Below, in pieces: positions 1 to 55,806 of a stretch of 55,806 bases of DNA. Each line of letters starts with the position of its first letter. Within the stretch, counting starts at the first letter, position 1. A model generated the notes under the pieces. That model was given only the letters and a program-made list of their open reading frames with translations, ran no database searches and had not been told where the DNA came from. The translations under genes and the position numbers were made by a program. The stretch lies in the UHGV virus genome UHGV-0167626. One strand, written 5' to 3'. Source of the DNA: a virus.

Positions 1-110
1 GAGGGTGTCCAAAAAGTATTTGGCACCCTCGATTTATTCGTATCCCTATTGGAGACTGAAATCAAATATCCGATTCTACAAGGGGGTATTTTGCCTTTTT
101 GGACACCCTC
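1..110. mobile_element. IS end or MITE-like element with perfect 16-bp terminal inverted repeat
   Basis: gagggtgtccaaaaag (1-16) is the exact reverse complement of ctttttggacaccctc (95-110); extra hairpin at 1-30; the window starts exactly at the repeat. Confidence 0.6.
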
Positions 111-206
111 CTCTAAGCGATTAAGCTGACAGAGTAATTCGATGCGCTCGCTGTCTTCTGGTGTGAATAAATTATTGCTCATTCCGATTTAATTCTGTGT
201 TTTCCA

Positions 207-683
207 TTATCCAAAATAATCGTTATATAAATCTTCAAATTTTTTTCCGATGTATTCTGCATCATCAGATGTACCGCAGCAAAGCCGAGAGCCGGAGTAC
301 GCGCTCGTACCCGCGTAGTCCGTAGCGTCGTAACGAAAACCGGAGGAACGCCAAACAAAATACGGATAATATTTATACTGGCTTGAATTGGAGTAATCTG
401 CTTTCCAATCGTTGTTCATTTTATTTGCAGCTTTGAAGATTGTTTTCAATTTCATGAATGCGATTTCCGACTTTCCGAGTCCACAGTCCATTAAATGCTG
501 TTCGTCAATCGGCTTTTCTCCTATGATTTCACAAGCATCATAGTATGTCTTTACTGCGTCTTGAAAGTTTTTCAGAAATGTTGTCTTCCCGAAGATCGAT
601 TCAAGTACTTCTTTGAAGTTTTCGGATGCTTCAAAGTAGAGTTTCTTTGCTTGTTCTTCCGTTATCTCTAATGTCTTCTTCAT
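207..683 (-). CDS. Small phage protein with C-terminal DGR-like variable region (target 1)
   Basis: ORF (likely start MKKTL at 683); RSSGFR..GSRLC motif; 74-nt segment shared with neighbouring gene. Confidence 0.8.
   Translation of the reverse strand: MKKTLEITEEQAKKLYFEASENFKEVLESIFGKTTFLKNFQDAVKTYYDACEIIGEKPIDEQHLMDCGLGKSEIAFMKLKTIFKAANKMNNDWKADYSNSSQYKYYPYFVWRSSGFRYDATDYAGTSAYSGSRLCCGTSDDAEYIGKKFEDLYNDYFG
278..351 (-). repeat. DGR variable-region-like repeat VR1
   Basis: 61/74 nt identical to 771-844; all mismatches at codon positions 1-2. Confidence 0.8.
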
Positions 684-693
684 GTTTTTTCTT

Positions 694-1083
694 TTAAAGA
701 ATGAGTAAATATTCACGATATAGTTTTTTGAATTGTTCTGCGGCGTATTCGGCTAATTCTCTATTCTTAAAGCAAAGCCGAGAGCCGGTGTGCGTGCGCG
801 TATTCGTGTAGAACGAATCGTTGAAACGAAAACCGGAGGAACGCTGGTCTTCTCCTTTTTCAACGTAAAACCAGTTGTAATACTTACATTCATCCCAATT
901 TGACCAATCTGGTTCCCAACCTTCATTCAATGCTCTGATAATAATTGTAAGCTTGTAGAATGCGATAATTGATTTCCCATCTTTCTCCGGAAGCATATCT
1001 ACAACCGGCAGGTCGTTAGGGTTAAGTCTGAGATGCTTGCAAGCATCCTCGAAGGATTTAATTTTGTCTGTGATTTTTTCCAT
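694..1083 (-). CDS. Paralogous small protein with DGR-like variable region (target 2)
   Basis: ORF; same family as 207-683 (DAC..KL..A.N..W..D.S...KYY; RSSGFR..GSRLC). Confidence 0.8.
   Translation of the reverse strand: MEKITDKIKSFEDACKHLRLNPNDLPVVDMLPEKDGKSIIAFYKLTIIIRALNEGWEPDWSNWDECKYYNWFYVEKGEDQRSSGFRFNDSFYTNTRTHTGSRLCFKNRELAEYAAEQFKKLYREYLLIL
771..844 (-). repeat. DGR variable-region-like repeat VR2
   Basis: Manual alignment to 278-351. Confidence 0.8.
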
Positions 1084-1101
1084 GATATTATAGTTTTAGT
1101 G

Positions 1102-1578
1102 TTATTGTTGTGGTTTTAAATTGTCCGGTATGCGTTCTTTGTCGTCCGGTATGTAGGGGATCACTTCTACAAACTTCGTATCTTCGATTTTTACTATCTC
1201 ATAGGGTATTACAAATGTTGACAGTGATTTTTCGAGGTTATCCAATGCCCGGTTGATGTTTGATGCGGCAACTAGATAATGAATTGAGGATTCTTTCTCT
1301 TTGCCGAAGTTATCGCTATCGGTTATTTTAACTGTTGCTTTGTAGAGTCGGTCATCGTTTTCGTCATTTGATTCAATGTATTCTGTTATTTTTGACCGTT
1401 TCAGGGATTGAATGAGGTAATCCCCCTGAACTATTTCGGATAACTGCCTGCAACTCCTTTCTTCTGTTTCCGAAAAGCTCATTGCATCTATGAGGTATAA
1501 TTCAGTCACTTTCTTTGCTTTGCCATCCTCATTTACTTTTTCGTATTTTACTGTGGATTCAAAATAGGTTGCTGTCAT
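1102..1578 (-). CDS. DUF4494-like Bacteroidetes protein
   Basis: YEKV.EDGKAKKVTELYLIDAMSFSETEER pattern recognised. Confidence 0.7.
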   Translation of the reverse strand: MTATYFESTVKYEKVNEDGKAKKVTELYLIDAMSFSETEERSCRQLSEIVQGDYLIQSLKRSKITEYIESNDENDDRLYKATVKITDSDNFGKEKESSIHYLVAASNINRALDNLEKSLSTFVIPYEIVKIEDTKFVEVIPYIPDDKERIPDNLKPQQ

Positions 1579-1582
1579 AATT

Positions 1583-1765
1583 TTAATGTTTCAATTTTTC
1601 AAGTTTCTTAACCAGTATCCCCGCCTTCCTTTGTCTTTCCCTCCCTTTTACATCCGAAAAAGAAACCGGGCTATCTTGTATCTCTTTGAGATGCCTGATT
1701 AGTCCGGCTTTATCCTTAAATAGAAAGGAAAGGATTTGAGCAGAAAGGGTAGATGGGATTTTCAT
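1583..1765 (-). CDS. Hypothetical protein
   Basis: ORF coupled to neighbours. Confidence 0.55.
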   Translation of the reverse strand: MKIPSTLSAQILSFLFKDKAGLIRHLKEIQDSPVSFSDVKGRERQRKAGILVKKLEKLKH

Positions 1766-2067
1766 GGAAAACTAAATTGTGATTGATGATCATGTTTGTG
1801 GTGGCATTCCCGGCACCTGATTGTAATGTTATTTACATCCCAGGCTAATTCCGATTGGCCTCTTTTTTGACATTCACTTACTGGAATATCGTGTGAACAA
1901 TCAAGTGGAATACCTGCAGCCTCATTTCTATGACATTCCTCACAGAAAAGATAGCCATATTTTTCAATCATCTGGGCTATCTTCTTTTCTTTGGCTGCTC
2001 TAATCCGGCGGTCTATGACCGATTTAAGAACATATTCGCCGGAGCTGGTCATGTATGAGTTCATCAA
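1762..2067 (-). CDS. HNH endonuclease (NinG-like)
   Basis: CEEC..DCSH..NNITIRCRECHHKH zinc/HNH motifs. Confidence 0.7.
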   Translation of the reverse strand: MMNSYMTSSGEYVLKSVIDRRIRAAKEKKIAQMIEKYGYLFCEECHRNEAAGIPLDCSHDIPVSECQKRGQSELAWDVNNITIRCRECHHKHDHQSQFSFP

Positions 2068-2498
2068 AAATTAATAAGGTTCTTTTCAAATTCTTCAACT
2101 GAAATGTTTTTGAGGAAGTATTTAAATAATACGTCCTTTACACGTTCGTATAGGTTTTGAAATTCGTCTTCGTCCATTTTATCGAAAGCAATAGACTTCG
2201 GAACTTCAATCCACTCTTTCCGGGCAATCGAGTATATCGGCTCACACCATCCGGCTGCCATTTCTACCGTTTTTCTGAATAGTTCGATGCTGTGCTTGAA
2301 ATGCTCTACCGCTATCTCATTCTGATATTCCTAGGCAAGGTTAATGAGTCCGAAATATTTTTTGTGAAAGGAAAGGTTTCGAGGTCGCTTGATAGTGGCC
2401 TCGTAAACCTCTCCGATTTTCAACTTTTTCTTTTCCTCGAAATCTTCATCGAAGAGTGGTTTCAGACCAACGGAAGTGTTAAGGAGTTTGATTTTCAT
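2064..2498 (-). pseudogene. DUF1367-like recombination-region gene with in-frame TAG
   Basis: MKIKLLNT...RPRNLSFHKKYFGLINLA*EYQ... continues in frame into the 65-aa ORF; TAG at 2331-2333. Confidence 0.7.
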
Positions 2499-2500
2499 GG

Positions 2501-2893
2501 TTAGAATGGCAGACTGTCGTCATCGTCTGCCTGTGACGGGGAATTATTTACTTCGGATTGTCTTTCTGTTTGCTGGTTCTGCTTTTCTCCGGAAGAACAG
2601 AACACGAGTTTATCAGCCCAGATAGTTATGTCCAGGATGGCTTCACCTGTGTTTTTACTGACATAAGCAGAAAAGTAGGGATTGCCACGTACCCAAACCT
2701 TTTTCCCCTTTGTAAGGTATGCGGTCAACTTACCTTCGCTGTCGTATTTCATTACCCGGAGCCATGTTGTCCTATCTTTCCCATCTGATGTTTTTTCTGT
2801 TACACCGATTGAAAATGAGGCGTATGCCTTGCCCCCTATTGTTTTCTGCTCGGCATCCTTGCCGATGTTACCTATGGCTTGTAGTTCTATCAT
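2501..2893 (-). CDS. ssb: Single-stranded DNA-binding protein
   Basis: IGNIGKDAE, YLTKGKKVWVRG, acidic DDDDSLPF tail. Confidence 0.9.
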   Translation of the reverse strand: MIELQAIGNIGKDAEQKTIGGKAYASFSIGVTEKTSDGKDRTTWLRVMKYDSEGKLTAYLTKGKKVWVRGNPYFSAYVSKNTGEAILDITIWADKLVFCSSGEKQNQQTERQSEVNNSPSQADDDDSLPF

Positions 2894-2952
2894 TTTAATA
2901 TAGTTCTATAAAAATTTCATTTAAAAACCGATAGTATTAGCTTATCAATAGT

Positions 2953-4629
2953 TCATTTGATATTTATGTTCTTTATTAATAAGTCAAACTCTGATTCCTG
3001 TTCAATAGCTTCATTAATCCCTCCAGTTATTATATTCGATATTTCCCGTTTATATTGGATTATTTTATAGATATCTTCGTCTATTGTGTTTTCCCCAAGA
3101 AAATAGATGCAGTTTACGGAATCTTTCTGCCCGATACGATGGCATCGATCCTCACACTGGTCTGTATCAGCGGCTGTCCACGGAAGCTCCACAAATATCA
3201 CATTAGAGGATGCAGTAAGCGTCAATCCGACCCCGGCCGCTTTAATGGAACAGACAATCAACTTTACAGATGGATCGTTTTGAAAGGCGTCGATATTTTT
3301 CTGCCGTGTTATCATGTCGTCGTTTCCAGTGATTGTTACTGCATCAGGGAATGCCTGTGTAAGGAATCCGGCGATTTCCTTCTGATGGATGAATACGACT
3401 ATTTTTTCATCGGATTTCAGCATGTCATTGATATAATCCCTTACTGCATTTAATTTTCCCCTTGCGGAGATGTTTTTAAGGACGCCGATTCTTACCATCG
3501 TTTCACCGCGCATCGACCTTCTGACTTGCTCGTCGGTTGCTGCCCGGTATTCTTTCAGATAATCGGCAAGGTCTGAAAGTGCCGCATTATATTCGCTTTG
3601 GTTGTCTATTTCACAAGGAACAACGGTTCTGATTTTATCGGGCAATTCTTTCAATACCTCTTTTTTGTTCCGGCTGTAAAAACAGGTCGTATTGAGTTTG
3701 TAGTTCAATTCTTCCATGTTGTCATTGAATCCGTATTCAGCTACAAACTTTGTGTATCCTCCGAATTTGTCCACCTGGTTAATGATTGCAAGCATGGAGG
3801 CGAGATCTTTTGCCTTGTTCACTACCGGGGTCCCGGAAATAGCGAATATTACCTCCTTTCCGGACGTTAATCCCTTGGTGAACTTGCTTTGTTGGGATGA
3901 AGGGTCTTTTATCCGGTGGGCCTCGTCAATTATGACAGATTTAAACAGGTTGATGTTTGGAGTAAAAATCACATCTTTCAGTTTGAAAGCCTGTCCGGGT
4001 TTTGCAACAATGTCCTGTACAAAGTATTTTTTAAGGCTTTCGTAGTTGCAGATGAATATGTCGTTTTTTATGCTTTCTCCAAAAAGCGATTTCCCGGCGG
4101 CGAAGAGATGCCATGTATTTATGTTTGAGTTGTTCAATATACAAGCCTTTTTGTCAGTCCACATGTGCCACTCTCTTTGCCAGTTTATTTTCAAAGAAGA
4201 TGGGCAAATAACCAAACAGGGGAAAGCATTCAAGGCAAGCACGGAGGCAATTGCCTGACAGGTTTTCCCAAGCCCCATCTTATCACCGATGATTGTACGT
4301 TTGTGGATGATGTTGTAGGCGACACCCTGTTTCTGATAGGGGTATAATTCCATTTTCAAGGGAATATCCTGTTTCAGTTCCGGAAGTTCCGGTATTTTCC
4401 AATCCGCTTTTGCATGCTCCTTGGTAAATACGAAGCCGTACTTTTGTCCGAACATATAGACTTGCGGAGCATATATCTTTGGGAAGAAAAATGATTTGTG
4501 TTTTGGATCATATTCGGCACCCGGGCACACTCCCATCAGTTTTTTTATCGCCCACGTGAGATTGCGGTTGTATTCAAACGTAATCTCGAAGCTGTCGTTA
4601 GATTCCTTTATCCTCATGTTTTTTTCCAA
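2953..4629 (-). CDS. SNF2-family helicase
   Basis: DKMGLGKT, DEAH, SGTP, AAGVGLTL, QCEDRCHRIGQ motifs. Confidence 0.9.
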   Translation of the reverse strand: MEKNMRIKESNDSFEITFEYNRNLTWAIKKLMGVCPGAEYDPKHKSFFFPKIYAPQVYMFGQKYGFVFTKEHAKADWKIPELPELKQDIPLKMELYPYQKQGVAYNIIHKRTIIGDKMGLGKTCQAIASVLALNAFPCLVICPSSLKINWQREWHMWTDKKACILNNSNINTWHLFAAGKSLFGESIKNDIFICNYESLKKYFVQDIVAKPGQAFKLKDVIFTPNINLFKSVIIDEAHRIKDPSSQQSKFTKGLTSGKEVIFAISGTPVVNKAKDLASMLAIINQVDKFGGYTKFVAEYGFNDNMEELNYKLNTTCFYSRNKKEVLKELPDKIRTVVPCEIDNQSEYNAALSDLADYLKEYRAATDEQVRRSMRGETMVRIGVLKNISARGKLNAVRDYINDMLKSDEKIVVFIHQKEIAGFLTQAFPDAVTITGNDDMITRQKNIDAFQNDPSVKLIVCSIKAAGVGLTLTASSNVIFVELPWTAADTDQCEDRCHRIGQKDSVNCIYFLGENTIDEDIYKIIQYKREISNIITGGINEAIEQESEFDLLIKNINIK

Positions 4630-4747
4630 ATGGCGGTTGTGGACATTTGTTTCAGCCTTCTCACAATTTGCAGGGGAGAGATTTTTGGTTCGCTATAAGC
4701 TTCTATATCGTCCACCTCTTTTTCTAAATCTTCTATGGGTGTGATTG

Positions 4748-5395
4748 TCATGCTGTATTTTTTAAGTCTCCGAACATAGTCCAGTATTTAAATGCGAGTT
4801 CCATACACTTGTGATGGCCGGATTCCCATAATTCATCTCCTCTTTTTATGAATACCTTGAAGACGCGGAAGTTTTCTTTGGAAATTCCGATTAAGACGTC
4901 TTTCTCGGAGCCTGCTATATTCATGTAGAAGAATCTTTGCCTGTCGTAGTCGAATTGCCTTACAGCGGATTCAAATTGTTCCTGTGTCGTCGCGGAGGTA
5001 CTTTTTATATCGCCTCCCCATCCCATTGACGGCATCCACAAGTCCCATTTGCATCGGACGGGCAGTGTAAAAGGGATATCGTAGTCGAATTTCTGACAGG
5101 GATTAATCATGACTTTCTGTGTGTCTGATAGTGGAAGTATCCGGCTGGCAAACTCATCGCGCATGAATGCCTTTTTCATTTCTTCTGCTTTTTTGAAATC
5201 ACCTTCTGTCAATTGTTCACCGGCACAAGTCAGTTTGAAATAGTTGACTTTTTCCGGTTCTGTAATCATGTGATCGATTAGGTTTCCAAATTTTGCATGA
5301 ACGGGGTCGATTTCCATTCCTCCGTAGAGCTGTCTTTTTAATTCAGACAGGTCGGAGTTGGATATTTCCGACCTGTCATAGTATGGGTCTTTCAT
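4748..5395 (-). CDS. PD-(D/E)XK exonuclease (RecE/DUF3799-like)
   Basis: SNSDL, FGNLID, RCKWD..GDIKST, YDRQRFFY; next to RecT. Confidence 0.7.
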   Translation of the reverse strand: MKDPYYDRSEISNSDLSELKRQLYGGMEIDPVHAKFGNLIDHMITEPEKVNYFKLTCAGEQLTEGDFKKAEEMKKAFMRDEFASRILPLSDTQKVMINPCQKFDYDIPFTLPVRCKWDLWMPSMGWGGDIKSTSATTQEQFESAVRQFDYDRQRFFYMNIAGSEKDVLIGISKENFRVFKVFIKRGDELWESGHHKCMELAFKYWTMFGDLKNTA

Positions 5396-6561
5396 TTTGC
5401 CGTAACGACTTCTTTGTAAGTAATAAAGTTTGACGTGATGATTTCTCCATCCTTGTTTGCGATATCCTCGCAGAATTTCTTCATCTGTGCGATGGATTTC
5501 TTTTCAATCTTTTCGTTCGGGAGATTCTTTCCTTCACGCTCGAACCAGAACATGAATATCTGTCCGTATCCGGCAGGATTGCTTACTTCGATGGAAAGCG
5601 TTTTCTTTACATTCGCCGCAGGGGCAGAATAATTTTGGTCGAATAGGGTATTGAGGGTTGCTTCAGTTTTCTCTGCCTCGATGGATGTCTGTTGTTTCTG
5701 TGTGAAGTTCAACAGTTCTTGTCTTTTTTCTTCCGCTTCCCGTTTTGCCCTTTCTTCCGCTTCTTTCGCAAGCCGTTCTTTTTCCGCGGCATTTGCTTGC
5801 GCGATCTCTAACAATTCTTGTTTCTTTGAATCAACGCGATCAAGGTAGTACCGGATTTTTTCGGTGATTTTTTCATTGTATTCCAGTTCATTTTTGGCAG
5901 ATTTGGAAGAAGCTATTTCTTCATAGATTGCGATCTCTTCTTCTTTTGTAATGTAATTCCTGTATGGATATGAGAAAGTGGCCGGTTTGTATTCGGATGA
6001 GAAGTTTTTCAATTCATCTTTTTTTAGCTCGCAGTTTTGCAGCGTGATGGAGTTGAATATTTCTTTAAGCGAATCGTATGCAAGGCTTAATGTGTTTACC
6101 AGGTCGTTGGTAAAGGCTTGTTTGAAATAAGCACGCATTTCGATGCGCTCCTGTTCTGTGGCAGCCTTGATACGCCGAGACTCTTCCTCTTTTGCGGCGA
6201 TTTCCGCGATATGCCGGGCAAATGCGTTTCTGAAATTTTGTATTGCCTGTATTTCTTCCCCTGTTTTCAGTTCGTTTTCCAGTTCGGTGAAATGTTTCCG
6301 GATTTGGTCGAATGCCTGTGTGATTGGTTTCAGGCGGTCTGACATGGCCGAAATGGTCTTGCTAATCTTTCCGAGGAATGTTTTACACTCTTCGTCTAGG
6401 AACCGGACTTCCGGAGTGTCTGAGATAGGGGTGTTTTCTATTTTAGCGAGCAGGATTTTTGCGACTTCTTTTGCTTTTTCATTACTTGCAATGTTTTGCG
6501 CAATGATGTCTTTTGCCTGTAATAATGCTTCCTGTGTTGTTGAGAGTGCTGTTGTTTCCAT
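5392..6561 (-). CDS. Coiled-coil recombination-module protein
   Basis: 389-aa ORF, E/K/A-rich, between RecT and nuclease. Confidence 0.7.
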   Translation of the reverse strand: METTALSTTQEALLQAKDIIAQNIASNEKAKEVAKILLAKIENTPISDTPEVRFLDEECKTFLGKISKTISAMSDRLKPITQAFDQIRKHFTELENELKTGEEIQAIQNFRNAFARHIAEIAAKEEESRRIKAATEQERIEMRAYFKQAFTNDLVNTLSLAYDSLKEIFNSITLQNCELKKDELKNFSSEYKPATFSYPYRNYITKEEEIAIYEEIASSKSAKNELEYNEKITEKIRYYLDRVDSKKQELLEIAQANAAEKERLAKEAEERAKREAEEKRQELLNFTQKQQTSIEAEKTEATLNTLFDQNYSAPAANVKKTLSIEVSNPAGYGQIFMFWFEREGKNLPNEKIEKKSIAQMKKFCEDIANKDGEIITSNFITYKEVVTAK

Positions 6562-6563
6562 AA

Positions 6564-7523
6564 TTAAAAGGGTTCTTCTGGGTTTTCTACTATGCTTACA
6601 CCGCCCTGTTGCTTGGCGATTTCCTGTACATCTGTCTCTTCGGCTTCTTCTTCGGTTTCTTTTTGCGGGACTTGGTTGTATACTGGCTCATCCAACCCAT
6701 AGTCGGAGGCCTGGACTTGTTCGTCTTGCTGTAAAGCGGAGAATTGTCCTAACCTTAATTTCGGAAATGTCTTGAAAGCGTGCTTGATTACTTTCGCTTC
6801 AAGGAATCCGGTGTCGATTTGACCTTCATTTGAATGGTAGAGGGCATTGGCGTCTCCATATACATTCCCGTCTTTGTCTTTCCGTTGATTTTTCTTTAAG
6901 GAATATCCTTTCAGACGGTCGATGTCTTCTGGAAGCATCCAAAAGAAGTCAAAGGAACGATCGGGGCGGGTCAGCTTGATAAAAGCTCCGATGATTGTTT
7001 TGCTTTGCCGTGGAATGGCTGCCGAATAGACTACCACTTTCTGTCCGGTTTCGGTTACCTTGGGCTTAAATTCATCCCCCTCGAATACGATTACAGGACG
7101 GTCGGCATATAATAGCTGTCCAGCTTGGATTCTTAAATCGAGCTCTCCATATGGAGAAATTTCAATGGACATCCGTTGTTCCCATGTTTGTTTTTCTTTT
7201 GTTCCTACATTCACGGAACCGGGGATGATGTAAATAAGGGGCCGGGATGCGTTTTCAAGGGTAAGTCCCATGCTTGCGATGTCAAGGAGTACTCCATATG
7301 TGGAGAAACCTGTACATTTTGCTAGGTTTGGGGAGGCTTGTATGATTCTCTGTAGGTTGTATTTTTCTTTTTCAAAGAATAATTCGCCCTGCTCAGAGTT
7401 GTGGATGTTATTGTAGAGTGTAACGAATCGCTCTCTTACTCTCGTATCCTCTAAAATCTGAAACGGAGACATGGATTTAAGCTCCGTGATCGTCAGCTTT
7501 TTTGTTTCTGAATTATTTTCCAT
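6564..7523 (-). CDS. recT: RecT-like single-strand annealing protein
   Basis: Likely start MENN at 7523; MGLTL..YIIP..SPYGEL..VFEGDEF..AKVIKHAFKTFP; acidic tail. Confidence 0.75.
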   Translation of the reverse strand: MENNSETKKLTITELKSMSPFQILEDTRVRERFVTLYNNIHNSEQGELFFEKEKYNLQRIIQASPNLAKCTGFSTYGVLLDIASMGLTLENASRPLIYIIPGSVNVGTKEKQTWEQRMSIEISPYGELDLRIQAGQLLYADRPVIVFEGDEFKPKVTETGQKVVVYSAAIPRQSKTIIGAFIKLTRPDRSFDFFWMLPEDIDRLKGYSLKKNQRKDKDGNVYGDANALYHSNEGQIDTGFLEAKVIKHAFKTFPKLRLGQFSALQQDEQVQASDYGLDEPVYNQVPQKETEEEAEETDVQEIAKQQGGVSIVENPEEPF

Positions 7524-7545
7524 ACTTTTGTTTTGTTGTTTGAAA

Positions 7546-7599
7546 TGTGACGGGTAAGAGGAATCGAACCTCTTTCTAAGTACTCCAGTACAACCCGTT
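7546..7599 (-). ncRNA. Anticodon-less tRNA-like element 1
   Basis: ACGGGT/ACCCGT stem, GTAC-TGGA-GTAC hairpin, AGAGG-TTCGATT-CCTCT T-arm, ends ACA. Confidence 0.5.
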
Positions 7600-7762
7600 G
7601 CTGGCTTAATGCGCCTTTGACACGCGACTTCCGCCACTACCGGAGTATTGCCCGGTAGTTCACCAGCCCGCAGCGACAAACTGCGTGTTTTTTATTGTCT
7701 GTCAACATGTCAAAGAGCTTAGAGTTTTTTGTAAGGCCGTTAGTTTGGCGACTGGGACGGCC

Positions 7763-8050
7763 TTACTTTATTTCCTTATCCAGATCCAGCTGGAGGCGGT
7801 GTACCTTTTCCCAGTTTTTGGAATCAACCGGGTTACTTCTGTCGAAGTAAGGGAACAGTGCTGAACAATACCTGTTAATGTAGCACAGCAGGCGATACTT
7901 TTCATTTCGTTCGTGTCTGCATTCCTCTTGTAGCTTGGATACTTTCTTCTGGATAGAGATGATTTCTTTTTCTAATTTACTTTGGGATTTGGTCTGTGAA
8001 GTGGGTACACTTTGTACCTTTACTTCAAATTTTTCAGTGGTGTTTGGCAT
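7763..8050 (-). CDS. Small leader-controlled protein (module A)
   Basis: Likely start ATGCCAAAC at 8050; upstream extension in the ORF track is the structured leader. Confidence 0.65.
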   Translation of the reverse strand: MPNTTEKFEVKVQSVPTSQTKSQSKLEKEIISIQKKVSKLQEECRHERNEKYRLLCYINRYCSALFPYFDRSNPVDSKNWEKVHRLQLDLDKEIK

Positions 8051-8260
8051 TTGACAACTAAAAATTTGATTAATAATTTTTTGGACAAAAGGAGAAGCGG
8101 AGCCTCTCCAAATGTCGCCAAACACCCATAACCTCAAAGAATTATGTGTCAGAGAAACTCCGCTATATTGCGAATTTTTCGATATGTATAAACACAACAT
8201 ACCGAGGTTATAAATGTTTGGCACTGCAAACATGGCAAATTCCTCTGAATTAACCAAGAT
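8041..8260 (-). promoter_or_regulatory. Antisense-keyed leader module A (key TGCCAAACA)
   Basis: Key at 8215-8223 and over the ATG (8041-8049), complement at 8114-8124; -7-like CATGTTTG at 8227-8234. Confidence 0.65.
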
Positions 8261-8330
8261 TTTCGACCAAATATTTTCTAAATTCCGCAACATTTTTCTT
8301 CAATTTATTATTAATCAATTACTTTTTATT

Positions 8331-8373
8331 TGTTCCTGCCGGGGAATCGAACCCCAGTTGAACCGTTCAGGAT
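8331..8373 (-). ncRNA. Anticodon-less tRNA-like element 2
   Basis: TCCTG/CAGGA stem plus GGGG-TTCGATT-CCCC T-arm, ends ACA; near copy at 55704-55746. Confidence 0.5.
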
Positions 8374-8550
8374 TTTTTTATGTTTTCTGACCGATGGAAA
8401 ATGTGTTTGTAAATTGTATTTCCTCGTTGGTCTTTCCCAATGGGGATGTGCTGGATGTGGTCAAATTTTCTTCCTTTGCCGACTTTCCCTCTTTTGTTTG
8501 AGCTGTAAATGTTTCCTTGCATATTTTCAATTTTTAGTTGTTAAATTCTG

Positions 8551-8621
8551 AGGTCGGTGCGGGATTCGAACCCGCGTACCCAGTTTTGCGGACTAGCTCC
8601 TGACCACTCGGACAACCGACC
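8551..8621 (-). tRNA. tRNA-Cys(GCA)
   Basis: GGTCGGT/ACCGACC acceptor, AGTGG D-loop, CTAGT-CCGCAAA-ACTGG anticodon arm, GCGGG-TTCGAAT-CCCGC T-arm; CCA not encoded. Confidence 0.9.
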
Positions 8622-8676
8622 CTTTGCTGGAGCAACCTATATATGGCCACAGTTACAATTGGCTGCCCCGGACTGA

Positions 8677-8865
8677 TTAATTGTTGTTTATAATAGCACT
8701 CTGAGCCTTTACAAGTTCCTTATATCTCGATAATTCCTGTTTCAGTGTCTCACATTCCTGAAAGTATCTGTTCCAGGATGTATTTGCAGCATCGAGCTGC
8801 TTTTTTAAGTTTTCAATTTCTTTATCCTTTTTGTCACTTACATTTACATTTGCATTGTCGTTCAT
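8677..8865 (-). CDS. Hypothetical coiled-coil protein
   Basis: ORF in early operon. Confidence 0.6.
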   Translation of the reverse strand: MNDNANVNVSDKKDKEIENLKKQLDAANTSWNRYFQECETLKQELSRYKELVKAQSAIINNN

Positions 8866-9123
8866 AACTTTTCCCTTTTAAAATTTTGCCTTTCGTGCTA
8901 TCTCCCGACAGGACTAGGGCTACAATGTACTTTATATGTCACTTAAAAAAGGTCCGGTGTGAATGGAGATATTGTGGTGTAAAGAAAAGAATGTCACCGG
9001 ACCAAAGAACTCACGACATATTTTTATACAGGTTCCGCACCCTGTTCCCCCTTACTTCCACCCGGGGCGGTGTTAGGTTTACTTTGTTTAAGCCGGACCA
9101 AACCTTGCTAAATTCCTCCGCCA

Positions 9124-9312
9124 TTACGTATCTTTAGTGTCCCAACTTCTATAACTTCGGTATGGTTTTACCTGCTTCTTCTCCGGCCACATCGCCCAAC
9201 CCAAAATACCGGACATTATTGCGAAAGGAAGACTATGGTACTGCCCTCCGTAAATACTCCCTCCTAATATTCCAAGGGCAAGAAGAAAGGCTAATATTGA
9301 AAAAGTTCTCAT
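9124..9312 (-). CDS. Small two-TM membrane protein
   Basis: Two hydrophobic segments; overlaps upstream stop. Confidence 0.6.
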   Translation of the reverse strand: MRTFSILAFLLALGILGGSIYGGQYHSLPFAIMSGILGWAMWPEKKQVKPYRSYRSWDTKDT

Positions 9313-9581
9313 AGTTTATCAATTATTTTATATGCTTCAATGACTTCCCGGGTTTTTACCCGCCATTTCTGATTCCCATTTCCCTTATCAGGATTAATTA
9401 ACTTCGCTGCAATTGCCTTTTCTAACCTGCTCCGACTGCCCAAATGCCTAATTGCTTCATTCCGGCTCATATATTCCCCGTAAGTTTCGGCAACGGCTTC
9501 CTTGACAACGCTCTTGGTGAAATCAATAAATTCAGCCATCGACATTTCGATACGATCGGTATTTCGGAGGATCAGGTTCAT
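9309..9581 (-). CDS. Excisionase-like winged-helix DNA-binding protein
   Basis: YMSRNEAIRHLG..RLEKAI..KWRV pattern; position after Cro-like gene. Confidence 0.55.
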   Translation of the reverse strand: MNLILRNTDRIEMSMAEFIDFTKSVVKEAVAETYGEYMSRNEAIRHLGSRSRLEKAIAAKLINPDKGNGNQKWRVKTREVIEAYKIIDKL

Positions 9582-9583
9582 AA

Positions 9584-9790
9584 TTATTTTAAGCGTATAA
9601 CATTAATTCCATCTATAACACCCGCACTCGTTGCTTTATAAGAATATCCATCCCGATTAAGAAACCTTACTATTTTTCTTACGTGCATCTCTGTATATTC
9701 CCGGAATGGGACAAAAAGACACGTTCCAGCCTGCATATCTAAAATCTGGCTTTTTAAAGTTTTTGGTTTATTAATTGCTATTTCATCCAT
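9584..9790 (-). CDS. Cro-position small DNA-binding protein
   Basis: First gene of early operon, divergent from repressor; TATCTTTG -7 box at 9858-9865 (minus). Confidence 0.55.
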   Translation of the reverse strand: MDEIAINKPKTLKSQILDMQAGTCLFVPFREYTEMHVRKIVRFLNRDGYSYKATSAGVIDGINVIRLK

Positions 9791-9947
9791 TTTTTTTATG
9801 TTTGTATATTATTTATTTTTTATGCTCATGGATTAGTGTTTTCATCTAATCACAAGGCAAAGATATGGTAATATTTCATTAATTCAAAACATATAGTGCT
9901 AAAAATAGTGATATATTATTTATTTATAAACATTATAAATAACAATC

Positions 9948-10316
9948 ATGGAAGATGAGCGATTTATATCTTATTGCATAGATGCGGTAAATTATATTTT
10001 AGATAATAAAAGGATTACCGACAAAGAATGTGAAGAAAAATTTGGAAAGTATTATGGGGATATGGTATTCAATGAATTAGTTAGACTTAAGGTTGGAAAT
10101 CAGGTAGGATATGGTCCAGTTGAAAAAAATAAAAATACCCATTCTTTTATAGAATATTTTAATAAAAGAATGGAAAATATAAAACAAAAAAAGGCTGATG
10201 CTGCATTAGACAGAGAGAGTAAATGGACATCTATTAAATATACCAAAAGAGCTTATATAATTTCAATTATAGCAATTCTTTTGTCTGTTATATCTATAGT
10301 AGTTTCTTCATTATAG
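9948..10316 (+). CDS. AT-rich protein with C-terminal TM helix
   Basis: ORF ending AYIISIIAILLSVISIVVSSL. Confidence 0.7.
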   Translation: MEDERFISYCIDAVNYILDNKRITDKECEEKFGKYYGDMVFNELVRLKVGNQVGYGPVEKNKNTHSFIEYFNKRMENIKQKKADAALDRESKWTSIKYTKRAYIISIIAILLSVISIVVSSL

Positions 10317-10494
10317 TTATGGCAATAGCGATTAGAGAGAATATAATGGAAATATATGAATATATGATTGTTCGTTTGAGATACCAGATTCTATCTTTCT
10401 CTTTAGGAGAATACCTGTTATTAGTTCGATGATAATGAGTAATTTGTTTGTTTGTTTTCGATTTTTGGAATAAGGTTTTAATTAGCCTGATCAT
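10294..10494 (-). CDS. Small protein with C-terminal TM helix
   Basis: ORF with own TATATTTG box near 10523-10530. Confidence 0.5.
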   Translation of the reverse strand: MIRLIKTLFQKSKTNKQITHYHRTNNRYSPKEKDRIWYLKRTIIYSYISIIFSLIAIAITIMKKLL

Positions 10495-10546
10495 AACAGC
10501 TGAGTTTAAAATTAATTCATTACAAATATATTAATAAATTAATAAT

Positions 10547-11098
10547 ATGTACGAATATGAAACAAGTAAAACAAAACTGAGGCTTACACAGTTTTTAAAA
10601 AAAATAGGGTCTAACAACAATCAATTTGTTGTAAAAATGGGATATGCTCCTAGTTTTTTAAATTCTAAAAGTGGAATATCAGAGGATCGGTTAACAGAAA
10701 TTGCAATAGCATACCCCAATCTTAACATGAATTGGCTTTTAACAGGTGACGGGGAAATGCTTAAAAATATTTCTGAAAATTCAGAAAATAATCTGAAACA
10801 AACGATTTCTGAGGAACGTAATACAGAAAGTACTAACGAAAATCAAGACGTTCCAATGAGTGAGATATTAGAATTTATGAAGCTCGTGTCGTCCAATATG
10901 GATAGCCAATTGAAGTCCTTCCACCTGCAAATGAGTGAACAACGGGTAGAAATGAAAGAACAAAGAAGCATAAAAGTAACATTAAAGTTATTTTCTCCAT
11001 TACTTTCGAAATTTTCCACTTCGGTAGATTCTGCCATTTTTAATACGTCTCCATCCTTATCCTGTACAAACGGGCGTTTTTCAATACCCAAATCCTGA
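10547..11098 (+). CDS. CI-like HTH repressor, C-terminus probably truncated near 10970
   Basis: HTH plus YPNLNMNWLLTGDGEM typical of Bacteroidales phage repressors; tail reads as antisense of a convergent gene. Confidence 0.75.
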   Translation: MYEYETSKTKLRLTQFLKKIGSNNNQFVVKMGYAPSFLNSKSGISEDRLTEIAIAYPNLNMNWLLTGDGEMLKNISENSENNLKQTISEERNTESTNENQDVPMSEILEFMKLVSSNMDSQLKSFHLQMSEQRVEMKEQRSIKVTLKLFSPLLSKFSTSVDSAIFNTSPSLSCTNGRFSIPKS

Positions 11099-11217
11099 TA
11101 CATGTTTTCAGGAAACATAGTGTAGTTTTCCAAAATTTCAGCAACCTTATTACTAATTTCTATTTTTTCGTTGTTTACGAAAACTGCCTTACCTGTTTTG
11201 TAGTTATAAATTTTCAT
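10843..11217 (-). CDS. Hypothetical protein, probably 3'-truncated near 10965
   Basis: Own TATATTTG box near 11256-11263; C-terminus reads as antisense of repressor. Confidence 0.55.
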   Translation of the reverse strand: MKIYNYKTGKAVFVNNEKIEISNKVAEILENYTMFPENMYQDLGIEKRPFVQDKDGDVLKMAESTEVENFESNGENNFNVTFMLLCSFISTRCSLICRWKDFNWLSILDDTSFINSNISLIGTS

Positions 11218-11389
11218 AGCCTTATTTTTTAAAATTATGTATTATTATTTCGATACAAATATAACACATATATTAATATTACACAAGAAAAAACAAAAAT
11301 ATTTTTCACTTATGTATTGAAAAATATAAAATTCTTTCCGGATATACATTATTTATCTATCTTTGTCGATAATATTAAATATAACATAT

Positions 11390-11635
11390 ATGCTAAGAGT
11401 AAAAGAGATTGCAAAGGAGAAAGGAATAACCATGCAGGTGTTAGCCAAACGGATGGGAATAACACAGCCTGGTTTATCTATGCTGCTAAACCGGAATCTT
11501 ACATTACAAAAGTTATGCGAAATAGCTAAGGCTTTAGATGTCCCGGTTTCTGAGTTATTTAAAGAGAAAGAAAGTAGTAGTGTCCGTATTACCTGTCCGC
11601 ACTGCGGGAAATCTGTAACTTTAAAAGTAGAATAG
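11390..11635 (+). CDS. XRE-family HTH protein with CPHCG zinc ribbon
   Basis: RVKEIAKEKGIT..LAKRMGITQPGLS..IAKALDVPVSELF; TATCTTTG upstream. Confidence 0.85.
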   Translation: MLRVKEIAKEKGITMQVLAKRMGITQPGLSMLLNRNLTLQKLCEIAKALDVPVSELFKEKESSSVRITCPHCGKSVTLKVE

Positions 11636-11661
11636 CGGGGCTTAACCTCGCTATTCTACTT
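11625..11661. terminator. Bidirectional hairpin between convergent genes
   Basis: aagtagaatagcgggg / cctcgctattctactt arms. Confidence 0.6.
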
Positions 11662-11860
11662 CGTCCCCCTCTTTTGTAAAGGTCTCCATTTGCTCCAGCT
11701 TTTCCCGGATGGCAATGTTTACGAATCTATTTTTATTACCTACATCCTTAAGTTTTTGCAATATATTTTCTTCTATGCGAAAACTTATCGGTAGCATCGT
11801 CTTTCCTTTCTTTCTCCCTGCCCCCGGTCTGGCTCCGCCACGTTGCTTCTTTTCTTCCAT
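11651..11860 (-). CDS. Small DNA-binding protein (RGGARPGAGRK plus ribbon-helix-helix-like)
   Basis: Motif recognition. Confidence 0.7.
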   Translation of the reverse strand: MEEKKQRGGARPGAGRKKGKTMLPISFRIEENILQKLKDVGNKNRFVNIAIREKLEQMETFTKEGDEVE

Positions 11861-11871
11861 TACTTCTTTTT

Positions 11872-12303
11872 TTACAATTTGTCGTAAGCGTCGTTTGCTA
11901 TAAAAACAGCGTCTTCAATACTTCCATTTTCGATAGTATCTTCGACGATTCTATCAACAAACTTGACGAAAGTTGCATAACCTTTGCCGACAGTCTTTTC
12001 TTCGTATTCTTCTTTCGTAAAATCGATGCCCTCGATTACATCGTATTTAATACTTTTAGCCTCTCTATATTAGAATTCTTCTTCAAAACAGAAATTATTA
12101 AAAAAGTCTTTTTTAAAAGAATCGGTAGGTTCATCCGGCTTTTCGTCGCTTTCCCAAAATTCCTTTGTTACATCGTCGCTCCACGTTTCCCACGCTTCGT
12201 ACAACATATCTGTGTATTTGTCGAAGATTTTGCATTGTTCTATATTCATACCAAAATTGTTTTCTCTTTTACAGATGTCCTTAATTTGTTCTAAAGTTTC
12301 CAT
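11872..12303 (-). pseudogene. 143-codon hypothetical gene with single in-frame TAA
   Basis: Frame stays open for 65 codons after TAA at 12070-12072 and ends just before the next gene. Confidence 0.6.
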
Positions 12304-12548
12304 ATTTTTAAATTTTAAATTATTATTTATTCATTTTCTTCGATACAAAGATAAGACATTGCTTTGAATTATGCAATACTTTTTTCAAAATGTTTTCCAT
12401 GAAATGCGTTATTTGGAATAAGTGTAAATAAAAATAACTATGTATTCGCAAGTTTTAAAGTTGTAATTTGCTTTGTTATTCTTACAAAGAAATTATCTGT
12501 TTATCGTTTTATTATATACATATTGTTTGTTTTATAAATAAAATCATA

Positions 12549-12571
12549 TAATTTTGTTGTAAAATAAACAA
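12549..12571 (+). promoter_or_regulatory. Late promoter -7 box overlapped by TTGTT-N8-AACAA palindrome
   Basis: TAATTTTG at 12549-12556; palindrome 12554-12571; same design at 14419 and 27676. Confidence 0.6.
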
Positions 12572-12580
12572 TATGTAAAA

Positions 12581-13081
12581 ATGGCTGCACCAAAAGGAAA
12601 TCAGTTTTGGAAATTAAGAAGTAAACATGGGCGAGACAAATTATTTGCCACGCCCGATCTACTTTGGCAAGCAGCCTGTGAATATTTTGAATGGTGTGAT
12701 AAACATCCCTGGTATAAGTCGGAAGCAATAAAAAATGGTAAGTCGGTCGGGAAGATTGTAAAAATACCCACGGAACGACCTTACTCGTTAATGGGTTTCT
12801 TGGTATATATTGGAACCTCGCCGTCGTATTGGTATGATTTTAAGGCTGCTAACCATATAGATTTTTCCTGTGTCATTTCGGAAATTGAAAAAATTATAGA
12901 AACGCAACAATTTGAAGGTGCTGCAGTAGGTGCTTTTAATGCTAACATAATTTCCCGCAAACTGGGCCTTATCGATAAGCAGAATATTAGCACGCCGGAA
13001 GGAGAAGCTATTAATATTCGTTCTACAATAGATACGCACAGGATTATATTCGAAAACTACGACAACGAAAAGGAGGAATAA
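12581..13081 (+). CDS. terS: Terminase small subunit
   Basis: MAAPKGNQFW..HGR..EYFEW, AAVGAFNANIISRKLGL (P22 gp3-like). Confidence 0.9.
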   Translation: MAAPKGNQFWKLRSKHGRDKLFATPDLLWQAACEYFEWCDKHPWYKSEAIKNGKSVGKIVKIPTERPYSLMGFLVYIGTSPSYWYDFKAANHIDFSCVISEIEKIIETQQFEGAAVGAFNANIISRKLGLIDKQNISTPEGEAINIRSTIDTHRIIFENYDNEKEE

Positions 13082-13083
13082 TA

Positions 13084-14352
13084 ATGGACCTTGTTTTCCG
13101 CTTTAATCGTATTTATGCACCTGTTTTTAATACAGACAAGAGGTATATAGATATTTGGGGCGGACGTGGCCGGGGTGGTTCACATTTCGGGACAGATTAT
13201 TTTCTAAATCTTATAACGCAACCTAAATATTTCCGTGGCTATTTTGTCCGGCAGGTTTTATCCGACGTCCGGGATAGTCTTTTCCGGGATTTTAAGGACC
13301 GGATTGAAGAAAATAAAAGTATTAATATCGACGATTTTCAGATACGCGATAATGACATGCGTATAACTTACCTACCGACCGGCAACACAATTTTAGCAAA
13401 AGGAGTTAGTAAGGATGGAAGCAGAACAGCAAAAATGAAATCCTTGGCAGGTGCTACACATGTCTTAATAGAAGAATGCGACGAAATTGGCGAGTCAGAC
13501 TTTGATCAGCTTGATTTGTCGTTGCGTACGGTTAAAGCGGATAAAGTACAAATTATAAGGGTATTTAATCCGCCTTCGAAGCGGCATTGGATCTGGAGGG
13601 ATTATAATTTAATAGAAAGTGATATTGAAGGATTCTTCCGTGCTATCCCAAAGGCAACTTCCGATGTCCTTTCGGTATGGAGTACTTACAAAGACAATAT
13701 ATCTAATATTCAAAAGTCTACAATATCGAAATTCGAGTCTTTTTTAGAAAATAACCCTGATTACTATTATAACCAGGTTTGTGGATTAATAAGCGAAGGC
13801 TCTAAGGGTAGGATTTATTCCGGATGGCTCCCAATTCCGGATTCCGAATATAATAAATTGGATTTACCTAAAGTATATGGACTTGATTTTGGATACAGTA
13901 ATGATCCTAATGCGTTTGTAGAGATAAAATACGACGGGCAATATCGGTATGTAAATGAACTACTTTACGAAACAGGATTGGATAATTTAGCTTTAGCACA
14001 GCGTCTGTATGCTTTAGGGATAAGAAAAAATAATCTGATTATTGCAGATACAGGGAACGGAGGAGATCTTAGGATCGCAGAAATCCGGCGCGGGTGGAAA
14101 GAATTTCCTGAATTGAAGTTTAATATAGTCCCAGCAATAAAAGGCCCTGGTTCAATAAAATTCGGTATAAACAAGATAAAATCAGCCAAAATTTACCTGA
14201 CTGAGTCTAGTGCTAATGGATGGAACGAATATCAGGAATACAAATGGCTCCTTGATGCCGATAAGCTCCCTACCGATCAGCCTGTAGATAAATTTAACCA
14301 CATCATGGATGCAATACGTTATACAGAATTAGCCAAGGGATCTTATTTTTAA
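13084..14352 (+). CDS. terL: Terminase large subunit (PBSX-like)
   Basis: GGRG P-loop, IEECDE, FNPP, GLDFG, NHIMDAIRY. Confidence 0.9.
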   Translation: MDLVFRFNRIYAPVFNTDKRYIDIWGGRGRGGSHFGTDYFLNLITQPKYFRGYFVRQVLSDVRDSLFRDFKDRIEENKSINIDDFQIRDNDMRITYLPTGNTILAKGVSKDGSRTAKMKSLAGATHVLIEECDEIGESDFDQLDLSLRTVKADKVQIIRVFNPPSKRHWIWRDYNLIESDIEGFFRAIPKATSDVLSVWSTYKDNISNIQKSTISKFESFLENNPDYYYNQVCGLISEGSKGRIYSGWLPIPDSEYNKLDLPKVYGLDFGYSNDPNAFVEIKYDGQYRYVNELLYETGLDNLALAQRLYALGIRKNNLIIADTGNGGDLRIAEIRRGWKEFPELKFNIVPAIKGPGSIKFGINKIKSAKIYLTESSANGWNEYQEYKWLLDADKLPTDQPVDKFNHIMDAIRYTELAKGSYF

Positions 14353-14362
14353 ATTCAACACA

Positions 14363-14441
14363 TTGTTATTATTTAAACATTTTGCATCAAAAATATTGCT
14401 TAAAATATTTTTTATATATATTTTTGTTTGAAATTAAACAA
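14363..14441 (+). promoter_or_regulatory. Late promoter with two TGTT-N8-AACA sites
   Basis: Sites 14363-14380 and 14424-14441; TATTTTTG at 14419-14426. Confidence 0.6.
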
Positions 14442-14444
14442 GCG

Positions 14445-15794
14445 ATGGGTTTCTTAAATAAACTAAGGAATTTCAGTTTTAGGAGCAAACTAAATGTTGG
14501 GTCAGGGATAGATTCTATCGAAGAAGCTATCCGAAATTATTCTTTTATGGAATGGCGTCCCGGTAATGGCCTGCCTGATATCCACATCGATTTAGACTGT
14601 ATAACAGGTATTACGGAAGCCTATAACAAGTGTTCTTCAATTGCTACAATTATAAACCGTAACTCTTCTGCGCTTGTTAATGGCAAATGGTGGTTAACGG
14701 ATAAAAAAGACAATGATGTATTAAATAAATACAAAGGAATTGCCGCATTACTGGATAAACCTAATCCAATTCAATCTTGGTCGGAGTTCTTAATGCTCGT
14801 GGATGTATACAGGCAATTGTATGGGGAAGCATTTGTTTATGCTGTAGTCCCGGATGGATTTTCTATACAGGATGCTTCGGCACTTTGGGCGATAAATCCA
14901 AAGTACGTAAGTATAAAACTATCCGGTAAAATGTATTTGCAATCTAATGCCGACGAAATAATAGAAGGATATATCTTAAGTGTTAATGGGACAGAAATTG
15001 AAGTAGATAGTAGGTATGTATTGCATATAAGGGATGTGAACCAAAACATTAACATGTCTCCTAACGATATCCGGGGACGTTCCCGTCTTGTCGGGCTAGA
15101 TAAATCCGTAAGAAACATTATACAGGCAGAAGAAGCTATTTATGCACTTAACAAAAACCGTGGAGCCCAAGGGATATTGGCAAACCGATCCAAAGATGCA
15201 ATAGGACATCAGCAAATTGACGACGAAGAAAAAGACAGACTACAACGTAAATTTAATACAAATTACGGACTTCGGTCTAATCAGGATACTGTAATTATTA
15301 CTAATGCAGATTTAGCGTGGCAGCAAATGTCTTTTAATGTAAAAGACCTTATGTTGTTCGAGGGGATAGAAAATAATATAAAGAGGATTGCCGAAGCATT
15401 TAACTATCCGTTTGAACTTTTAAATACAACAAATATAGCTTATTCAAATAAAGTAGAGGCTAAACGCGAACTTTATCAGGGGAATATAATTCCTACTGCA
15501 AAAATATACGCAGAAAAATTCACTTCTTTTTTCCAGATCGATCGTGCATTTTTCGTCGTCGATTTTGCAGATGTAGAATGTCTTAAAAAGACGGAATCAG
15601 AGCGGGCTGACACTATATATAAGCAAAACCAGGCATTTAAAATTGCATACGAGCAAGGTGTAATAAGCCTTGCAGAATGGCGTTTAGCTATCGGCATGGA
15701 TGAAGAAATATATAAACCGGATAAAACGGCAAAAAATATAACAGAAAATGAGCAAGAAACAGGAGAAAATAGAAGCGAAGAAAGCAATGAATAG
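14445..15794 (+). CDS. Portal protein (HK97-like)
   Basis: LLDKPNPIQS, LYGEAF, GRSRL, IAEAFNYPFELL; position. Confidence 0.85.
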   Translation: MGFLNKLRNFSFRSKLNVGSGIDSIEEAIRNYSFMEWRPGNGLPDIHIDLDCITGITEAYNKCSSIATIINRNSSALVNGKWWLTDKKDNDVLNKYKGIAALLDKPNPIQSWSEFLMLVDVYRQLYGEAFVYAVVPDGFSIQDASALWAINPKYVSIKLSGKMYLQSNADEIIEGYILSVNGTEIEVDSRYVLHIRDVNQNINMSPNDIRGRSRLVGLDKSVRNIIQAEEAIYALNKNRGAQGILANRSKDAIGHQQIDDEEKDRLQRKFNTNYGLRSNQDTVIITNADLAWQQMSFNVKDLMLFEGIENNIKRIAEAFNYPFELLNTTNIAYSNKVEAKRELYQGNIIPTAKIYAEKFTSFFQIDRAFFVVDFADVECLKKTESERADTIYKQNQAFKIAYEQGVISLAEWRLAIGMDEEIYKPDKTAKNITENEQETGENRSEESNE

Positions 15795-16482
15795 CAATAA
15801 AGTATTGGTGAAATACTTTTCTGCTAAAGAAATGAAAGATGTGGACCCGGACAACCATATTATCGAAGTTAAATTTGCCGCTTATGGCATGCCTGACAGC
15901 GACCGGGATATCCTGATCAAAGGATGTTTTTCCAAATCAATTTCAGAACGAGGTCCTGAATCGTCGACGAACAGAAAAATAGCTTTTCTTTGGCAACATG
16001 ACATGCACGATCCTATTGGGAAAATTATAAAAATTGAAGAAAAGGATGACGGTGCCTATGCGACTGTACGCCTCAGCAATTTTGATGCTGTGCCTAATGC
16101 CAAGCGTGCTTATTTTCAGCTTAAAGATGGCGATATAAATCAGTTTTCTTTCGGCTTTAGCTATGTCTGGGATAAGATAGAGTACGATGAAGAAAGTGAT
16201 ACATTTATTGTCAAGGAAGTAAAATTGTATGAAATCTCCGTTGTTACCCTGGGTGCAAATGAACTTACTGAATATATAGGGGAATTGGAAAATGAAGATG
16301 AAATAAAGAGTTATCTAAAAGAAATATTAATTAAAGACAAAAATAAGTTTAACAAGATCAAACAGATCATCGTGGATATTGAAGCCGAGCCGGAGCAAGC
16401 GGGACAGCCACCACTCACTTTAAATCAGGGAAATATGTTTGAAAAACTAGCAAAATTAAGTGAAAATGAAAAGAATGATTAA
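15748..16482 (+). CDS. HK97-family prohead protease
   Basis: DSDRDIL, FLWQHD..PIG, FSFGF, LYEISVVTLGAN. Confidence 0.9.
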   Translation: MSKKQEKIEAKKAMNSNKVLVKYFSAKEMKDVDPDNHIIEVKFAAYGMPDSDRDILIKGCFSKSISERGPESSTNRKIAFLWQHDMHDPIGKIIKIEEKDDGAYATVRLSNFDAVPNAKRAYFQLKDGDINQFSFGFSYVWDKIEYDEESDTFIVKEVKLYEISVVTLGANELTEYIGELENEDEIKSYLKEILIKDKNKFNKIKQIIVDIEAEPEQAGQPPLTLNQGNMFEKLAKLSENEKND

Positions 16483-17911
16483 AGATTTGAGAAAAGGAGG
16501 TTTTGCGGGTGCAAAGGCCCGCTATAGCTTTCGATTAGTATGTATTTGTTTCGGATTAATTGCCGTGGCTGCACTATTGTGTGTACTTTCCGGTGGAATT
16601 GGTTTAGGTGCAGGTGCAGTTTTAGCCGGGGTTGTCCCTGTTGGTTTTGCGTTACCGGATGGGGTCGATTTCAATGAAAAGGAAAGAGCCGGATTAAAAG
16701 CGCTGGCAGATCATTTTAATGCTCAGTTTAAATCTTACGTTGATAATAAAATCAATGAGGAAAAACTGATGGAGAAAATGCAGGAAAAATTAAAGAGCTG
16801 GGCTGACGAAAACGGAATCTCGAAGGAGGCTTTTGAAAAAATGCAGAGTTCTTTGAAAGAACAGGGGAAAACAATTACCAGTTTGAAGGAGCAAGGAGTG
16901 CCGGTAAAAGGAGCACGAGGTTTAAAATCCGCGTTTGAAAAGAATTACGACAAATTTGTATCTGCGGTTAAAGATAATAAAGTCGGATTTTGTATAAAAT
17001 CTGTAGATGAACATACTGCAGCAAACATTCAGACTACATCCAATAGCATAACCACTACTTCCGGAGCAACTCTTGCGGAAGAAATAGGAGAGAATAACGA
17101 ATTATTTATGAAACGGCGTGGCCGGGAATACATCCATGATATAGCCAATGTTACCGTTGTTGATGAAGTGCCTGAATCTTTTAACTTTTACGAAGAAGGA
17201 GACGAAAAAGGAGCTATTGCCGTTGTGTCTGAAAATGGATTAAAACCACAGGTACATTTAAGCCTGATTAAAAATAAAGTGGATGCAAAAAAAGCTGCTG
17301 GTTATATCGTTGTTACCGAGGAAATGCTAAAATGGCGTTCGCGTGCCTGGGCCCAAATTCAGCGTCTTTTTAATGATAAAGTATGGAGAGACTATGAGAA
17401 ACTATTGACAGAAGATTTGCTGTCTAATGCAACTGCTTACACTACCACAGCGCTCGATGATACAATTGCTGCACCGACTGATTTTGATGCAATAGTTGCT
17501 TCAGTACTGCAACTTGAAAGCTTGGAATATAGACCGGACGTGCTGATTATTAATCCTGCGGATAAATGGAAACTTGCATTGACTCAGGCAAATAACGGCA
17601 CTTTTATTCTGCCCTATATTCAGAATGGCGGAGAATTTTCTTTGCTTGGTCTTCGTGTAATTACTACTACCCGTATTGCATCCGGAACGTTCCTTATCGG
17701 AGAATCTGATACATGGTTTATTGAAGAAGAAGCACCACAAATAAGGACCGGGCTTGTTAACGACGATCTTATCCACAACCGGATGACAATTATCGGCGAA
17801 TTATTCTTCCTATCCTATGTACCATCTAACAATGCCGGATCTTTTGTTAAGAGTACATTCAGTACAGTAAAAGAAGCATTAAAAGCTCCTGAGGCAGGAG
17901 TTGGAGGATAG
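16466..17911 (+). CDS. Major capsid protein with hydrophobic N-terminal extension
   Basis: Follows protease; ENGLKP, IINPAD, LLGLRV HK97-like motifs. Confidence 0.85.
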   Translation: MKRMIKDLRKGGFAGAKARYSFRLVCICFGLIAVAALLCVLSGGIGLGAGAVLAGVVPVGFALPDGVDFNEKERAGLKALADHFNAQFKSYVDNKINEEKLMEKMQEKLKSWADENGISKEAFEKMQSSLKEQGKTITSLKEQGVPVKGARGLKSAFEKNYDKFVSAVKDNKVGFCIKSVDEHTAANIQTTSNSITTTSGATLAEEIGENNELFMKRRGREYIHDIANVTVVDEVPESFNFYEEGDEKGAIAVVSENGLKPQVHLSLIKNKVDAKKAAGYIVVTEEMLKWRSRAWAQIQRLFNDKVWRDYEKLLTEDLLSNATAYTTTALDDTIAAPTDFDAIVASVLQLESLEYRPDVLIINPADKWKLALTQANNGTFILPYIQNGGEFSLLGLRVITTTRIASGTFLIGESDTWFIEEEAPQIRTGLVNDDLIHNRMTIIGELFFLSYVPSNNAGSFVKSTFSTVKEALKAPEAGVGG

Positions 17912-17916
17912 ATAAC

Positions 17917-17943
17917 TCCGGGGCTTAGGTCCCCGGATAGTTT
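17917..17943 (+). terminator. Hairpin after capsid gene
   Basis: tccgggg/ccccgga stem. Confidence 0.5.
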
Positions 17944-17972
17944 AAATTAGTAACATATTAAAAAATAATACA

Positions 17973-18146
17973 ATGGAAACAAAGGTAGAAAAAGAAGCAA
18001 GAGTTGTTTATAAGGACGATATGGTAAAGATTGTTTATACAAACAAAAGTGTATATCACAAGGAAGGGGAAGAGGATTTTGTGCATCGGTTACAGGCCGA
18101 GAAGTTGGTAAAAAAAGGAGTTGCAAAAATGTCGCGCGGTAACTGA
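17973..18146 (+). CDS. 57-aa head-region protein (absent from ORF track)
   Basis: METKVEKEARVVYKDD...AEKLVKKGVAKMSRGN; fills gap between capsid and next gene. Confidence 0.65.
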   Translation: METKVEKEARVVYKDDMVKIVYTNKSVYHKEGEEDFVHRLQAEKLVKKGVAKMSRGN

Positions 18147-18147
18147 T

Positions 18148-18666
18148 ATGTTTCTGGATAACACATATTTTCAAGGAGAATTGTCGATCCCGAACCTGAT
18201 ATTCGTAGAACCGAAAGGAGTTGGAACGATGATCCAAGCCGTTAACGAACAGTCTTTCGATTGGTATTTGGGGAAATACGAAGTGAAATTCATGAATGAA
18301 TTACTTGGTAGTGAGATGTATGCCAGAATGATGAAGGAGATAGAAGACGGGAATGAGTGGGGTAAGTTAAGGAATAAGATTTTTGTGTTTACAGGTTCGG
18401 GTAATAGCTATTCTCCTGCTGCAAACTATGTGTATTTTTACTCAATCCGGAGCATGCAGACACAGACATCACCCGAGGGAGAAGTTAGAGGCCGTAAAGA
18501 TTATTCTTCTATCGTTTCTGTATCCCCAAAACTAGTAAGAGTATGGAACGATATGGTTGATATGATTGCGGATATCAGGGAATACGTAAATCAGAATGAA
18601 GTTCTGTACGGGAAATTGGGCGATGATGCAAGGTTGTTTAAATACATTAATACGTTTGGAATATGA
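18148..18666 (+). CDS. Putative head-tail adaptor
   Basis: Likely start MFLDNTYF; synteny. Confidence 0.6.
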   Translation: MFLDNTYFQGELSIPNLIFVEPKGVGTMIQAVNEQSFDWYLGKYEVKFMNELLGSEMYARMMKEIEDGNEWGKLRNKIFVFTGSGNSYSPAANYVYFYSIRSMQTQTSPEGEVRGRKDYSSIVSVSPKLVRVWNDMVDMIADIREYVNQNEVLYGKLGDDARLFKYINTFGI

Positions 18667-19310
18667 TTTCTCCTAATAAGCTTATCGGTAGCCTCGTTTT
18701 TCGTACTCGTAATGCGCTTGACTGGAATAAAGAGTTTAAGGACAATTTATTAAGTTATCCTTACAGTAAAAATTGTTTGGTAAACAATCATTTTTTATTG
18801 TGGCATTATCCGGGTACAAATAACGAGATATCGAATGCATTACTTGAAATCGGTAAGCATCCGAACGGAGCAAGACTAAAATTCCCTTCTTTTTTAAATT
18901 TTCAGCCAATCCGGCAAGAAAACAGGGGGAATGAGGTGACTATATTTTACAATATTGCAATTGTTGGTACTGTAAAAAGTACCTGGATGACTGAAAAACG
19001 GGAACACGAAGTATTTGAAAAGGTGCTCCGTCCTGTTTATGAAGAGTTTATTAGGCAAATACAAGCTTGTAGATATTTCAAAACAGACTATGGGAAACCT
19101 GATCATGCATACTATGAAATTTTTACTACTGGAGAGAGCGCCGGAGAAATAATAAAGAGATACGGAGATAATATTGATGCAATAGAAATACATGGCATGG
19201 CTTTAAAGCTTAATACGAATCTGTGCAAATCCGATTTCCTTACAATCGAACGCGAGAATGCTGCAGTAACATCTGGTATTAAAGGAATTTTAAATTTTAG
19301 AGAAGAATGA
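18663..19310 (+). CDS. Putative neck/tail completion protein
   Basis: Coupled ORF; synteny. Confidence 0.55.
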   Translation: MISPNKLIGSLVFRTRNALDWNKEFKDNLLSYPYSKNCLVNNHFLLWHYPGTNNEISNALLEIGKHPNGARLKFPSFLNFQPIRQENRGNEVTIFYNIAIVGTVKSTWMTEKREHEVFEKVLRPVYEEFIRQIQACRYFKTDYGKPDHAYYEIFTTGESAGEIIKRYGDNIDAIEIHGMALKLNTNLCKSDFLTIERENAAVTSGIKGILNFREE

Positions 19311-20182
19311 GTATTGGACAAATTAAAAGTAATTGCAAAACAGCAACTCCCCTCACCGGGGCTGAAAGTTGTGCAAAACAGGAAGGGAAAGTATCAGCTT
19401 TGATTGTAACTGGCTTGAATGCGTACTTCCCTCTTGAAGATACGGATTTTACCGATGAATTAGGAACCCATGTTTATGAATCCGGTCCTAACCGGATTTA
19501 TCCGATTAAAAATATCGTTGGGATGACCATTTCCGGTGGGGATATCAATGCCCCGGACCTCGGTACATACGGAGGCCCAGCACCGACAAACCTAAATGCG
19601 AAAAACGTGGCTTATCAGATTAATGCCGGCGATTGCATGTATAAAGAACTGGCAAAATTTAATAAGCGGAAAGTACGTGTAATTAGAGTGGACGACGAAG
19701 GATATGCCTATGGTACAATAGTAAAAAGAGGAAGCGAATATTTTTTCGCAGGATATGAAGGAACTTTGTACACACAACGTACGCCGACAGATGGTTCAAC
19801 TGCATATAATCTGTCTCTTTTCGTATATTATACTCCGAATAACGAAGATGAAGAAAAAAACATGGCTGCAATAAATGTTGGTCTTGTGAATGTCCCTGAC
19901 GGACTTTTAGGTGTTACTTTAAAAAAAGGGACAGCGAGTGGCTCGGCAACTGTAATTACAGCATGCGGAGCAGAAGACATTACTTCGGAATATGGGGAGA
20001 AGTGGAAGGCAACGATGTTTTTAAATGCTTCAGGAGGATCCCCTACGACAGTTACATATAATCAATCTACCGGTACTTTGACATTTGAACCCGCTGCAGC
20101 ATACAGGATCGCGCCGGCGTCTGTATTAAATGCAGATATTCCCGGGATTGAAGGTATCAATGAACTAACCAATCTGTCATGA
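19307..20182 (+). CDS. Putative major tail protein
   Basis: G/T/S-rich beta protein upstream of tape measure. Confidence 0.6.
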   Translation: MSIGQIKSNCKTATPLTGAESCAKQEGKVSALIVTGLNAYFPLEDTDFTDELGTHVYESGPNRIYPIKNIVGMTISGGDINAPDLGTYGGPAPTNLNAKNVAYQINAGDCMYKELAKFNKRKVRVIRVDDEGYAYGTIVKRGSEYFFAGYEGTLYTQRTPTDGSTAYNLSLFVYYTPNNEDEEKNMAAINVGLVNVPDGLLGVTLKKGTASGSATVITACGAEDITSEYGEKWKATMFLNASGGSPTTVTYNQSTGTLTFEPAAAYRIAPASVLNADIPGIEGINELTNLS

Positions 20183-20370
20183 AAGTTATAATGGGGAAAT
20201 ACGTGATAGACGTAAATGAAAGTGATATACGAAAGTCACGTAAAACATCATGGGTCAGCCAACGTGTGAAGGCTTTTGAGTGGACAGGGATTGACCGGGA
20301 CGTACTTACAGAGAAATTTTCAGAAGTATTTGACAGTATTAAGGGATCTGATACCAAAGAGTCCGAATAG
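20179..20370 (+). CDS. Hypothetical protein
   Basis: Coupled ORF followed by hairpin 20396-20415. Confidence 0.55.
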   Translation: MKVIMGKYVIDVNESDIRKSRKTSWVSQRVKAFEWTGIDRDVLTEKFSEVFDSIKGSDTKESE

Positions 20371-20423
20371 TTTTATTTTGTTATTTTATCTGGAGGGGGT
20401 GGGTAGTTCCACCCCTTTATATT

Positions 20424-20930
20424 ATGGGGATAAGGGAATTAATAAGAAAATATACGAAAATTCAGGAAAATATAAAAAATATTCCTGCAGTAATTAACGG
20501 AATTGTAGCAAGGGATAAGGATATATTACTTTCCCTTAATAGAGATCAGATGTTGTTGGGACGTAATGCAGAAGGTGAAGTATTAACACCTTCATACCTT
20601 AACGATCCGTATTTTAAAAGCAATTTACAGGCTGAAGCATATGCCCGGATGAAATACAAACTCGAACAGGAGCATAAAGCGCGTATTGAAAATCCGACAC
20701 TATATCCGGACAAAGACAAGGATACCCCCAATCTTATTGTGACCGGTCCGTTTCAGGACAATATGTTTATTTTACCGGAAGGAGAAAGTTTTATTATTGG
20801 CTCATCATATCGAGATTCAAACGATATAGAGAATAAATATAACAATCTTGTATTTGGGATATCTCCTGAATCAAAAGAATATTTCTATAAAAATTTTATC
20901 CATCCTGCTCTATTAAAACTATTACAATGA
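20424..20930 (+). CDS. Putative neck/tail protein
   Basis: NLIVTGPF..VFGI motif; synteny. Confidence 0.55.
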   Translation: MGIRELIRKYTKIQENIKNIPAVINGIVARDKDILLSLNRDQMLLGRNAEGEVLTPSYLNDPYFKSNLQAEAYARMKYKLEQEHKARIENPTLYPDKDKDTPNLIVTGPFQDNMFILPEGESFIIGSSYRDSNDIENKYNNLVFGISPESKEYFYKNFIHPALLKLLQ

Positions 20931-21124
20931 GTTGCGATTGTTTAAAGAAAAAGACTACAGAGGCTGACAAAATAATGAATCAGGCCCGTATTGAAAGTGA
21001 AATTGAAAAAAAAGATTATGTCGTATATGAAGAAGGGAACAAAACATTCTATGACCGGAAATCGTGTTGGCAAAAAGCGGGGAAACCTGGCAAAGTCAGA
21101 GGAATTATATTCTATTTACAGTAG
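20927..21124 (+). CDS. Small MSCDC protein
   Basis: Coupled ORF. Confidence 0.5.
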   Translation: MSCDCLKKKTTEADKIMNQARIESEIEKKDYVVYEEGNKTFYDRKSCWQKAGKPGKVRGIIFYLQ

Positions 21125-21713
21125 TTGCTATGATTGTCCATTGAAGGTCTATATAGAAATTGTATGTAATAATAATCTGGATGCTCTTATAATTTCTGGG
21201 AATCCACCAAAAACAGTATTAGAAAATGCGAATAATAAAATAATTTCCGGCTATGCGGAATTATCAGGGAGTAGTATATCAACGAGATATAATGTTCTGC
21301 TTAAAGATATTTATTCATACAGATCTCAGATTGTCGGACTGACATTATGTCTGCAAATACTTCCTATTACTCCGGATGCTGCAGTTGGAAATCTTTCTAA
21401 ACTTGGAATGAGGTGTTCCATCCCTGAGAATAATGAAGATATGGATCGTTTAATCAGAAAAATTGATTCCCGCATAAAAGACAGATCAATCCGGCTGAAA
21501 AAGGCACAAAAGGAATTTGATAGTATCCAAAAAAGTAATAAAAGTAAAGCAATAACCCCTAAAGATTTTTATGATCAGCTTGCGATAATAAGCCGGTGGG
21601 CCGGATTCAGAATTTCAGTGGACATTACGCTTGCAGAATATGCTGTATATATTAAGCAGATGTCGGAATATGTAGAACAGTCAAAATCAATGATCAATGG
21701 CAAGAAGTACTAA
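20991..21713 (+). CDS. Putative tail assembly chaperone (start uncertain)
   Basis: Immediately upstream of tape measure. Confidence 0.55.
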   Translation: MKVKLKKKIMSYMKKGTKHSMTGNRVGKKRGNLAKSEELYSIYSSCYDCPLKVYIEIVCNNNLDALIISGNPPKTVLENANNKIISGYAELSGSSISTRYNVLLKDIYSYRSQIVGLTLCLQILPITPDAAVGNLSKLGMRCSIPENNEDMDRLIRKIDSRIKDRSIRLKKAQKEFDSIQKSNKSKAITPKDFYDQLAIISRWAGFRISVDITLAEYAVYIKQMSEYVEQSKSMINGKKY

Positions 21714-24700
21714 AAATATGGAATTGGTACCACAGGAGGTACTAAATGAATTGATGGCATTGGATGTCCAGTTAGACAAAACAAAATCTAATCTACTGGA
21801 AATTTTAAAACCGGTTGTTGATATTAATAATGAATTACAGAAATCAGCTACAAATTACAAAACACTTACCGATTTAATCAATAAACAGAATCAGGTCGAA
21901 GCCAAAGCTATTGCCGAATTAGAAAAACACAGAGAGATAATCAAACAAATGAAAATTCTTCAGGACAAATTAATTTCTTCTCAAAGCCAGCAGGCTAAAG
22001 AGATAGAAATGTTGAGGTCCATACTTGAAGAACGTAAAAAATATAATGATGAAATTCAAAAGTCCGTAATAGCTAAACAAAAAGAATTTGAAGAGTCAAC
22101 TAAAAGTGCAGATGGCATTAAACAGGAAGGGATTGCTTATAAAGAAATGGCCTCTGCAGCAAATAAAATCATAGGACTACGTAGTCAGAATATATCTTCA
22201 CTGATAAAAGAACAAACAGCATTATCATCAGTAAAAGCAGAATTATCAAAGCTGAATAGAATAGAAAATGAAGGGAAAGAATTAACAGAAGAACAAGTCG
22301 CCAGAAAACGAGAGTTGATAAATTCCGAGAAAGAGCATAAACAAATAATATCAGGTTTAAATCAGGTGATTCAAAACGATATTAAACTGAATCAGGCTGC
22401 TTCCGGATCAATGAATGAAATGGCCCAATCTTTAAGTAAAGCAAGAATTGCATACCGGAATTTGACAGAAGAAGAAAGGAATTCACCATTTGGCCAAGAA
22501 CTGTTAAAGTCAATACAAAAAACAGATTTGAAAATTAAAGAATTCGATGCATCTATTGGTAACCATCAACGTAATGTTGGTAATTATGCAGGAGGTTTTA
22601 ATACTTTACAATATAGCGTCCAACAAGTTGCCAGAGAACTTCCATCATTGACAATGAGTCTTAGTCAATTTTTTCTGGCTATTTCAAATAACATACCGAC
22701 CTTATCCGATGAAATAGTAAAAGCCAAGAATGCAAATGCAGCATTAAGAGCAGAAGGAAAGAAAGGGGTACCAGTTTGGAAACAGCTTATATCTTCCGTA
22801 TTCTCCTGGCAAACAGCTTTAGTCGTTGGAATAACTGTAATTACTGCATACGGGAAAGAAATTAGTAATTTCTTTAAAGCATTGTTTGGAGCTAAGCAGG
22901 CATTAATTGAGGTAAGTGAAGTACAAAGGATATTTGGTGAAAATATAGCTAAAGATACAATTGAGTTGGATGTAATGATTGACAAATTAAAAAATACGAC
23001 AAAGGGGACAGAAGATTATAACAAAGCCCGGATGAAAATAATTGATAAATATGGTGATTATCTGAAAGGGCAAAAAGATGAGATACGTAATCTAGAAGAT
23101 TTGGATGCTGCATATAAGATATTAACTCAGTCGATAATTCAGAACTCTATTCAAAAAGGTTTACAAGAAGCTAATTCCAAAATGATAGAAGAATATAATA
23201 AAGGGATGGAATCTGCGTTAGGTGGTGTACTTGAAAAATTTGAGGAAAAATATGGTAAAGAAAAGGGAGCTGAAAAATTTATGACTTTTAAAATCGGTAT
23301 TACATCCGATGATAAGGAGTTAAAGGATGCTGCAGAAAAAATATTTCACGAATTTGATTTTGAGAATAGCATGTCTAATCCCATAGGAAAATCTTTCAAA
23401 TATATTGAGAATCACATGCGTCCGGTTGTTAACAATATTATAAGAATAAATAATAATTTGAAGGACGCTCAGGAATCTTCATTAATCATGGAAAAAACTT
23501 TTCTAAAAGTTTTTGGGACTGATACGGTTAAGAAATCAGATTCATTGCTTGGGAAGCAGCAGGCTTTAAGGAAAGAAGCAGAATTGTTACCTGAAAGTAC
23601 AGAAGAGGAACTCAAATTGAAAAATAAACGTTTAAAGCAAATAGATGATGAAATAAAACGCCTTAAAGAGCTTGGTATAGAAACTGACAAACAAGCAAAG
23701 TCGAGAGAAAAAGAGGAAAGAAAAATTCATGATTATATTATAAAACTTCAGGAGAGGGAAAGAAATGCTTATAACCAAATGCTTTCTCTGAAAGAGAAAG
23801 AAGGTAGCGAAGCTAATAAAAGAATCGTTCAGGATGAAAGATTTTCTTATGAGGAACGCATCGAGGCCCTGAATAAATATAGTGAAGCTTTAAAAGCATC
23901 TGTAAAAACCAATGCATATGCTCAAATTGAGAAATTAATAAGAGAAACAACTATCGGATTAGGTAAAGATCCGGATAACGAAAAAGACCGGGCTGAAGTT
24001 GCCCAGAAGGTTTCAAATCAGGTCCTTTTAATAAGACAAAAAGAGGCATTGGAAATAGAAAAGATTACAGAACAGAGTGCTAAAACCCAATTACAAATAG
24101 AGGAAGATAGAGTAAAAAAAATGCTTAAGTCTATTCAGGAAGAAGCAGATGCGCGAAGTAGGGCTATATCCGGGAAAGAATCAACAGAATACGATTATCT
24201 GGCCAAAGATTATAAAAAAGGTTTAATGTCCGAGGAAGTATATCAGTCTAAAAAAAAGGCTATTTCGGATAAATATGCTTTAATACGTTTTGATGAAGAA
24301 CAAAAAATGTTGGAGCAACAATTAAATACTTTTGTTCTGAAAGAAGAAGAAAAGAATGATATTGAAAGACGTTTGGCTGACAATCGCCTAGAATATGAAA
24401 AATGGGTAAATGAACAAGAGATTGCTGCAGCTGAGGCATTGGCAGAAAAGAAAAAAGAGCTTTTGCAGGATGTATTTAATTTCGGTCAACAGCTTATCGA
24501 ACAACGTTTCCAAAACCAACTTAATGCCCTTGAAGAAGAGTCTGAGGCAAATGATGAATGGTCTGAGCGTGAGAAAGAACGTATTGACCGTTTGGAAGAA
24601 GCCGGTGCAATTTCGAAGGAGCAAGCGGATGCCAGAAAAGCGGTTGTGGATGATCAAGCTGCAGCCCGGGAAGATCAAATCGAAAATAAGAGAAAAGAAA

Positions 24701-25227
24701 TTTTAAGAAAACAGGCAATTTATGAAAAGGCAATGGCAATCGCACAAATTGCATGGAATACAGCACAGGCAATTATGGCTGCCTGGACAAATCCATTTAC
24801 AGCTCCAGGCATGATCCCGTTAATTATTGCTGCTGGTGCAGTACAATCTGCAACAGTTCTAGCAACTCCTATCCCTGAATATGCACAAGGTACAGAAGAT
24901 CATCCGGGAGGTCTGGCTATTGTTGGAGATGGTGGTAAATCTGAAATGATTATAGCAGGAGGAAAAGTTTTCCGCACTCCATCAACGGATACACTGGTCG
25001 ATTTACCGCCTCATTCTGTCGTATTGCCGGATTTTAATGCGGAAATGAATACATTGAAAGCTCCTGATATCCATATGAGTGATCGGGCTATTTCTTTTGA
25101 AGAACTTTCAGCTTTATTAAAGGAGGGTAACCAAAAAACTGATACATTATTGAAAATGTTCCGTCAGAACATTAAAAATGAGTTGTATGCAAGAGAATTA
25201 AATAAAGTAAATCGTATTACAAGATGA
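21697..25227 (+). CDS. Tape measure protein
   Basis: 1176 aa coiled coil; GNHQRNVGNY, hydrophobic segments, YAQGT..GGLAIVGDGG. Confidence 0.85.
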   Translation: MARSTKNMELVPQEVLNELMALDVQLDKTKSNLLEILKPVVDINNELQKSATNYKTLTDLINKQNQVEAKAIAELEKHREIIKQMKILQDKLISSQSQQAKEIEMLRSILEERKKYNDEIQKSVIAKQKEFEESTKSADGIKQEGIAYKEMASAANKIIGLRSQNISSLIKEQTALSSVKAELSKLNRIENEGKELTEEQVARKRELINSEKEHKQIISGLNQVIQNDIKLNQAASGSMNEMAQSLSKARIAYRNLTEEERNSPFGQELLKSIQKTDLKIKEFDASIGNHQRNVGNYAGGFNTLQYSVQQVARELPSLTMSLSQFFLAISNNIPTLSDEIVKAKNANAALRAEGKKGVPVWKQLISSVFSWQTALVVGITVITAYGKEISNFFKALFGAKQALIEVSEVQRIFGENIAKDTIELDVMIDKLKNTTKGTEDYNKARMKIIDKYGDYLKGQKDEIRNLEDLDAAYKILTQSIIQNSIQKGLQEANSKMIEEYNKGMESALGGVLEKFEEKYGKEKGAEKFMTFKIGITSDDKELKDAAEKIFHEFDFENSMSNPIGKSFKYIENHMRPVVNNIIRINNNLKDAQESSLIMEKTFLKVFGTDTVKKSDSLLGKQQALRKEAELLPESTEEELKLKNKRLKQIDDEIKRLKELGIETDKQAKSREKEERKIHDYIIKLQERERNAYNQMLSLKEKEGSEANKRIVQDERFSYEERIEALNKYSEALKASVKTNAYAQIEKLIRETTIGLGKDPDNEKDRAEVAQKVSNQVLLIRQKEALEIEKITEQSAKTQLQIEEDRVKKMLKSIQEEADARSRAISGKESTEYDYLAKDYKKGLMSEEVYQSKKKAISDKYALIRFDEEQKMLEQQLNTFVLKEEEKNDIERRLADNRLEYEKWVNEQEIAAAEALAEKKKELLQDVFNFGQQLIEQRFQNQLNALEEESEANDEWSEREKERIDRLEEAGAISKEQADARKAVVDDQAAAREDQIENKRKEILRKQAIYEKAMAIAQIAWNTAQAIMAAWTNPFTAPGMIPLIIAAGAVQSATVLATPIPEYAQGTEDHPGGLAIVGDGGKSEMIIAGGKVFRTPSTDTLVDLPPHSVVLPDFNAEMNTLKAPDIHMSDRAISFEELSALLKEGNQKTDTLLKMFRQNIKNELYARELNKVNRITR

Positions 25228-27620
25228 AAATAGTAAGAGATTATATAAAATGTGTAGTTATAGAAGGGGGAGCATATGAAAGAGGGGAATTTGCCGGCAA
25301 TATGTGGTGTAGAGTAAATGAAAATGGAGAATTTGAAACCCATGAATATAGTTTGTCAAGACTATATATATTAGATAACAGAAAAAAAGATGGGACGTTA
25401 GGGCTATATAAGCAAGTTGAATACAATGGATATTTAAGGGATAGCGCTGAGATTGTAATGCTTGATTCCAATTTAAATGTTTTGGACCATATTAAAAATA
25501 CGGGGGATGGACCTATAACTAACGTAGCATTTAATATACCTGAAAATTGCAGGTATGTATATTTATCTTGTGCGTCAGATTACGAAAAGAACTACTACTT
25601 AAGAGTTTTTGAGGGAGATTTTATTGATGTAACTCAAAATATTGAAAATCTGGATTCTTTAGAGAATGTATTGTCGCGTGATGGTGTATCCGGTGTTATA
25701 TCAGAGGTTTCTTTTGAAATAAGTTTTGTTTTATCTGCAAAAGATTTTGTAAAAGACATTTTCTTCCGTAAGGGACTTTATGGGAAAGCTTTGTTAAAAA
25801 TTTATCGGAGAGGTAATTTTGACAATGATTACAAACTAATAAAAGATATAAATCTTGATTTTAGTACATACCAGGAATATGCAGATAGGGTTACAGTGGA
25901 AGCAGCAAAATTTGATTTACTTGAAATAATTAATTCAGAGGGGAAAACAAAATATGAAGTACCAGTATCAGAAATCTCTGATACTAAAAAGTGGAAGTAT
26001 GAAAGAATGAATTTTATTAATAACGGTGTTTATGAATTGGTTACTTCGGATATGACAGTTGCGCAAATAACTGACCTTATTGCATTTTCTTTGAATTTAT
26101 CAAGTAGTGAATTGATCCTAGGGGAAGGAATAGACTTTGTCTCACAAACTCTAACTTATGGGAAAACTAATTATTTCATTCAAAATAATGGGAAATCAGT
26201 AAATATGCACATAAAAATGATGTTTAAGTTTATTTTTGAAGGGGAAATTAAGGTACATAATCCATTTGAAACAGAAATTGATAAGAATAGCTTACTTAGT
26301 ATTCAATTATACCGACTTTCATCTGAAGGTAATTTTAAAGAAAGTATAAAAAGTTGGTTTCTTGCTCCAGAAACATTAAGTATTGATGGAGAAAAATATA
26401 CGGGTATATTTTCCGACACCATGAATGTGGACAAAATTGTAACTATAGAACCAAACGAAAGGATATGCTTGGGATTTAGTAGCGTGAATAATATGGGGAT
26501 GGCAGTAACAATTCAATCAGGTTACTATAGGTTTGAATCTTTAGAAGAAGGTAACAAACCAATTCTAACTGCTTACTATACTACTAAAAGCCAAGAATCA
26601 CATGAAATAGATATTATTGACCCAACAACTCTTATGCAACATTATTTAAATGAAATGTCTGGAGTTAACGGTCTTTTTTCTGTACAAATAAATTGGAGTG
26701 AGAGTAATTACAAAACAATGCTTATTGCAGCAGAAAGTATAAGACAAATTCCCGGAGCTAAATTATACGGATCACCAAATGATTTTTTTGACTGGATGAA
26801 AGTATTAGGGTATGAATATGATATTGACGGGACAAAGTTGATTTTTAATTTTAGGGATGAGTATTTTAAAAGTTCATTTGCTGCGATGTCTATGCGAAAA
26901 GATGAAATTGCAGACTTGATTATTAAGGCAGATAATACCTATGCTTATACTTCTATTGAAATAGGATATGATAAGCAGGATTATGATACCATGAATGGCC
27001 GATGTGAACCCAATGGAATGTTTTCTTACACAACCGGATATATAACACGTACAGATAATAAATTGAGTCTAATAAGTCCTTATCGGGCCGATTCGATCGG
27101 TATTGAAATATTGTGTCAGGAAAGCGATAAACAGACGACAGACACAGATTCTGACAACGATGTTTTTTTTGTTGCCTTAAAAGAAAATAGCGAAGATTAC
27201 TCTGAATACAAAGATATCTATATTGAAGATAAGGATTTCTCTAGTCTGAAACTGTTTAATGCCCCGTTTAACCCGTATTATTTAATAAAAAGAAACCAAA
27301 GCCTGATAGGGATAAATGCTGATAAGGTAAAATTTAAAGCTACAGATATGAGCCGGACGGCAATTATAATAGATAACGGGCAATCTGTTGATCCATATGC
27401 CGATCAGATAATTTCTAAAAAATTATTTGAACCAATTATATATAACTTTGCGGCAGGAAGCAATAAAGATTTACCTGATCATGCTGTCAGGAATGGGTTG
27501 GTTAAAATAAATTGGAAGGATGAAATTTACACTGGCTTTATTAAGGAAATCAGGAAGAATTATGCTTCCGATACAGAAACCACTTGGGAATTATGGGGAT
27601 TTAAAGATAGGGCGGTGTAA
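25224..27620 (+). CDS. Tail/baseplate protein
   Basis: 798-aa ORF after tape measure. Confidence 0.65.
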   Translation: MKIVRDYIKCVVIEGGAYERGEFAGNMWCRVNENGEFETHEYSLSRLYILDNRKKDGTLGLYKQVEYNGYLRDSAEIVMLDSNLNVLDHIKNTGDGPITNVAFNIPENCRYVYLSCASDYEKNYYLRVFEGDFIDVTQNIENLDSLENVLSRDGVSGVISEVSFEISFVLSAKDFVKDIFFRKGLYGKALLKIYRRGNFDNDYKLIKDINLDFSTYQEYADRVTVEAAKFDLLEIINSEGKTKYEVPVSEISDTKKWKYERMNFINNGVYELVTSDMTVAQITDLIAFSLNLSSSELILGEGIDFVSQTLTYGKTNYFIQNNGKSVNMHIKMMFKFIFEGEIKVHNPFETEIDKNSLLSIQLYRLSSEGNFKESIKSWFLAPETLSIDGEKYTGIFSDTMNVDKIVTIEPNERICLGFSSVNNMGMAVTIQSGYYRFESLEEGNKPILTAYYTTKSQESHEIDIIDPTTLMQHYLNEMSGVNGLFSVQINWSESNYKTMLIAAESIRQIPGAKLYGSPNDFFDWMKVLGYEYDIDGTKLIFNFRDEYFKSSFAAMSMRKDEIADLIIKADNTYAYTSIEIGYDKQDYDTMNGRCEPNGMFSYTTGYITRTDNKLSLISPYRADSIGIEILCQESDKQTTDTDSDNDVFFVALKENSEDYSEYKDIYIEDKDFSSLKLFNAPFNPYYLIKRNQSLIGINADKVKFKATDMSRTAIIIDNGQSVDPYADQIISKKLFEPIIYNFAAGSNKDLPDHAVRNGLVKINWKDEIYTGFIKEIRKNYASDTETTWELWGFKDRAV

Positions 27621-27698
27621 TTGTTGTAAATAAAACATTTTATGTGTAATATTTTATTGTTTGTATTGTTTTTTATATTTTTGTTGAAAATACAACAA
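27621..27698 (+). promoter_or_regulatory. Internal late promoter with two TGTT-N8-AACA sites
   Basis: Sites 27621-27638 and 27681-27698; TATTTTTG at 27676-27683. Confidence 0.6.
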
Positions 27699-27702
27699 TA
27701 AT

Positions 27703-30700
27703 ATGTCTGCTATTTTTATATCTGAATTTAGTTCTCTGAATTTTAGAAAAGACTGGAAATTGTCTTTTCAGCAAAATGTAGATTACATACCAAAATTTCT
27801 TCCTACTGATAATATTCAAGTTCAGTATGTTGTCAAAGATTTTACACTAAACCCTTATCTTAAAAATATATGCACTGGAGAAGTCAAACAACTTTCTCCG
27901 GTACTTTTACTTGAAAATGAATCGGAGAAATGTTATCAATTAACAATTAATAATTCTTCAATATCCTCAGATACAGAGTTTAATTTATACTTTGCTTCCG
28001 ATCAGGATGGGGAGAAAATTAAAGATGCAAATTTTTGTGTTTGTACTGAACTGCCCGATACGATTCTTCTTGAATATACTAACCGAAAAAATGTTTACGA
28101 AACAATTTTTGACGGTATAGACCGATTTTTATTCAGGGTAGAAGGGGCTTTTTTGCCTCAGGAAATATCCTTTGAAAATAATACAGAAGAATTTAGAGAC
28201 CAACGATATGTATCTAAAATTCTTTCTTCTACAGCATTTGAAAAGAAAACTTTGACACTTGGTGGCGGAATGGGAGTTCCTAACTGGGTAGCAAGGAAAA
28301 TCAACTTGATTTTTTCCCTAAGCTCAGTACATGTTGAAGGGACTCCGATGGTGAGAAGTGACGGCGGAGCTGTTGAATTAACTGAAATCGGTAAATATTA
28401 TCCTCTTTATATTTATAAAATAGTACTTGAAGATGGAGAAGATAATGAAGACACTGGAGATGGTATTATTGAATATTTGAGGGCGGTAGACGAAAAAAAA
28501 AAGATAATACGCAAATCTTCTGAGAACGATTTACGAGTTTATTTAGAAGGTACTGGGATTGATACTGCAAAGATGATTCGCGAATTGGAATTAATAGGCG
28601 AATTATCAATGAATTATACCATAGAAATTGATGACAATCTATCAGGATCAACAAATAAGACAACATTGCAGTCTTTGATTCAGTTTATTTCGAAAGATTT
28701 TGTTACAAATAATAAGTTCAAGGAATATATTGATCAACCTGTCCGTACTACTGACGATGTTAAATTTAACTCTGTAGTAGCCAAAGAGAGTATAAAGACG
28801 GGGAAAGTCACTGCTGAAGAAGTAGTATCCGAAAACTTTACTTCCGGCTTATTAGGTGTCGGCCACAGGCTTTGGAATGGTGTTTTGGAGGTAAGCGAAC
28901 TCATAGTCCGCAAGACAATGCATGTTTTTGAAATAATCGTCCAGAAAGTTTCTTCTGTAAACGGCAGTATGCTTACAACCCCGGGAGGTGGAGTAAGAAT
29001 ATCAGAGGTAGAGGAATTGGAAGATGGTTACAAATGCTTATTTAACAATGATGACGGAACGATACCGAATCCTTTTGTAGTAGGAGATCAGGCGTTACAT
29101 CAGGTATTTACCGGAAAGAATATAGGAAGATACTGGCGTCTTGTAACGGAAGTTGGTGATAATTATTTTGTTCTGAGTAAAACAGATTGTGAAGCCGGCA
29201 GTGGGATTCCCCAGGTAGAAGATGAAATTATTCAGTTTGGTAACAGAACTGACAAAAACCGTCAGAATGCAGTCCTTACTACTTCTTATGGTTCAGATGC
29301 TCCCTATACTGCATATTATTCTAACGTAAACAGCTATTCTCTTGAAGGGAAAGAAGATGTTCGTGAGGGTAATTTGAGAGGCATCAATGACCCTGATTTC
29401 GGACAACTTTCAGGTAGTGGATTTTACGGTAAGAATGTTTATTTAAAAGGTATCTTTAGGTTGTTGTCCGGCAAAACGGTGGAAGAGTCCATCGGAGACG
29501 TGCAGAGTAACCTAGACAACCTCCAAGTAGGAGAAACCAACCTTCTTGACAATAGTAACAAGGGATGGAAGAATAGTTATTATCTAACAGCGACAATTTA
29601 CTTAGGAGATTACAAACCCAAAGAAGGAGAAGAATGTACAATTGTTATTAAAGGGAAATTAGGAACTGATAAAACATATTTTCGCATATTTAATTCAGGT
29701 GGTTCGGTTGTATTAACTGGATTATTCCGAAATATGTTTAATGCAGATAATATTGCAACAAGAACCTTTAAATGGAAATTAGAACAATCATCGGTCGTTG
29801 CTGATAATAAATTCATTAATATATATGCATACGAATCAAGTGTAGTTGCAGAATCTGAAATAGAGTGGGTAAAACTAGTATTAGGCAATAAAACTTCGCT
29901 ATTGTGGACCCCCTCTATCAACGATCAGAGGCAGATTGCAATAGATGAAGCGGGAAAGGTTGTTGATGGGATACAGATCGGTTCCCAGAACCTTATATCC
30001 AAAAAAATGATGTTGAAGTGGAATGAGAAGAACAAGGATATTGCGGTTTGGGGACAAGATGAAGACGGGGTGTATTTGAATGTTAATCATAAATTACTTA
30101 CAGATTATGTTTCGGGAGGCTTAGATCTAAAAGATGTTTTTGGAGGGGCAATTAAATTTAAAACAAACACGCAGTATGTATTTTCCGTAGAATGGAAGGT
30201 TTCAGCTAATGGTGAAAATGATGGTATTCGTTTTATTTTCTTATATACAGATGGTAGCATCCAATATGTTTCGCTGAAAGGTAATCAGACTACAAAAGCT
30301 CGTATAAACTATGTTACTGATCCAGGTAAAACAATCAGTAAAATATCTAGTTCACACGGATTTTATGCGATACAATCTTTGATCTACAACATCTCCCTAA
30401 TCGAAGGCAATAAACCCCTGCAAGGCTTTCCAGTAGCAGAAGAAGATCAGACCGGAGCAAATAATGTGAATCTGGCGGATGGGACGAAGGAATTTACGAT
30501 AGGCGTAGGATCTACGAATTATACCTATAAGGGATTATATGTATCTAAAATAAAGCCTAACACGGTATATTACGTAAATGCAGGTAATATTCAGAATTTA
30601 GTAGGTAACCCTGATAGATATTCTTTTGTACTTTATAATAAAGATATAAGTACTGTGCTATGTCCAACATTAAAAGCAGATAAGAATGGAGGTTTTTTAA

Positions 30701-32322
30701 TCACATACAATAATTTCACTGAACAAGAAGGACGTTTATTGTGTTATGCAGGTATAGATGGCTCCACTCTTGGTAACTCTGTAAAATTCACCGAAGTGAT
30801 GCTAGTCGAAGGTTTCCTGCCCGCCCCTGTTTGGACTCCTTCTTTCTCCGAGCAGCAAGCAGAAATAAAAACGATAACGAAAACCCTGACCGAAATTAAA
30901 GCCGAAAACGGAGAAATAAGTTTAAGGGTTAACGAAGTTTCTGAGAGAGTGGAAGAAGCCAAACAAGAGGCAATTGATACTGCAAAAGAATACACAACTC
31001 TTAAAACATATCGTGAAACAGAGATCGACTTAAGGGCTGAAAAGTGGGATCAGGACACATATTATCCAGTAACTATTAGAATACCAACTTATGAGACAAT
31101 GATAGAAGTTACTGCGATGTGGGGTGCTTCAAAACCAGAATGGTCAACACATGAATCCGGTTTTTCAATGAACTGTGTATGGCGTAGTAACGGGAGTAAT
31201 TGGAATTCAAATATTGTTAAAAGAATAATTGAGGTTTTCGAATATAAATTTACCAAGGAAATACCCGATACTACCCCAGTGCAATATATACTCCCTGCCG
31301 GCAGTATTGGGCAACTAACTAGTAGTAGCGAAGAACTTATTTATCTTCGTGGAGGTGGTAGGTACCTATTTAAAATCGGGAACAATTGTGTAGCAGTAGT
31401 ACACGATAGTCGTTATACGGCTCCAGATGGGACAGCTGTTGCTCCTGTTACTTCGGTAATCAGGCCTGTTCTTACGAATGTAATGAAGACGGAATTTGAT
31501 TCTCAGATAACACAATTAAAGAATAGTATTAATCTAAGGGTAACCAAAACGGATTATGACAAGAATAATCAGGTCCTGAATCAATCTATAGGAAACCTGC
31601 AAACGTCCTATAACTCCATATCCGGTACGGTAAGCAGTCTTAACACGAGATTACAGACGGTTGAGAAGGCTGGATATATTACTACTTCGCAAGGAAATAC
31701 ACTTTATGCAAGTAAGAAGCTGGAGAACGGGAATGAGCTGATTTCCTATATTAATCAGGATGCAACAAACACAACCATCAAAGCTAAAAATATTAACCTG
31801 AATGGAGCTATCAGCGCAAACGGGAATGTTCAGATTACAACAGATGGGAAACTTATTGCAGTTAACGGAGAGTTTACAGGAAAAATTACAGCGACTAGCG
31901 GTATAATTGGAGGATTTGAAATAGGATCTACATATATACAAAACGGCGGATTAAAATTATCTTCTGGAAGTATTGAATATAAAGGAGGTAATGTTCAAGC
32001 AAATTTTGGAGCATTATATACAGGTATATCGGGATATGAAATAGGACTATATATTAAAAATAAGGCACCATCTACTGGTACACAGAGAGCATGTGCATAC
32101 TTTGAAGGTTCAATAGGTAATATAGAATTTGCTTCATCTAGAACAATGATAAATATATCATCTGTTCCAAGCAATAAAGAGGCCTTACGAATTGAATCCG
32201 GGCAAGTGTATATGGATGCAAATAGTGGTGGTATCTTCTTTAAAAATGTTCAAAACGTTAATGGCAAAAGTAATTATTACTTATGCATAAGAAAATCAGA
32301 CGGAAAATTATATTACAGATAA
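27703..32322 (+). CDS. Tail fibre/host-specificity protein with three carbohydrate-binding-like modules
   Basis: 1539 aa; repeated NL..(L)xxG..(W/F).P modules; C-terminal ATSGIIGGF fibre-like region. Confidence 0.75.
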   Translation: MSAIFISEFSSLNFRKDWKLSFQQNVDYIPKFLPTDNIQVQYVVKDFTLNPYLKNICTGEVKQLSPVLLLENESEKCYQLTINNSSISSDTEFNLYFASDQDGEKIKDANFCVCTELPDTILLEYTNRKNVYETIFDGIDRFLFRVEGAFLPQEISFENNTEEFRDQRYVSKILSSTAFEKKTLTLGGGMGVPNWVARKINLIFSLSSVHVEGTPMVRSDGGAVELTEIGKYYPLYIYKIVLEDGEDNEDTGDGIIEYLRAVDEKKKIIRKSSENDLRVYLEGTGIDTAKMIRELELIGELSMNYTIEIDDNLSGSTNKTTLQSLIQFISKDFVTNNKFKEYIDQPVRTTDDVKFNSVVAKESIKTGKVTAEEVVSENFTSGLLGVGHRLWNGVLEVSELIVRKTMHVFEIIVQKVSSVNGSMLTTPGGGVRISEVEELEDGYKCLFNNDDGTIPNPFVVGDQALHQVFTGKNIGRYWRLVTEVGDNYFVLSKTDCEAGSGIPQVEDEIIQFGNRTDKNRQNAVLTTSYGSDAPYTAYYSNVNSYSLEGKEDVREGNLRGINDPDFGQLSGSGFYGKNVYLKGIFRLLSGKTVEESIGDVQSNLDNLQVGETNLLDNSNKGWKNSYYLTATIYLGDYKPKEGEECTIVIKGKLGTDKTYFRIFNSGGSVVLTGLFRNMFNADNIATRTFKWKLEQSSVVADNKFINIYAYESSVVAESEIEWVKLVLGNKTSLLWTPSINDQRQIAIDEAGKVVDGIQIGSQNLISKKMMLKWNEKNKDIAVWGQDEDGVYLNVNHKLLTDYVSGGLDLKDVFGGAIKFKTNTQYVFSVEWKVSANGENDGIRFIFLYTDGSIQYVSLKGNQTTKARINYVTDPGKTISKISSSHGFYAIQSLIYNISLIEGNKPLQGFPVAEEDQTGANNVNLADGTKEFTIGVGSTNYTYKGLYVSKIKPNTVYYVNAGNIQNLVGNPDRYSFVLYNKDISTVLCPTLKADKNGGFLITYNNFTEQEGRLLCYAGIDGSTLGNSVKFTEVMLVEGFLPAPVWTPSFSEQQAEIKTITKTLTEIKAENGEISLRVNEVSERVEEAKQEAIDTAKEYTTLKTYRETEIDLRAEKWDQDTYYPVTIRIPTYETMIEVTAMWGASKPEWSTHESGFSMNCVWRSNGSNWNSNIVKRIIEVFEYKFTKEIPDTTPVQYILPAGSIGQLTSSSEELIYLRGGGRYLFKIGNNCVAVVHDSRYTAPDGTAVAPVTSVIRPVLTNVMKTEFDSQITQLKNSINLRVTKTDYDKNNQVLNQSIGNLQTSYNSISGTVSSLNTRLQTVEKAGYITTSQGNTLYASKKLENGNELISYINQDATNTTIKAKNINLNGAISANGNVQITTDGKLIAVNGEFTGKITATSGIIGGFEIGSTYIQNGGLKLSSGSIEYKGGNVQANFGALYTGISGYEIGLYIKNKAPSTGTQRACAYFEGSIGNIEFASSRTMINISSVPSNKEALRIESGQVYMDANSGGIFFKNVQNVNGKSNYYLCIRKSDGKLYYR

Positions 32323-32334
32323 ATTATAAAAAAC

Positions 32335-32628
32335 ATGGAAATTAACTATTTTATTTCAGCAAAAGCAACGGCAACGGTACAGAATATAAATGTATCGCTG
32401 AGTGCAGAGTATCAAAAAGAGCAAGCACCGGAAGTTATCTCCGTAGTAGCAAACGGATACTTGGACGACGGGAAGAAATTCATGAATGCAACCCTTAAAT
32501 ACAATCCTAAGTCCGAGGATTTCAATTCGATTAACGGATCAAATGTTGACTTGGGTATTATTCAGGGGATTGTTCCATTAATTACGGAATTTTATAGAAA
32601 GATTACTGAAACATTCACTAACTACTAA
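32335..32628 (+). CDS. Hypothetical tail-associated protein
   Basis: ORF, synteny. Confidence 0.6.
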   Translation: MEINYFISAKATATVQNINVSLSAEYQKEQAPEVISVVANGYLDDGKKFMNATLKYNPKSEDFNSINGSNVDLGIIQGIVPLITEFYRKITETFTNY

Positions 32629-32632
32629 CAAA

Positions 32633-32923
32633 ATGAAATATAGTTTTGACGTAAAAGATGTATCAGCAATTGATTTGTTAGGTAATAATTATATCCAATT
32701 GCTGGAAGAGAATCAAAATAAAGGCATTCATCAACTTGTCGGAAATGCCGTGTATGTGTGCACAAACACAATTGAAATGCATGAAATTGCCAAAAAGATA
32801 TTCAACGGGGAAGCTGTGGATATGAATGAAAATGAGACAGAATTATTCAAAGCCTCAATAATGGATTCAACCTGGCATGTTTTTATTAAAAACGCTATTA
32901 TCTCTGCAATCAAAAACAAATAA
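32633..32923 (+). CDS. Hypothetical tail-associated protein
   Basis: ORF, synteny. Confidence 0.6.
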   Translation: MKYSFDVKDVSAIDLLGNNYIQLLEENQNKGIHQLVGNAVYVCTNTIEMHEIAKKIFNGEAVDMNENETELFKASIMDSTWHVFIKNAIISAIKNK

Positions 32924-33020
32924 AAAAGAGGCCGCCCTCGCGACCTCTATAAATATTTCCCAAGCAACCCCAAGTCAATCTTATGTTGCAAATTTACAAA
33001 GTTTTTTTTGAGAATACAAA
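32922..33020 (-). ncRNA. Antisense sRNA unit upstream of endolysin
   Basis: TTTG-N20-TAAATTTG promoter (33020-32989) and hairpin plus U-tract at 32948-32922. Confidence 0.5.
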
Positions 33021-33046
33021 AGAATAATTTAGAAATATAAAACAAT

Positions 33047-33505
33047 ATGAACAAAGAGGAATGGAGAAGGTTAATAACCGAAACGCTGAAAGAAACAGGC
33101 TTGTACTCTGACAATGCAAGAGATCTTATCATGGGGACGTTTGCTCAGGAAAGCAATTTTAAGTACACCCGGCAAATTGGCGGTGGTCCGGCTTTAGGAT
33201 ATGGGCAGATGGAGCCGGCAACCTTCAATGATATTGTGGTTAATTTTCTCCGGCATAAACCGGAACTAATGGGGAAAGTAATGAAAGCATCCAGTGTTGT
33301 AACTTTGGAACCTGAAATGCTTGTAGATAACAAAAAGCTGATGATCTGTATGACCCGCATACATTATTTGCGTGTAAAGGAGGCATTACCTTCGAATAAG
33401 GATGTTTGGGCGATGGGTGAATACTGGAAACAATATTACAATACGCCATTAGGCAGAGGGACCGTAAAGGAGTTTGTCGAGAACTATAAAAAATATTGTT
33501 TATAA
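33047..33505 (+). CDS. Endolysin (lysozyme-like fold)
   Basis: QES..GGGPALGYGQMEPAT..YWKQYYNT; upstream of holin. Confidence 0.75.
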   Translation: MNKEEWRRLITETLKETGLYSDNARDLIMGTFAQESNFKYTRQIGGGPALGYGQMEPATFNDIVVNFLRHKPELMGKVMKASSVVTLEPEMLVDNKKLMICMTRIHYLRVKEALPSNKDVWAMGEYWKQYYNTPLGRGTVKEFVENYKKYCL

Positions 33506-33550
33506 CAATGTTTCGGGAGGGGATAGAAGTACCACATTTAAATTAAGATT

Positions 33551-33985
33551 ATGAGTGAAAGAAACACAATTTCGGCAATGGTATCAGTATTCATGAGTGG
33601 TTTTATGGATTTTATTGAGCCTTTAAAATGGTTTATGCTGCTTGCACTGATATTAATTATTGTAGACCTAAGGTTTGGGATAGCAGCAGCTAGGAAAAGA
33701 GGTGAAAAGATCCGGTTTTCACGGGCAGGGAGAAGGACTATTAATAAGATGGTAGATTACTTATGTTGGATTCTTCTTGCCGGGGCTATTGGAAAAGCAT
33801 TTGGGATACCTTTTGATATTCCGTTACTTCCTTCGATTGTTTTATTGGTTATATATGGTTTTGAAATAAATTCTTGTTATGGGAATTACTTTGAAGCTCA
33901 CGGTCGGCATGTAAAGGTCGATATTTTTAAATTTTTCAGGCGGAAGTCTGATATTATTGACATAGAAGAAAAAACAGAAAAATGA
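33551..33985 (+). CDS. Holin
   Basis: Three TM segments, DLRFG..SRAGRRTINK..Y, EINSCYGN. Confidence 0.85.
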   Translation: MSERNTISAMVSVFMSGFMDFIEPLKWFMLLALILIIVDLRFGIAAARKRGEKIRFSRAGRRTINKMVDYLCWILLAGAIGKAFGIPFDIPLLPSIVLLVIYGFEINSCYGNYFEAHGRHVKVDIFKFFRRKSDIIDIEEKTEK

Positions 33986-34359
33986 GGATAATAATTATAC
34001 TGATAGCCCTTTCTATATTCTCCTGCCGGAGTATTCAGTACGTGCCGGTAGAGACAGTAAAGACAGAGAAAGAATACATTGACAAGATAAAGCGGGATAG
34101 TATCTATGTACGCGACAGTGTATTTGTTCTTGTTAAAGGCGATACAGTTTTCAGAGACAAATATCATATTGTGTATCGTGATAGGCTTATGCATGATACG
34201 GTAAATATAAGCAAAACAGATAGCATCGCGGTCCCCTATCCGGTTGAAGTTGTAAAAAACAAAGTACCAAGCATTATGTGGTGGCTTATCATTTTACTGG
34301 CAGCATTCAGTATACCGTCTGTATTAAAGATTATCCGGTTTATCCGGGGCAAAATATAA
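33982..34359 (+). CDS. Lipoprotein, candidate unimolecular spanin
   Basis: Lipobox IFSC, beta-rich DS/DT repeats, C-terminal TM. Confidence 0.65.
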   Translation: MRIIIILIALSIFSCRSIQYVPVETVKTEKEYIDKIKRDSIYVRDSVFVLVKGDTVFRDKYHIVYRDRLMHDTVNISKTDSIAVPYPVEVVKNKVPSIMWWLIILLAAFSIPSVLKIIRFIRGKI

Positions 34360-34399
34360 AAAGAAGCCCCACTTCAAAAATATAGCGTACCACCACTAC

Positions 34400-34448
34400 A
34401 TCCTGTCTGTAAGACTTCTTTCGGGGAGTTTTACGGACAGGATTTTTA
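34400..34448 (+). terminator. Long hairpin after lysis cassette
   Basis: atcctgtctgtaagactt/gagttttacggacaggat followed by T-tract. Confidence 0.6.
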
Positions 34449-34476
34449 TTGGTTGCACTTTTTTGAGAAAAAATTT

Positions 34477-34680
34477 ATGAAAAAATTACAAAGGCCGAGT
34501 ACGATGGTGCGTAACAAACAAGTTATCAGCATATATGAAGAATTAAAAAACTCAGAAAAATATTCAGATTTTTTCCATTTGCTTCCACGTTCTTTCATAT
34601 ATGATAAAATAAAGGAACAGACCGGGCTGTGTCACAAGACAATTGCTGACATACTAAATCACCGCGAAAAAGAAGAGTGA
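34477..34680 (+). CDS. Small HTH-like protein
   Basis: IYDKIKEQTGLCHKTIADILN helix-turn-helix pattern. Confidence 0.6.
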   Translation: MKKLQRPSTMVRNKQVISIYEELKNSEKYSDFFHLLPRSFIYDKIKEQTGLCHKTIADILNHREKEE

Positions 34681-34708
34681 ATATGCCCGGATACTACCGA
34701 GCAATTAA

Positions 34709-35497
34709 TTATGAAAAAACAATTTCTAATTTTTTCAATAAATCTTCGAATTTGTCTGCATAGTATAATGGTTGTGTTTCTTTGGGATTCGACGGGTTAA
34801 TCTGGTTCTCTCCAAAACCGGCAGCTTTTTCAGTTAAAGATTTGAAATACTTAATTTTACCATTTGATGATGGACGTTGAAGCTCTTTTATGAAACCGGC
34901 CCCTATCATCTTTTGGTTAAATTCCCTGGTACTAATTTGTACGCCGTGTTGTTGTAGTAAGACTGTGGGAGCCAACAACTGGCCTTTAGAATGCGTGTAA
35001 TCCGGTGTAGGTAACCCTAACGGATCTCCGACCTGTTTAAGCATGAATAAAGTAGATGAATCATTTAGGTTAAGTATTTCTCTCACACCTTTGACCCATT
35101 CAAGGGAAGTTTTTATTCTTGTAGGGGTTGGATTCAAACTTATATTTTCTGCTGCCTTATGGAATACTTTCCGATATACTTCAAATACCGGACGTACTTT
35201 TTTGACTATAAAATATTCAAGACATGATACTGAAATAAAATAGTCTATTTTAGGATTTGGGTTAATCCATTGAGAATCAGGTTGCGGATTCTGCCGGAGC
35301 GATACGAAATCTTCCTTCTCAATAAAATCTCTTCTTAATGCCTCAACTGCGTCGGATTTCTTTGTGTAAACCAATGGCCAAACATCTTCCAAGTTTACCG
35401 GAAATTCTTCTTTTGATTTTGCTAACTTTAGAACAGCCTTGAAATAATATTTAACTTCATTTTCGCTACTTTGTTTTGTTAATTGTATTGTTTTCAT
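34709..35497 (-). CDS. Antirepressor-like DNA-binding protein
   Basis: FPVNLEDVWPLVY..RPVFEVYRKVFH N-domain, KilA-C-like FNQKM..ETQPLYY C-domain. Confidence 0.7.
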   Translation of the reverse strand: MKTIQLTKQSSENEVKYYFKAVLKLAKSKEEFPVNLEDVWPLVYTKKSDAVEALRRDFIEKEDFVSLRQNPQPDSQWINPNPKIDYFISVSCLEYFIVKKVRPVFEVYRKVFHKAAENISLNPTPTRIKTSLEWVKGVREILNLNDSSTLFMLKQVGDPLGLPTPDYTHSKGQLLAPTVLLQQHGVQISTREFNQKMIGAGFIKELQRPSSNGKIKYFKSLTEKAAGFGENQINPSNPKETQPLYYADKFEDLLKKLEIVFS

Positions 35498-35618
35498 ATC
35501 TTTGAATGTTTTTTGCAAAGACTGGGACGGCCAAATCACAAGTCAATGCAGTTAAAAGGAAAGGGCAAAGGAATGACTGCCTAATGTGAGAGCTTGCAGT
35601 TACTCCGATGCCCTTATT

Positions 35619-36239
35619 TTAGTTAATTGGCATATCAAATACCTGCTTTAAAACATTTTCGGGATAGGTTTTGACTTTCCCGAATCGCGGATCTGGTATT
35701 TCCTCCGGTTCAATGCCAAGTTGTCTGCAAAGATTACATGCCTTCCTTCCCAAACTTGCTGCCAGTTTTATTCCGACCTGTATTTTAAGAAGTGTTCCAT
35801 ATCCGGCAATGGTAAACCAGTTTTGGTGTGTAGTCTGTTTTGCCTCAATAACTTTAACTCGGTCATCTATCTCTGAAATACGTTTTTCCTGTGCTTGCAG
35901 GATTTGGATTGACTGAGCTAAAATGTCAAGCTGACTTAATGGTTTGGTTGCACGTTTTTCTATTTCGATAAAATAATTACGTATTTGTTCACCGGTTTCG
36001 GTACGTGCCATCATGGAAAGGCGTTTAGCAAAGTCGATAGAGAGGGCAAAATCAATTGTTCTCCCACTTAGTGGGAGTTGTGCATAATCTTCATTTTCAA
36101 CAGCAAAAGAATTATTAGTAATATTCTTTTTATACCAATTAGCCCAATGCTGAGGCGCAAACCCTAATTTTTCGTAAAGCTCCCGTGCAGAAACGGCTTT
36201 CTTACCGTCATTCTCCACAATCTTAATCAACTCATTCAT
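35619..36239 (-). CDS. AntA/AntB-type antirepressor
   Basis: AVSARELYEKL..DFAKRLSMM..GEQIRNYFIEIEK; DPRFGKVKTYP. Confidence 0.85.
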   Translation of the reverse strand: MNELIKIVENDGKKAVSARELYEKLGFAPQHWANWYKKNITNNSFAVENEDYAQLPLSGRTIDFALSIDFAKRLSMMARTETGEQIRNYFIEIEKRATKPLSQLDILAQSIQILQAQEKRISEIDDRVKVIEAKQTTHQNWFTIAGYGTLLKIQVGIKLAASLGRKACNLCRQLGIEPEEIPDPRFGKVKTYPENVLKQVFDMPIN

Positions 36240-36537
36240 GGTTTTCTCTTTTTAAATGTTGAAGTCTGAAAACATCCACACACGCAGAATGATAATCTAC
36301 ATTTGTAGGATGCGTTTTGCAATATCCGCGGTATTCCTCAAAATGTCCGCATGAAAGAATGAAGAAATAAGCCTGATTCTTACAATTCTTTTCGATTTCA
36401 AACAGCCTTTTGTAGGTTTCAAGCTGCTGCTTTAGTGATAAGATTTCGCCCGTTTCGTGAGTGTGACGCACATTGTCTGTGCCTTTCCCATGGTTGGTGG
36501 TTTGATTTGTGTTTGTCATGATATATTTATTAAGCAC
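36232..36537 (-). CDS. Small leader-controlled protein (module B)
   Basis: EIEKNCKNQAYFFILS, paralogous to 55157-55453. Confidence 0.7.
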   Translation of the reverse strand: MLNKYIMTNTNQTTNHGKGTDNVRHTHETGEILSLKQQLETYKRLFEIEKNCKNQAYFFILSCGHFEEYRGYCKTHPTNVDYHSACVDVFRLQHLKRENHE

Positions 36538-36795
36538 TTAGGTACAGAAAAACGGCGTACCTTTCCCGCTGCTTAATCACCTCATGACTGGCTAAAATCT
36601 GCCATTACAACAGATTTACGGGGGTATACGCCGTTAGACAAATATTTTCCTTTCCAAACAACAAAATACAAAGTATGGAAAATACAAATCAATAAGGCAT
36701 AAAAAAACCGCCATACAGCGGGTACTCTTACTCCGCCAGTCATTAGAAGATTAAGCAAGACAAATGTATGAAATATTTTTTGATATTCACAACAT
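36529..36795 (-). promoter_or_regulatory. Antisense-keyed leader module B (key TGCTTAATC)
   Basis: Key 36749-36757 and at GTG start 36529-36537, complement 36570-36578; TACATTTG 36761-36768. Confidence 0.7.
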
Positions 36796-36948
36796 CTAAA
36801 TAAAACTTTCTTTTTTATTGGAAATTTATTCTGTTTTAAGTCCTTAAACTTCTATTGTATAGGAATGTAACTTTTTATAAAGCAGCTATTTATGTCGAAT
36901 TTTGAAATGTCCGGCAATGTTGCCGGGGTAATTCAAAATTCGATAAAA

Positions 36949-37920
36949 ATGAGCGAATCAAAAACTTTTGTTTTCCCGGAAAGCGGGAACGGAGGCGGAA
37001 GTGGAATGTTAGCCATGTTGGCTCCTTTGCTTCAGCAAAAAGGGATCGATCCGAACCTACTTGTAGCTATGCAAGGCCGTAATAATAACGGATTCGGTGG
37101 AGAAGGCGGATGGTTTATTTGGGTTATTTTCTTATTCTTCCTCATGGGTTGGGGTAACAACGGATGGGGAAATGGTGGCTTTGGCGGTGGCAATGGAGCA
37201 GCAGGAATCCCCAATCTGATTAACAACGACACAGGGAGGGAGTTACTAATGAGTGCCATTCAAGGGAACGGTCAGGCTATCAACAATCTGGCAACAAATC
37301 TGAACTGTTCAATCGGTCAGGTTCAGCAGGCTATCAATGGTGTAATGTCACAGATTCAACAGGTGGGAAATCAGGTAGGGCAGAGTTCTATGCAGATTAT
37401 TAACGCTATTCAATCCGGTAACTGTCAGATTGCACAACAGATTGCATCATGCTGCTGTGAGAACCGTCTAGCTATCTGTCAGCAGACAAACACCCTGCAA
37501 AATGCAATTAATGGTGTTGCAACCGGGCAGGAAAGAGGATTTGCATCCGTGGCCTATGAGACACAACGTCAGACCTGTGACTTGCAAAATTCCATCAAGG
37601 AAAGCACACAGCAGATTATTGCCGGCCAACGTGCTGCCGAAATGCGTGAGATGCAGAACAAAATTGACAAGCTCCGTGAAGAAAACAGCACTTACAAGAG
37701 TTCAGCTATGACTTCTCAAATTGTAGGCCAGGCTACCGCACCTCTTGGAGCCGCTTTGACAGATTTAAGCGCACGCCTTGCCAAGATTGAATGCAAGCAG
37801 CCGGAAACTGTGACTGTGCCTTACAGTCCTATTGCGGCAGTTCCCAACTGTGTGGCATACCAATACGGCTTGTATGGTGGTTTTAATCCTTATGCAGCCG
37901 GTAATGGCTTTTGGGGTTAA
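36949..37920 (+). CDS. Gly/Asn-rich membrane-anchored coiled-coil protein with CCC motif
   Basis: Likely start MSESK; WFIWVIFLFFLMGWG TM, Q/N-rich helices, SCCCENR. Confidence 0.8.
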   Translation: MSESKTFVFPESGNGGGSGMLAMLAPLLQQKGIDPNLLVAMQGRNNNGFGGEGGWFIWVIFLFFLMGWGNNGWGNGGFGGGNGAAGIPNLINNDTGRELLMSAIQGNGQAINNLATNLNCSIGQVQQAINGVMSQIQQVGNQVGQSSMQIINAIQSGNCQIAQQIASCCCENRLAICQQTNTLQNAINGVATGQERGFASVAYETQRQTCDLQNSIKESTQQIIAGQRAAEMREMQNKIDKLREENSTYKSSAMTSQIVGQATAPLGAALTDLSARLAKIECKQPETVTVPYSPIAAVPNCVAYQYGLYGGFNPYAAGNGFWG

Positions 37921-37938
37921 TTGAGAAAGGAGGCTATT

Positions 37939-38280
37939 ATGGCAGTATATCCTTTTCAATTCGTAAACCGTAGGGGCTCTGCGGCTATATCGACCTCGGG
38001 CGTAACGGTCAATACTGCTAATGTAGTGTTTTCCTTTCCCAATCATGCCTTTGTGAACGCATGGTACAGAGGGACGATATACATTAACATTGCCCAGACG
38101 ATACCTACCGGGACAACCGGCACACTTCCCATTCTGTTCGAGACCAATGGGACCACACAGTCGATCACTAAATATAACGGGGAAGCACTGACTGCAGCAG
38201 ATATTCCCGGTACTGGTGTGTATGAGTTCTGGTTTGACCGTGCAACCAACACGTTGCAGATTATGACCGGAGTGGTTTAA
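37939..38280 (+). CDS. Beta-rich cassette protein
   Basis: Likely start MAVYPF after GAAAGGAGG. Confidence 0.75.
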   Translation: MAVYPFQFVNRRGSAAISTSGVTVNTANVVFSFPNHAFVNAWYRGTIYINIAQTIPTGTTGTLPILFETNGTTQSITKYNGEALTAADIPGTGVYEFWFDRATNTLQIMTGVV

Positions 38281-38328
38281 AACAACTACGGACGGGAGAA
38301 ATCCCGTCCATTAAAGAGTTAATTAATT

Positions 38329-38862
38329 ATGCCTTTTCAGAATTTAAGAATAAACAGCGAGTTCTTTGTCCTTCATAAGGACGGCACTCCATATATTGAA
38401 GTCGGTTCCGTAACCGGGGTTTCCAATCCCGTACCGGAGTTTATGCAACAACCTCTTCCTTATGGACAACCTCCGAGAATGGTGGTCGACATAACAATCA
38501 AGGTCGGGGAGCAGACTGTCACTTTCCAGAAAATACCGGCAATGTCAGACATTGCTGATGCGAACTTTCCCGGTGGTGGGAATATGGTGATATCCGGTTC
38601 ACGGGAATCTATGAACGCGGAAGTTGCTGCAATGAGAAACCGTTCATCGGAGATATTAGGCAGCGTAGACCATCACCGTTCAGTTCTGGAGTCTTGCGAC
38701 AAGATGCTTCAAATTCTTAATCCGGAATTTGCAGAGCGCCAACGTCAGGATGCAGAGAATAAAGCCCTAAGACAAGAGTTGAGTGAACTGAAAGCAATGA
38801 TGGCTGATTTCTTTAAGTCTTCCGAAAAGGCATCTGGTAGTAACAATTCTAAAAAACAATAA
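38329..38862 (+). CDS. Cassette protein with C-terminal coiled coil
   Basis: ORF. Confidence 0.75.
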   Translation: MPFQNLRINSEFFVLHKDGTPYIEVGSVTGVSNPVPEFMQQPLPYGQPPRMVVDITIKVGEQTVTFQKIPAMSDIADANFPGGGNMVISGSRESMNAEVAAMRNRSSEILGSVDHHRSVLESCDKMLQILNPEFAERQRQDAENKALRQELSELKAMMADFFKSSEKASGSNNSKKQ

Positions 38863-38865
38863 GCT

Positions 38866-39147
38866 ATGTATATGGTAGAAATATCTGAAAACAAAGTCGA
38901 GAAGATGTCCGACTATGCAGAAAAGATGCTTCGCTATGGTGGCAAACTGATGCAATGCCTAGAGGAACTTTCTGAAGGGGAAAGCATGGGGCAACGCGAG
39001 TACGACGAAGATGATTACGACGATGATGAAATGGGTGAACGCGGCGGGTATGGCCGTGGTGGATACGGAAACCGTGGAGGTTATCCCGGTGGAATGAACC
39101 AAAGACGCGGTGTAAGAGGTACCGGAAGATACTCCCGTTATCGTTAA
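38866..39147 (+). CDS. Cassette protein with acidic then RGG-rich tail
   Basis: DEDDYDDDE..RGGYGRGG..RRGVRGTGRY. Confidence 0.75.
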   Translation: MYMVEISENKVEKMSDYAEKMLRYGGKLMQCLEELSEGESMGQREYDEDDYDDDEMGERGGYGRGGYGNRGGYPGGMNQRRGVRGTGRYSRYR

Positions 39148-39197
39148 TGTTTAATAAGAGGTGCGGATTATTCCGCCCTCTTTTAAAAATAAAAGAT

Positions 39198-39620
39198 ATG
39201 CACAAACAACCACTTGATTTATACGATGAAATCCCTGCTGAGATGAGATCATATCTCAGGCACAACGGATGGAATTTTAACAAAAAAGCTTGTGATCTGG
39301 CCGTACATGGTATGAAAAAGATAAATCCTGCAACGGGGAAGAAAGAACGAATTGAACCTATGACCAAGGAACAAGTAGAAGAATTACTTTCTAAAAATGG
39401 AGTTAAACTGGAACATAATGTAGGATATAATTTTGTCTACGTATGCAATATGGGGCGGGCGGACTATTTAAAATCAAGTATCCCGGACGAGCAGCATTTA
39501 GCTCTTTATGTGAAAGACGTTATTGATGATCCTGACAATGAAGGCGGTAATGTGTTCAGGAAATGGTATGCAGATTGTGTCGCCAAGGGTGAACCGGTAG
39601 AATGGGAGGAAATGATATAA
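39198..39620 (+). CDS. Cassette protein
   Basis: Likely start MHKQP; YL..GWNFNKK, NMGRADY..SSI motifs. Confidence 0.75.
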   Translation: MHKQPLDLYDEIPAEMRSYLRHNGWNFNKKACDLAVHGMKKINPATGKKERIEPMTKEQVEELLSKNGVKLEHNVGYNFVYVCNMGRADYLKSSIPDEQHLALYVKDVIDDPDNEGGNVFRKWYADCVAKGEPVEWEEMI

Positions 39621-39621
39621 T

Positions 39622-40056
39622 ATGATCCGGCAGAGGTTTGAACTAGGTAAACATGATTGGGAAGTATTTGCCTATTATGCGGTAGATACTTATTATGTAG
39701 ACGAGATTATGGACAGGCTATTCAGTATCGGATGCCGTGACGAAAATATCCGTACTGCATATAATAACCTTACTGCCGGGCAACTCGATACCGGACTGAC
39801 CTATTCAAACAATGCAACCCGTCAGACTGTAATGGTAATAGCTATCACTTCTTCCGCAAAAGAGTTTGAAAAATCATGGCGGCATGAGTGCGGACATCTT
39901 GCTACACATATTTGTCAGGCTTTTGATATTACGCCATACGGAGAAGAAATACAATACCTAGGACAGGACATTGTGGAAGCGACATGGGACATAGCAAAGA
40001 ACTTCCTTTGTGAGTGTCATTGTTGCAAGAAAAAGAAAAAAGAATTATTAAAATGA
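39622..40056 (+). CDS. HExxH putative metallopeptidase
   Basis: WRHECGHL plus downstream GEE. Confidence 0.65.
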   Translation: MIRQRFELGKHDWEVFAYYAVDTYYVDEIMDRLFSIGCRDENIRTAYNNLTAGQLDTGLTYSNNATRQTVMVIAITSSAKEFEKSWRHECGHLATHICQAFDITPYGEEIQYLGQDIVEATWDIAKNFLCECHCCKKKKKELLK

Positions 40057-40217
40057 AGAATAAACAGCTGAAAAAAGCATTGAAAAGCAATACACCAATA
40101 AATAGTCTGTATGCTTTAATTCCTGCCGGACAACGGGATGCATTTAAGAAATTTGCAGCAATGTTCGGATTTAATGATGAAAAGATAAAAAAGATCCTGG
40201 CAAACGAAAAGAATTAA
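40053..40217 (+). CDS. Small cassette protein
   Basis: Coupled ORF from MKNKQ. Confidence 0.55.
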   Translation: MKNKQLKKALKSNTPINSLYALIPAGQRDAFKKFAAMFGFNDEKIKKILANEKN

Positions 40218-40224
40218 ACACACC

Positions 40225-40320
40225 ATGACCGAAAAGTTTGACATACTTGTAAACTTAGCCGACAACGCAGCAAGCAGCTATATCAGCGAAATAGCCCTGT
40301 TTGCTTTAAGATGCCTGTAA
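40225..40320 (+). CDS. 31-aa peptide MTEKFDILVNLADNAASSYISEIALFALRCL
   Basis: ORF just before terminator gagggga/tcccctc-TTTTTT (about 40363-40388). Confidence 0.4.
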   Translation: MTEKFDILVNLADNAASSYISEIALFALRCL

Positions 40321-40457
40321 GGCCGCGTAAATATTTAGTCGTGAACATATCGGAAGGTGTGAGAGGGGAGTTGTGTCCCCTCTTTTTTGTAACTTTATGC
40401 AATGTTGATGCGTATATGTTAAAAATGCCATTATAAAATGATTTTCTGGATTTTTTG

Positions 40458-40572
40458 TTTGTAAATCATATTTCCAGAATCTATATTTGTGGCATAATTA
40501 TGCTCTTGGCTTCGTATGTTCTACCAATTTTGGTTTAATAATGAGCATGCCGACCCAAGAGCCTTTGTTTTT
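40458..40572 (+). promoter_or_regulatory. Promoter and structured leader of NYN gene
   Basis: TTTG-N20-TATATTTG; gctcttgg/ccaagagc stem enclosing inner stem. Confidence 0.65.
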
Positions 40573-40581
40573 TATAATGAT

Positions 40582-41286
40582 ATGAAATCAAACAATAAGC
40601 TAGAATCTAATTTTAGTGTACCAGTCAAAATAGCTGTTCTAATAGACGGAGGATTTTTTATTAAAAGATATAATTATTTATATAATAAGGGAAAAAACAA
40701 AACTCCTGAGGAAGTTGCTGATGACATTTATACATTAGCTCATTCACATGTTGGGAAAGAAAATTATCTTTATCGTATATTTTTCTACGACTGTGTACCT
40801 TTTTCAAAAAGAGTTCATAATCCTATTTCTAAAAAATGTATTGTTTTTGAGAGAAGTCCTGAAGCTATATTTAGGAATAAAATATTTGAAGCCTTAAAAC
40901 AAAAAAGAAAAGTTGCACTTAGACTAGGATATCTTAAGGATTCTGGCAATTGGCAAATAAGACCAAATAAAATAAAGGAATTATTATCTGGTTCATTGAA
41001 AATAGAGGACTTACAAGAAAGTGATGTTTATTACGAATTAAGGCAAAAAAGTATAGATATGAAGATAGGGGTAGATATTGCTTCTTTATCATTAAAGCAT
41101 TTTGTTGATAGAATTGTACTTATATCTGGTGATGCTGATTTTGTTCCAGCATCTAAATTAGCGAGAAGGGAAGGCATTGATTTTATCTTGGATCCTATGA
41201 TGGCTCATGTAGATAACTCTCTATTTGAACATATTGACGGAATGAAGTCTCCCAAAATACCACCTAGAAGGAAACAAACTAAGTAA
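40582..41286 (+). CDS. NYN (PIN-like) domain ribonuclease
   Basis: LIDGGF, QKSIDMKIGVD, LISGDADFVP..ARREG. Confidence 0.9.
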   Translation: MKSNNKLESNFSVPVKIAVLIDGGFFIKRYNYLYNKGKNKTPEEVADDIYTLAHSHVGKENYLYRIFFYDCVPFSKRVHNPISKKCIVFERSPEAIFRNKIFEALKQKRKVALRLGYLKDSGNWQIRPNKIKELLSGSLKIEDLQESDVYYELRQKSIDMKIGVDIASLSLKHFVDRIVLISGDADFVPASKLARREGIDFILDPMMAHVDNSLFEHIDGMKSPKIPPRRKQTK

Positions 41287-41304
41287 TAGCGAGGACTAAC
41301 CTCG

Positions 41305-41643
41305 CTACTTCTTTCCCTTTAATTTGCTAATAACCCAGTCCCGAAATTCATTTTGTATCTGGATAGCTTCTTTATCTGGTAAGTTCAAAGCTCCTCCTCC
41401 GGTTAAATGTCCCCATCCACGCAATAATAATATGTTTTCGTTATCTTTTTGTATGAACACATCGTTTGCATACGTTATATTTCCCAAATTCAGATGTGTA
41501 TCTTCATTGCTTAGTGTATCACAAATATTCCTGATAAGTTCATTGTTTCTTGTAAGGATCATAAATGCCATAACACCATTAGATGAGAATATGTATGGTT
41601 CTGATATCCGGAATGGAGGTTTATAAATTTCAAGTGCTTTCAT
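41305..41643 (-). CDS. Hypothetical phage protein
   Basis: RGWGHLTGGGALNL motif. Confidence 0.7.
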   Translation of the reverse strand: MKALEIYKPPFRISEPYIFSSNGVMAFMILTRNNELIRNICDTLSNEDTHLNLGNITYANDVFIQKDNENILLLRGWGHLTGGGALNLPDKEAIQIQNEFRDWVISKLKGKK

Positions 41644-41645
41644 AT

Positions 41646-41903
41646 TTATTCATTTAGTTTTTGAATCGTTTTTGTTGAGTATCTACAATCAGGTTTTTGA
41701 TAACTTTTTTTCGTAAGATATTTCTCACTCACGTATCCTAATTTCATACCTCGGCTATAAGATGATGCATCAACATCATAGTACCACTCTTCATTATATC
41801 TGTATATATCTAGTATTTTTACAAGGAAACATGAACCAACACCATAATGTAGATATGCCTTTTGCCCAGCATGAAATTTAGGCAGATAAATAAGGTTATT
41901 CAT
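41646..41903 (-). CDS. Hypothetical protein
   Basis: ORF. Confidence 0.55.
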   Translation of the reverse strand: MNNLIYLPKFHAGQKAYLHYGVGSCFLVKILDIYRYNEEWYYDVDASSYSRGMKLGYVSEKYLTKKSYQKPDCRYSTKTIQKLNE

Positions 41904-42025
41904 TTAATTCCTCAATAAATTCACTCATGTACATATACTTCATCATCACACAGGATATGACATAGGTCTCCTTTTATTATTTTTGCTTTTCTCATATTCG
42001 AAAATGTTTCTATTAAAGGATTATT

Positions 42026-42451
42026 TTATTTGCTCCCTACATTATCACCACCAAAATGTTCTATAAGTTCTTCTACTGTAGCTTTATGACAGTATAGAGG
42101 TTCTATTTGTGTACCAACATGTCTTCCTCCACTGCGATCTGTTGCCATAAACCAACTGCCTTGTGGAAAATCTGTATATATTTCTACATCCATAACAAAC
42201 CATTGATTAACATCACTATCATCCCGGAGAGCAGCAATAGCACGAAAAAGGTCCTCATTATCACCGCAATCTATTACTCCATTACTTTTTAAATCTTCAA
42301 GTACTGTTTCTGACCAAATCCCGGTTACTACTCCATGGCATGCTAGTAAGTAATTAGGCTTACAATCTAAATAGACCTTTAATCCTAAATCTTTTAATTT
42401 TTTTACTAATTCCGGTGTATTTTTCTGAATAAAACAAGGTATTGTATGCAT
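42026..42451 (-). CDS. Hypothetical phage protein
   Basis: IDCG.NEDLF.AIAALRDDSD..HKATVEELIEHF. Confidence 0.7.
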   Translation of the reverse strand: MHTIPCFIQKNTPELVKKLKDLGLKVYLDCKPNYLLACHGVVTGIWSETVLEDLKSNGVIDCGDNEDLFRAIAALRDDSDVNQWFVMDVEIYTDFPQGSWFMATDRSGGRHVGTQIEPLYCHKATVEELIEHFGGDNVGSK

Positions 42452-42454
42452 ATC

Positions 42455-43564
42455 TTAAATTTTTGTTTCGATTAATATTTCTTCCGTTAGTATTCCACTA
42501 TCTTTGGTTTTAATATAAATTTGTTCAAGATTAAATTCTTCGGGGTGCAATTTATATTGAATCCAAGTCGGCTCATTTTCTCTATAATCAAGCCAACTTT
42601 TAGGTTTTTCTTTTCCAAGCACTTTCTTTACTATTTCATGAATCCTTTCACCTGCTCGTTTTGATTTTACAAATCCACTAAGGTCGTATCCAATGCCTCT
42701 TGGTGACCAATACTCTCCATGTTCAGGTCTGACATCTTTTGGTTCCCAGTGCCATTTGGGGATATCAGTGCGAGGATGCTTAATTAAAATTCCGGATTCA
42801 AACACTAATTCGCTTTTTGGATTCCATGGTTCTTTGGGACGAACTCCACTTTTAACATGACTCTCTATATGCTCATTTGCTCTAATTTCAAAATGTAGTT
42901 TACAATGATTGCAAGTCACAAACGAACTTCCCAAACCAGATGAGCTACTAACTTGAGTAAAACACCCGCAATTCGGGCACCCATACTTTTTATACTCTTC
43001 AAATGTAATTGCTAACATAATTAATCCTCCTTTATATGTTGGGTGATATACACCTTCAACTAGGGCTATTATAGGATAATCACACAATGTTTTAGCATTA
43101 AAACAAATAATCCTTGCTTTGCGCCCATCTCTTGTGCATACGGGCTTACCTGCCTTGGCTGCTTCAAGGTCAAAGGGTTTCAAATTAGACTTAGATGGTT
43201 CTCTATCAAAGAAACAATCATAATGTTGTATTTTCTTTTCTTCCATATCTTCTTTGTTTTGTTTGATTTTAATTGCAAATCCATTTACTGTTTCAATATA
43301 AGTAGCATCTCTAATAAAGAATGGTAGTGTAGCTTTATATTCTTGATAAATGCCGTCTATATATTGATACGGCTCTCCGACCTTTTCAAGTTTCTTGAAG
43401 ATAACTTGTTCACCATCTTTTCTTTGCAGTATTTCACAAGGAAACTTAGATTTACAATTCCAAATATGTCCTAAATCACAATCAAAACAATCAAATTTGG
43501 ATGCACGAATACACTGATACCAATCACTATTATACTCGAATATTTCTCCTATCTTGCATTCCAT
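42455..43564 (-). CDS. Mosaic hypothetical protein (probable fusion)
   Basis: PFDLEAAKAGKPVCTRDGRKARI module plus CPNCG module with own RBS and ATG at 43018. Confidence 0.6.
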   Translation of the reverse strand: MECKIGEIFEYNSDWYQCIRASKFDCFDCDLGHIWNCKSKFPCEILQRKDGEQVIFKKLEKVGEPYQYIDGIYQEYKATLPFFIRDATYIETVNGFAIKIKQNKEDMEEKKIQHYDCFFDREPSKSNLKPFDLEAAKAGKPVCTRDGRKARIICFNAKTLCDYPIIALVEGVYHPTYKGGLIMLAITFEEYKKYGCPNCGCFTQVSSSSGLGSSFVTCNHCKLHFEIRANEHIESHVKSGVRPKEPWNPKSELVFESGILIKHPRTDIPKWHWEPKDVRPEHGEYWSPRGIGYDLSGFVKSKRAGERIHEIVKKVLGKEKPKSWLDYRENEPTWIQYKLHPEEFNLEQIYIKTKDSGILTEEILIETKI

Positions 43565-43834
43565 AACTCAAGCAATATAAAGTTTTACCATACTTTCACT
43601 CTCTTCTACCGTATGAATATCATAAGTAATTGTTTGAGGGTCTTCACAATCTATTACTTTCGACTTATCTTCTACCTTGAGAAGTGCATCAATTAATTCC
43701 TGCACTGTTATCATGTTTAACTTTAAGTTTACCACATTTCTTACATATCAATAACACCCTATCACAAGTAGTATATTTTGTAATATGAGATATTTGCCAC
43801 TCATGACAACAAAATAATTTCTTTAGCCACATCT

Positions 43835-44077
43835 TCATAGCTCTTTAAATTCTTTTTCTAATGCTTCAATTTTAGAATCAATGTATGCAAGAGTTCTATT
43901 CTTTAACTCTTTGAAGTCGATTAGAGAAGTTCTAATTACATATTTATGATTTCCATCCCAAATTTCTGTTCCAGAACAAAAACTCGTAGCACCTTCCCAA
44001 ATATCCTTCTCATTTCTTAACTCCTCTAACTCCTCTTGAATTGTCTCAGCTCTACTGAATGTATATATATCCATCAC
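43835..44077 (-). CDS. Hypothetical protein
   Basis: ORF. Confidence 0.55.
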   Translation of the reverse strand: MMDIYTFSRAETIQEELEELRNEKDIWEGATSFCSGTEIWDGNHKYVIRTSLIDFKELKNRTLAYIDSKIEALEKEFKEL

Positions 44078-44556
44078 AATAAAATTTTAGCTGTTTCACA
44101 TAAATCTCTAAAGCAATTGAGAAATTCTTTTGCCATTTCTAAGATTGGGAAAGAAAGAGTACAACTACCCCAAAAATTACCACTTGCTAATCTGACTTTA
44201 TTTGTATCAAGGTCATATTTAATTACATAAACAATAGAATGACTATTAGGTTGTTCCCAATCACAAATCCATGCTTTTCTCAACTGTCTTAATTGCATAA
44301 GAGCTAAGAATGCTTCTGCTTCTTCTTTTGAAGTACACCAGTTTGAGTTTGTTAATTCTTTGCGGCATTCAAAATCTGACTTAGCAACTATTATGTTAGA
44401 AAGGGAATCAATATATGCCTCACCTTTTTTAATTGGATACTTCTCGCAGAACTCCTCCCAAATTCTTGGCTTATCATTCTTCTTCTCTTTTACAATATAC
44501 GTGTCCCCATCTTTGATGAGTTCACAATTGTCTGGTATTTGAATCTTTACTTCCAT
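44074..44556 (-). CDS. Hypothetical protein, distant relative of the VR-bearing genes
   Basis: AFLALMQL..AW..DW..LSFP..EMAKEF pattern. Confidence 0.6.
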   Translation of the reverse strand: MEVKIQIPDNCELIKDGDTYIVKEKKNDKPRIWEEFCEKYPIKKGEAYIDSLSNIIVAKSDFECRKELTNSNWCTSKEEAEAFLALMQLRQLRKAWICDWEQPNSHSIVYVIKYDLDTNKVRLASGNFWGSCTLSFPILEMAKEFLNCFRDLCETAKILL

Positions 44557-44741
44557 AATTAATGATTACTATTAGTTTTTGAATAATTCTTTGATATACA
44601 CCAAAAATCTTCATCATAAATTTCTACTCTATTATAATATGGTTTAAATTTGTTATTTTCTTTTGTTTCCATATTCTTTAGTGTTATTTCTTATTTAATG
44701 TAGGTTTAATAATCTTTTCTTCTCTTTATTGTGACTGTCTT

Positions 44742-45029
44742 TCATCCAGGTATTTCCATCCAACAATCATTTTCTGAAACACAGATATATCCACATCCAT
44801 ACACATCCCAATACAACTCACCTTCATAGAGTTGTAGCATAGCAGTAAATGCGTCTTCTCCATGTTTAACTAACACATAGTTTGGATATCCTATTCTAGG
44901 CTTTCTTTCTCTAAGTTTGATCCATAAAGGACCCTTCTTATAACCGGAAGGAATAGAGTTAAACTCTGTATCAATCTGCCTCTGATTAGATAGACATTCA
45001 AGTTGTGGATCAGTATCTTGGTTTTTCAT
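44742..45029 (-). CDS. Hypothetical protein (DUF551-like W..WMEIP)
   Basis: WIKLRERKP..VLV..WMEIP. Confidence 0.55.
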   Translation of the reverse strand: MKNQDTDPQLECLSNQRQIDTEFNSIPSGYKKGPLWIKLRERKPRIGYPNYVLVKHGEDAFTAMLQLYEGELYWDVYGCGYICVSENDCWMEIPG

Positions 45030-45030
45030 A

Positions 45031-45501
45031 TCAATAAATATTTAAGTTGGTAGCATTAATTGCTAAGCCTCTGTTTATTAATCCGCGATAGTCAAAATGA
45101 TTGGCATTTAGCCAGTCGATTGCGGAGATTATATCATCTTGGGTTATTTCTACAAATTCTGTTTCGTCCTCAGGACCTATTGTAGATTTAGAACAAATCG
45201 TAAAAATTTTATATTCTGATGACGCCTCATATATATCAACATGCAGATCACTAAGGCTGTTAAATTCCTTTATCTGCTCATATGTCATGGAAGATAATGG
45301 AAATAAATACGGCTTAACATCATTTATACGTACATCGTAAAAATCAGGAGGGGTAATCCTGCCTTTTGTAAATACAGTACAGGTTCTTTTTGCTACCTCA
45401 TGCAGTATACCAACCTCGTTTGTACTAAGTTGAACCTTAACTCCGTATGGAAGTCTTGCACTTAAATCTTTTAATAAGATATCTTTTTCTTCCTGTGTCA
45501 T
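45031..45501 (-). CDS. Hypothetical phage protein
   Basis: LLKDLSARLPYGV..KPYLFPLSSMT..DWLNANHFDYRGLI. Confidence 0.7.
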   Translation of the reverse strand: MTQEEKDILLKDLSARLPYGVKVQLSTNEVGILHEVAKRTCTVFTKGRITPPDFYDVRINDVKPYLFPLSSMTYEQIKEFNSLSDLHVDIYEASSEYKIFTICSKSTIGPEDETEFVEITQDDIISAIDWLNANHFDYRGLINRGLAINATNLNIY

Positions 45502-45636
45502 AACTTTTTACTTAAGTATTCAAACTAAAATTATACCAAAACATACTTCCACAATCACAACATCTACAGTTAGCTCCAGATGTAAAATACCCTACTTCAT
45601 AATGGTAGGATCCACAATAAGGACATCTGCATAAAT

Positions 45637-45915
45637 TTACTGTGTACATTTCTTCTCATCTTTAAATGTGTGATTTTTAATATCTTCAATGGTAGCCTTT
45701 TTGAAGATATATTCCGGATGCCCAATAAATTGTCCCCTAATATGGTTTACGTTGTCTGTAAGGCATTTAAACCAGTATCCTCTCTCCTGAAATTTCTTCC
45801 CATTTTCCGGTTCAACAATATCCTTTAGTTTATTAAACGTAAATATACACTGGCATATATACCATTGATTTTTACATGTAGTTTCACTGTACTCTTTTAG
45901 AGCTTGTTCTTTCAT
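45637..45915 (-). CDS. Hypothetical protein
   Basis: ORF. Confidence 0.55.
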   Translation of the reverse strand: MKEQALKEYSETTCKNQWYICQCIFTFNKLKDIVEPENGKKFQERGYWFKCLTDNVNHIRGQFIGHPEYIFKKATIEDIKNHTFKDEKKCTQ

Positions 45916-45944
45916 ACTTATTTCTTTCCCTCCTTTTTTTTTAC

Positions 45945-46385
45945 TTATTGAATGTTATTGTATTTGTAGCATTTTATTGGATGAAACTTGCCGTCTATTT
46001 CGTCTCCTACATTGATAACTTTCCGCATGCTATCTGTTTGAACAGATAAAAAACGAGAAATCAAATCATCAAACATATATATATTTTTACCGTCTGAAAC
46101 TTGATTTATGCCTTTCCGAAAATAAACAATGCGATGTGATTTGTTTGATACGGCATATACAAACACAGGTTTGCCTATTCTCTCCAGATTTTGCAATTCT
46201 TTGTGCTGTTCGAAGCATGTAGCTTCTACAACTTTTTTGAAATCATCTTCGCTTTCACCATGCAATTCCTTTTTAATTGCTTTAAATTTGACATACACCT
46301 TACTCCCTCTTTCTGTAAGGTCCACTTTGTCCATAATATCATGAACAAAAGGGATCTCGTGGATTAGAATTATATAAATTTTCAT
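45945..46385 (-). CDS. Hypothetical protein
   Basis: ORF. Confidence 0.6.
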   Translation of the reverse strand: MKIYIILIHEIPFVHDIMDKVDLTERGSKVYVKFKAIKKELHGESEDDFKKVVEATCFEQHKELQNLERIGKPVFVYAVSNKSHRIVYFRKGINQVSDGKNIYMFDDLISRFLSVQTDSMRKVINVGDEIDGKFHPIKCYKYNNIQ

Positions 46386-46409
46386 GTCTATGAAATAAAG
46401 ATTGGTCTT

Positions 46410-46673
46410 TCATAAATTTGGCTCTATAAATTCAATATTGTATTTTTCACAGTAGTATTCAAAAGGTTTTTGACTGAAAGGGAATATGGTCATTGGGCCT
46501 ATAAAATATCCGTCACAGTGTGTTATTTCGTTATATTTCTTTTCTGCTGTTTTGCGTATTTTATGCTCAGTTCCATACCCTGATTTATGCAAGAAAAATA
46601 CAGTTATTTTTTCTCCTTTATCAAGCAGCTCCTTGAGCCGCTTGTAGTCTTTACTGGTTTTGTTGGGGATCAT
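46410..46673 (-). CDS. Hypothetical protein
   Basis: ORF. Confidence 0.6.
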   Translation of the reverse strand: MIPNKTSKDYKRLKELLDKGEKITVFFLHKSGYGTEHKIRKTAEKKYNEITHCDGYFIGPMTIFPFSQKPFEYYCEKYNIEFIEPNL

Positions 46674-46723
46674 GGTTGTTTGAACTTATTAATTTTAGAG
46701 AGGGGCATTACACCCCTCTGTGT

Positions 46724-47545
46724 TTATACCAATTCTTTTTGTTTTAGAAATTTGTTTACAAAATAGATTTGCCCCTTCCCTGTCACATAAGTAGTAAACA
46801 CTGTAAAAGGTGTTTCTCCCGGATTAGATATAGGCCTTTCAGATACCCAAAATAGGTCTCTTTCAGATGATGCCTGTGTGGGGGTATAGTAAGTAGCATA
46901 CTTGTTTTTGGATTTACTCCAGCGTTTATGTCTTATCAGATATTTCTTTTCAACAAACCAATCATATAATCGTTGGGCCCCGATCGGAATCCCGTTTTGT
47001 GTGATAATTTTTGCAAGATCACGTACAAGTATGTTTGTATTACTTACTTTTACACTTTCCGTGAATACTACACACGGTTTTGTTTCTTCTATTATTTTAA
47101 TTTTTTCAGCTTCGAGTTGTTTTAACTTTTCGTCTTTCTTCTTAATAGTTTCTTGTGCTACTAAAATGGCACGAGCCATAATAATTTCAGGTGTATCGTC
47201 TTCAGAAGATACTATATAACCTCCATTTTTACGAATAGATGGAAGCACTTCACTTGTTACCCATTTTTTGACTTTTTTTGCTTTTTCTATTTTTGAAGAC
47301 AGAACAAGTGAATAAAAACCAGATTCTGTAATTACAACCATATTCCTGTTTTGGCTGCCGTCGTGAATGGCGACGGTAGCTTTATCTTCTTCATCAACAT
47401 GGTTAGCAATTGCATCTCTTGGATTTGCATATCCGAGCATTGTTGCAACATCATTTGCAACAAATAAAGGCTCGTTATTTTCGTTTGCTACTGTACGGAT
47501 TTCACCGAACTGTTCGTTTTTAAATATCTGAATATTATTTCCCAT
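46724..47545 (-). CDS. BRO-N plus KilA-C antirepressor
   Basis: IFKNEQFGEIRT..DVATMLGY..WVTSEVLPSIRKNGGY..VTGKGQIYF. Confidence 0.9.
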   Translation of the reverse strand: MGNNIQIFKNEQFGEIRTVANENNEPLFVANDVATMLGYANPRDAIANHVDEEDKATVAIHDGSQNRNMVVITESGFYSLVLSSKIEKAKKVKKWVTSEVLPSIRKNGGYIVSSEDDTPEIIMARAILVAQETIKKKDEKLKQLEAEKIKIIEETKPCVVFTESVKVSNTNILVRDLAKIITQNGIPIGAQRLYDWFVEKKYLIRHKRWSKSKNKYATYYTPTQASSERDLFWVSERPISNPGETPFTVFTTYVTGKGQIYFVNKFLKQKELV

Positions 47546-47547
47546 TG

Positions 47548-47838
47548 TTAATTCAATTTAGTTTTATCCAATATTACAAATCCCATATCGGGTGTTATGA
47601 GAATCCAATCGGGAATTATCCCCAAATTAGCAGCTAGAATTGATTGCTTCATGTCGGGATTTTTTGTGAACATATCTTTGATATTCCTATATCCATTACA
47701 CCTTGCAAAATTGTCGTCAAATTTTATTCTGACAGAATTATCAAAATAATCATGACGGAAAGTACATGGTATCCCATTATACTTCTTTTGAACAATACGG
47801 TAATCAGCGTACTGTTCTATAATTTCATAATCATCCAT
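47548..47838 (-). CDS. Hypothetical protein in antirepressor operon
   Basis: ORF. Confidence 0.6.
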   Translation of the reverse strand: MDDYEIIEQYADYRIVQKKYNGIPCTFRHDYFDNSVRIKFDDNFARCNGYRNIKDMFTKNPDMKQSILAANLGIIPDWILITPDMGFVILDKTKLN

Positions 47839-47844
47839 GGTGGG

Positions 47845-48138
47845 TTATTTTTCTTCGGTTAATATCTGCTTCATTCTGTCAACAAGATACGAAACTTTCG
47901 CATAGAACCGGCAAACACACCTCAAAGCGTATTCAAGATCCGGTTCATCATGATTAAATTCGACAAGGTTGGACACCTCGATAATTGCTTCGTCGCCTCT
48001 TAGTGTTGAAGAGATTTCCAATAGTTCTTCGACGTTGATTGAAGGAATAGTTACAGTAGTTTTAGCCGTTTCGTGGCCATAACGTGCTTCATCAATACCT
48101 TGTACCGATGTTGACAAATTCTTTTCCGTGATAAGCAT
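47845..48138 (-). CDS. Small leader-controlled protein (module C)
   Basis: Starts ATGCTTATCA, the module key. Confidence 0.65.
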   Translation of the reverse strand: MLITEKNLSTSVQGIDEARYGHETAKTTVTIPSINVEELLEISSTLRGDEAIIEVSNLVEFNHDEPDLEYALRCVCRFYAKVSYLVDRMKQILTEEK

Positions 48139-48360
48139 TATCCCTAAGAATTTATTTAAAATGATGAGTAGAAATATAAAAACGGTTCCACTCTTTCCCG
48201 CTGCTTATCACCTAAAGGGCTGTGGGTACATTAATACTCCACACGGGGGTTGTGAAACCGTGTATTTAAAGGCATAAAAAATGCCCGCAGTACGGCGAGC
48301 CTACTCGCCCTTTAGTATGATAAGCACTACAAACATACGGCATTTTTCCGACAAATCAAA
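48129..48360 (-). promoter_or_regulatory. Antisense-keyed leader module C (key TGCTTATCA)
   Basis: TTTG-N19-TATGTTTG; key 48318-48326 and 48129-48137, complement 48202-48210. Confidence 0.7.
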
Positions 48361-48361
48361 A

Positions 48362-48646
48362 TCATTCTGCATAGGGATTATTTTTTTCATTCTTATACCA
48401 TTTTACAAATTTTTCAACTGCTTCTTTCGATTCGATAATTTCATTAAATGCCCATTTCGGAAGAATGGATTCAAACGCACAGTAATAACATCCCCAGATT
48501 TCCCTGCTTCGGTTAGCTCCCTTTGCAACTTCTGGATTATCTGTAAAAAGATGCCAATGTATGGCAATAAAGCTCTCATGGAACCATATCTCTGAGCGTT
48601 GTGTCCTTCCTTTGTTATCTTTTGTTGTTATTGTCATGTTTATCAT
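48362..48646 (-). CDS. Hypothetical protein
   Basis: ORF. Confidence 0.55.
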   Translation of the reverse strand: MINMTITTKDNKGRTQRSEIWFHESFIAIHWHLFTDNPEVAKGANRSREIWGCYYCAFESILPKWAFNEIIESKEAVEKFVKWYKNEKNNPYAE

Positions 48647-48673
48647 ATTAATTTAAATTCAGGAATAATTTCT

Positions 48674-48928
48674 TATATTTGCCATGTGCAAAGAGTTGCG
48701 CATATTGTTTTGTAATTGTTGTAGTTGAGTTTAGTACTTACCGAAAAGACCAAAATAAAAATACAGATACTAAGCTCGTTAGACTACGTATATACGTGTC
48801 TGCGAGTTTATTTCTGTAAGGGTATTGGTCTACCTCGGTAAGAATAGATAAAGCAGACACGTTTTTTTTGTGGTGTCTGTTGTAGTGGAGTTGGCAAGGA
48901 CGTCATCATTTAGGTGGCGTCCATTTTT
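48674..48928 (+). ncRNA. Structured ncRNA candidate, counter-oriented to its operon
   Basis: TATATTTG, 106-nt hairpin 48737-48842, second hairpin, terminator 48898-48928. Confidence 0.55.
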
Positions 48929-49003
48929 ATGTGATAAATTAACAATCAGGAATGATACTCAAATTTTTATCAATAGGTTTCCCTCTAAATAATATTTCTC
49001 TAT

Positions 49004-49207
49004 TCATGATTTTGTTTTTAAATACCGTTTCCTGACTCCTTTGTACTGTGTTCTTTCAATAATCACAGTACGGGATTTTTCATATTGTTTTTCTAGTTCT
49101 TTCATTTGTTTCAAAGCTTCTGTCGCCTTCTCCCTTTCATGTTTCTGGTTTTCGGAAGAATACCAATTCTGATCTATCGATCCATATTTGTCCATAGCAC
49201 ACACCAA
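49004..49207 (-). CDS. Hypothetical protein
   Basis: ORF. Confidence 0.5.
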   Translation of the reverse strand: MVCAMDKYGSIDQNWYSSENQKHEREKATEALKQMKELEKQYEKSRTVIIERTQYKGVRKRYLKTKS

Positions 49208-49219
49208 TAATTTTTAAAT

Positions 49220-49603
49220 CTATTTTTTACACACTCCGTTGAACACCGTGTCATCAATATCCATATCAAGCTGAGACGGGAATGTCTTAATGTAATTGAA
49301 GAACTTAAAAAGCTTTACATCATCGGTACCACACCTGTCGATTATAAGCTTTAAGGCCTGATACAGCATATCCGAATCCTTACCGAAAAACTCCTGAGTT
49401 TCTTCGCTGCAATTCCGGACATATCTTTTCAGGTTCCGGCAATGGGAAAGAAGGAGGTTGAACTCGCGTTTAGCCTCGTGTTTAAATTCGCAATTCTCAC
49501 TTTTTAGCTTTTCATTAGCCTCGATAAAGCAACTTTCAATTATATCCACCAAGACGAAAGATAAGTTGCTTAGTATGTTTGCCTGGCTTTTACTTGTTTT
49601 CAT
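49220..49603 (-). CDS. Hypothetical phage protein
   Basis: ORF. Confidence 0.65.
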   Translation of the reverse strand: MKTSKSQANILSNLSFVLVDIIESCFIEANEKLKSENCEFKHEAKREFNLLLSHCRNLKRYVRNCSEETQEFFGKDSDMLYQALKLIIDRCGTDDVKLFKFFNYIKTFPSQLDMDIDDTVFNGVCKK

Positions 49604-49782
49604 ATTTTCTTTGCTTTTCCCATTCTATCCTTTTCAAATAAAACTCCTGCTTTGAATGATTCTTTATCATTCCAAAATCGGCAGCCAATTTGTTGTGATG
49701 TACAATTCCGACAATTCCAGCTACATGGAGCATCAACAAAACGCTTTGCAAACTTTTCTATTTTTCTCTCATATCGTTTCAT
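49600..49782 (-). CDS. Small Cys-rich protein
   Basis: Coupled ORF. Confidence 0.5.
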   Translation of the reverse strand: MKRYERKIEKFAKRFVDAPCSWNCRNCTSQQIGCRFWNDKESFKAGVLFEKDRMGKAKKI

Positions 49783-50105
49783 TTTTCATTTTTTATGAGT
49801 TGGTGTTTTTTCAAGAATTTTATTACTTTTTTCTCGGCATTTTTCATATTCAGTGCCTGAATATAGAGAGCATTCGGATTGTATGTTGCTCTTGCGTTCT
49901 TGACTGGCCTCCCATTAATGTCTACCATGGCTTGCCTGCGGTCTATCTGAACAGGTTTCAAAACAAGCGTCTTAAAGTCAAATTCGTATAGTGTCATACC
50001 CCTCTTGAGGTTTATACTTCCGACTTTTTTGTATTCTTGTTTGACAGGAGCGACTATCTCATAGTCGGTTTTTAGTTTCTGTGGTTCTTCTTGTACGATT
50101 TTCAT
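49779..50105 (-). CDS. Hypothetical protein
   Basis: ORF. Confidence 0.6.
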   Translation of the reverse strand: MKIVQEEPQKLKTDYEIVAPVKQEYKKVGSINLKRGMTLYEFDFKTLVLKPVQIDRRQAMVDINGRPVKNARATYNPNALYIQALNMKNAEKKVIKFLKKHQLIKNEK

Positions 50106-50337
50106 TTTTTCGGTAAATTTTCTTGATCATCCTATTGAGACAGGCGTTTTCGCGTTCCAACTCCTTTATTTCCGCTCGTAGAGCATTGACGGTTTTGTTG
50201 TATCGTTCTCTCTCAAAACACGCAGGAGTATTTTCAGAACGACAGGTGCAGTGCTCGATACCCATTGCCGCCGTACCAATACAACCGGGTATAAGCACTT
50301 TTTCACCATTCTCTGTGTACGTGTAATGGCATTTCAT
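50059..50337 (-). CDS. Hypothetical protein
   Basis: ORF. Confidence 0.55.
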   Translation of the reverse strand: MKCHYTYTENGEKVLIPGCIGTAAMGIEHCTCRSENTPACFERERYNKTVNALRAEIKELERENACLNRMIKKIYRKNENRTRRTTETKNRL

Positions 50338-50939
50338 TTTCTCAACGCTTTTTTAGCGATATATTCAATTTTGAATCTTTCAAAATCCACATCTAATTTC
50401 CCAGAGGTTCGCTTTTCCATTTCTGCAACCAACGGACGGTTATTCATTTCAGGACACGCGGTTTGCACACGCTCGTTTGCGTAAGATTCAATCCATCCAT
50501 AAATTACATTACCGTCTATCCGGTCATAGATTTTTCCATACTTACCTCGCTTTGCGTTGTTGAAACATAGCTTAAAGTCCTCAATGTTGAAGTAATAGAA
50601 ATCTTCAATTATAAGTTGGATGGTTTGTACGAGCTGCTCCTGTCCCATACTTTTCCCAACGTTGAAGAACTTTATCAGGTCGGTAAGAATAATTACAAGA
50701 ATCGCCTGTAACGGTTGCTCTCCATATTCTTTCCGGAATACGGACAACGCCGGCGTTATACTTTTCAGTGCATCATCAACCGTCCGAGGGCGAAGTGCCG
50801 CGTAATACTGCTTCGGCAAGGTTTTCAAGATTATCAAGCTCTGCTCTCTTGTTTGCGGCATCATTCCCGGAGGAATTGCCGGTAGGTTTGGAGAAGCCGA
50901 CCTGATCGCTTGGAGGTAGTTTTCTGTTTCCATAATCAA
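50334..50939 (-). CDS. Replication-associated protein (helicase-loader position)
   Basis: FKLCF..AKRGKYGKIYDRID; follows initiator. Confidence 0.6.
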   Translation of the reverse strand: MIMETENYLQAIRSASPNLPAIPPGMMPQTREQSLIILKTLPKQYYAALRPRTVDDALKSITPALSVFRKEYGEQPLQAILVIILTDLIKFFNVGKSMGQEQLVQTIQLIIEDFYYFNIEDFKLCFNNAKRGKYGKIYDRIDGNVIYGWIESYANERVQTACPEMNNRPLVAEMEKRTSGKLDVDFERFKIEYIAKKALRK

Positions 50940-51714
50940 AAATTAATTCATCATTCCATGCCTTTTGATTCAGAAATGTTTCCGGATTTTTCCTGTACTT
51001 CTTATCAGGCTGACATTGCTTGTATTGTGGGATATAACTCATAGCTAATTCCCGCTCTGTGTCGGAAAGTTTTAGCCATTTTTTGATGAGTGAATCCTTT
51101 TTGCCTACCTTTTTGTCGTACAGTTCCCAAAAATCTTCAAAAGAATAGTTCGGCTCTTTTTCTTTTTTGGCGGAACTTTTTTCTTTTTCTTCTTGGTGGA
51201 TTTTAGGATAATTATCATAAAACTGATTTCCTAAATCGTCATACACTTCCCCCGATGGGGGACTATAGGGGGTATTATATTCCCTATCCATTTCCCCTTC
51301 CCTTTCCCGTGGCGGGTACTCGGTGTGTACCCGTTGGGTCCCCGTTGGGTGTTCGTAATTGTCTATTTCTTTGGAGCTTATTTCCTCTGGTATGATGAAA
51401 TTCGGGTATCTGGCATCAAATTTTTGATGGCTACGGAATGTGCGGATAATGTAATAACTTTCGCTCTTATACGTAATAGGTATTAACATCCGGGCATTCA
51501 CTAAGGCATCAATCCATTTTTGTACCTCTGAAACTCGCAAATCTTCATCATACGGGAATATAGCCGATTTAAGGAGTGCCGGGTTTCCCCTTATCACTCC
51601 CATGTCATCAGCTTGATTCCACATTCCAATATAGAACAATCGGCACGCCCTTGGTAGTCTGGCTATCTTTTCATCTTCCCAAAATGATGGTTTGATTGTT
51701 CTTATTCTTGCCAT
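50776..51714 (-). CDS. Phage replication initiator
   Basis: MARIRTIKPSFW..ADDMG; FEDFWELYDKKVGK..NPETFLNQKAWNDE. Confidence 0.8.
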   Translation of the reverse strand: MARIRTIKPSFWEDEKIARLPRACRLFYIGMWNQADDMGVIRGNPALLKSAIFPYDEDLRVSEVQKWIDALVNARMLIPITYKSESYYIIRTFRSHQKFDARYPNFIIPEEISSKEIDNYEHPTGTQRVHTEYPPREREGEMDREYNTPYSPPSGEVYDDLGNQFYDNYPKIHQEEKEKSSAKKEKEPNYSFEDFWELYDKKVGKKDSLIKKWLKLSDTERELAMSYIPQYKQCQPDKKYRKNPETFLNQKAWNDELIFDYGNRKLPPSDQVGFSKPTGNSSGNDAANKRAELDNLENLAEAVLRGTSPSDG

Positions 51715-51716
51715 AT

Positions 51717-51935
51717 TTATTTTTTGTATTCAGAATCTTTTACAATCGGGCTTCCCCAATTATCTTCTAGTTCGCATATATTTTCATCCGGTACTGCATC
51801 CACTTTTACAATCCGGGTGAATACATATAGTTTCCCACAAAGTGGGCATGCGTATGTTTTATAACCTCCATAACATTCTGCATTTATTTCTGGTATGCTT
51901 GAATCAAATAAATTATTACATCTTATACACTTCAT
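51717..51935 (-). CDS. Small zinc-finger protein
   Basis: CIRC..CPLC. Confidence 0.55.
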   Translation of the reverse strand: MKCIRCNNLFDSSIPEINAECYGGYKTYACPLCGKLYVFTRIVKVDAVPDENICELEDNWGSPIVKDSEYKK

Positions 51936-53284
51936 GTTTTTTTATTTTGATTTAACTTTAGTAGATTTTCTACTTCCCCGATGGCTTTGAAAATCTGATA
52001 AACGAGTTGAGGTACCATGGAATTACCATAAGCTTTTATGGATTCTGCTCTCACCCAAGATGCTGTCCGTTCACATTCTTCGACAATCTTCTTAGTCGCC
52101 AATGCAATTTCATATGACAACTCTGGCATAATGTTTCCAAATTGCTGGGCGAATTGTTCTTTATATTTCTGTCCAAATGGTGAACTTGCAAATGTTCCGT
52201 ACTTCCGCAAATAGCACAATACCCTTCCCGATGTTTCCTCGCTAAATTGTGATAAGCCGTTCTGTTCTTGTTCATATCGTCTATTCTCCGATGTGCGCTG
52301 CAAGACTTCGAGCAATAAATTCGGTTCTGGAATCTCGAATAATCCTCCAATCTGTTCCCGAACCTTCTTCTTTTGAAAGGCTTCCCACACACGGGGCAAG
52401 TCTTCTCTTCTAATATATTCTTTGATGGCATCATAAACTTCTGTTTTTATATATCGCACCACATTATTGGAAATCCCATCATATCTGAAACGAACAGGGG
52501 ATTGAGATGGGAAGTTTTCCCAGCATGATGAGCAATTAAATGATTCAATTGTGAATCCCTGGTTTTCCCGTCGTTGCGGTCTTTGGGCGTCCCTGGCTTC
52601 CAGTAACTCTTTATCGGTGTTGGCAGTAACTTCAAATTCATAAATTCCGTTTTTCCCTTGTTGCATACCTTCAGTCCTTGCGTTTGAACAGTTGGCAATA
52701 GTTTCCCCTCCGTGTGCAATAAACCAGATTCTGTCCCTTCTGTGCGGCGCTCCGACGGCACAAGCCGGTATAATAATCGGCTGGACTGAATAACCGATAC
52801 TTTCGAGGTCATTGCAGATTCTGTCAGTAATAAATTGCTGACGTATTTCCGTTTCCAGGTAACTTTCTCCTTCGAGATCCGTGTAACTTCCCACTTCAAT
52901 TTCATCACCGGGGAGTACCATGCTTGTGATTCCAGCAACGTTTTCACCAATAAACCAATTGGGTCGGATTTCGTCAACTCCCCTAAGCACTTCCGGCCAG
53001 AGGTAGCGGTCATCTTCCGCTCCTTTTCTTGATCCGGCACAAGAAAAAGGCTGACAGGGGAATCCTGCTGTAAGAATATCGATTTTTCCCCGCCATTCTG
53101 AGAAATCTGTTCCGAATATGTTTTCATAATGTTTTATATGAGGATAATAATATTTAAGTACTTGATGGCAGAATGGATCTATTTCACAAGAAAATGCATT
53201 CCGCCATCCCATCCACATGGCCGCTAATTCACATGCTCCTATGCTAGTGCAGAAAGAAGCGTGCACATATTCTTTTTGTATCAT
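51932..53284 (-). CDS. dcm: C5 cytosine DNA methyltransferase, main subunit (motifs I-VIII, X)
   Basis: GFPCQPFS, GENV, PHRRDRIW, KAYGNSMVPQ. Confidence 0.85.
   Translation of the reverse strand: MIQKEYVHASFCTSIGACELAAMWMGWRNAFSCEIDPFCHQVLKYYYPHIKHYENIFGTDFSEWRGKIDILTAGFPCQPFSCAGSRKGAEDDRYLWPEVLRGVDEIRPNWFIGENVAGITSMVLPGDEIEVGSYTDLEGESYLETEIRQQFITDRICNDLESIGYSVQPIIIPACAVGAPHRRDRIWFIAHGGETIANCSNARTEGMQQGKNGIYEFEVTANTDKELLEARDAQRPQRRENQGFTIESFNCSSCWENFPSQSPVRFRYDGISNNVVRYIKTEVYDAIKEYIRREDLPRVWEAFQKKKVREQIGGLFEIPEPNLLLEVLQRTSENRRYEQEQNGLSQFSEETSGRVLCYLRKYGTFASSPFGQKYKEQFAQQFGNIMPELSYEIALATKKIVEECERTASWVRAESIKAYGNSMVPQLVYQIFKAIGEVENLLKLNQNKKT
52051..52434 (-). CDS. HNH endonuclease nested in methyltransferase (+1 frame)
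   Basis: CPVCGK..YCSKSC; CAICG..LQVHHLD..NN..NLETLCQSCHMKLH. Confidence 0.75.
   Translation of the reverse strand: MMPSKNILEEKTCPVCGKPFKRRRFGNRLEDYSRFQNRIYCSKSCSAHRRIDDMNKNRTAYHNLARKHREGYCAICGSTEHLQVHHLDRNIKNNSPSNLETLCQSCHMKLHWRLRRLSKNVNGQHLG
52447..53127 (-). CDS. Overlapping second methyltransferase subunit (TRD/motif IX-like)
   Basis: +1 frame; LLPT repeats and LNPLFVSDMMGFP. Confidence 0.65.
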   Translation of the reverse strand: MKTYSEQISQNGGEKSIFLQQDSPVSLFLVPDQEKERKMTATSGRKCLGELTKSDPIGLLVKTLLESQAWYSPVMKLKWEVTRISKEKVTWKRKYVSNLLLTESAMTSKVSVIQSSRLLYRLVPSERRTEGTESGLLHTEGKLLPTVQTQGLKVCNKGKTEFMNLKLLPTPIKSYWKPGTPKDRNDGKTRDSQLNHLIAHHAGKTSHLNPLFVSDMMGFPIMWCDI

Positions 53285-53568
53285 TATAGTTTATCTATTT
53301 CGTTTCGTTGGCACTCGATAAAGTACCGGTACTTGTTAACCGTTTCCATGAGTTTAATGTTTGACTTTTCCAATTCCTGATTTCGGGCTTTGAGTTTTTC
53401 GCATTCGTCAAATTTTGCATCATAGGACCTGGAAAGCATGTCGAACTGATGGATACTTACAACTTCATCGGATTCTTTCTTTTTGTCCTGGTATTGGGGT
53501 TGTTTTTCTACTTCTTCAGCAATACCGGAGTAGTCTCCTGATAAGGATGTGATAATTAGTGCTATCAT
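53284..53568 (-). CDS. Hypothetical coiled-coil protein
   Basis: ORF. Confidence 0.55.
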   Translation of the reverse strand: MIALIITSLSGDYSGIAEEVEKQPQYQDKKKESDEVVSIHQFDMLSRSYDAKFDECEKLKARNQELEKSNIKLMETVNKYRYFIECQRNEIDKL

Positions 53569-53586
53569 GATTTTTTATTTAATTTT

Positions 53587-53892
53587 TTATACAAAATCCG
53601 CCTCTTTTACAAATATCCCGTTGATAAGTTTCCCCTTCCGGTCTTTGATTTCGTTGTATGCATATTCAACACATTCACTGAAATCAATACCCAGTTGTTT
53701 TGATATACAGATGAGAGTGACAACCGTATCCCCGATGCTGTCTGTCTGTTTTTCCCTATCGCCTTTGTTTATTGCCCGGGCTAGTTCTCCGAGTTCTTCA
53801 ACTGTTTTACACATCTGTACTTTTGGATCCTGGGTATGCAGGTTTCTGTCGACAACCCATTGCTCAATTTTTTTAATAGTATTTTCAATCAT
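53587..53892 (-). CDS. MazG-like nucleotide pyrophosphohydrolase
   Basis: EELGELA..DSIGD..AYNEIKDRKG. Confidence 0.85.
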   Translation of the reverse strand: MIENTIKKIEQWVVDRNLHTQDPKVQMCKTVEELGELARAINKGDREKQTDSIGDTVVTLICISKQLGIDFSECVEYAYNEIKDRKGKLINGIFVKEADFV

Positions 53893-54080
53893 GTTTTTTT
53901 ATAATTTACACATTCAATTTTTCTGTCCACGCAGTTTTCATGCGGCACCACCGAAAACGGGCAATCAACCAATCCGAATTTCCACGGTTGGTAGTAGATA
54001 CATTTCAGGCAGTCGGAATAATTTGTTGAAAGCCGGGAAATGATCGGTTTTGGTTGTTTGGGTTTCGGGGTGCGGGGCAT
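53889..54080 (-). CDS. Small Cys-rich protein
   Basis: Coupled ORF. Confidence 0.5.
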   Translation of the reverse strand: MPRTPKPKQPKPIISRLSTNYSDCLKCIYYQPWKFGLVDCPFSVVPHENCVDRKIECVNYKKT

Positions 54081-54222
54081 ATATTTTATTATTAAAAAGG
54101 ACAGATACTACAAAACAGTTAACTTTGTAGCGGATTTTAGCCCGTACCGCAGCGAGATATGGCAAGGCTCAAAGCGGGCCGGGGAGTAAACCTCCTTTTT
54201 GTTTAACTTAAAAAGTAACATC

Positions 54223-54297
54223 ATGGCTAAAATCCAAGTTCGGGTTAGAACCACAGTGCGTACTACTATCAGAACAAGAATCAGAGTACGTAAGTAA
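54223..54297 (+). CDS. 24-aa Arg-rich peptide MAKIQVRVRTTVRTTIRTRIRVRK
   Basis: A-rich initiation region, TAACTTTG at 54120-54127, hairpin 54308-54332. Confidence 0.55.
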   Translation: MAKIQVRVRTTVRTTIRTRIRVRK

Positions 54298-54369
54298 GTC
54301 TAACCATGGGTGGATGCACTGTACATCCACCCTTAACTTTATCTGCCCTTTTATATTCATACTGATTCC

Positions 54370-55149
54370 TTATGCAACTATTTTCTGATTATATATTTTT
54401 GTAATAAACTCTTTTCCTTTCTCTGTCCAATACAGATGCTGCCGGGTTAGTATTTCTCCGGATGAATTTGTGTAAGGATGCGGACGATGATCAGCATACC
54501 CTTTATCCCTATATGGTGAACAAAGAAAGTATATCCCGGATTGTTTGTACTGTACTTTCCAGTCAACCAATAATTTGTTGAGTTTAACCGCAGATATTCC
54601 TAAATGTAACGCAATCATATTGATTGTGAGAAGCCCGGAACTATTCAGTGTCTTATCATAGTATTCAAGTTTGGGAGCAGCTTCAACCAATTCTTTGGTT
54701 TGCATTTCAACGGTTAACTTTAATCGTTCTTTTTCTGCTCTTTCTTCTTTCAACTTTGTTGCGAGCTGAATAATCAGATCCGGATTATTGACCATTGCTT
54801 CGAGTGTTGGTTGGGTTGCTGTAAAACCATGTTTCAACAATTCTTTAATATGGTTATTGCACAATATATAAAATTCAGGACTAAGCCATTGAGCAAATGC
54901 TAATGCTATATCTTCGTGCATCCATGTACCACCATTATCACCATTTATAACTTTCACTAAATCAGACGGTATGCAATTCTGCATAGCGCAATAAGAGTTT
55001 ATAAAATCCTTACATTGCTGTGTTCTAAGCCAAAATGCTGGTTGTTTATCAAAACTTTTTGCCATTTCAGTTGCATTGGCATATACATTACCATCTTTAA
55101 TTGTCATGGTAATATTATTCCCATTGTAATTAAAAATTTTATTTTCCAT
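54370..55149 (-). CDS. KilA-N plus KilA-C antirepressor
   Basis: ANATEMAKSF..GTWMHEDIAL.FAQWLSPEF; APKLEYYD..WTEKGKEFI. Confidence 0.9.
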   Translation of the reverse strand: MENKIFNYNGNNITMTIKDGNVYANATEMAKSFDKQPAFWLRTQQCKDFINSYCAMQNCIPSDLVKVINGDNGGTWMHEDIALAFAQWLSPEFYILCNNHIKELLKHGFTATQPTLEAMVNNPDLIIQLATKLKEERAEKERLKLTVEMQTKELVEAAPKLEYYDKTLNSSGLLTINMIALHLGISAVKLNKLLVDWKVQYKQSGIYFLCSPYRDKGYADHRPHPYTNSSGEILTRQHLYWTEKGKEFITKIYNQKIVA

Positions 55150-55156
55150 AGTATGG

Positions 55157-55453
55157 TTATTTTGTAGTAAATGAATCAAGATAAAGCTGCGCGAGGCAAG
55201 CCCCGTGATAGTCGAGATTTGCCCGGTGTGTTTTATGGAACTCGGCGAACCTTTGGAAGTTACCGGAACTTAGAATGAAGTAATAAGCTTCGTTCTTACA
55301 GTTCTTTTCAATCTCTAATTTTTGTCTTACTTGGATTAGTTGTTGTTGCAACTCTTTTACTTCGGAAAGTAATTTACCCTCGTTTCGTCGGGGTGGACGT
55401 GCTGTAATGGTACTATGATTCACATTACTTACAGATTCACTTCGCTTTGCCAT
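55157..55453 (-). CDS. Small leader-controlled protein (module D)
   Basis: EIEKNCKNEAYYFILS; starts ATGGCAAAGCGA. Confidence 0.7.
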   Translation of the reverse strand: MAKRSESVSNVNHSTITARPPRRNEGKLLSEVKELQQQLIQVRQKLEIEKNCKNEAYYFILSSGNFQRFAEFHKTHRANLDYHGACLAQLYLDSFTTK

Positions 55454-55688
55454 ACGTTGATGAATTATAAGTTAATAAAAATAAGAAAGTCGCCGACTTC
55501 CTGTTCTTTTGGCAAAGCGAACATAACACTTACAAAGAAGGCTATGCAACTCAGGACTTCGACGACTTATAATTTACTTATGGATATAAGTCACGATATG
55601 GTATAAAAAATACCTTCATTTGTAATTTGTGGTGCTCAATTGGCAAAGCGAGCACCACAAATATACGGCTATTATCCATAATTGCAAA
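55442..55688 (-). promoter_or_regulatory. Antisense-keyed leader module D (key TGGCAAAGCGA)
   Basis: TTTG-N19-TATATTTG; key over ATG 55442-55452, complement 55510-55521 and 55641-55651. Confidence 0.65.
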
Positions 55689-55703
55689 ATTTAATGTAAG
55701 ATT

Positions 55704-55746
55704 TGTCCCTGCCGGGGAATGGAACCCCGGGGGAACCGTTCAGGAT
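55704..55746 (-). ncRNA. Anticodon-less tRNA-like element 3
   Basis: Near copy of 8331-8373 with T-loop TTCCATT. Confidence 0.45.
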
Positions 55747-55806
55747 GTTGTTTCTTTCCCTCCTCCCTTTCCTTTTTGCGGTTATATTTTTCTGTATAAA
55801 CAACAA

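Follow-up and report, generated by a model that had tools for sequence, protein, structure and literature searches.

Four units, here termed A, B, C and D, lie on the minus strand of UHGV-0167626, the sequence of a Bacteroidales-type gut phage that was analysed over its whole length of 55,806 nt (the window). In each of them a promoter is followed by a leader site, a predicted structured RNA, a start-site target, a short ORF and an antirepressor-type or recombination gene; leader site and start-site target share a short sequence, the key, whose complement is carried by the RNA. The original prediction had proposed this common grammar, with ORFs of ~95-100 aa, antirepressors after B, C and D and recombination genes after A. 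The four units were confirmed at the positions claimed, the ORFs proved to be 95, 95, 97 and 98 aa long in A, B, C and D, respectively, and the nature of the downstream genes was borne out by domain matches. The -7 boxes of A-D are of the Bacteroidota type. Promoters, ORFs and genes are located as follows:

8227..8234, minus strand: promoter -7 box of unit A, first base deviating from the consensus
7763..8050, minus strand: leader ORF of unit A, 95 aa, first codons under the key, no family match
7731..7766, minus strand: hairpin after ORF A, loop complementary to the class-1 loop
36761..36768, minus strand: promoter -7 box of unit B
36232..36536, minus strand: leader ORF of unit B, 95 aa, same family as ORF D, with a two-part start target (36536-36529 plus the AUG at 36519)
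35619..36239, minus strand: AntA antirepressor gene after B (PF08346)
48330..48337, minus strand: promoter -7 box of unit C
47845..48138, minus strand: leader ORF of unit C, 97 aa, first codons under the key
47548..47838, minus strand: 96-aa ORF between ORF C and the Bro-N + KilAC gene
46724..47545, minus strand: Bro-N + KilAC antirepressor gene after C
55658..55665, minus strand: promoter -7 box of unit D
55157..55453, minus strand: leader ORF of unit D, 98 aa, first codons under the key, predicted all-helical
54370..55149, minus strand: KilA-N + KilAC antirepressor gene after D

The genes after ORF A encode a RecT-like protein, an exonuclease, a helicase and an SSB. Rha, AntA, KilA-N, Bro-N or KilAC domains were found in 34 of the 65 downstream proteins tested. 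The leader ORFs themselves matched no Pfam or PHROG family; for ORF D, an AlphaFold model (pLDDT 67, three helices) had no match in the PDB, and its Atlas matches comprised unnamed proteins only. The hairpin at 7731-7766, included in the originally predicted span, does bear the A key and is conserved, but it does not co-vary with that key, and a fourth target after the leader ORF was rejected as a general feature (2/112 cognate vs 1.9% non-cognate).

A detector for the promoter-key-antikey-start arrangement, run on the phage sequence and on 15 shuffled sequences, scored A, B and C at -84, -67 and -60 and returned one weak plus-strand match at -35; the shuffled sequences gave a single weak match (-32). 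Unit D was missed because its first key is inverted. The detector also misses some modules (of the L029/L044 type, spotted by eye) and yields a few false matches, and a stricter earlier version recovered only C.

Predicted RNAs, leader sites and attenuators

The predicted RNAs fall into two classes, class 1 (A and D) and class 2 (B and C), and are preceded by the following leader elements:

8193..8223, minus strand: leader site of unit A (first key plus extension), subtype without U-tract
8096..8164, minus strand: predicted RNA of unit A, class 1, 69 nt, antisense segment 8135-8116
36735..36757, minus strand: leader site of unit B
36701..36721, minus strand: terminator-like hairpin plus U7 of unit B, predicted attenuator
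36551..36635, minus strand: predicted RNA of unit B, class 2, 85 nt, antisense segment 36592-36570
48307..48326, minus strand: leader site of unit C, its 3' end forming a predicted antiterminator
48276..48300, minus strand: terminator-like hairpin plus U-tract of unit C (P 0.01 free, 0.75 with the key blocked)
48182..48261, minus strand: predicted RNA of unit C, class 2, 80 nt, antisense segment 48220-48202
55626..55661, minus strand: first key of unit D, within a 12-bp inverted repeat
55605..55625, minus strand: distal leader complement of unit D, reaching a U-tract at its end
55488..55567, minus strand: predicted RNA of unit D, class 1, 80 nt, antisense segment 55523-55509

The four stem-closed RNAs are unusually stable (z -3.7 to -4.6), none of 200 shuffles being equally stable. 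Together with those of the relatives, the collection comprised 62 distinct RNAs with lengths of 69-86 nt. The figure for paired positions was 96.4% across 12 seeds, and two-sided changes occurred at 16 of 16 pairs in 46 model-fitted rows; for class 2 the values were 93.7% and 12 of 20 pairs. In the stem beneath the key loop, both sides were altered each time the key altered, as would be expected if the closed RNA were under selection, beyond cis pairing alone. Model R1, which is blind to class 2, matched in 2 of 151 genomes searched order-wide, and RF02944 matched, below cut-off, in one; as 28-29 candidates were scored per genome, these counts are not prevalence estimates.

A key of 9-11 nt had been predicted. 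It was found in all units, but the complement in the leader actually extends over 20-45 nt, and in A it is closed by a G-U pair, which corrects the earlier description of that key. The placing of the key over the start codon held for A, C and D but not for B, where the key is found 10-17 nt ahead of the AUG and it is a second segment that covers this codon. The leader sites of B, C and D end at a U-tract or overlap an antiterminator, which suggests antisense-triggered attenuation in addition to start-codon blocking, as in P1 c4 and P4 CI.

All switching was computed as equilibrium folding. In class 2 the terminator hairpin reached P >= 0.75 in all 16 leaders when the key was blocked, and stayed at P <= 0.55 in 8 of the 16 when it was free; in the other eight, including unit B, termination is predicted even without the RNA, which counts against the switch. 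Among class-1 leaders with a U-tract, pairing extends to the tract in 39/39, and a local hairpin at the tract was present in only 2-3 of 38; subtype A has no U-tract, which counts against the mechanism proposed below. In computed folding of the nascent transcript, the dominant state of A, B, C and un-flipped D is a cis pairing of 18-23 nt. With the leader site attached the closed RNA is absent at equilibrium (P(P1) 0.00 in A, B and C), so that its release would depend on kinetics, on a leader already occupied or on a nuclease.

The leader RNA IsrK of Gifsy-1 activates antirepressor translation, as described in PMC4825925. The direct target here is the short ORF, to which no function is assigned, and P1 Icd, encoded at the same position, is described in PMC8201110 as blocking cell division. 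The trans RNA could be an activator or relief signal, or part of a type I toxin-antitoxin pair guarding the short ORF and not the antirepressor. Type I systems have a small toxic peptide, usually hydrophobic, as their target; in the four units the targeted proteins are 95-98 aa long and match no family. We regard this as quite improbable: an RNA on the AUG and a favoured terminator are both repressive, and the first ORF is not constant, the key of many relatives being placed right on a Rha, AntA or Bro-N gene.

Key covariation among related phages

The original prediction had named co-variation of the keys across homologs as its test, and this test was passed: leader, RNA and start codon change in concert. 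Concerted changes at all sites were seen among variants of the A slot (MPNT/MPNH/MPKP/MPRA), the C slot (MLIT/MSIT/MTIT) and the D slot (MAKR/MPRR/MPKS), and in the B slot between this phage and L131. Over 52 unique modules, cognate pairing was stronger than non-cognate pairing both at the leader (-27.2 vs -13.5 kcal/mol) and at the start (-19.6 vs -11.1 kcal/mol). Within the phage, the strongest start pairing of each RNA was that with its own unit (-15 to -22 kcal/mol, against -6 to -12 for other starts). The cognate RNA ranked first for 33 of the 52 modules at the leader and for 28 at the start, modest counts that arise because many class-1 keys have a common core. Orthogonality and multi-channel immunity of the four keys are predictions that rest only on these computed pairing energies. 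In a metagenome pattern search, 25 of 49 matches lacked the grammar, all of them in DNA with a GC of 0.48-0.73, and were taken as chance; an annotated phage collection gave only short or unannotated matches.

Because both cis pairings are strong, and enough on their own for three-site co-variation, the antisense segment might simply toggle between leader site and start codon within one transcript to set timing or attenuation, in which case neither a diffusible RNA nor an immunity role would exist. This cis-only switch we consider unlikely, as co-variation extends to the closing stems and the key-loop stem, neither of which is folded in either cis state. Nor would it need the wide diversification of keys (32 distinct first-12-nt starts among the 52 modules). 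Stacked cassettes with truncated genes are retained, and the grammar is common to c4-2. Cassettes are also exchanged as units between slots, and this, with the stacking and the inverted loops seen in two hairpins, might point to a DNA-level element or to neutral repeats, such as recombination sites, operator repeats or duplication remnants. G-U pairs and compensatory changes fit an RNA, however, the third copy is tied to a start codon, and orientation and promoter spacing are kept, which makes a DNA-level origin extremely improbable.

The predicted flip of the first copy in unit D was confirmed. The inverted 12-nt loop (55638-55649) occurs in this phage alone, being absent from all 18 relatives and from the three covering sequencing runs, a count in which rare variants are dropped from contigs; with arms imperfect in 6 of the 18 relatives, a programmed invertible switch was rejected. 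The D channel, one of the four, is predicted to be broken in this phage. No integrase was found in the window and its repressor-like gene is truncated, so that lysogeny of this very phage is only putative; a candidate att site at 10966/10967 turned out to be a deletion relative to genome G004.

Proposed mechanism and comparison with known antisense RNAs

It is likely (probability about 0.75) that each unit is a c4/CI-type antisense immunity cassette, whose RNA, once cut out, would act in trans to shut the operon. The leader site of a new transcript would pair with the antisense segment in cis, leaving the start codon free for an early burst. The c4/CI RNAs are processed by RNase P; by analogy, a fraction of the transcripts would fold into the closed RNA, which would then be processed out and accumulate. 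Free RNA is predicted to bind new leaders and to cover the AUG in all units; in class 2 (B and C) its binding would break the antiterminator in favour of the hairpin and U-tract terminator, and in class 1 (D) the RNA-leader duplex would reach right to the U-tract. The RNA may also silence matching cassettes of superinfecting phages, in which case differing keys would provide separately locked operons and escape from the RNAs of rivals. More tentatively, and with some doubt, the cassettes could form a combinatorial RNA address code of gut Bacteroidales phages, in which each of several independently keyed cassettes in a genome locks an early operon of its own, swapping and stacking let a phage collect rivals' keys, and the cassettes together define immunity groups, the class-1 RNA supplying in trans an intrinsic terminator stem by pairing up to a hairpin-less U-tract.

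Little is known about the lysis-lysogeny choice and mutual exclusion in gut Bacteroidales prophages. If the cassette reading is true, a short key in the genome would reveal immunity relations, a defined regulator could be assigned to the Rha/KilA/Bro/Ant genes that are ubiquitous in these phages, and the 62 natural RNA-target pairs would constitute an RNA switch library for Bacteroides engineering. An intact cassette is present in the cultured host B. thetaiotaomicron BFG-119, where it precedes the Ant gene at about 56.2-56.4 kb of NZ_CP103284.1, which makes the idea directly testable.

The P4 CI RNA overlaps kil, whereas here the RNA precedes the short ORF. As in the known c4/CI layout, described in PMC4825925 and PMC12197685, a structured RNA in the leader has complementary targets both upstream and downstream, the downstream target coincides with the start of translation of a short ORF that precedes an antirepressor or early gene, and RNA and targets co-vary between phages. 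As is predicted for the phage RNAs, processed P4 CI (with seqA/seqC) and Gifsy-1 IsrK/STnc1160 pair on both sides of themselves and cause premature termination, according to PMC4825925; in contrast to P4 CI, the units described here have no sequence match to it, belong to another host phylum and occur as several cassettes per genome. In the pT181 and pIP501 attenuators, as presented in PMC5415839, binding of the antisense RNA promotes terminator formation, which is also the prediction for class 2. Their RNAs are opposite-strand products of plasmid replication leaders, whereas here the RNA is a piece of the transcript itself, on the same strand.

The P1/P7 c4 RNA (immI: c4-icd-ant; RF01695, c4-a1b1 motif) likewise lies within the leader it controls, and it has one target upstream and another where translation of a short ORF begins, ahead of an antirepressor (as outlined in PMC12197685 and PMC8201110). 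The cassettes differ from it in their Bacteroidota promoter, the targeting of the AUG and first codons, the 20-45-nt leader duplex and the number of cassettes, as many as four with different keys in one phage. P1/P7 heteroimmunity depends on c4 sequence changes, as stated in PMC12197685, and key-set specificity between phages is already known in principle from this system. Table 1 of PMC2864571 places the C4 motif in Proteobacteria and phages, and RF01695 gave no match at E<=1 in this phage, at E<=5 in 8 loci or at E<=2 in 9 loci.

The phage RNAs share their layout with c4-2 (RF02944, clan CL00128; Weinberg et al. 2017, PMC5737381), in which a long closing stem leads through an internal loop and a short stem of 4 bp to a junction with two hairpins, followed by a U-tail; class 2 deviates in that an unpaired strand replaces the stable second hairpin. 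With a cut-off of at least 41 bits, RF02944 matched none of the four RNAs, none of 5 records and none of 16 of the 17 relative loci, the single match being a separate cassette. At L131 it scored 59.1 bits, above the cut-off, and at L358 38.8 bits, both within the full promoter-key-RNA-start grammar. The proposed c4/CI-like nature gained support from key covariation and from a c4-2 RNA in the same grammar. The four RNAs themselves match no Rfam model. Bacteroidota c4-2 RNAs or their targets may possibly be covered already in the supplement of PMC5737381. New here are the scaffolds uncatalogued in Rfam, the occurrence of as many as four cassettes with different keys in a single phage, and the possible trans terminator stem. 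Because a true c4-2 RNA stands in the same grammar at a related locus, the phage RNAs are a Bacteroidales branch of the c4 kind and not a new category.

Keyed cassettes, their predicted RNAs and the genome around them

All four minus-strand units of the original prediction are present in the window sequence. Each is a leader cassette with a fixed order (the grammar): promoter, leader site carrying the first key, predicted RNA, and the key again over the start codon of a leader ORF. Unit A precedes recombination genes (RecT-like, exonuclease, helicase, SSB), B an AntA gene, C a Bro-N+KilAC gene and D a KilA-N+KilAC gene. Unit promoters were recognised by the Bacteroidota consensus. On folding, each of the four RNAs was more stable than 200 of 200 shuffles. 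A detector built on the grammar gave scores of -60 to -84 for A, B and C; 15 shuffles yielded a single match, at -32. In 27 phage records (1.375 Mb), four of them taken in part only and all selected for holding a relative, so that the count is not a prevalence, 59 matches at -45 or better fell in 26 records; two were discarded as false, having no ORF downstream. A shuffled version of the same 1.375 Mb gave one match.

From 65 unique RNAs, 62 (69-86 nt) were kept after removal of L153, L350 and L354 as false or mis-bounded matches. The predicted fold common to all comprises a closing stem, an internal loop, a short second stem and a hairpin, with at least five U within eight bases 3' of the RNA in 61 of 62. 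A rough rule, by which a few RNAs are misplaced, assigns 44 RNAs to class 1 (the type of A and D) and 18 to class 2 (B and C). In class 1 the key occupies a hexaloop, and the 4-bp stem beneath it changes on both arms along with the key; the loop fits YUNR, the U-turn motif known from antisense kissing loops. Class-1 seeds (n=12) were 96.4% paired, and two-sided change was seen at 16/16 pairs among 46 rows fitted to the model and biased in its favour. In class 2 the pentaloop core is invariant and the antisense strand unpaired; with a hand-drawn structure the class was 93.7% paired, with two-sided change at 12/20 pairs. Two scaffolds fit neither class (L317, G168:C1 near 19396, and the middle cassette of locus L162) and represent additional RNA types within this grammar.

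The window represents a single phage. Its plus strand carries an HK97-like block of terminase, portal, protease, capsid, tail and lysis genes, and its minus strand the early genes. The two window ends adjoin each other in the mapped relatives G002 and G005, which makes the sequence an almost complete genome in circular permutation. No integrase was found within the window; G005 has a tyrosine integrase. A relative of the leader ORF of D, 60% identical, is named from Odoribacter splanchnicus, which by sequence likeness is a weak hint to the host. The early genes of relative G003 include a reverse transcriptase gene (L144:13369-14355).

Further features of the window
207-1083: two neighbouring phrog_11581 paralogs with a 74-nt coding repeat common to both
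8328-8379 and 55701-55752: 52-nt repeat, 87% identical, like a tRNA T-arm plus 3' half; copies directly upstream of promoters A and D
8550-8621: tRNA-Cys gene
36892-41286, plus strand: accessory block divergent from unit B, genes without known function, the last an NYN-domain gene

Key co-variation and predicted channels

The original prediction was staked on the keys co-varying across homologs, and they do: leader, RNA and first-codon copies change together in each slot. Since the key covers the first codons, the ORF N-terminus changes along with it (MLIT, MSIT or MTIT in the C slot; MAKR, MPRR or MPKS in D; MPNT, MPNH, MPKP or MPRA in A). The B key of related locus L131 differs from that of the window at all three sites, and ORFs B and D form one protein family, yet their keys and scaffolds differ. 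Patterns built on the scaffold alone recovered the whole grammar in 65/67 and 26/28 viral loci (the two misses among the 28 being loci cut at contig ends) and in 24/49 metagenome loci.

Across 52 unique modules, mean pairing was -27.2 kcal/mol for cognate versus -13.5 for non-cognate RNAs at the leader, and -19.6 versus -11.1 at the start. The best-ranked RNA was the cognate one in only 33/52 (leader) and 28/52 (start) modules, because many class-1 keys have a common core. Within the window, the best start partner of each RNA is its own start (-15 to -22 versus -6 to -12), and B and C have a 9-nt stretch in common. Two to four modules were present in 19 of the 27 records, with no RNA repeated within any record. 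Strong start cross-pairing occurred in 4.3% of 70 within-genome pairs versus 12.8% of 632 between-genome pairs, percentages from non-independent pairs that are no proof of selection for orthogonality. The core key of C also occurs on a different scaffold in L223, which by sequence would predict cross-immunity between unlike phages. In G167:C1:16700-18400 (L162, L315), three tandem cassettes have different keys and scaffolds, and truncated Rha genes follow the first two; the arrangement looks like serial replacement.

In a domain scan of 65 downstream proteins, chosen from 124 listed with most short leader ORFs omitted, 34 had Rha, AntA, KilA-N, Bro-N or KilAC domains, four HNH and two Lin1244_N, and 25 had no match. 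In many relatives the key lies directly on a gene of the Rha/AntA/KilA-N/Bro-N/KilAC type.

Predicted switching and two lesions

P1 c4 and P4 CI RNAs are processed by RNase P; by analogy, the cassette RNAs would be processed, accumulate and act in trans. The leader complement is long (median 35-37 pairs). When growing transcripts of A, B, C and D (the last from a relative) were folded, 18-23 nt of the leader stayed paired to the antisense segment and the AUG was free, the predicted ON state. In class 2, blocking the key, which mimics the RNA in trans, gave a GC hairpin abutting the U-tract in 16/16 leaders (P at least 0.75); in the free leader this hairpin was weak (<= 0.55) in 8/16, with window C at 0.01, and already formed in the other eight, window B included.

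Class-1 leaders have a U-tract in 39/44 cases, and the cognate RNA paired up to the tract in 39/39; non-cognate RNAs reach it in 53% of cases, so that this count is weak taken alone. Over the 16 nt that directly precede the tract, pairing was -14.7 for cognate versus -7.0 for non-cognate RNAs, and a local hairpin precedes the tract in only 2-3/38 leaders; both observations suggest, on these models, that the class-1 RNA could provide the terminator stem in trans. Yarnell and Roberts are said to have found in 1999 that oligonucleotides can supply such a stem in vitro. A competing hairpin of 3' arm and U-tail can form in 43/44 class-1 RNAs and may bear on 3'-end formation. Subtype A leaders have no U-tract and would depend on start blocking. 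In the hairpin after ORF A (7731-7766) the loop is the complement of the class-1 loop and is kept across different A keys; it could be a class-wide site.

The first key of D lies in an inverted repeat with 12-bp arms, whose 12-nt loop is inverted in the window. Its orientation is normal in 18/18 relatives with the D key (read by eye) and in 3/3 covering runs, a fourth run being without coverage. An assembly error is possible; a second inverted hairpin loop, in the hairpin after the leader ORF of L121, together with D suggests a natural template-switch inversion. With the loop inverted, leader pairing falls from -28.1 to -11.6 and the antisense segment lies over the AUG in cis (P 0.87 versus 0.05 un-flipped), so D is predicted to be stuck off in the window. 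A second regulatory lesion beside this flip is the junction 10966/10967 (window 10547-11098), where ~1.8 kb is absent relative to G004: a repressor-like HTH gene of 209 aa in G004 is truncated to 140 shared residues, and an 87-aa ORF and a P63C gene are lost.

Distribution and relation to c4 RNAs

Among ten named-genome loci, seven have the module: two Butyricimonas, Paraprevotella, Mediterranea, Pullibacteroides, Tannerella and a contig labelled Clostridia, likely mis-binned. One Tannerella locus has a partial module, and none was found at a Bacteroidetes MAG locus or a Flavobacterium locus. Cultured B. thetaiotaomicron BFG-119 has, on a circular element, a full class-2 cassette before an Ant gene.

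Comparison with Rfam, including the c4 families named for this purpose in the original prediction, gave no match for the four window RNAs, nor for 16 of 17 relative loci scanned. The exception, L131, on a contig labelled Clostridia, has a c4-2 RNA (RF02944, 59.1 bits) directly behind a B-type cassette (L131:3296-3790), in a cassette of its own with a Bacteroidota promoter, leader site (-24.7), hairpin and U-tract, start target (-19.5) and 100-aa ORF. A sub-threshold c4-2 match in a genome of the same order also has the full grammar. No description of such Bacteroidales cassettes was found in the mainly open-access literature, and supplements (PMC2864571, PMC5737381, PMC8040213) may hold the motif unnamed. 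Judged by sequence, the cassettes are real and uncatalogued, co-vary strongly and form a Bacteroidales branch of the c4/CI antisense type, unusual in having several keyed copies per phage. The units are not members of RF01695 (C4) or RF02944; given a c4-2 RNA within the same grammar and a c4-2 consensus with the same layout as the window RNAs, they would function in the c4/CI manner and are probably remote relatives within the c4 clan.
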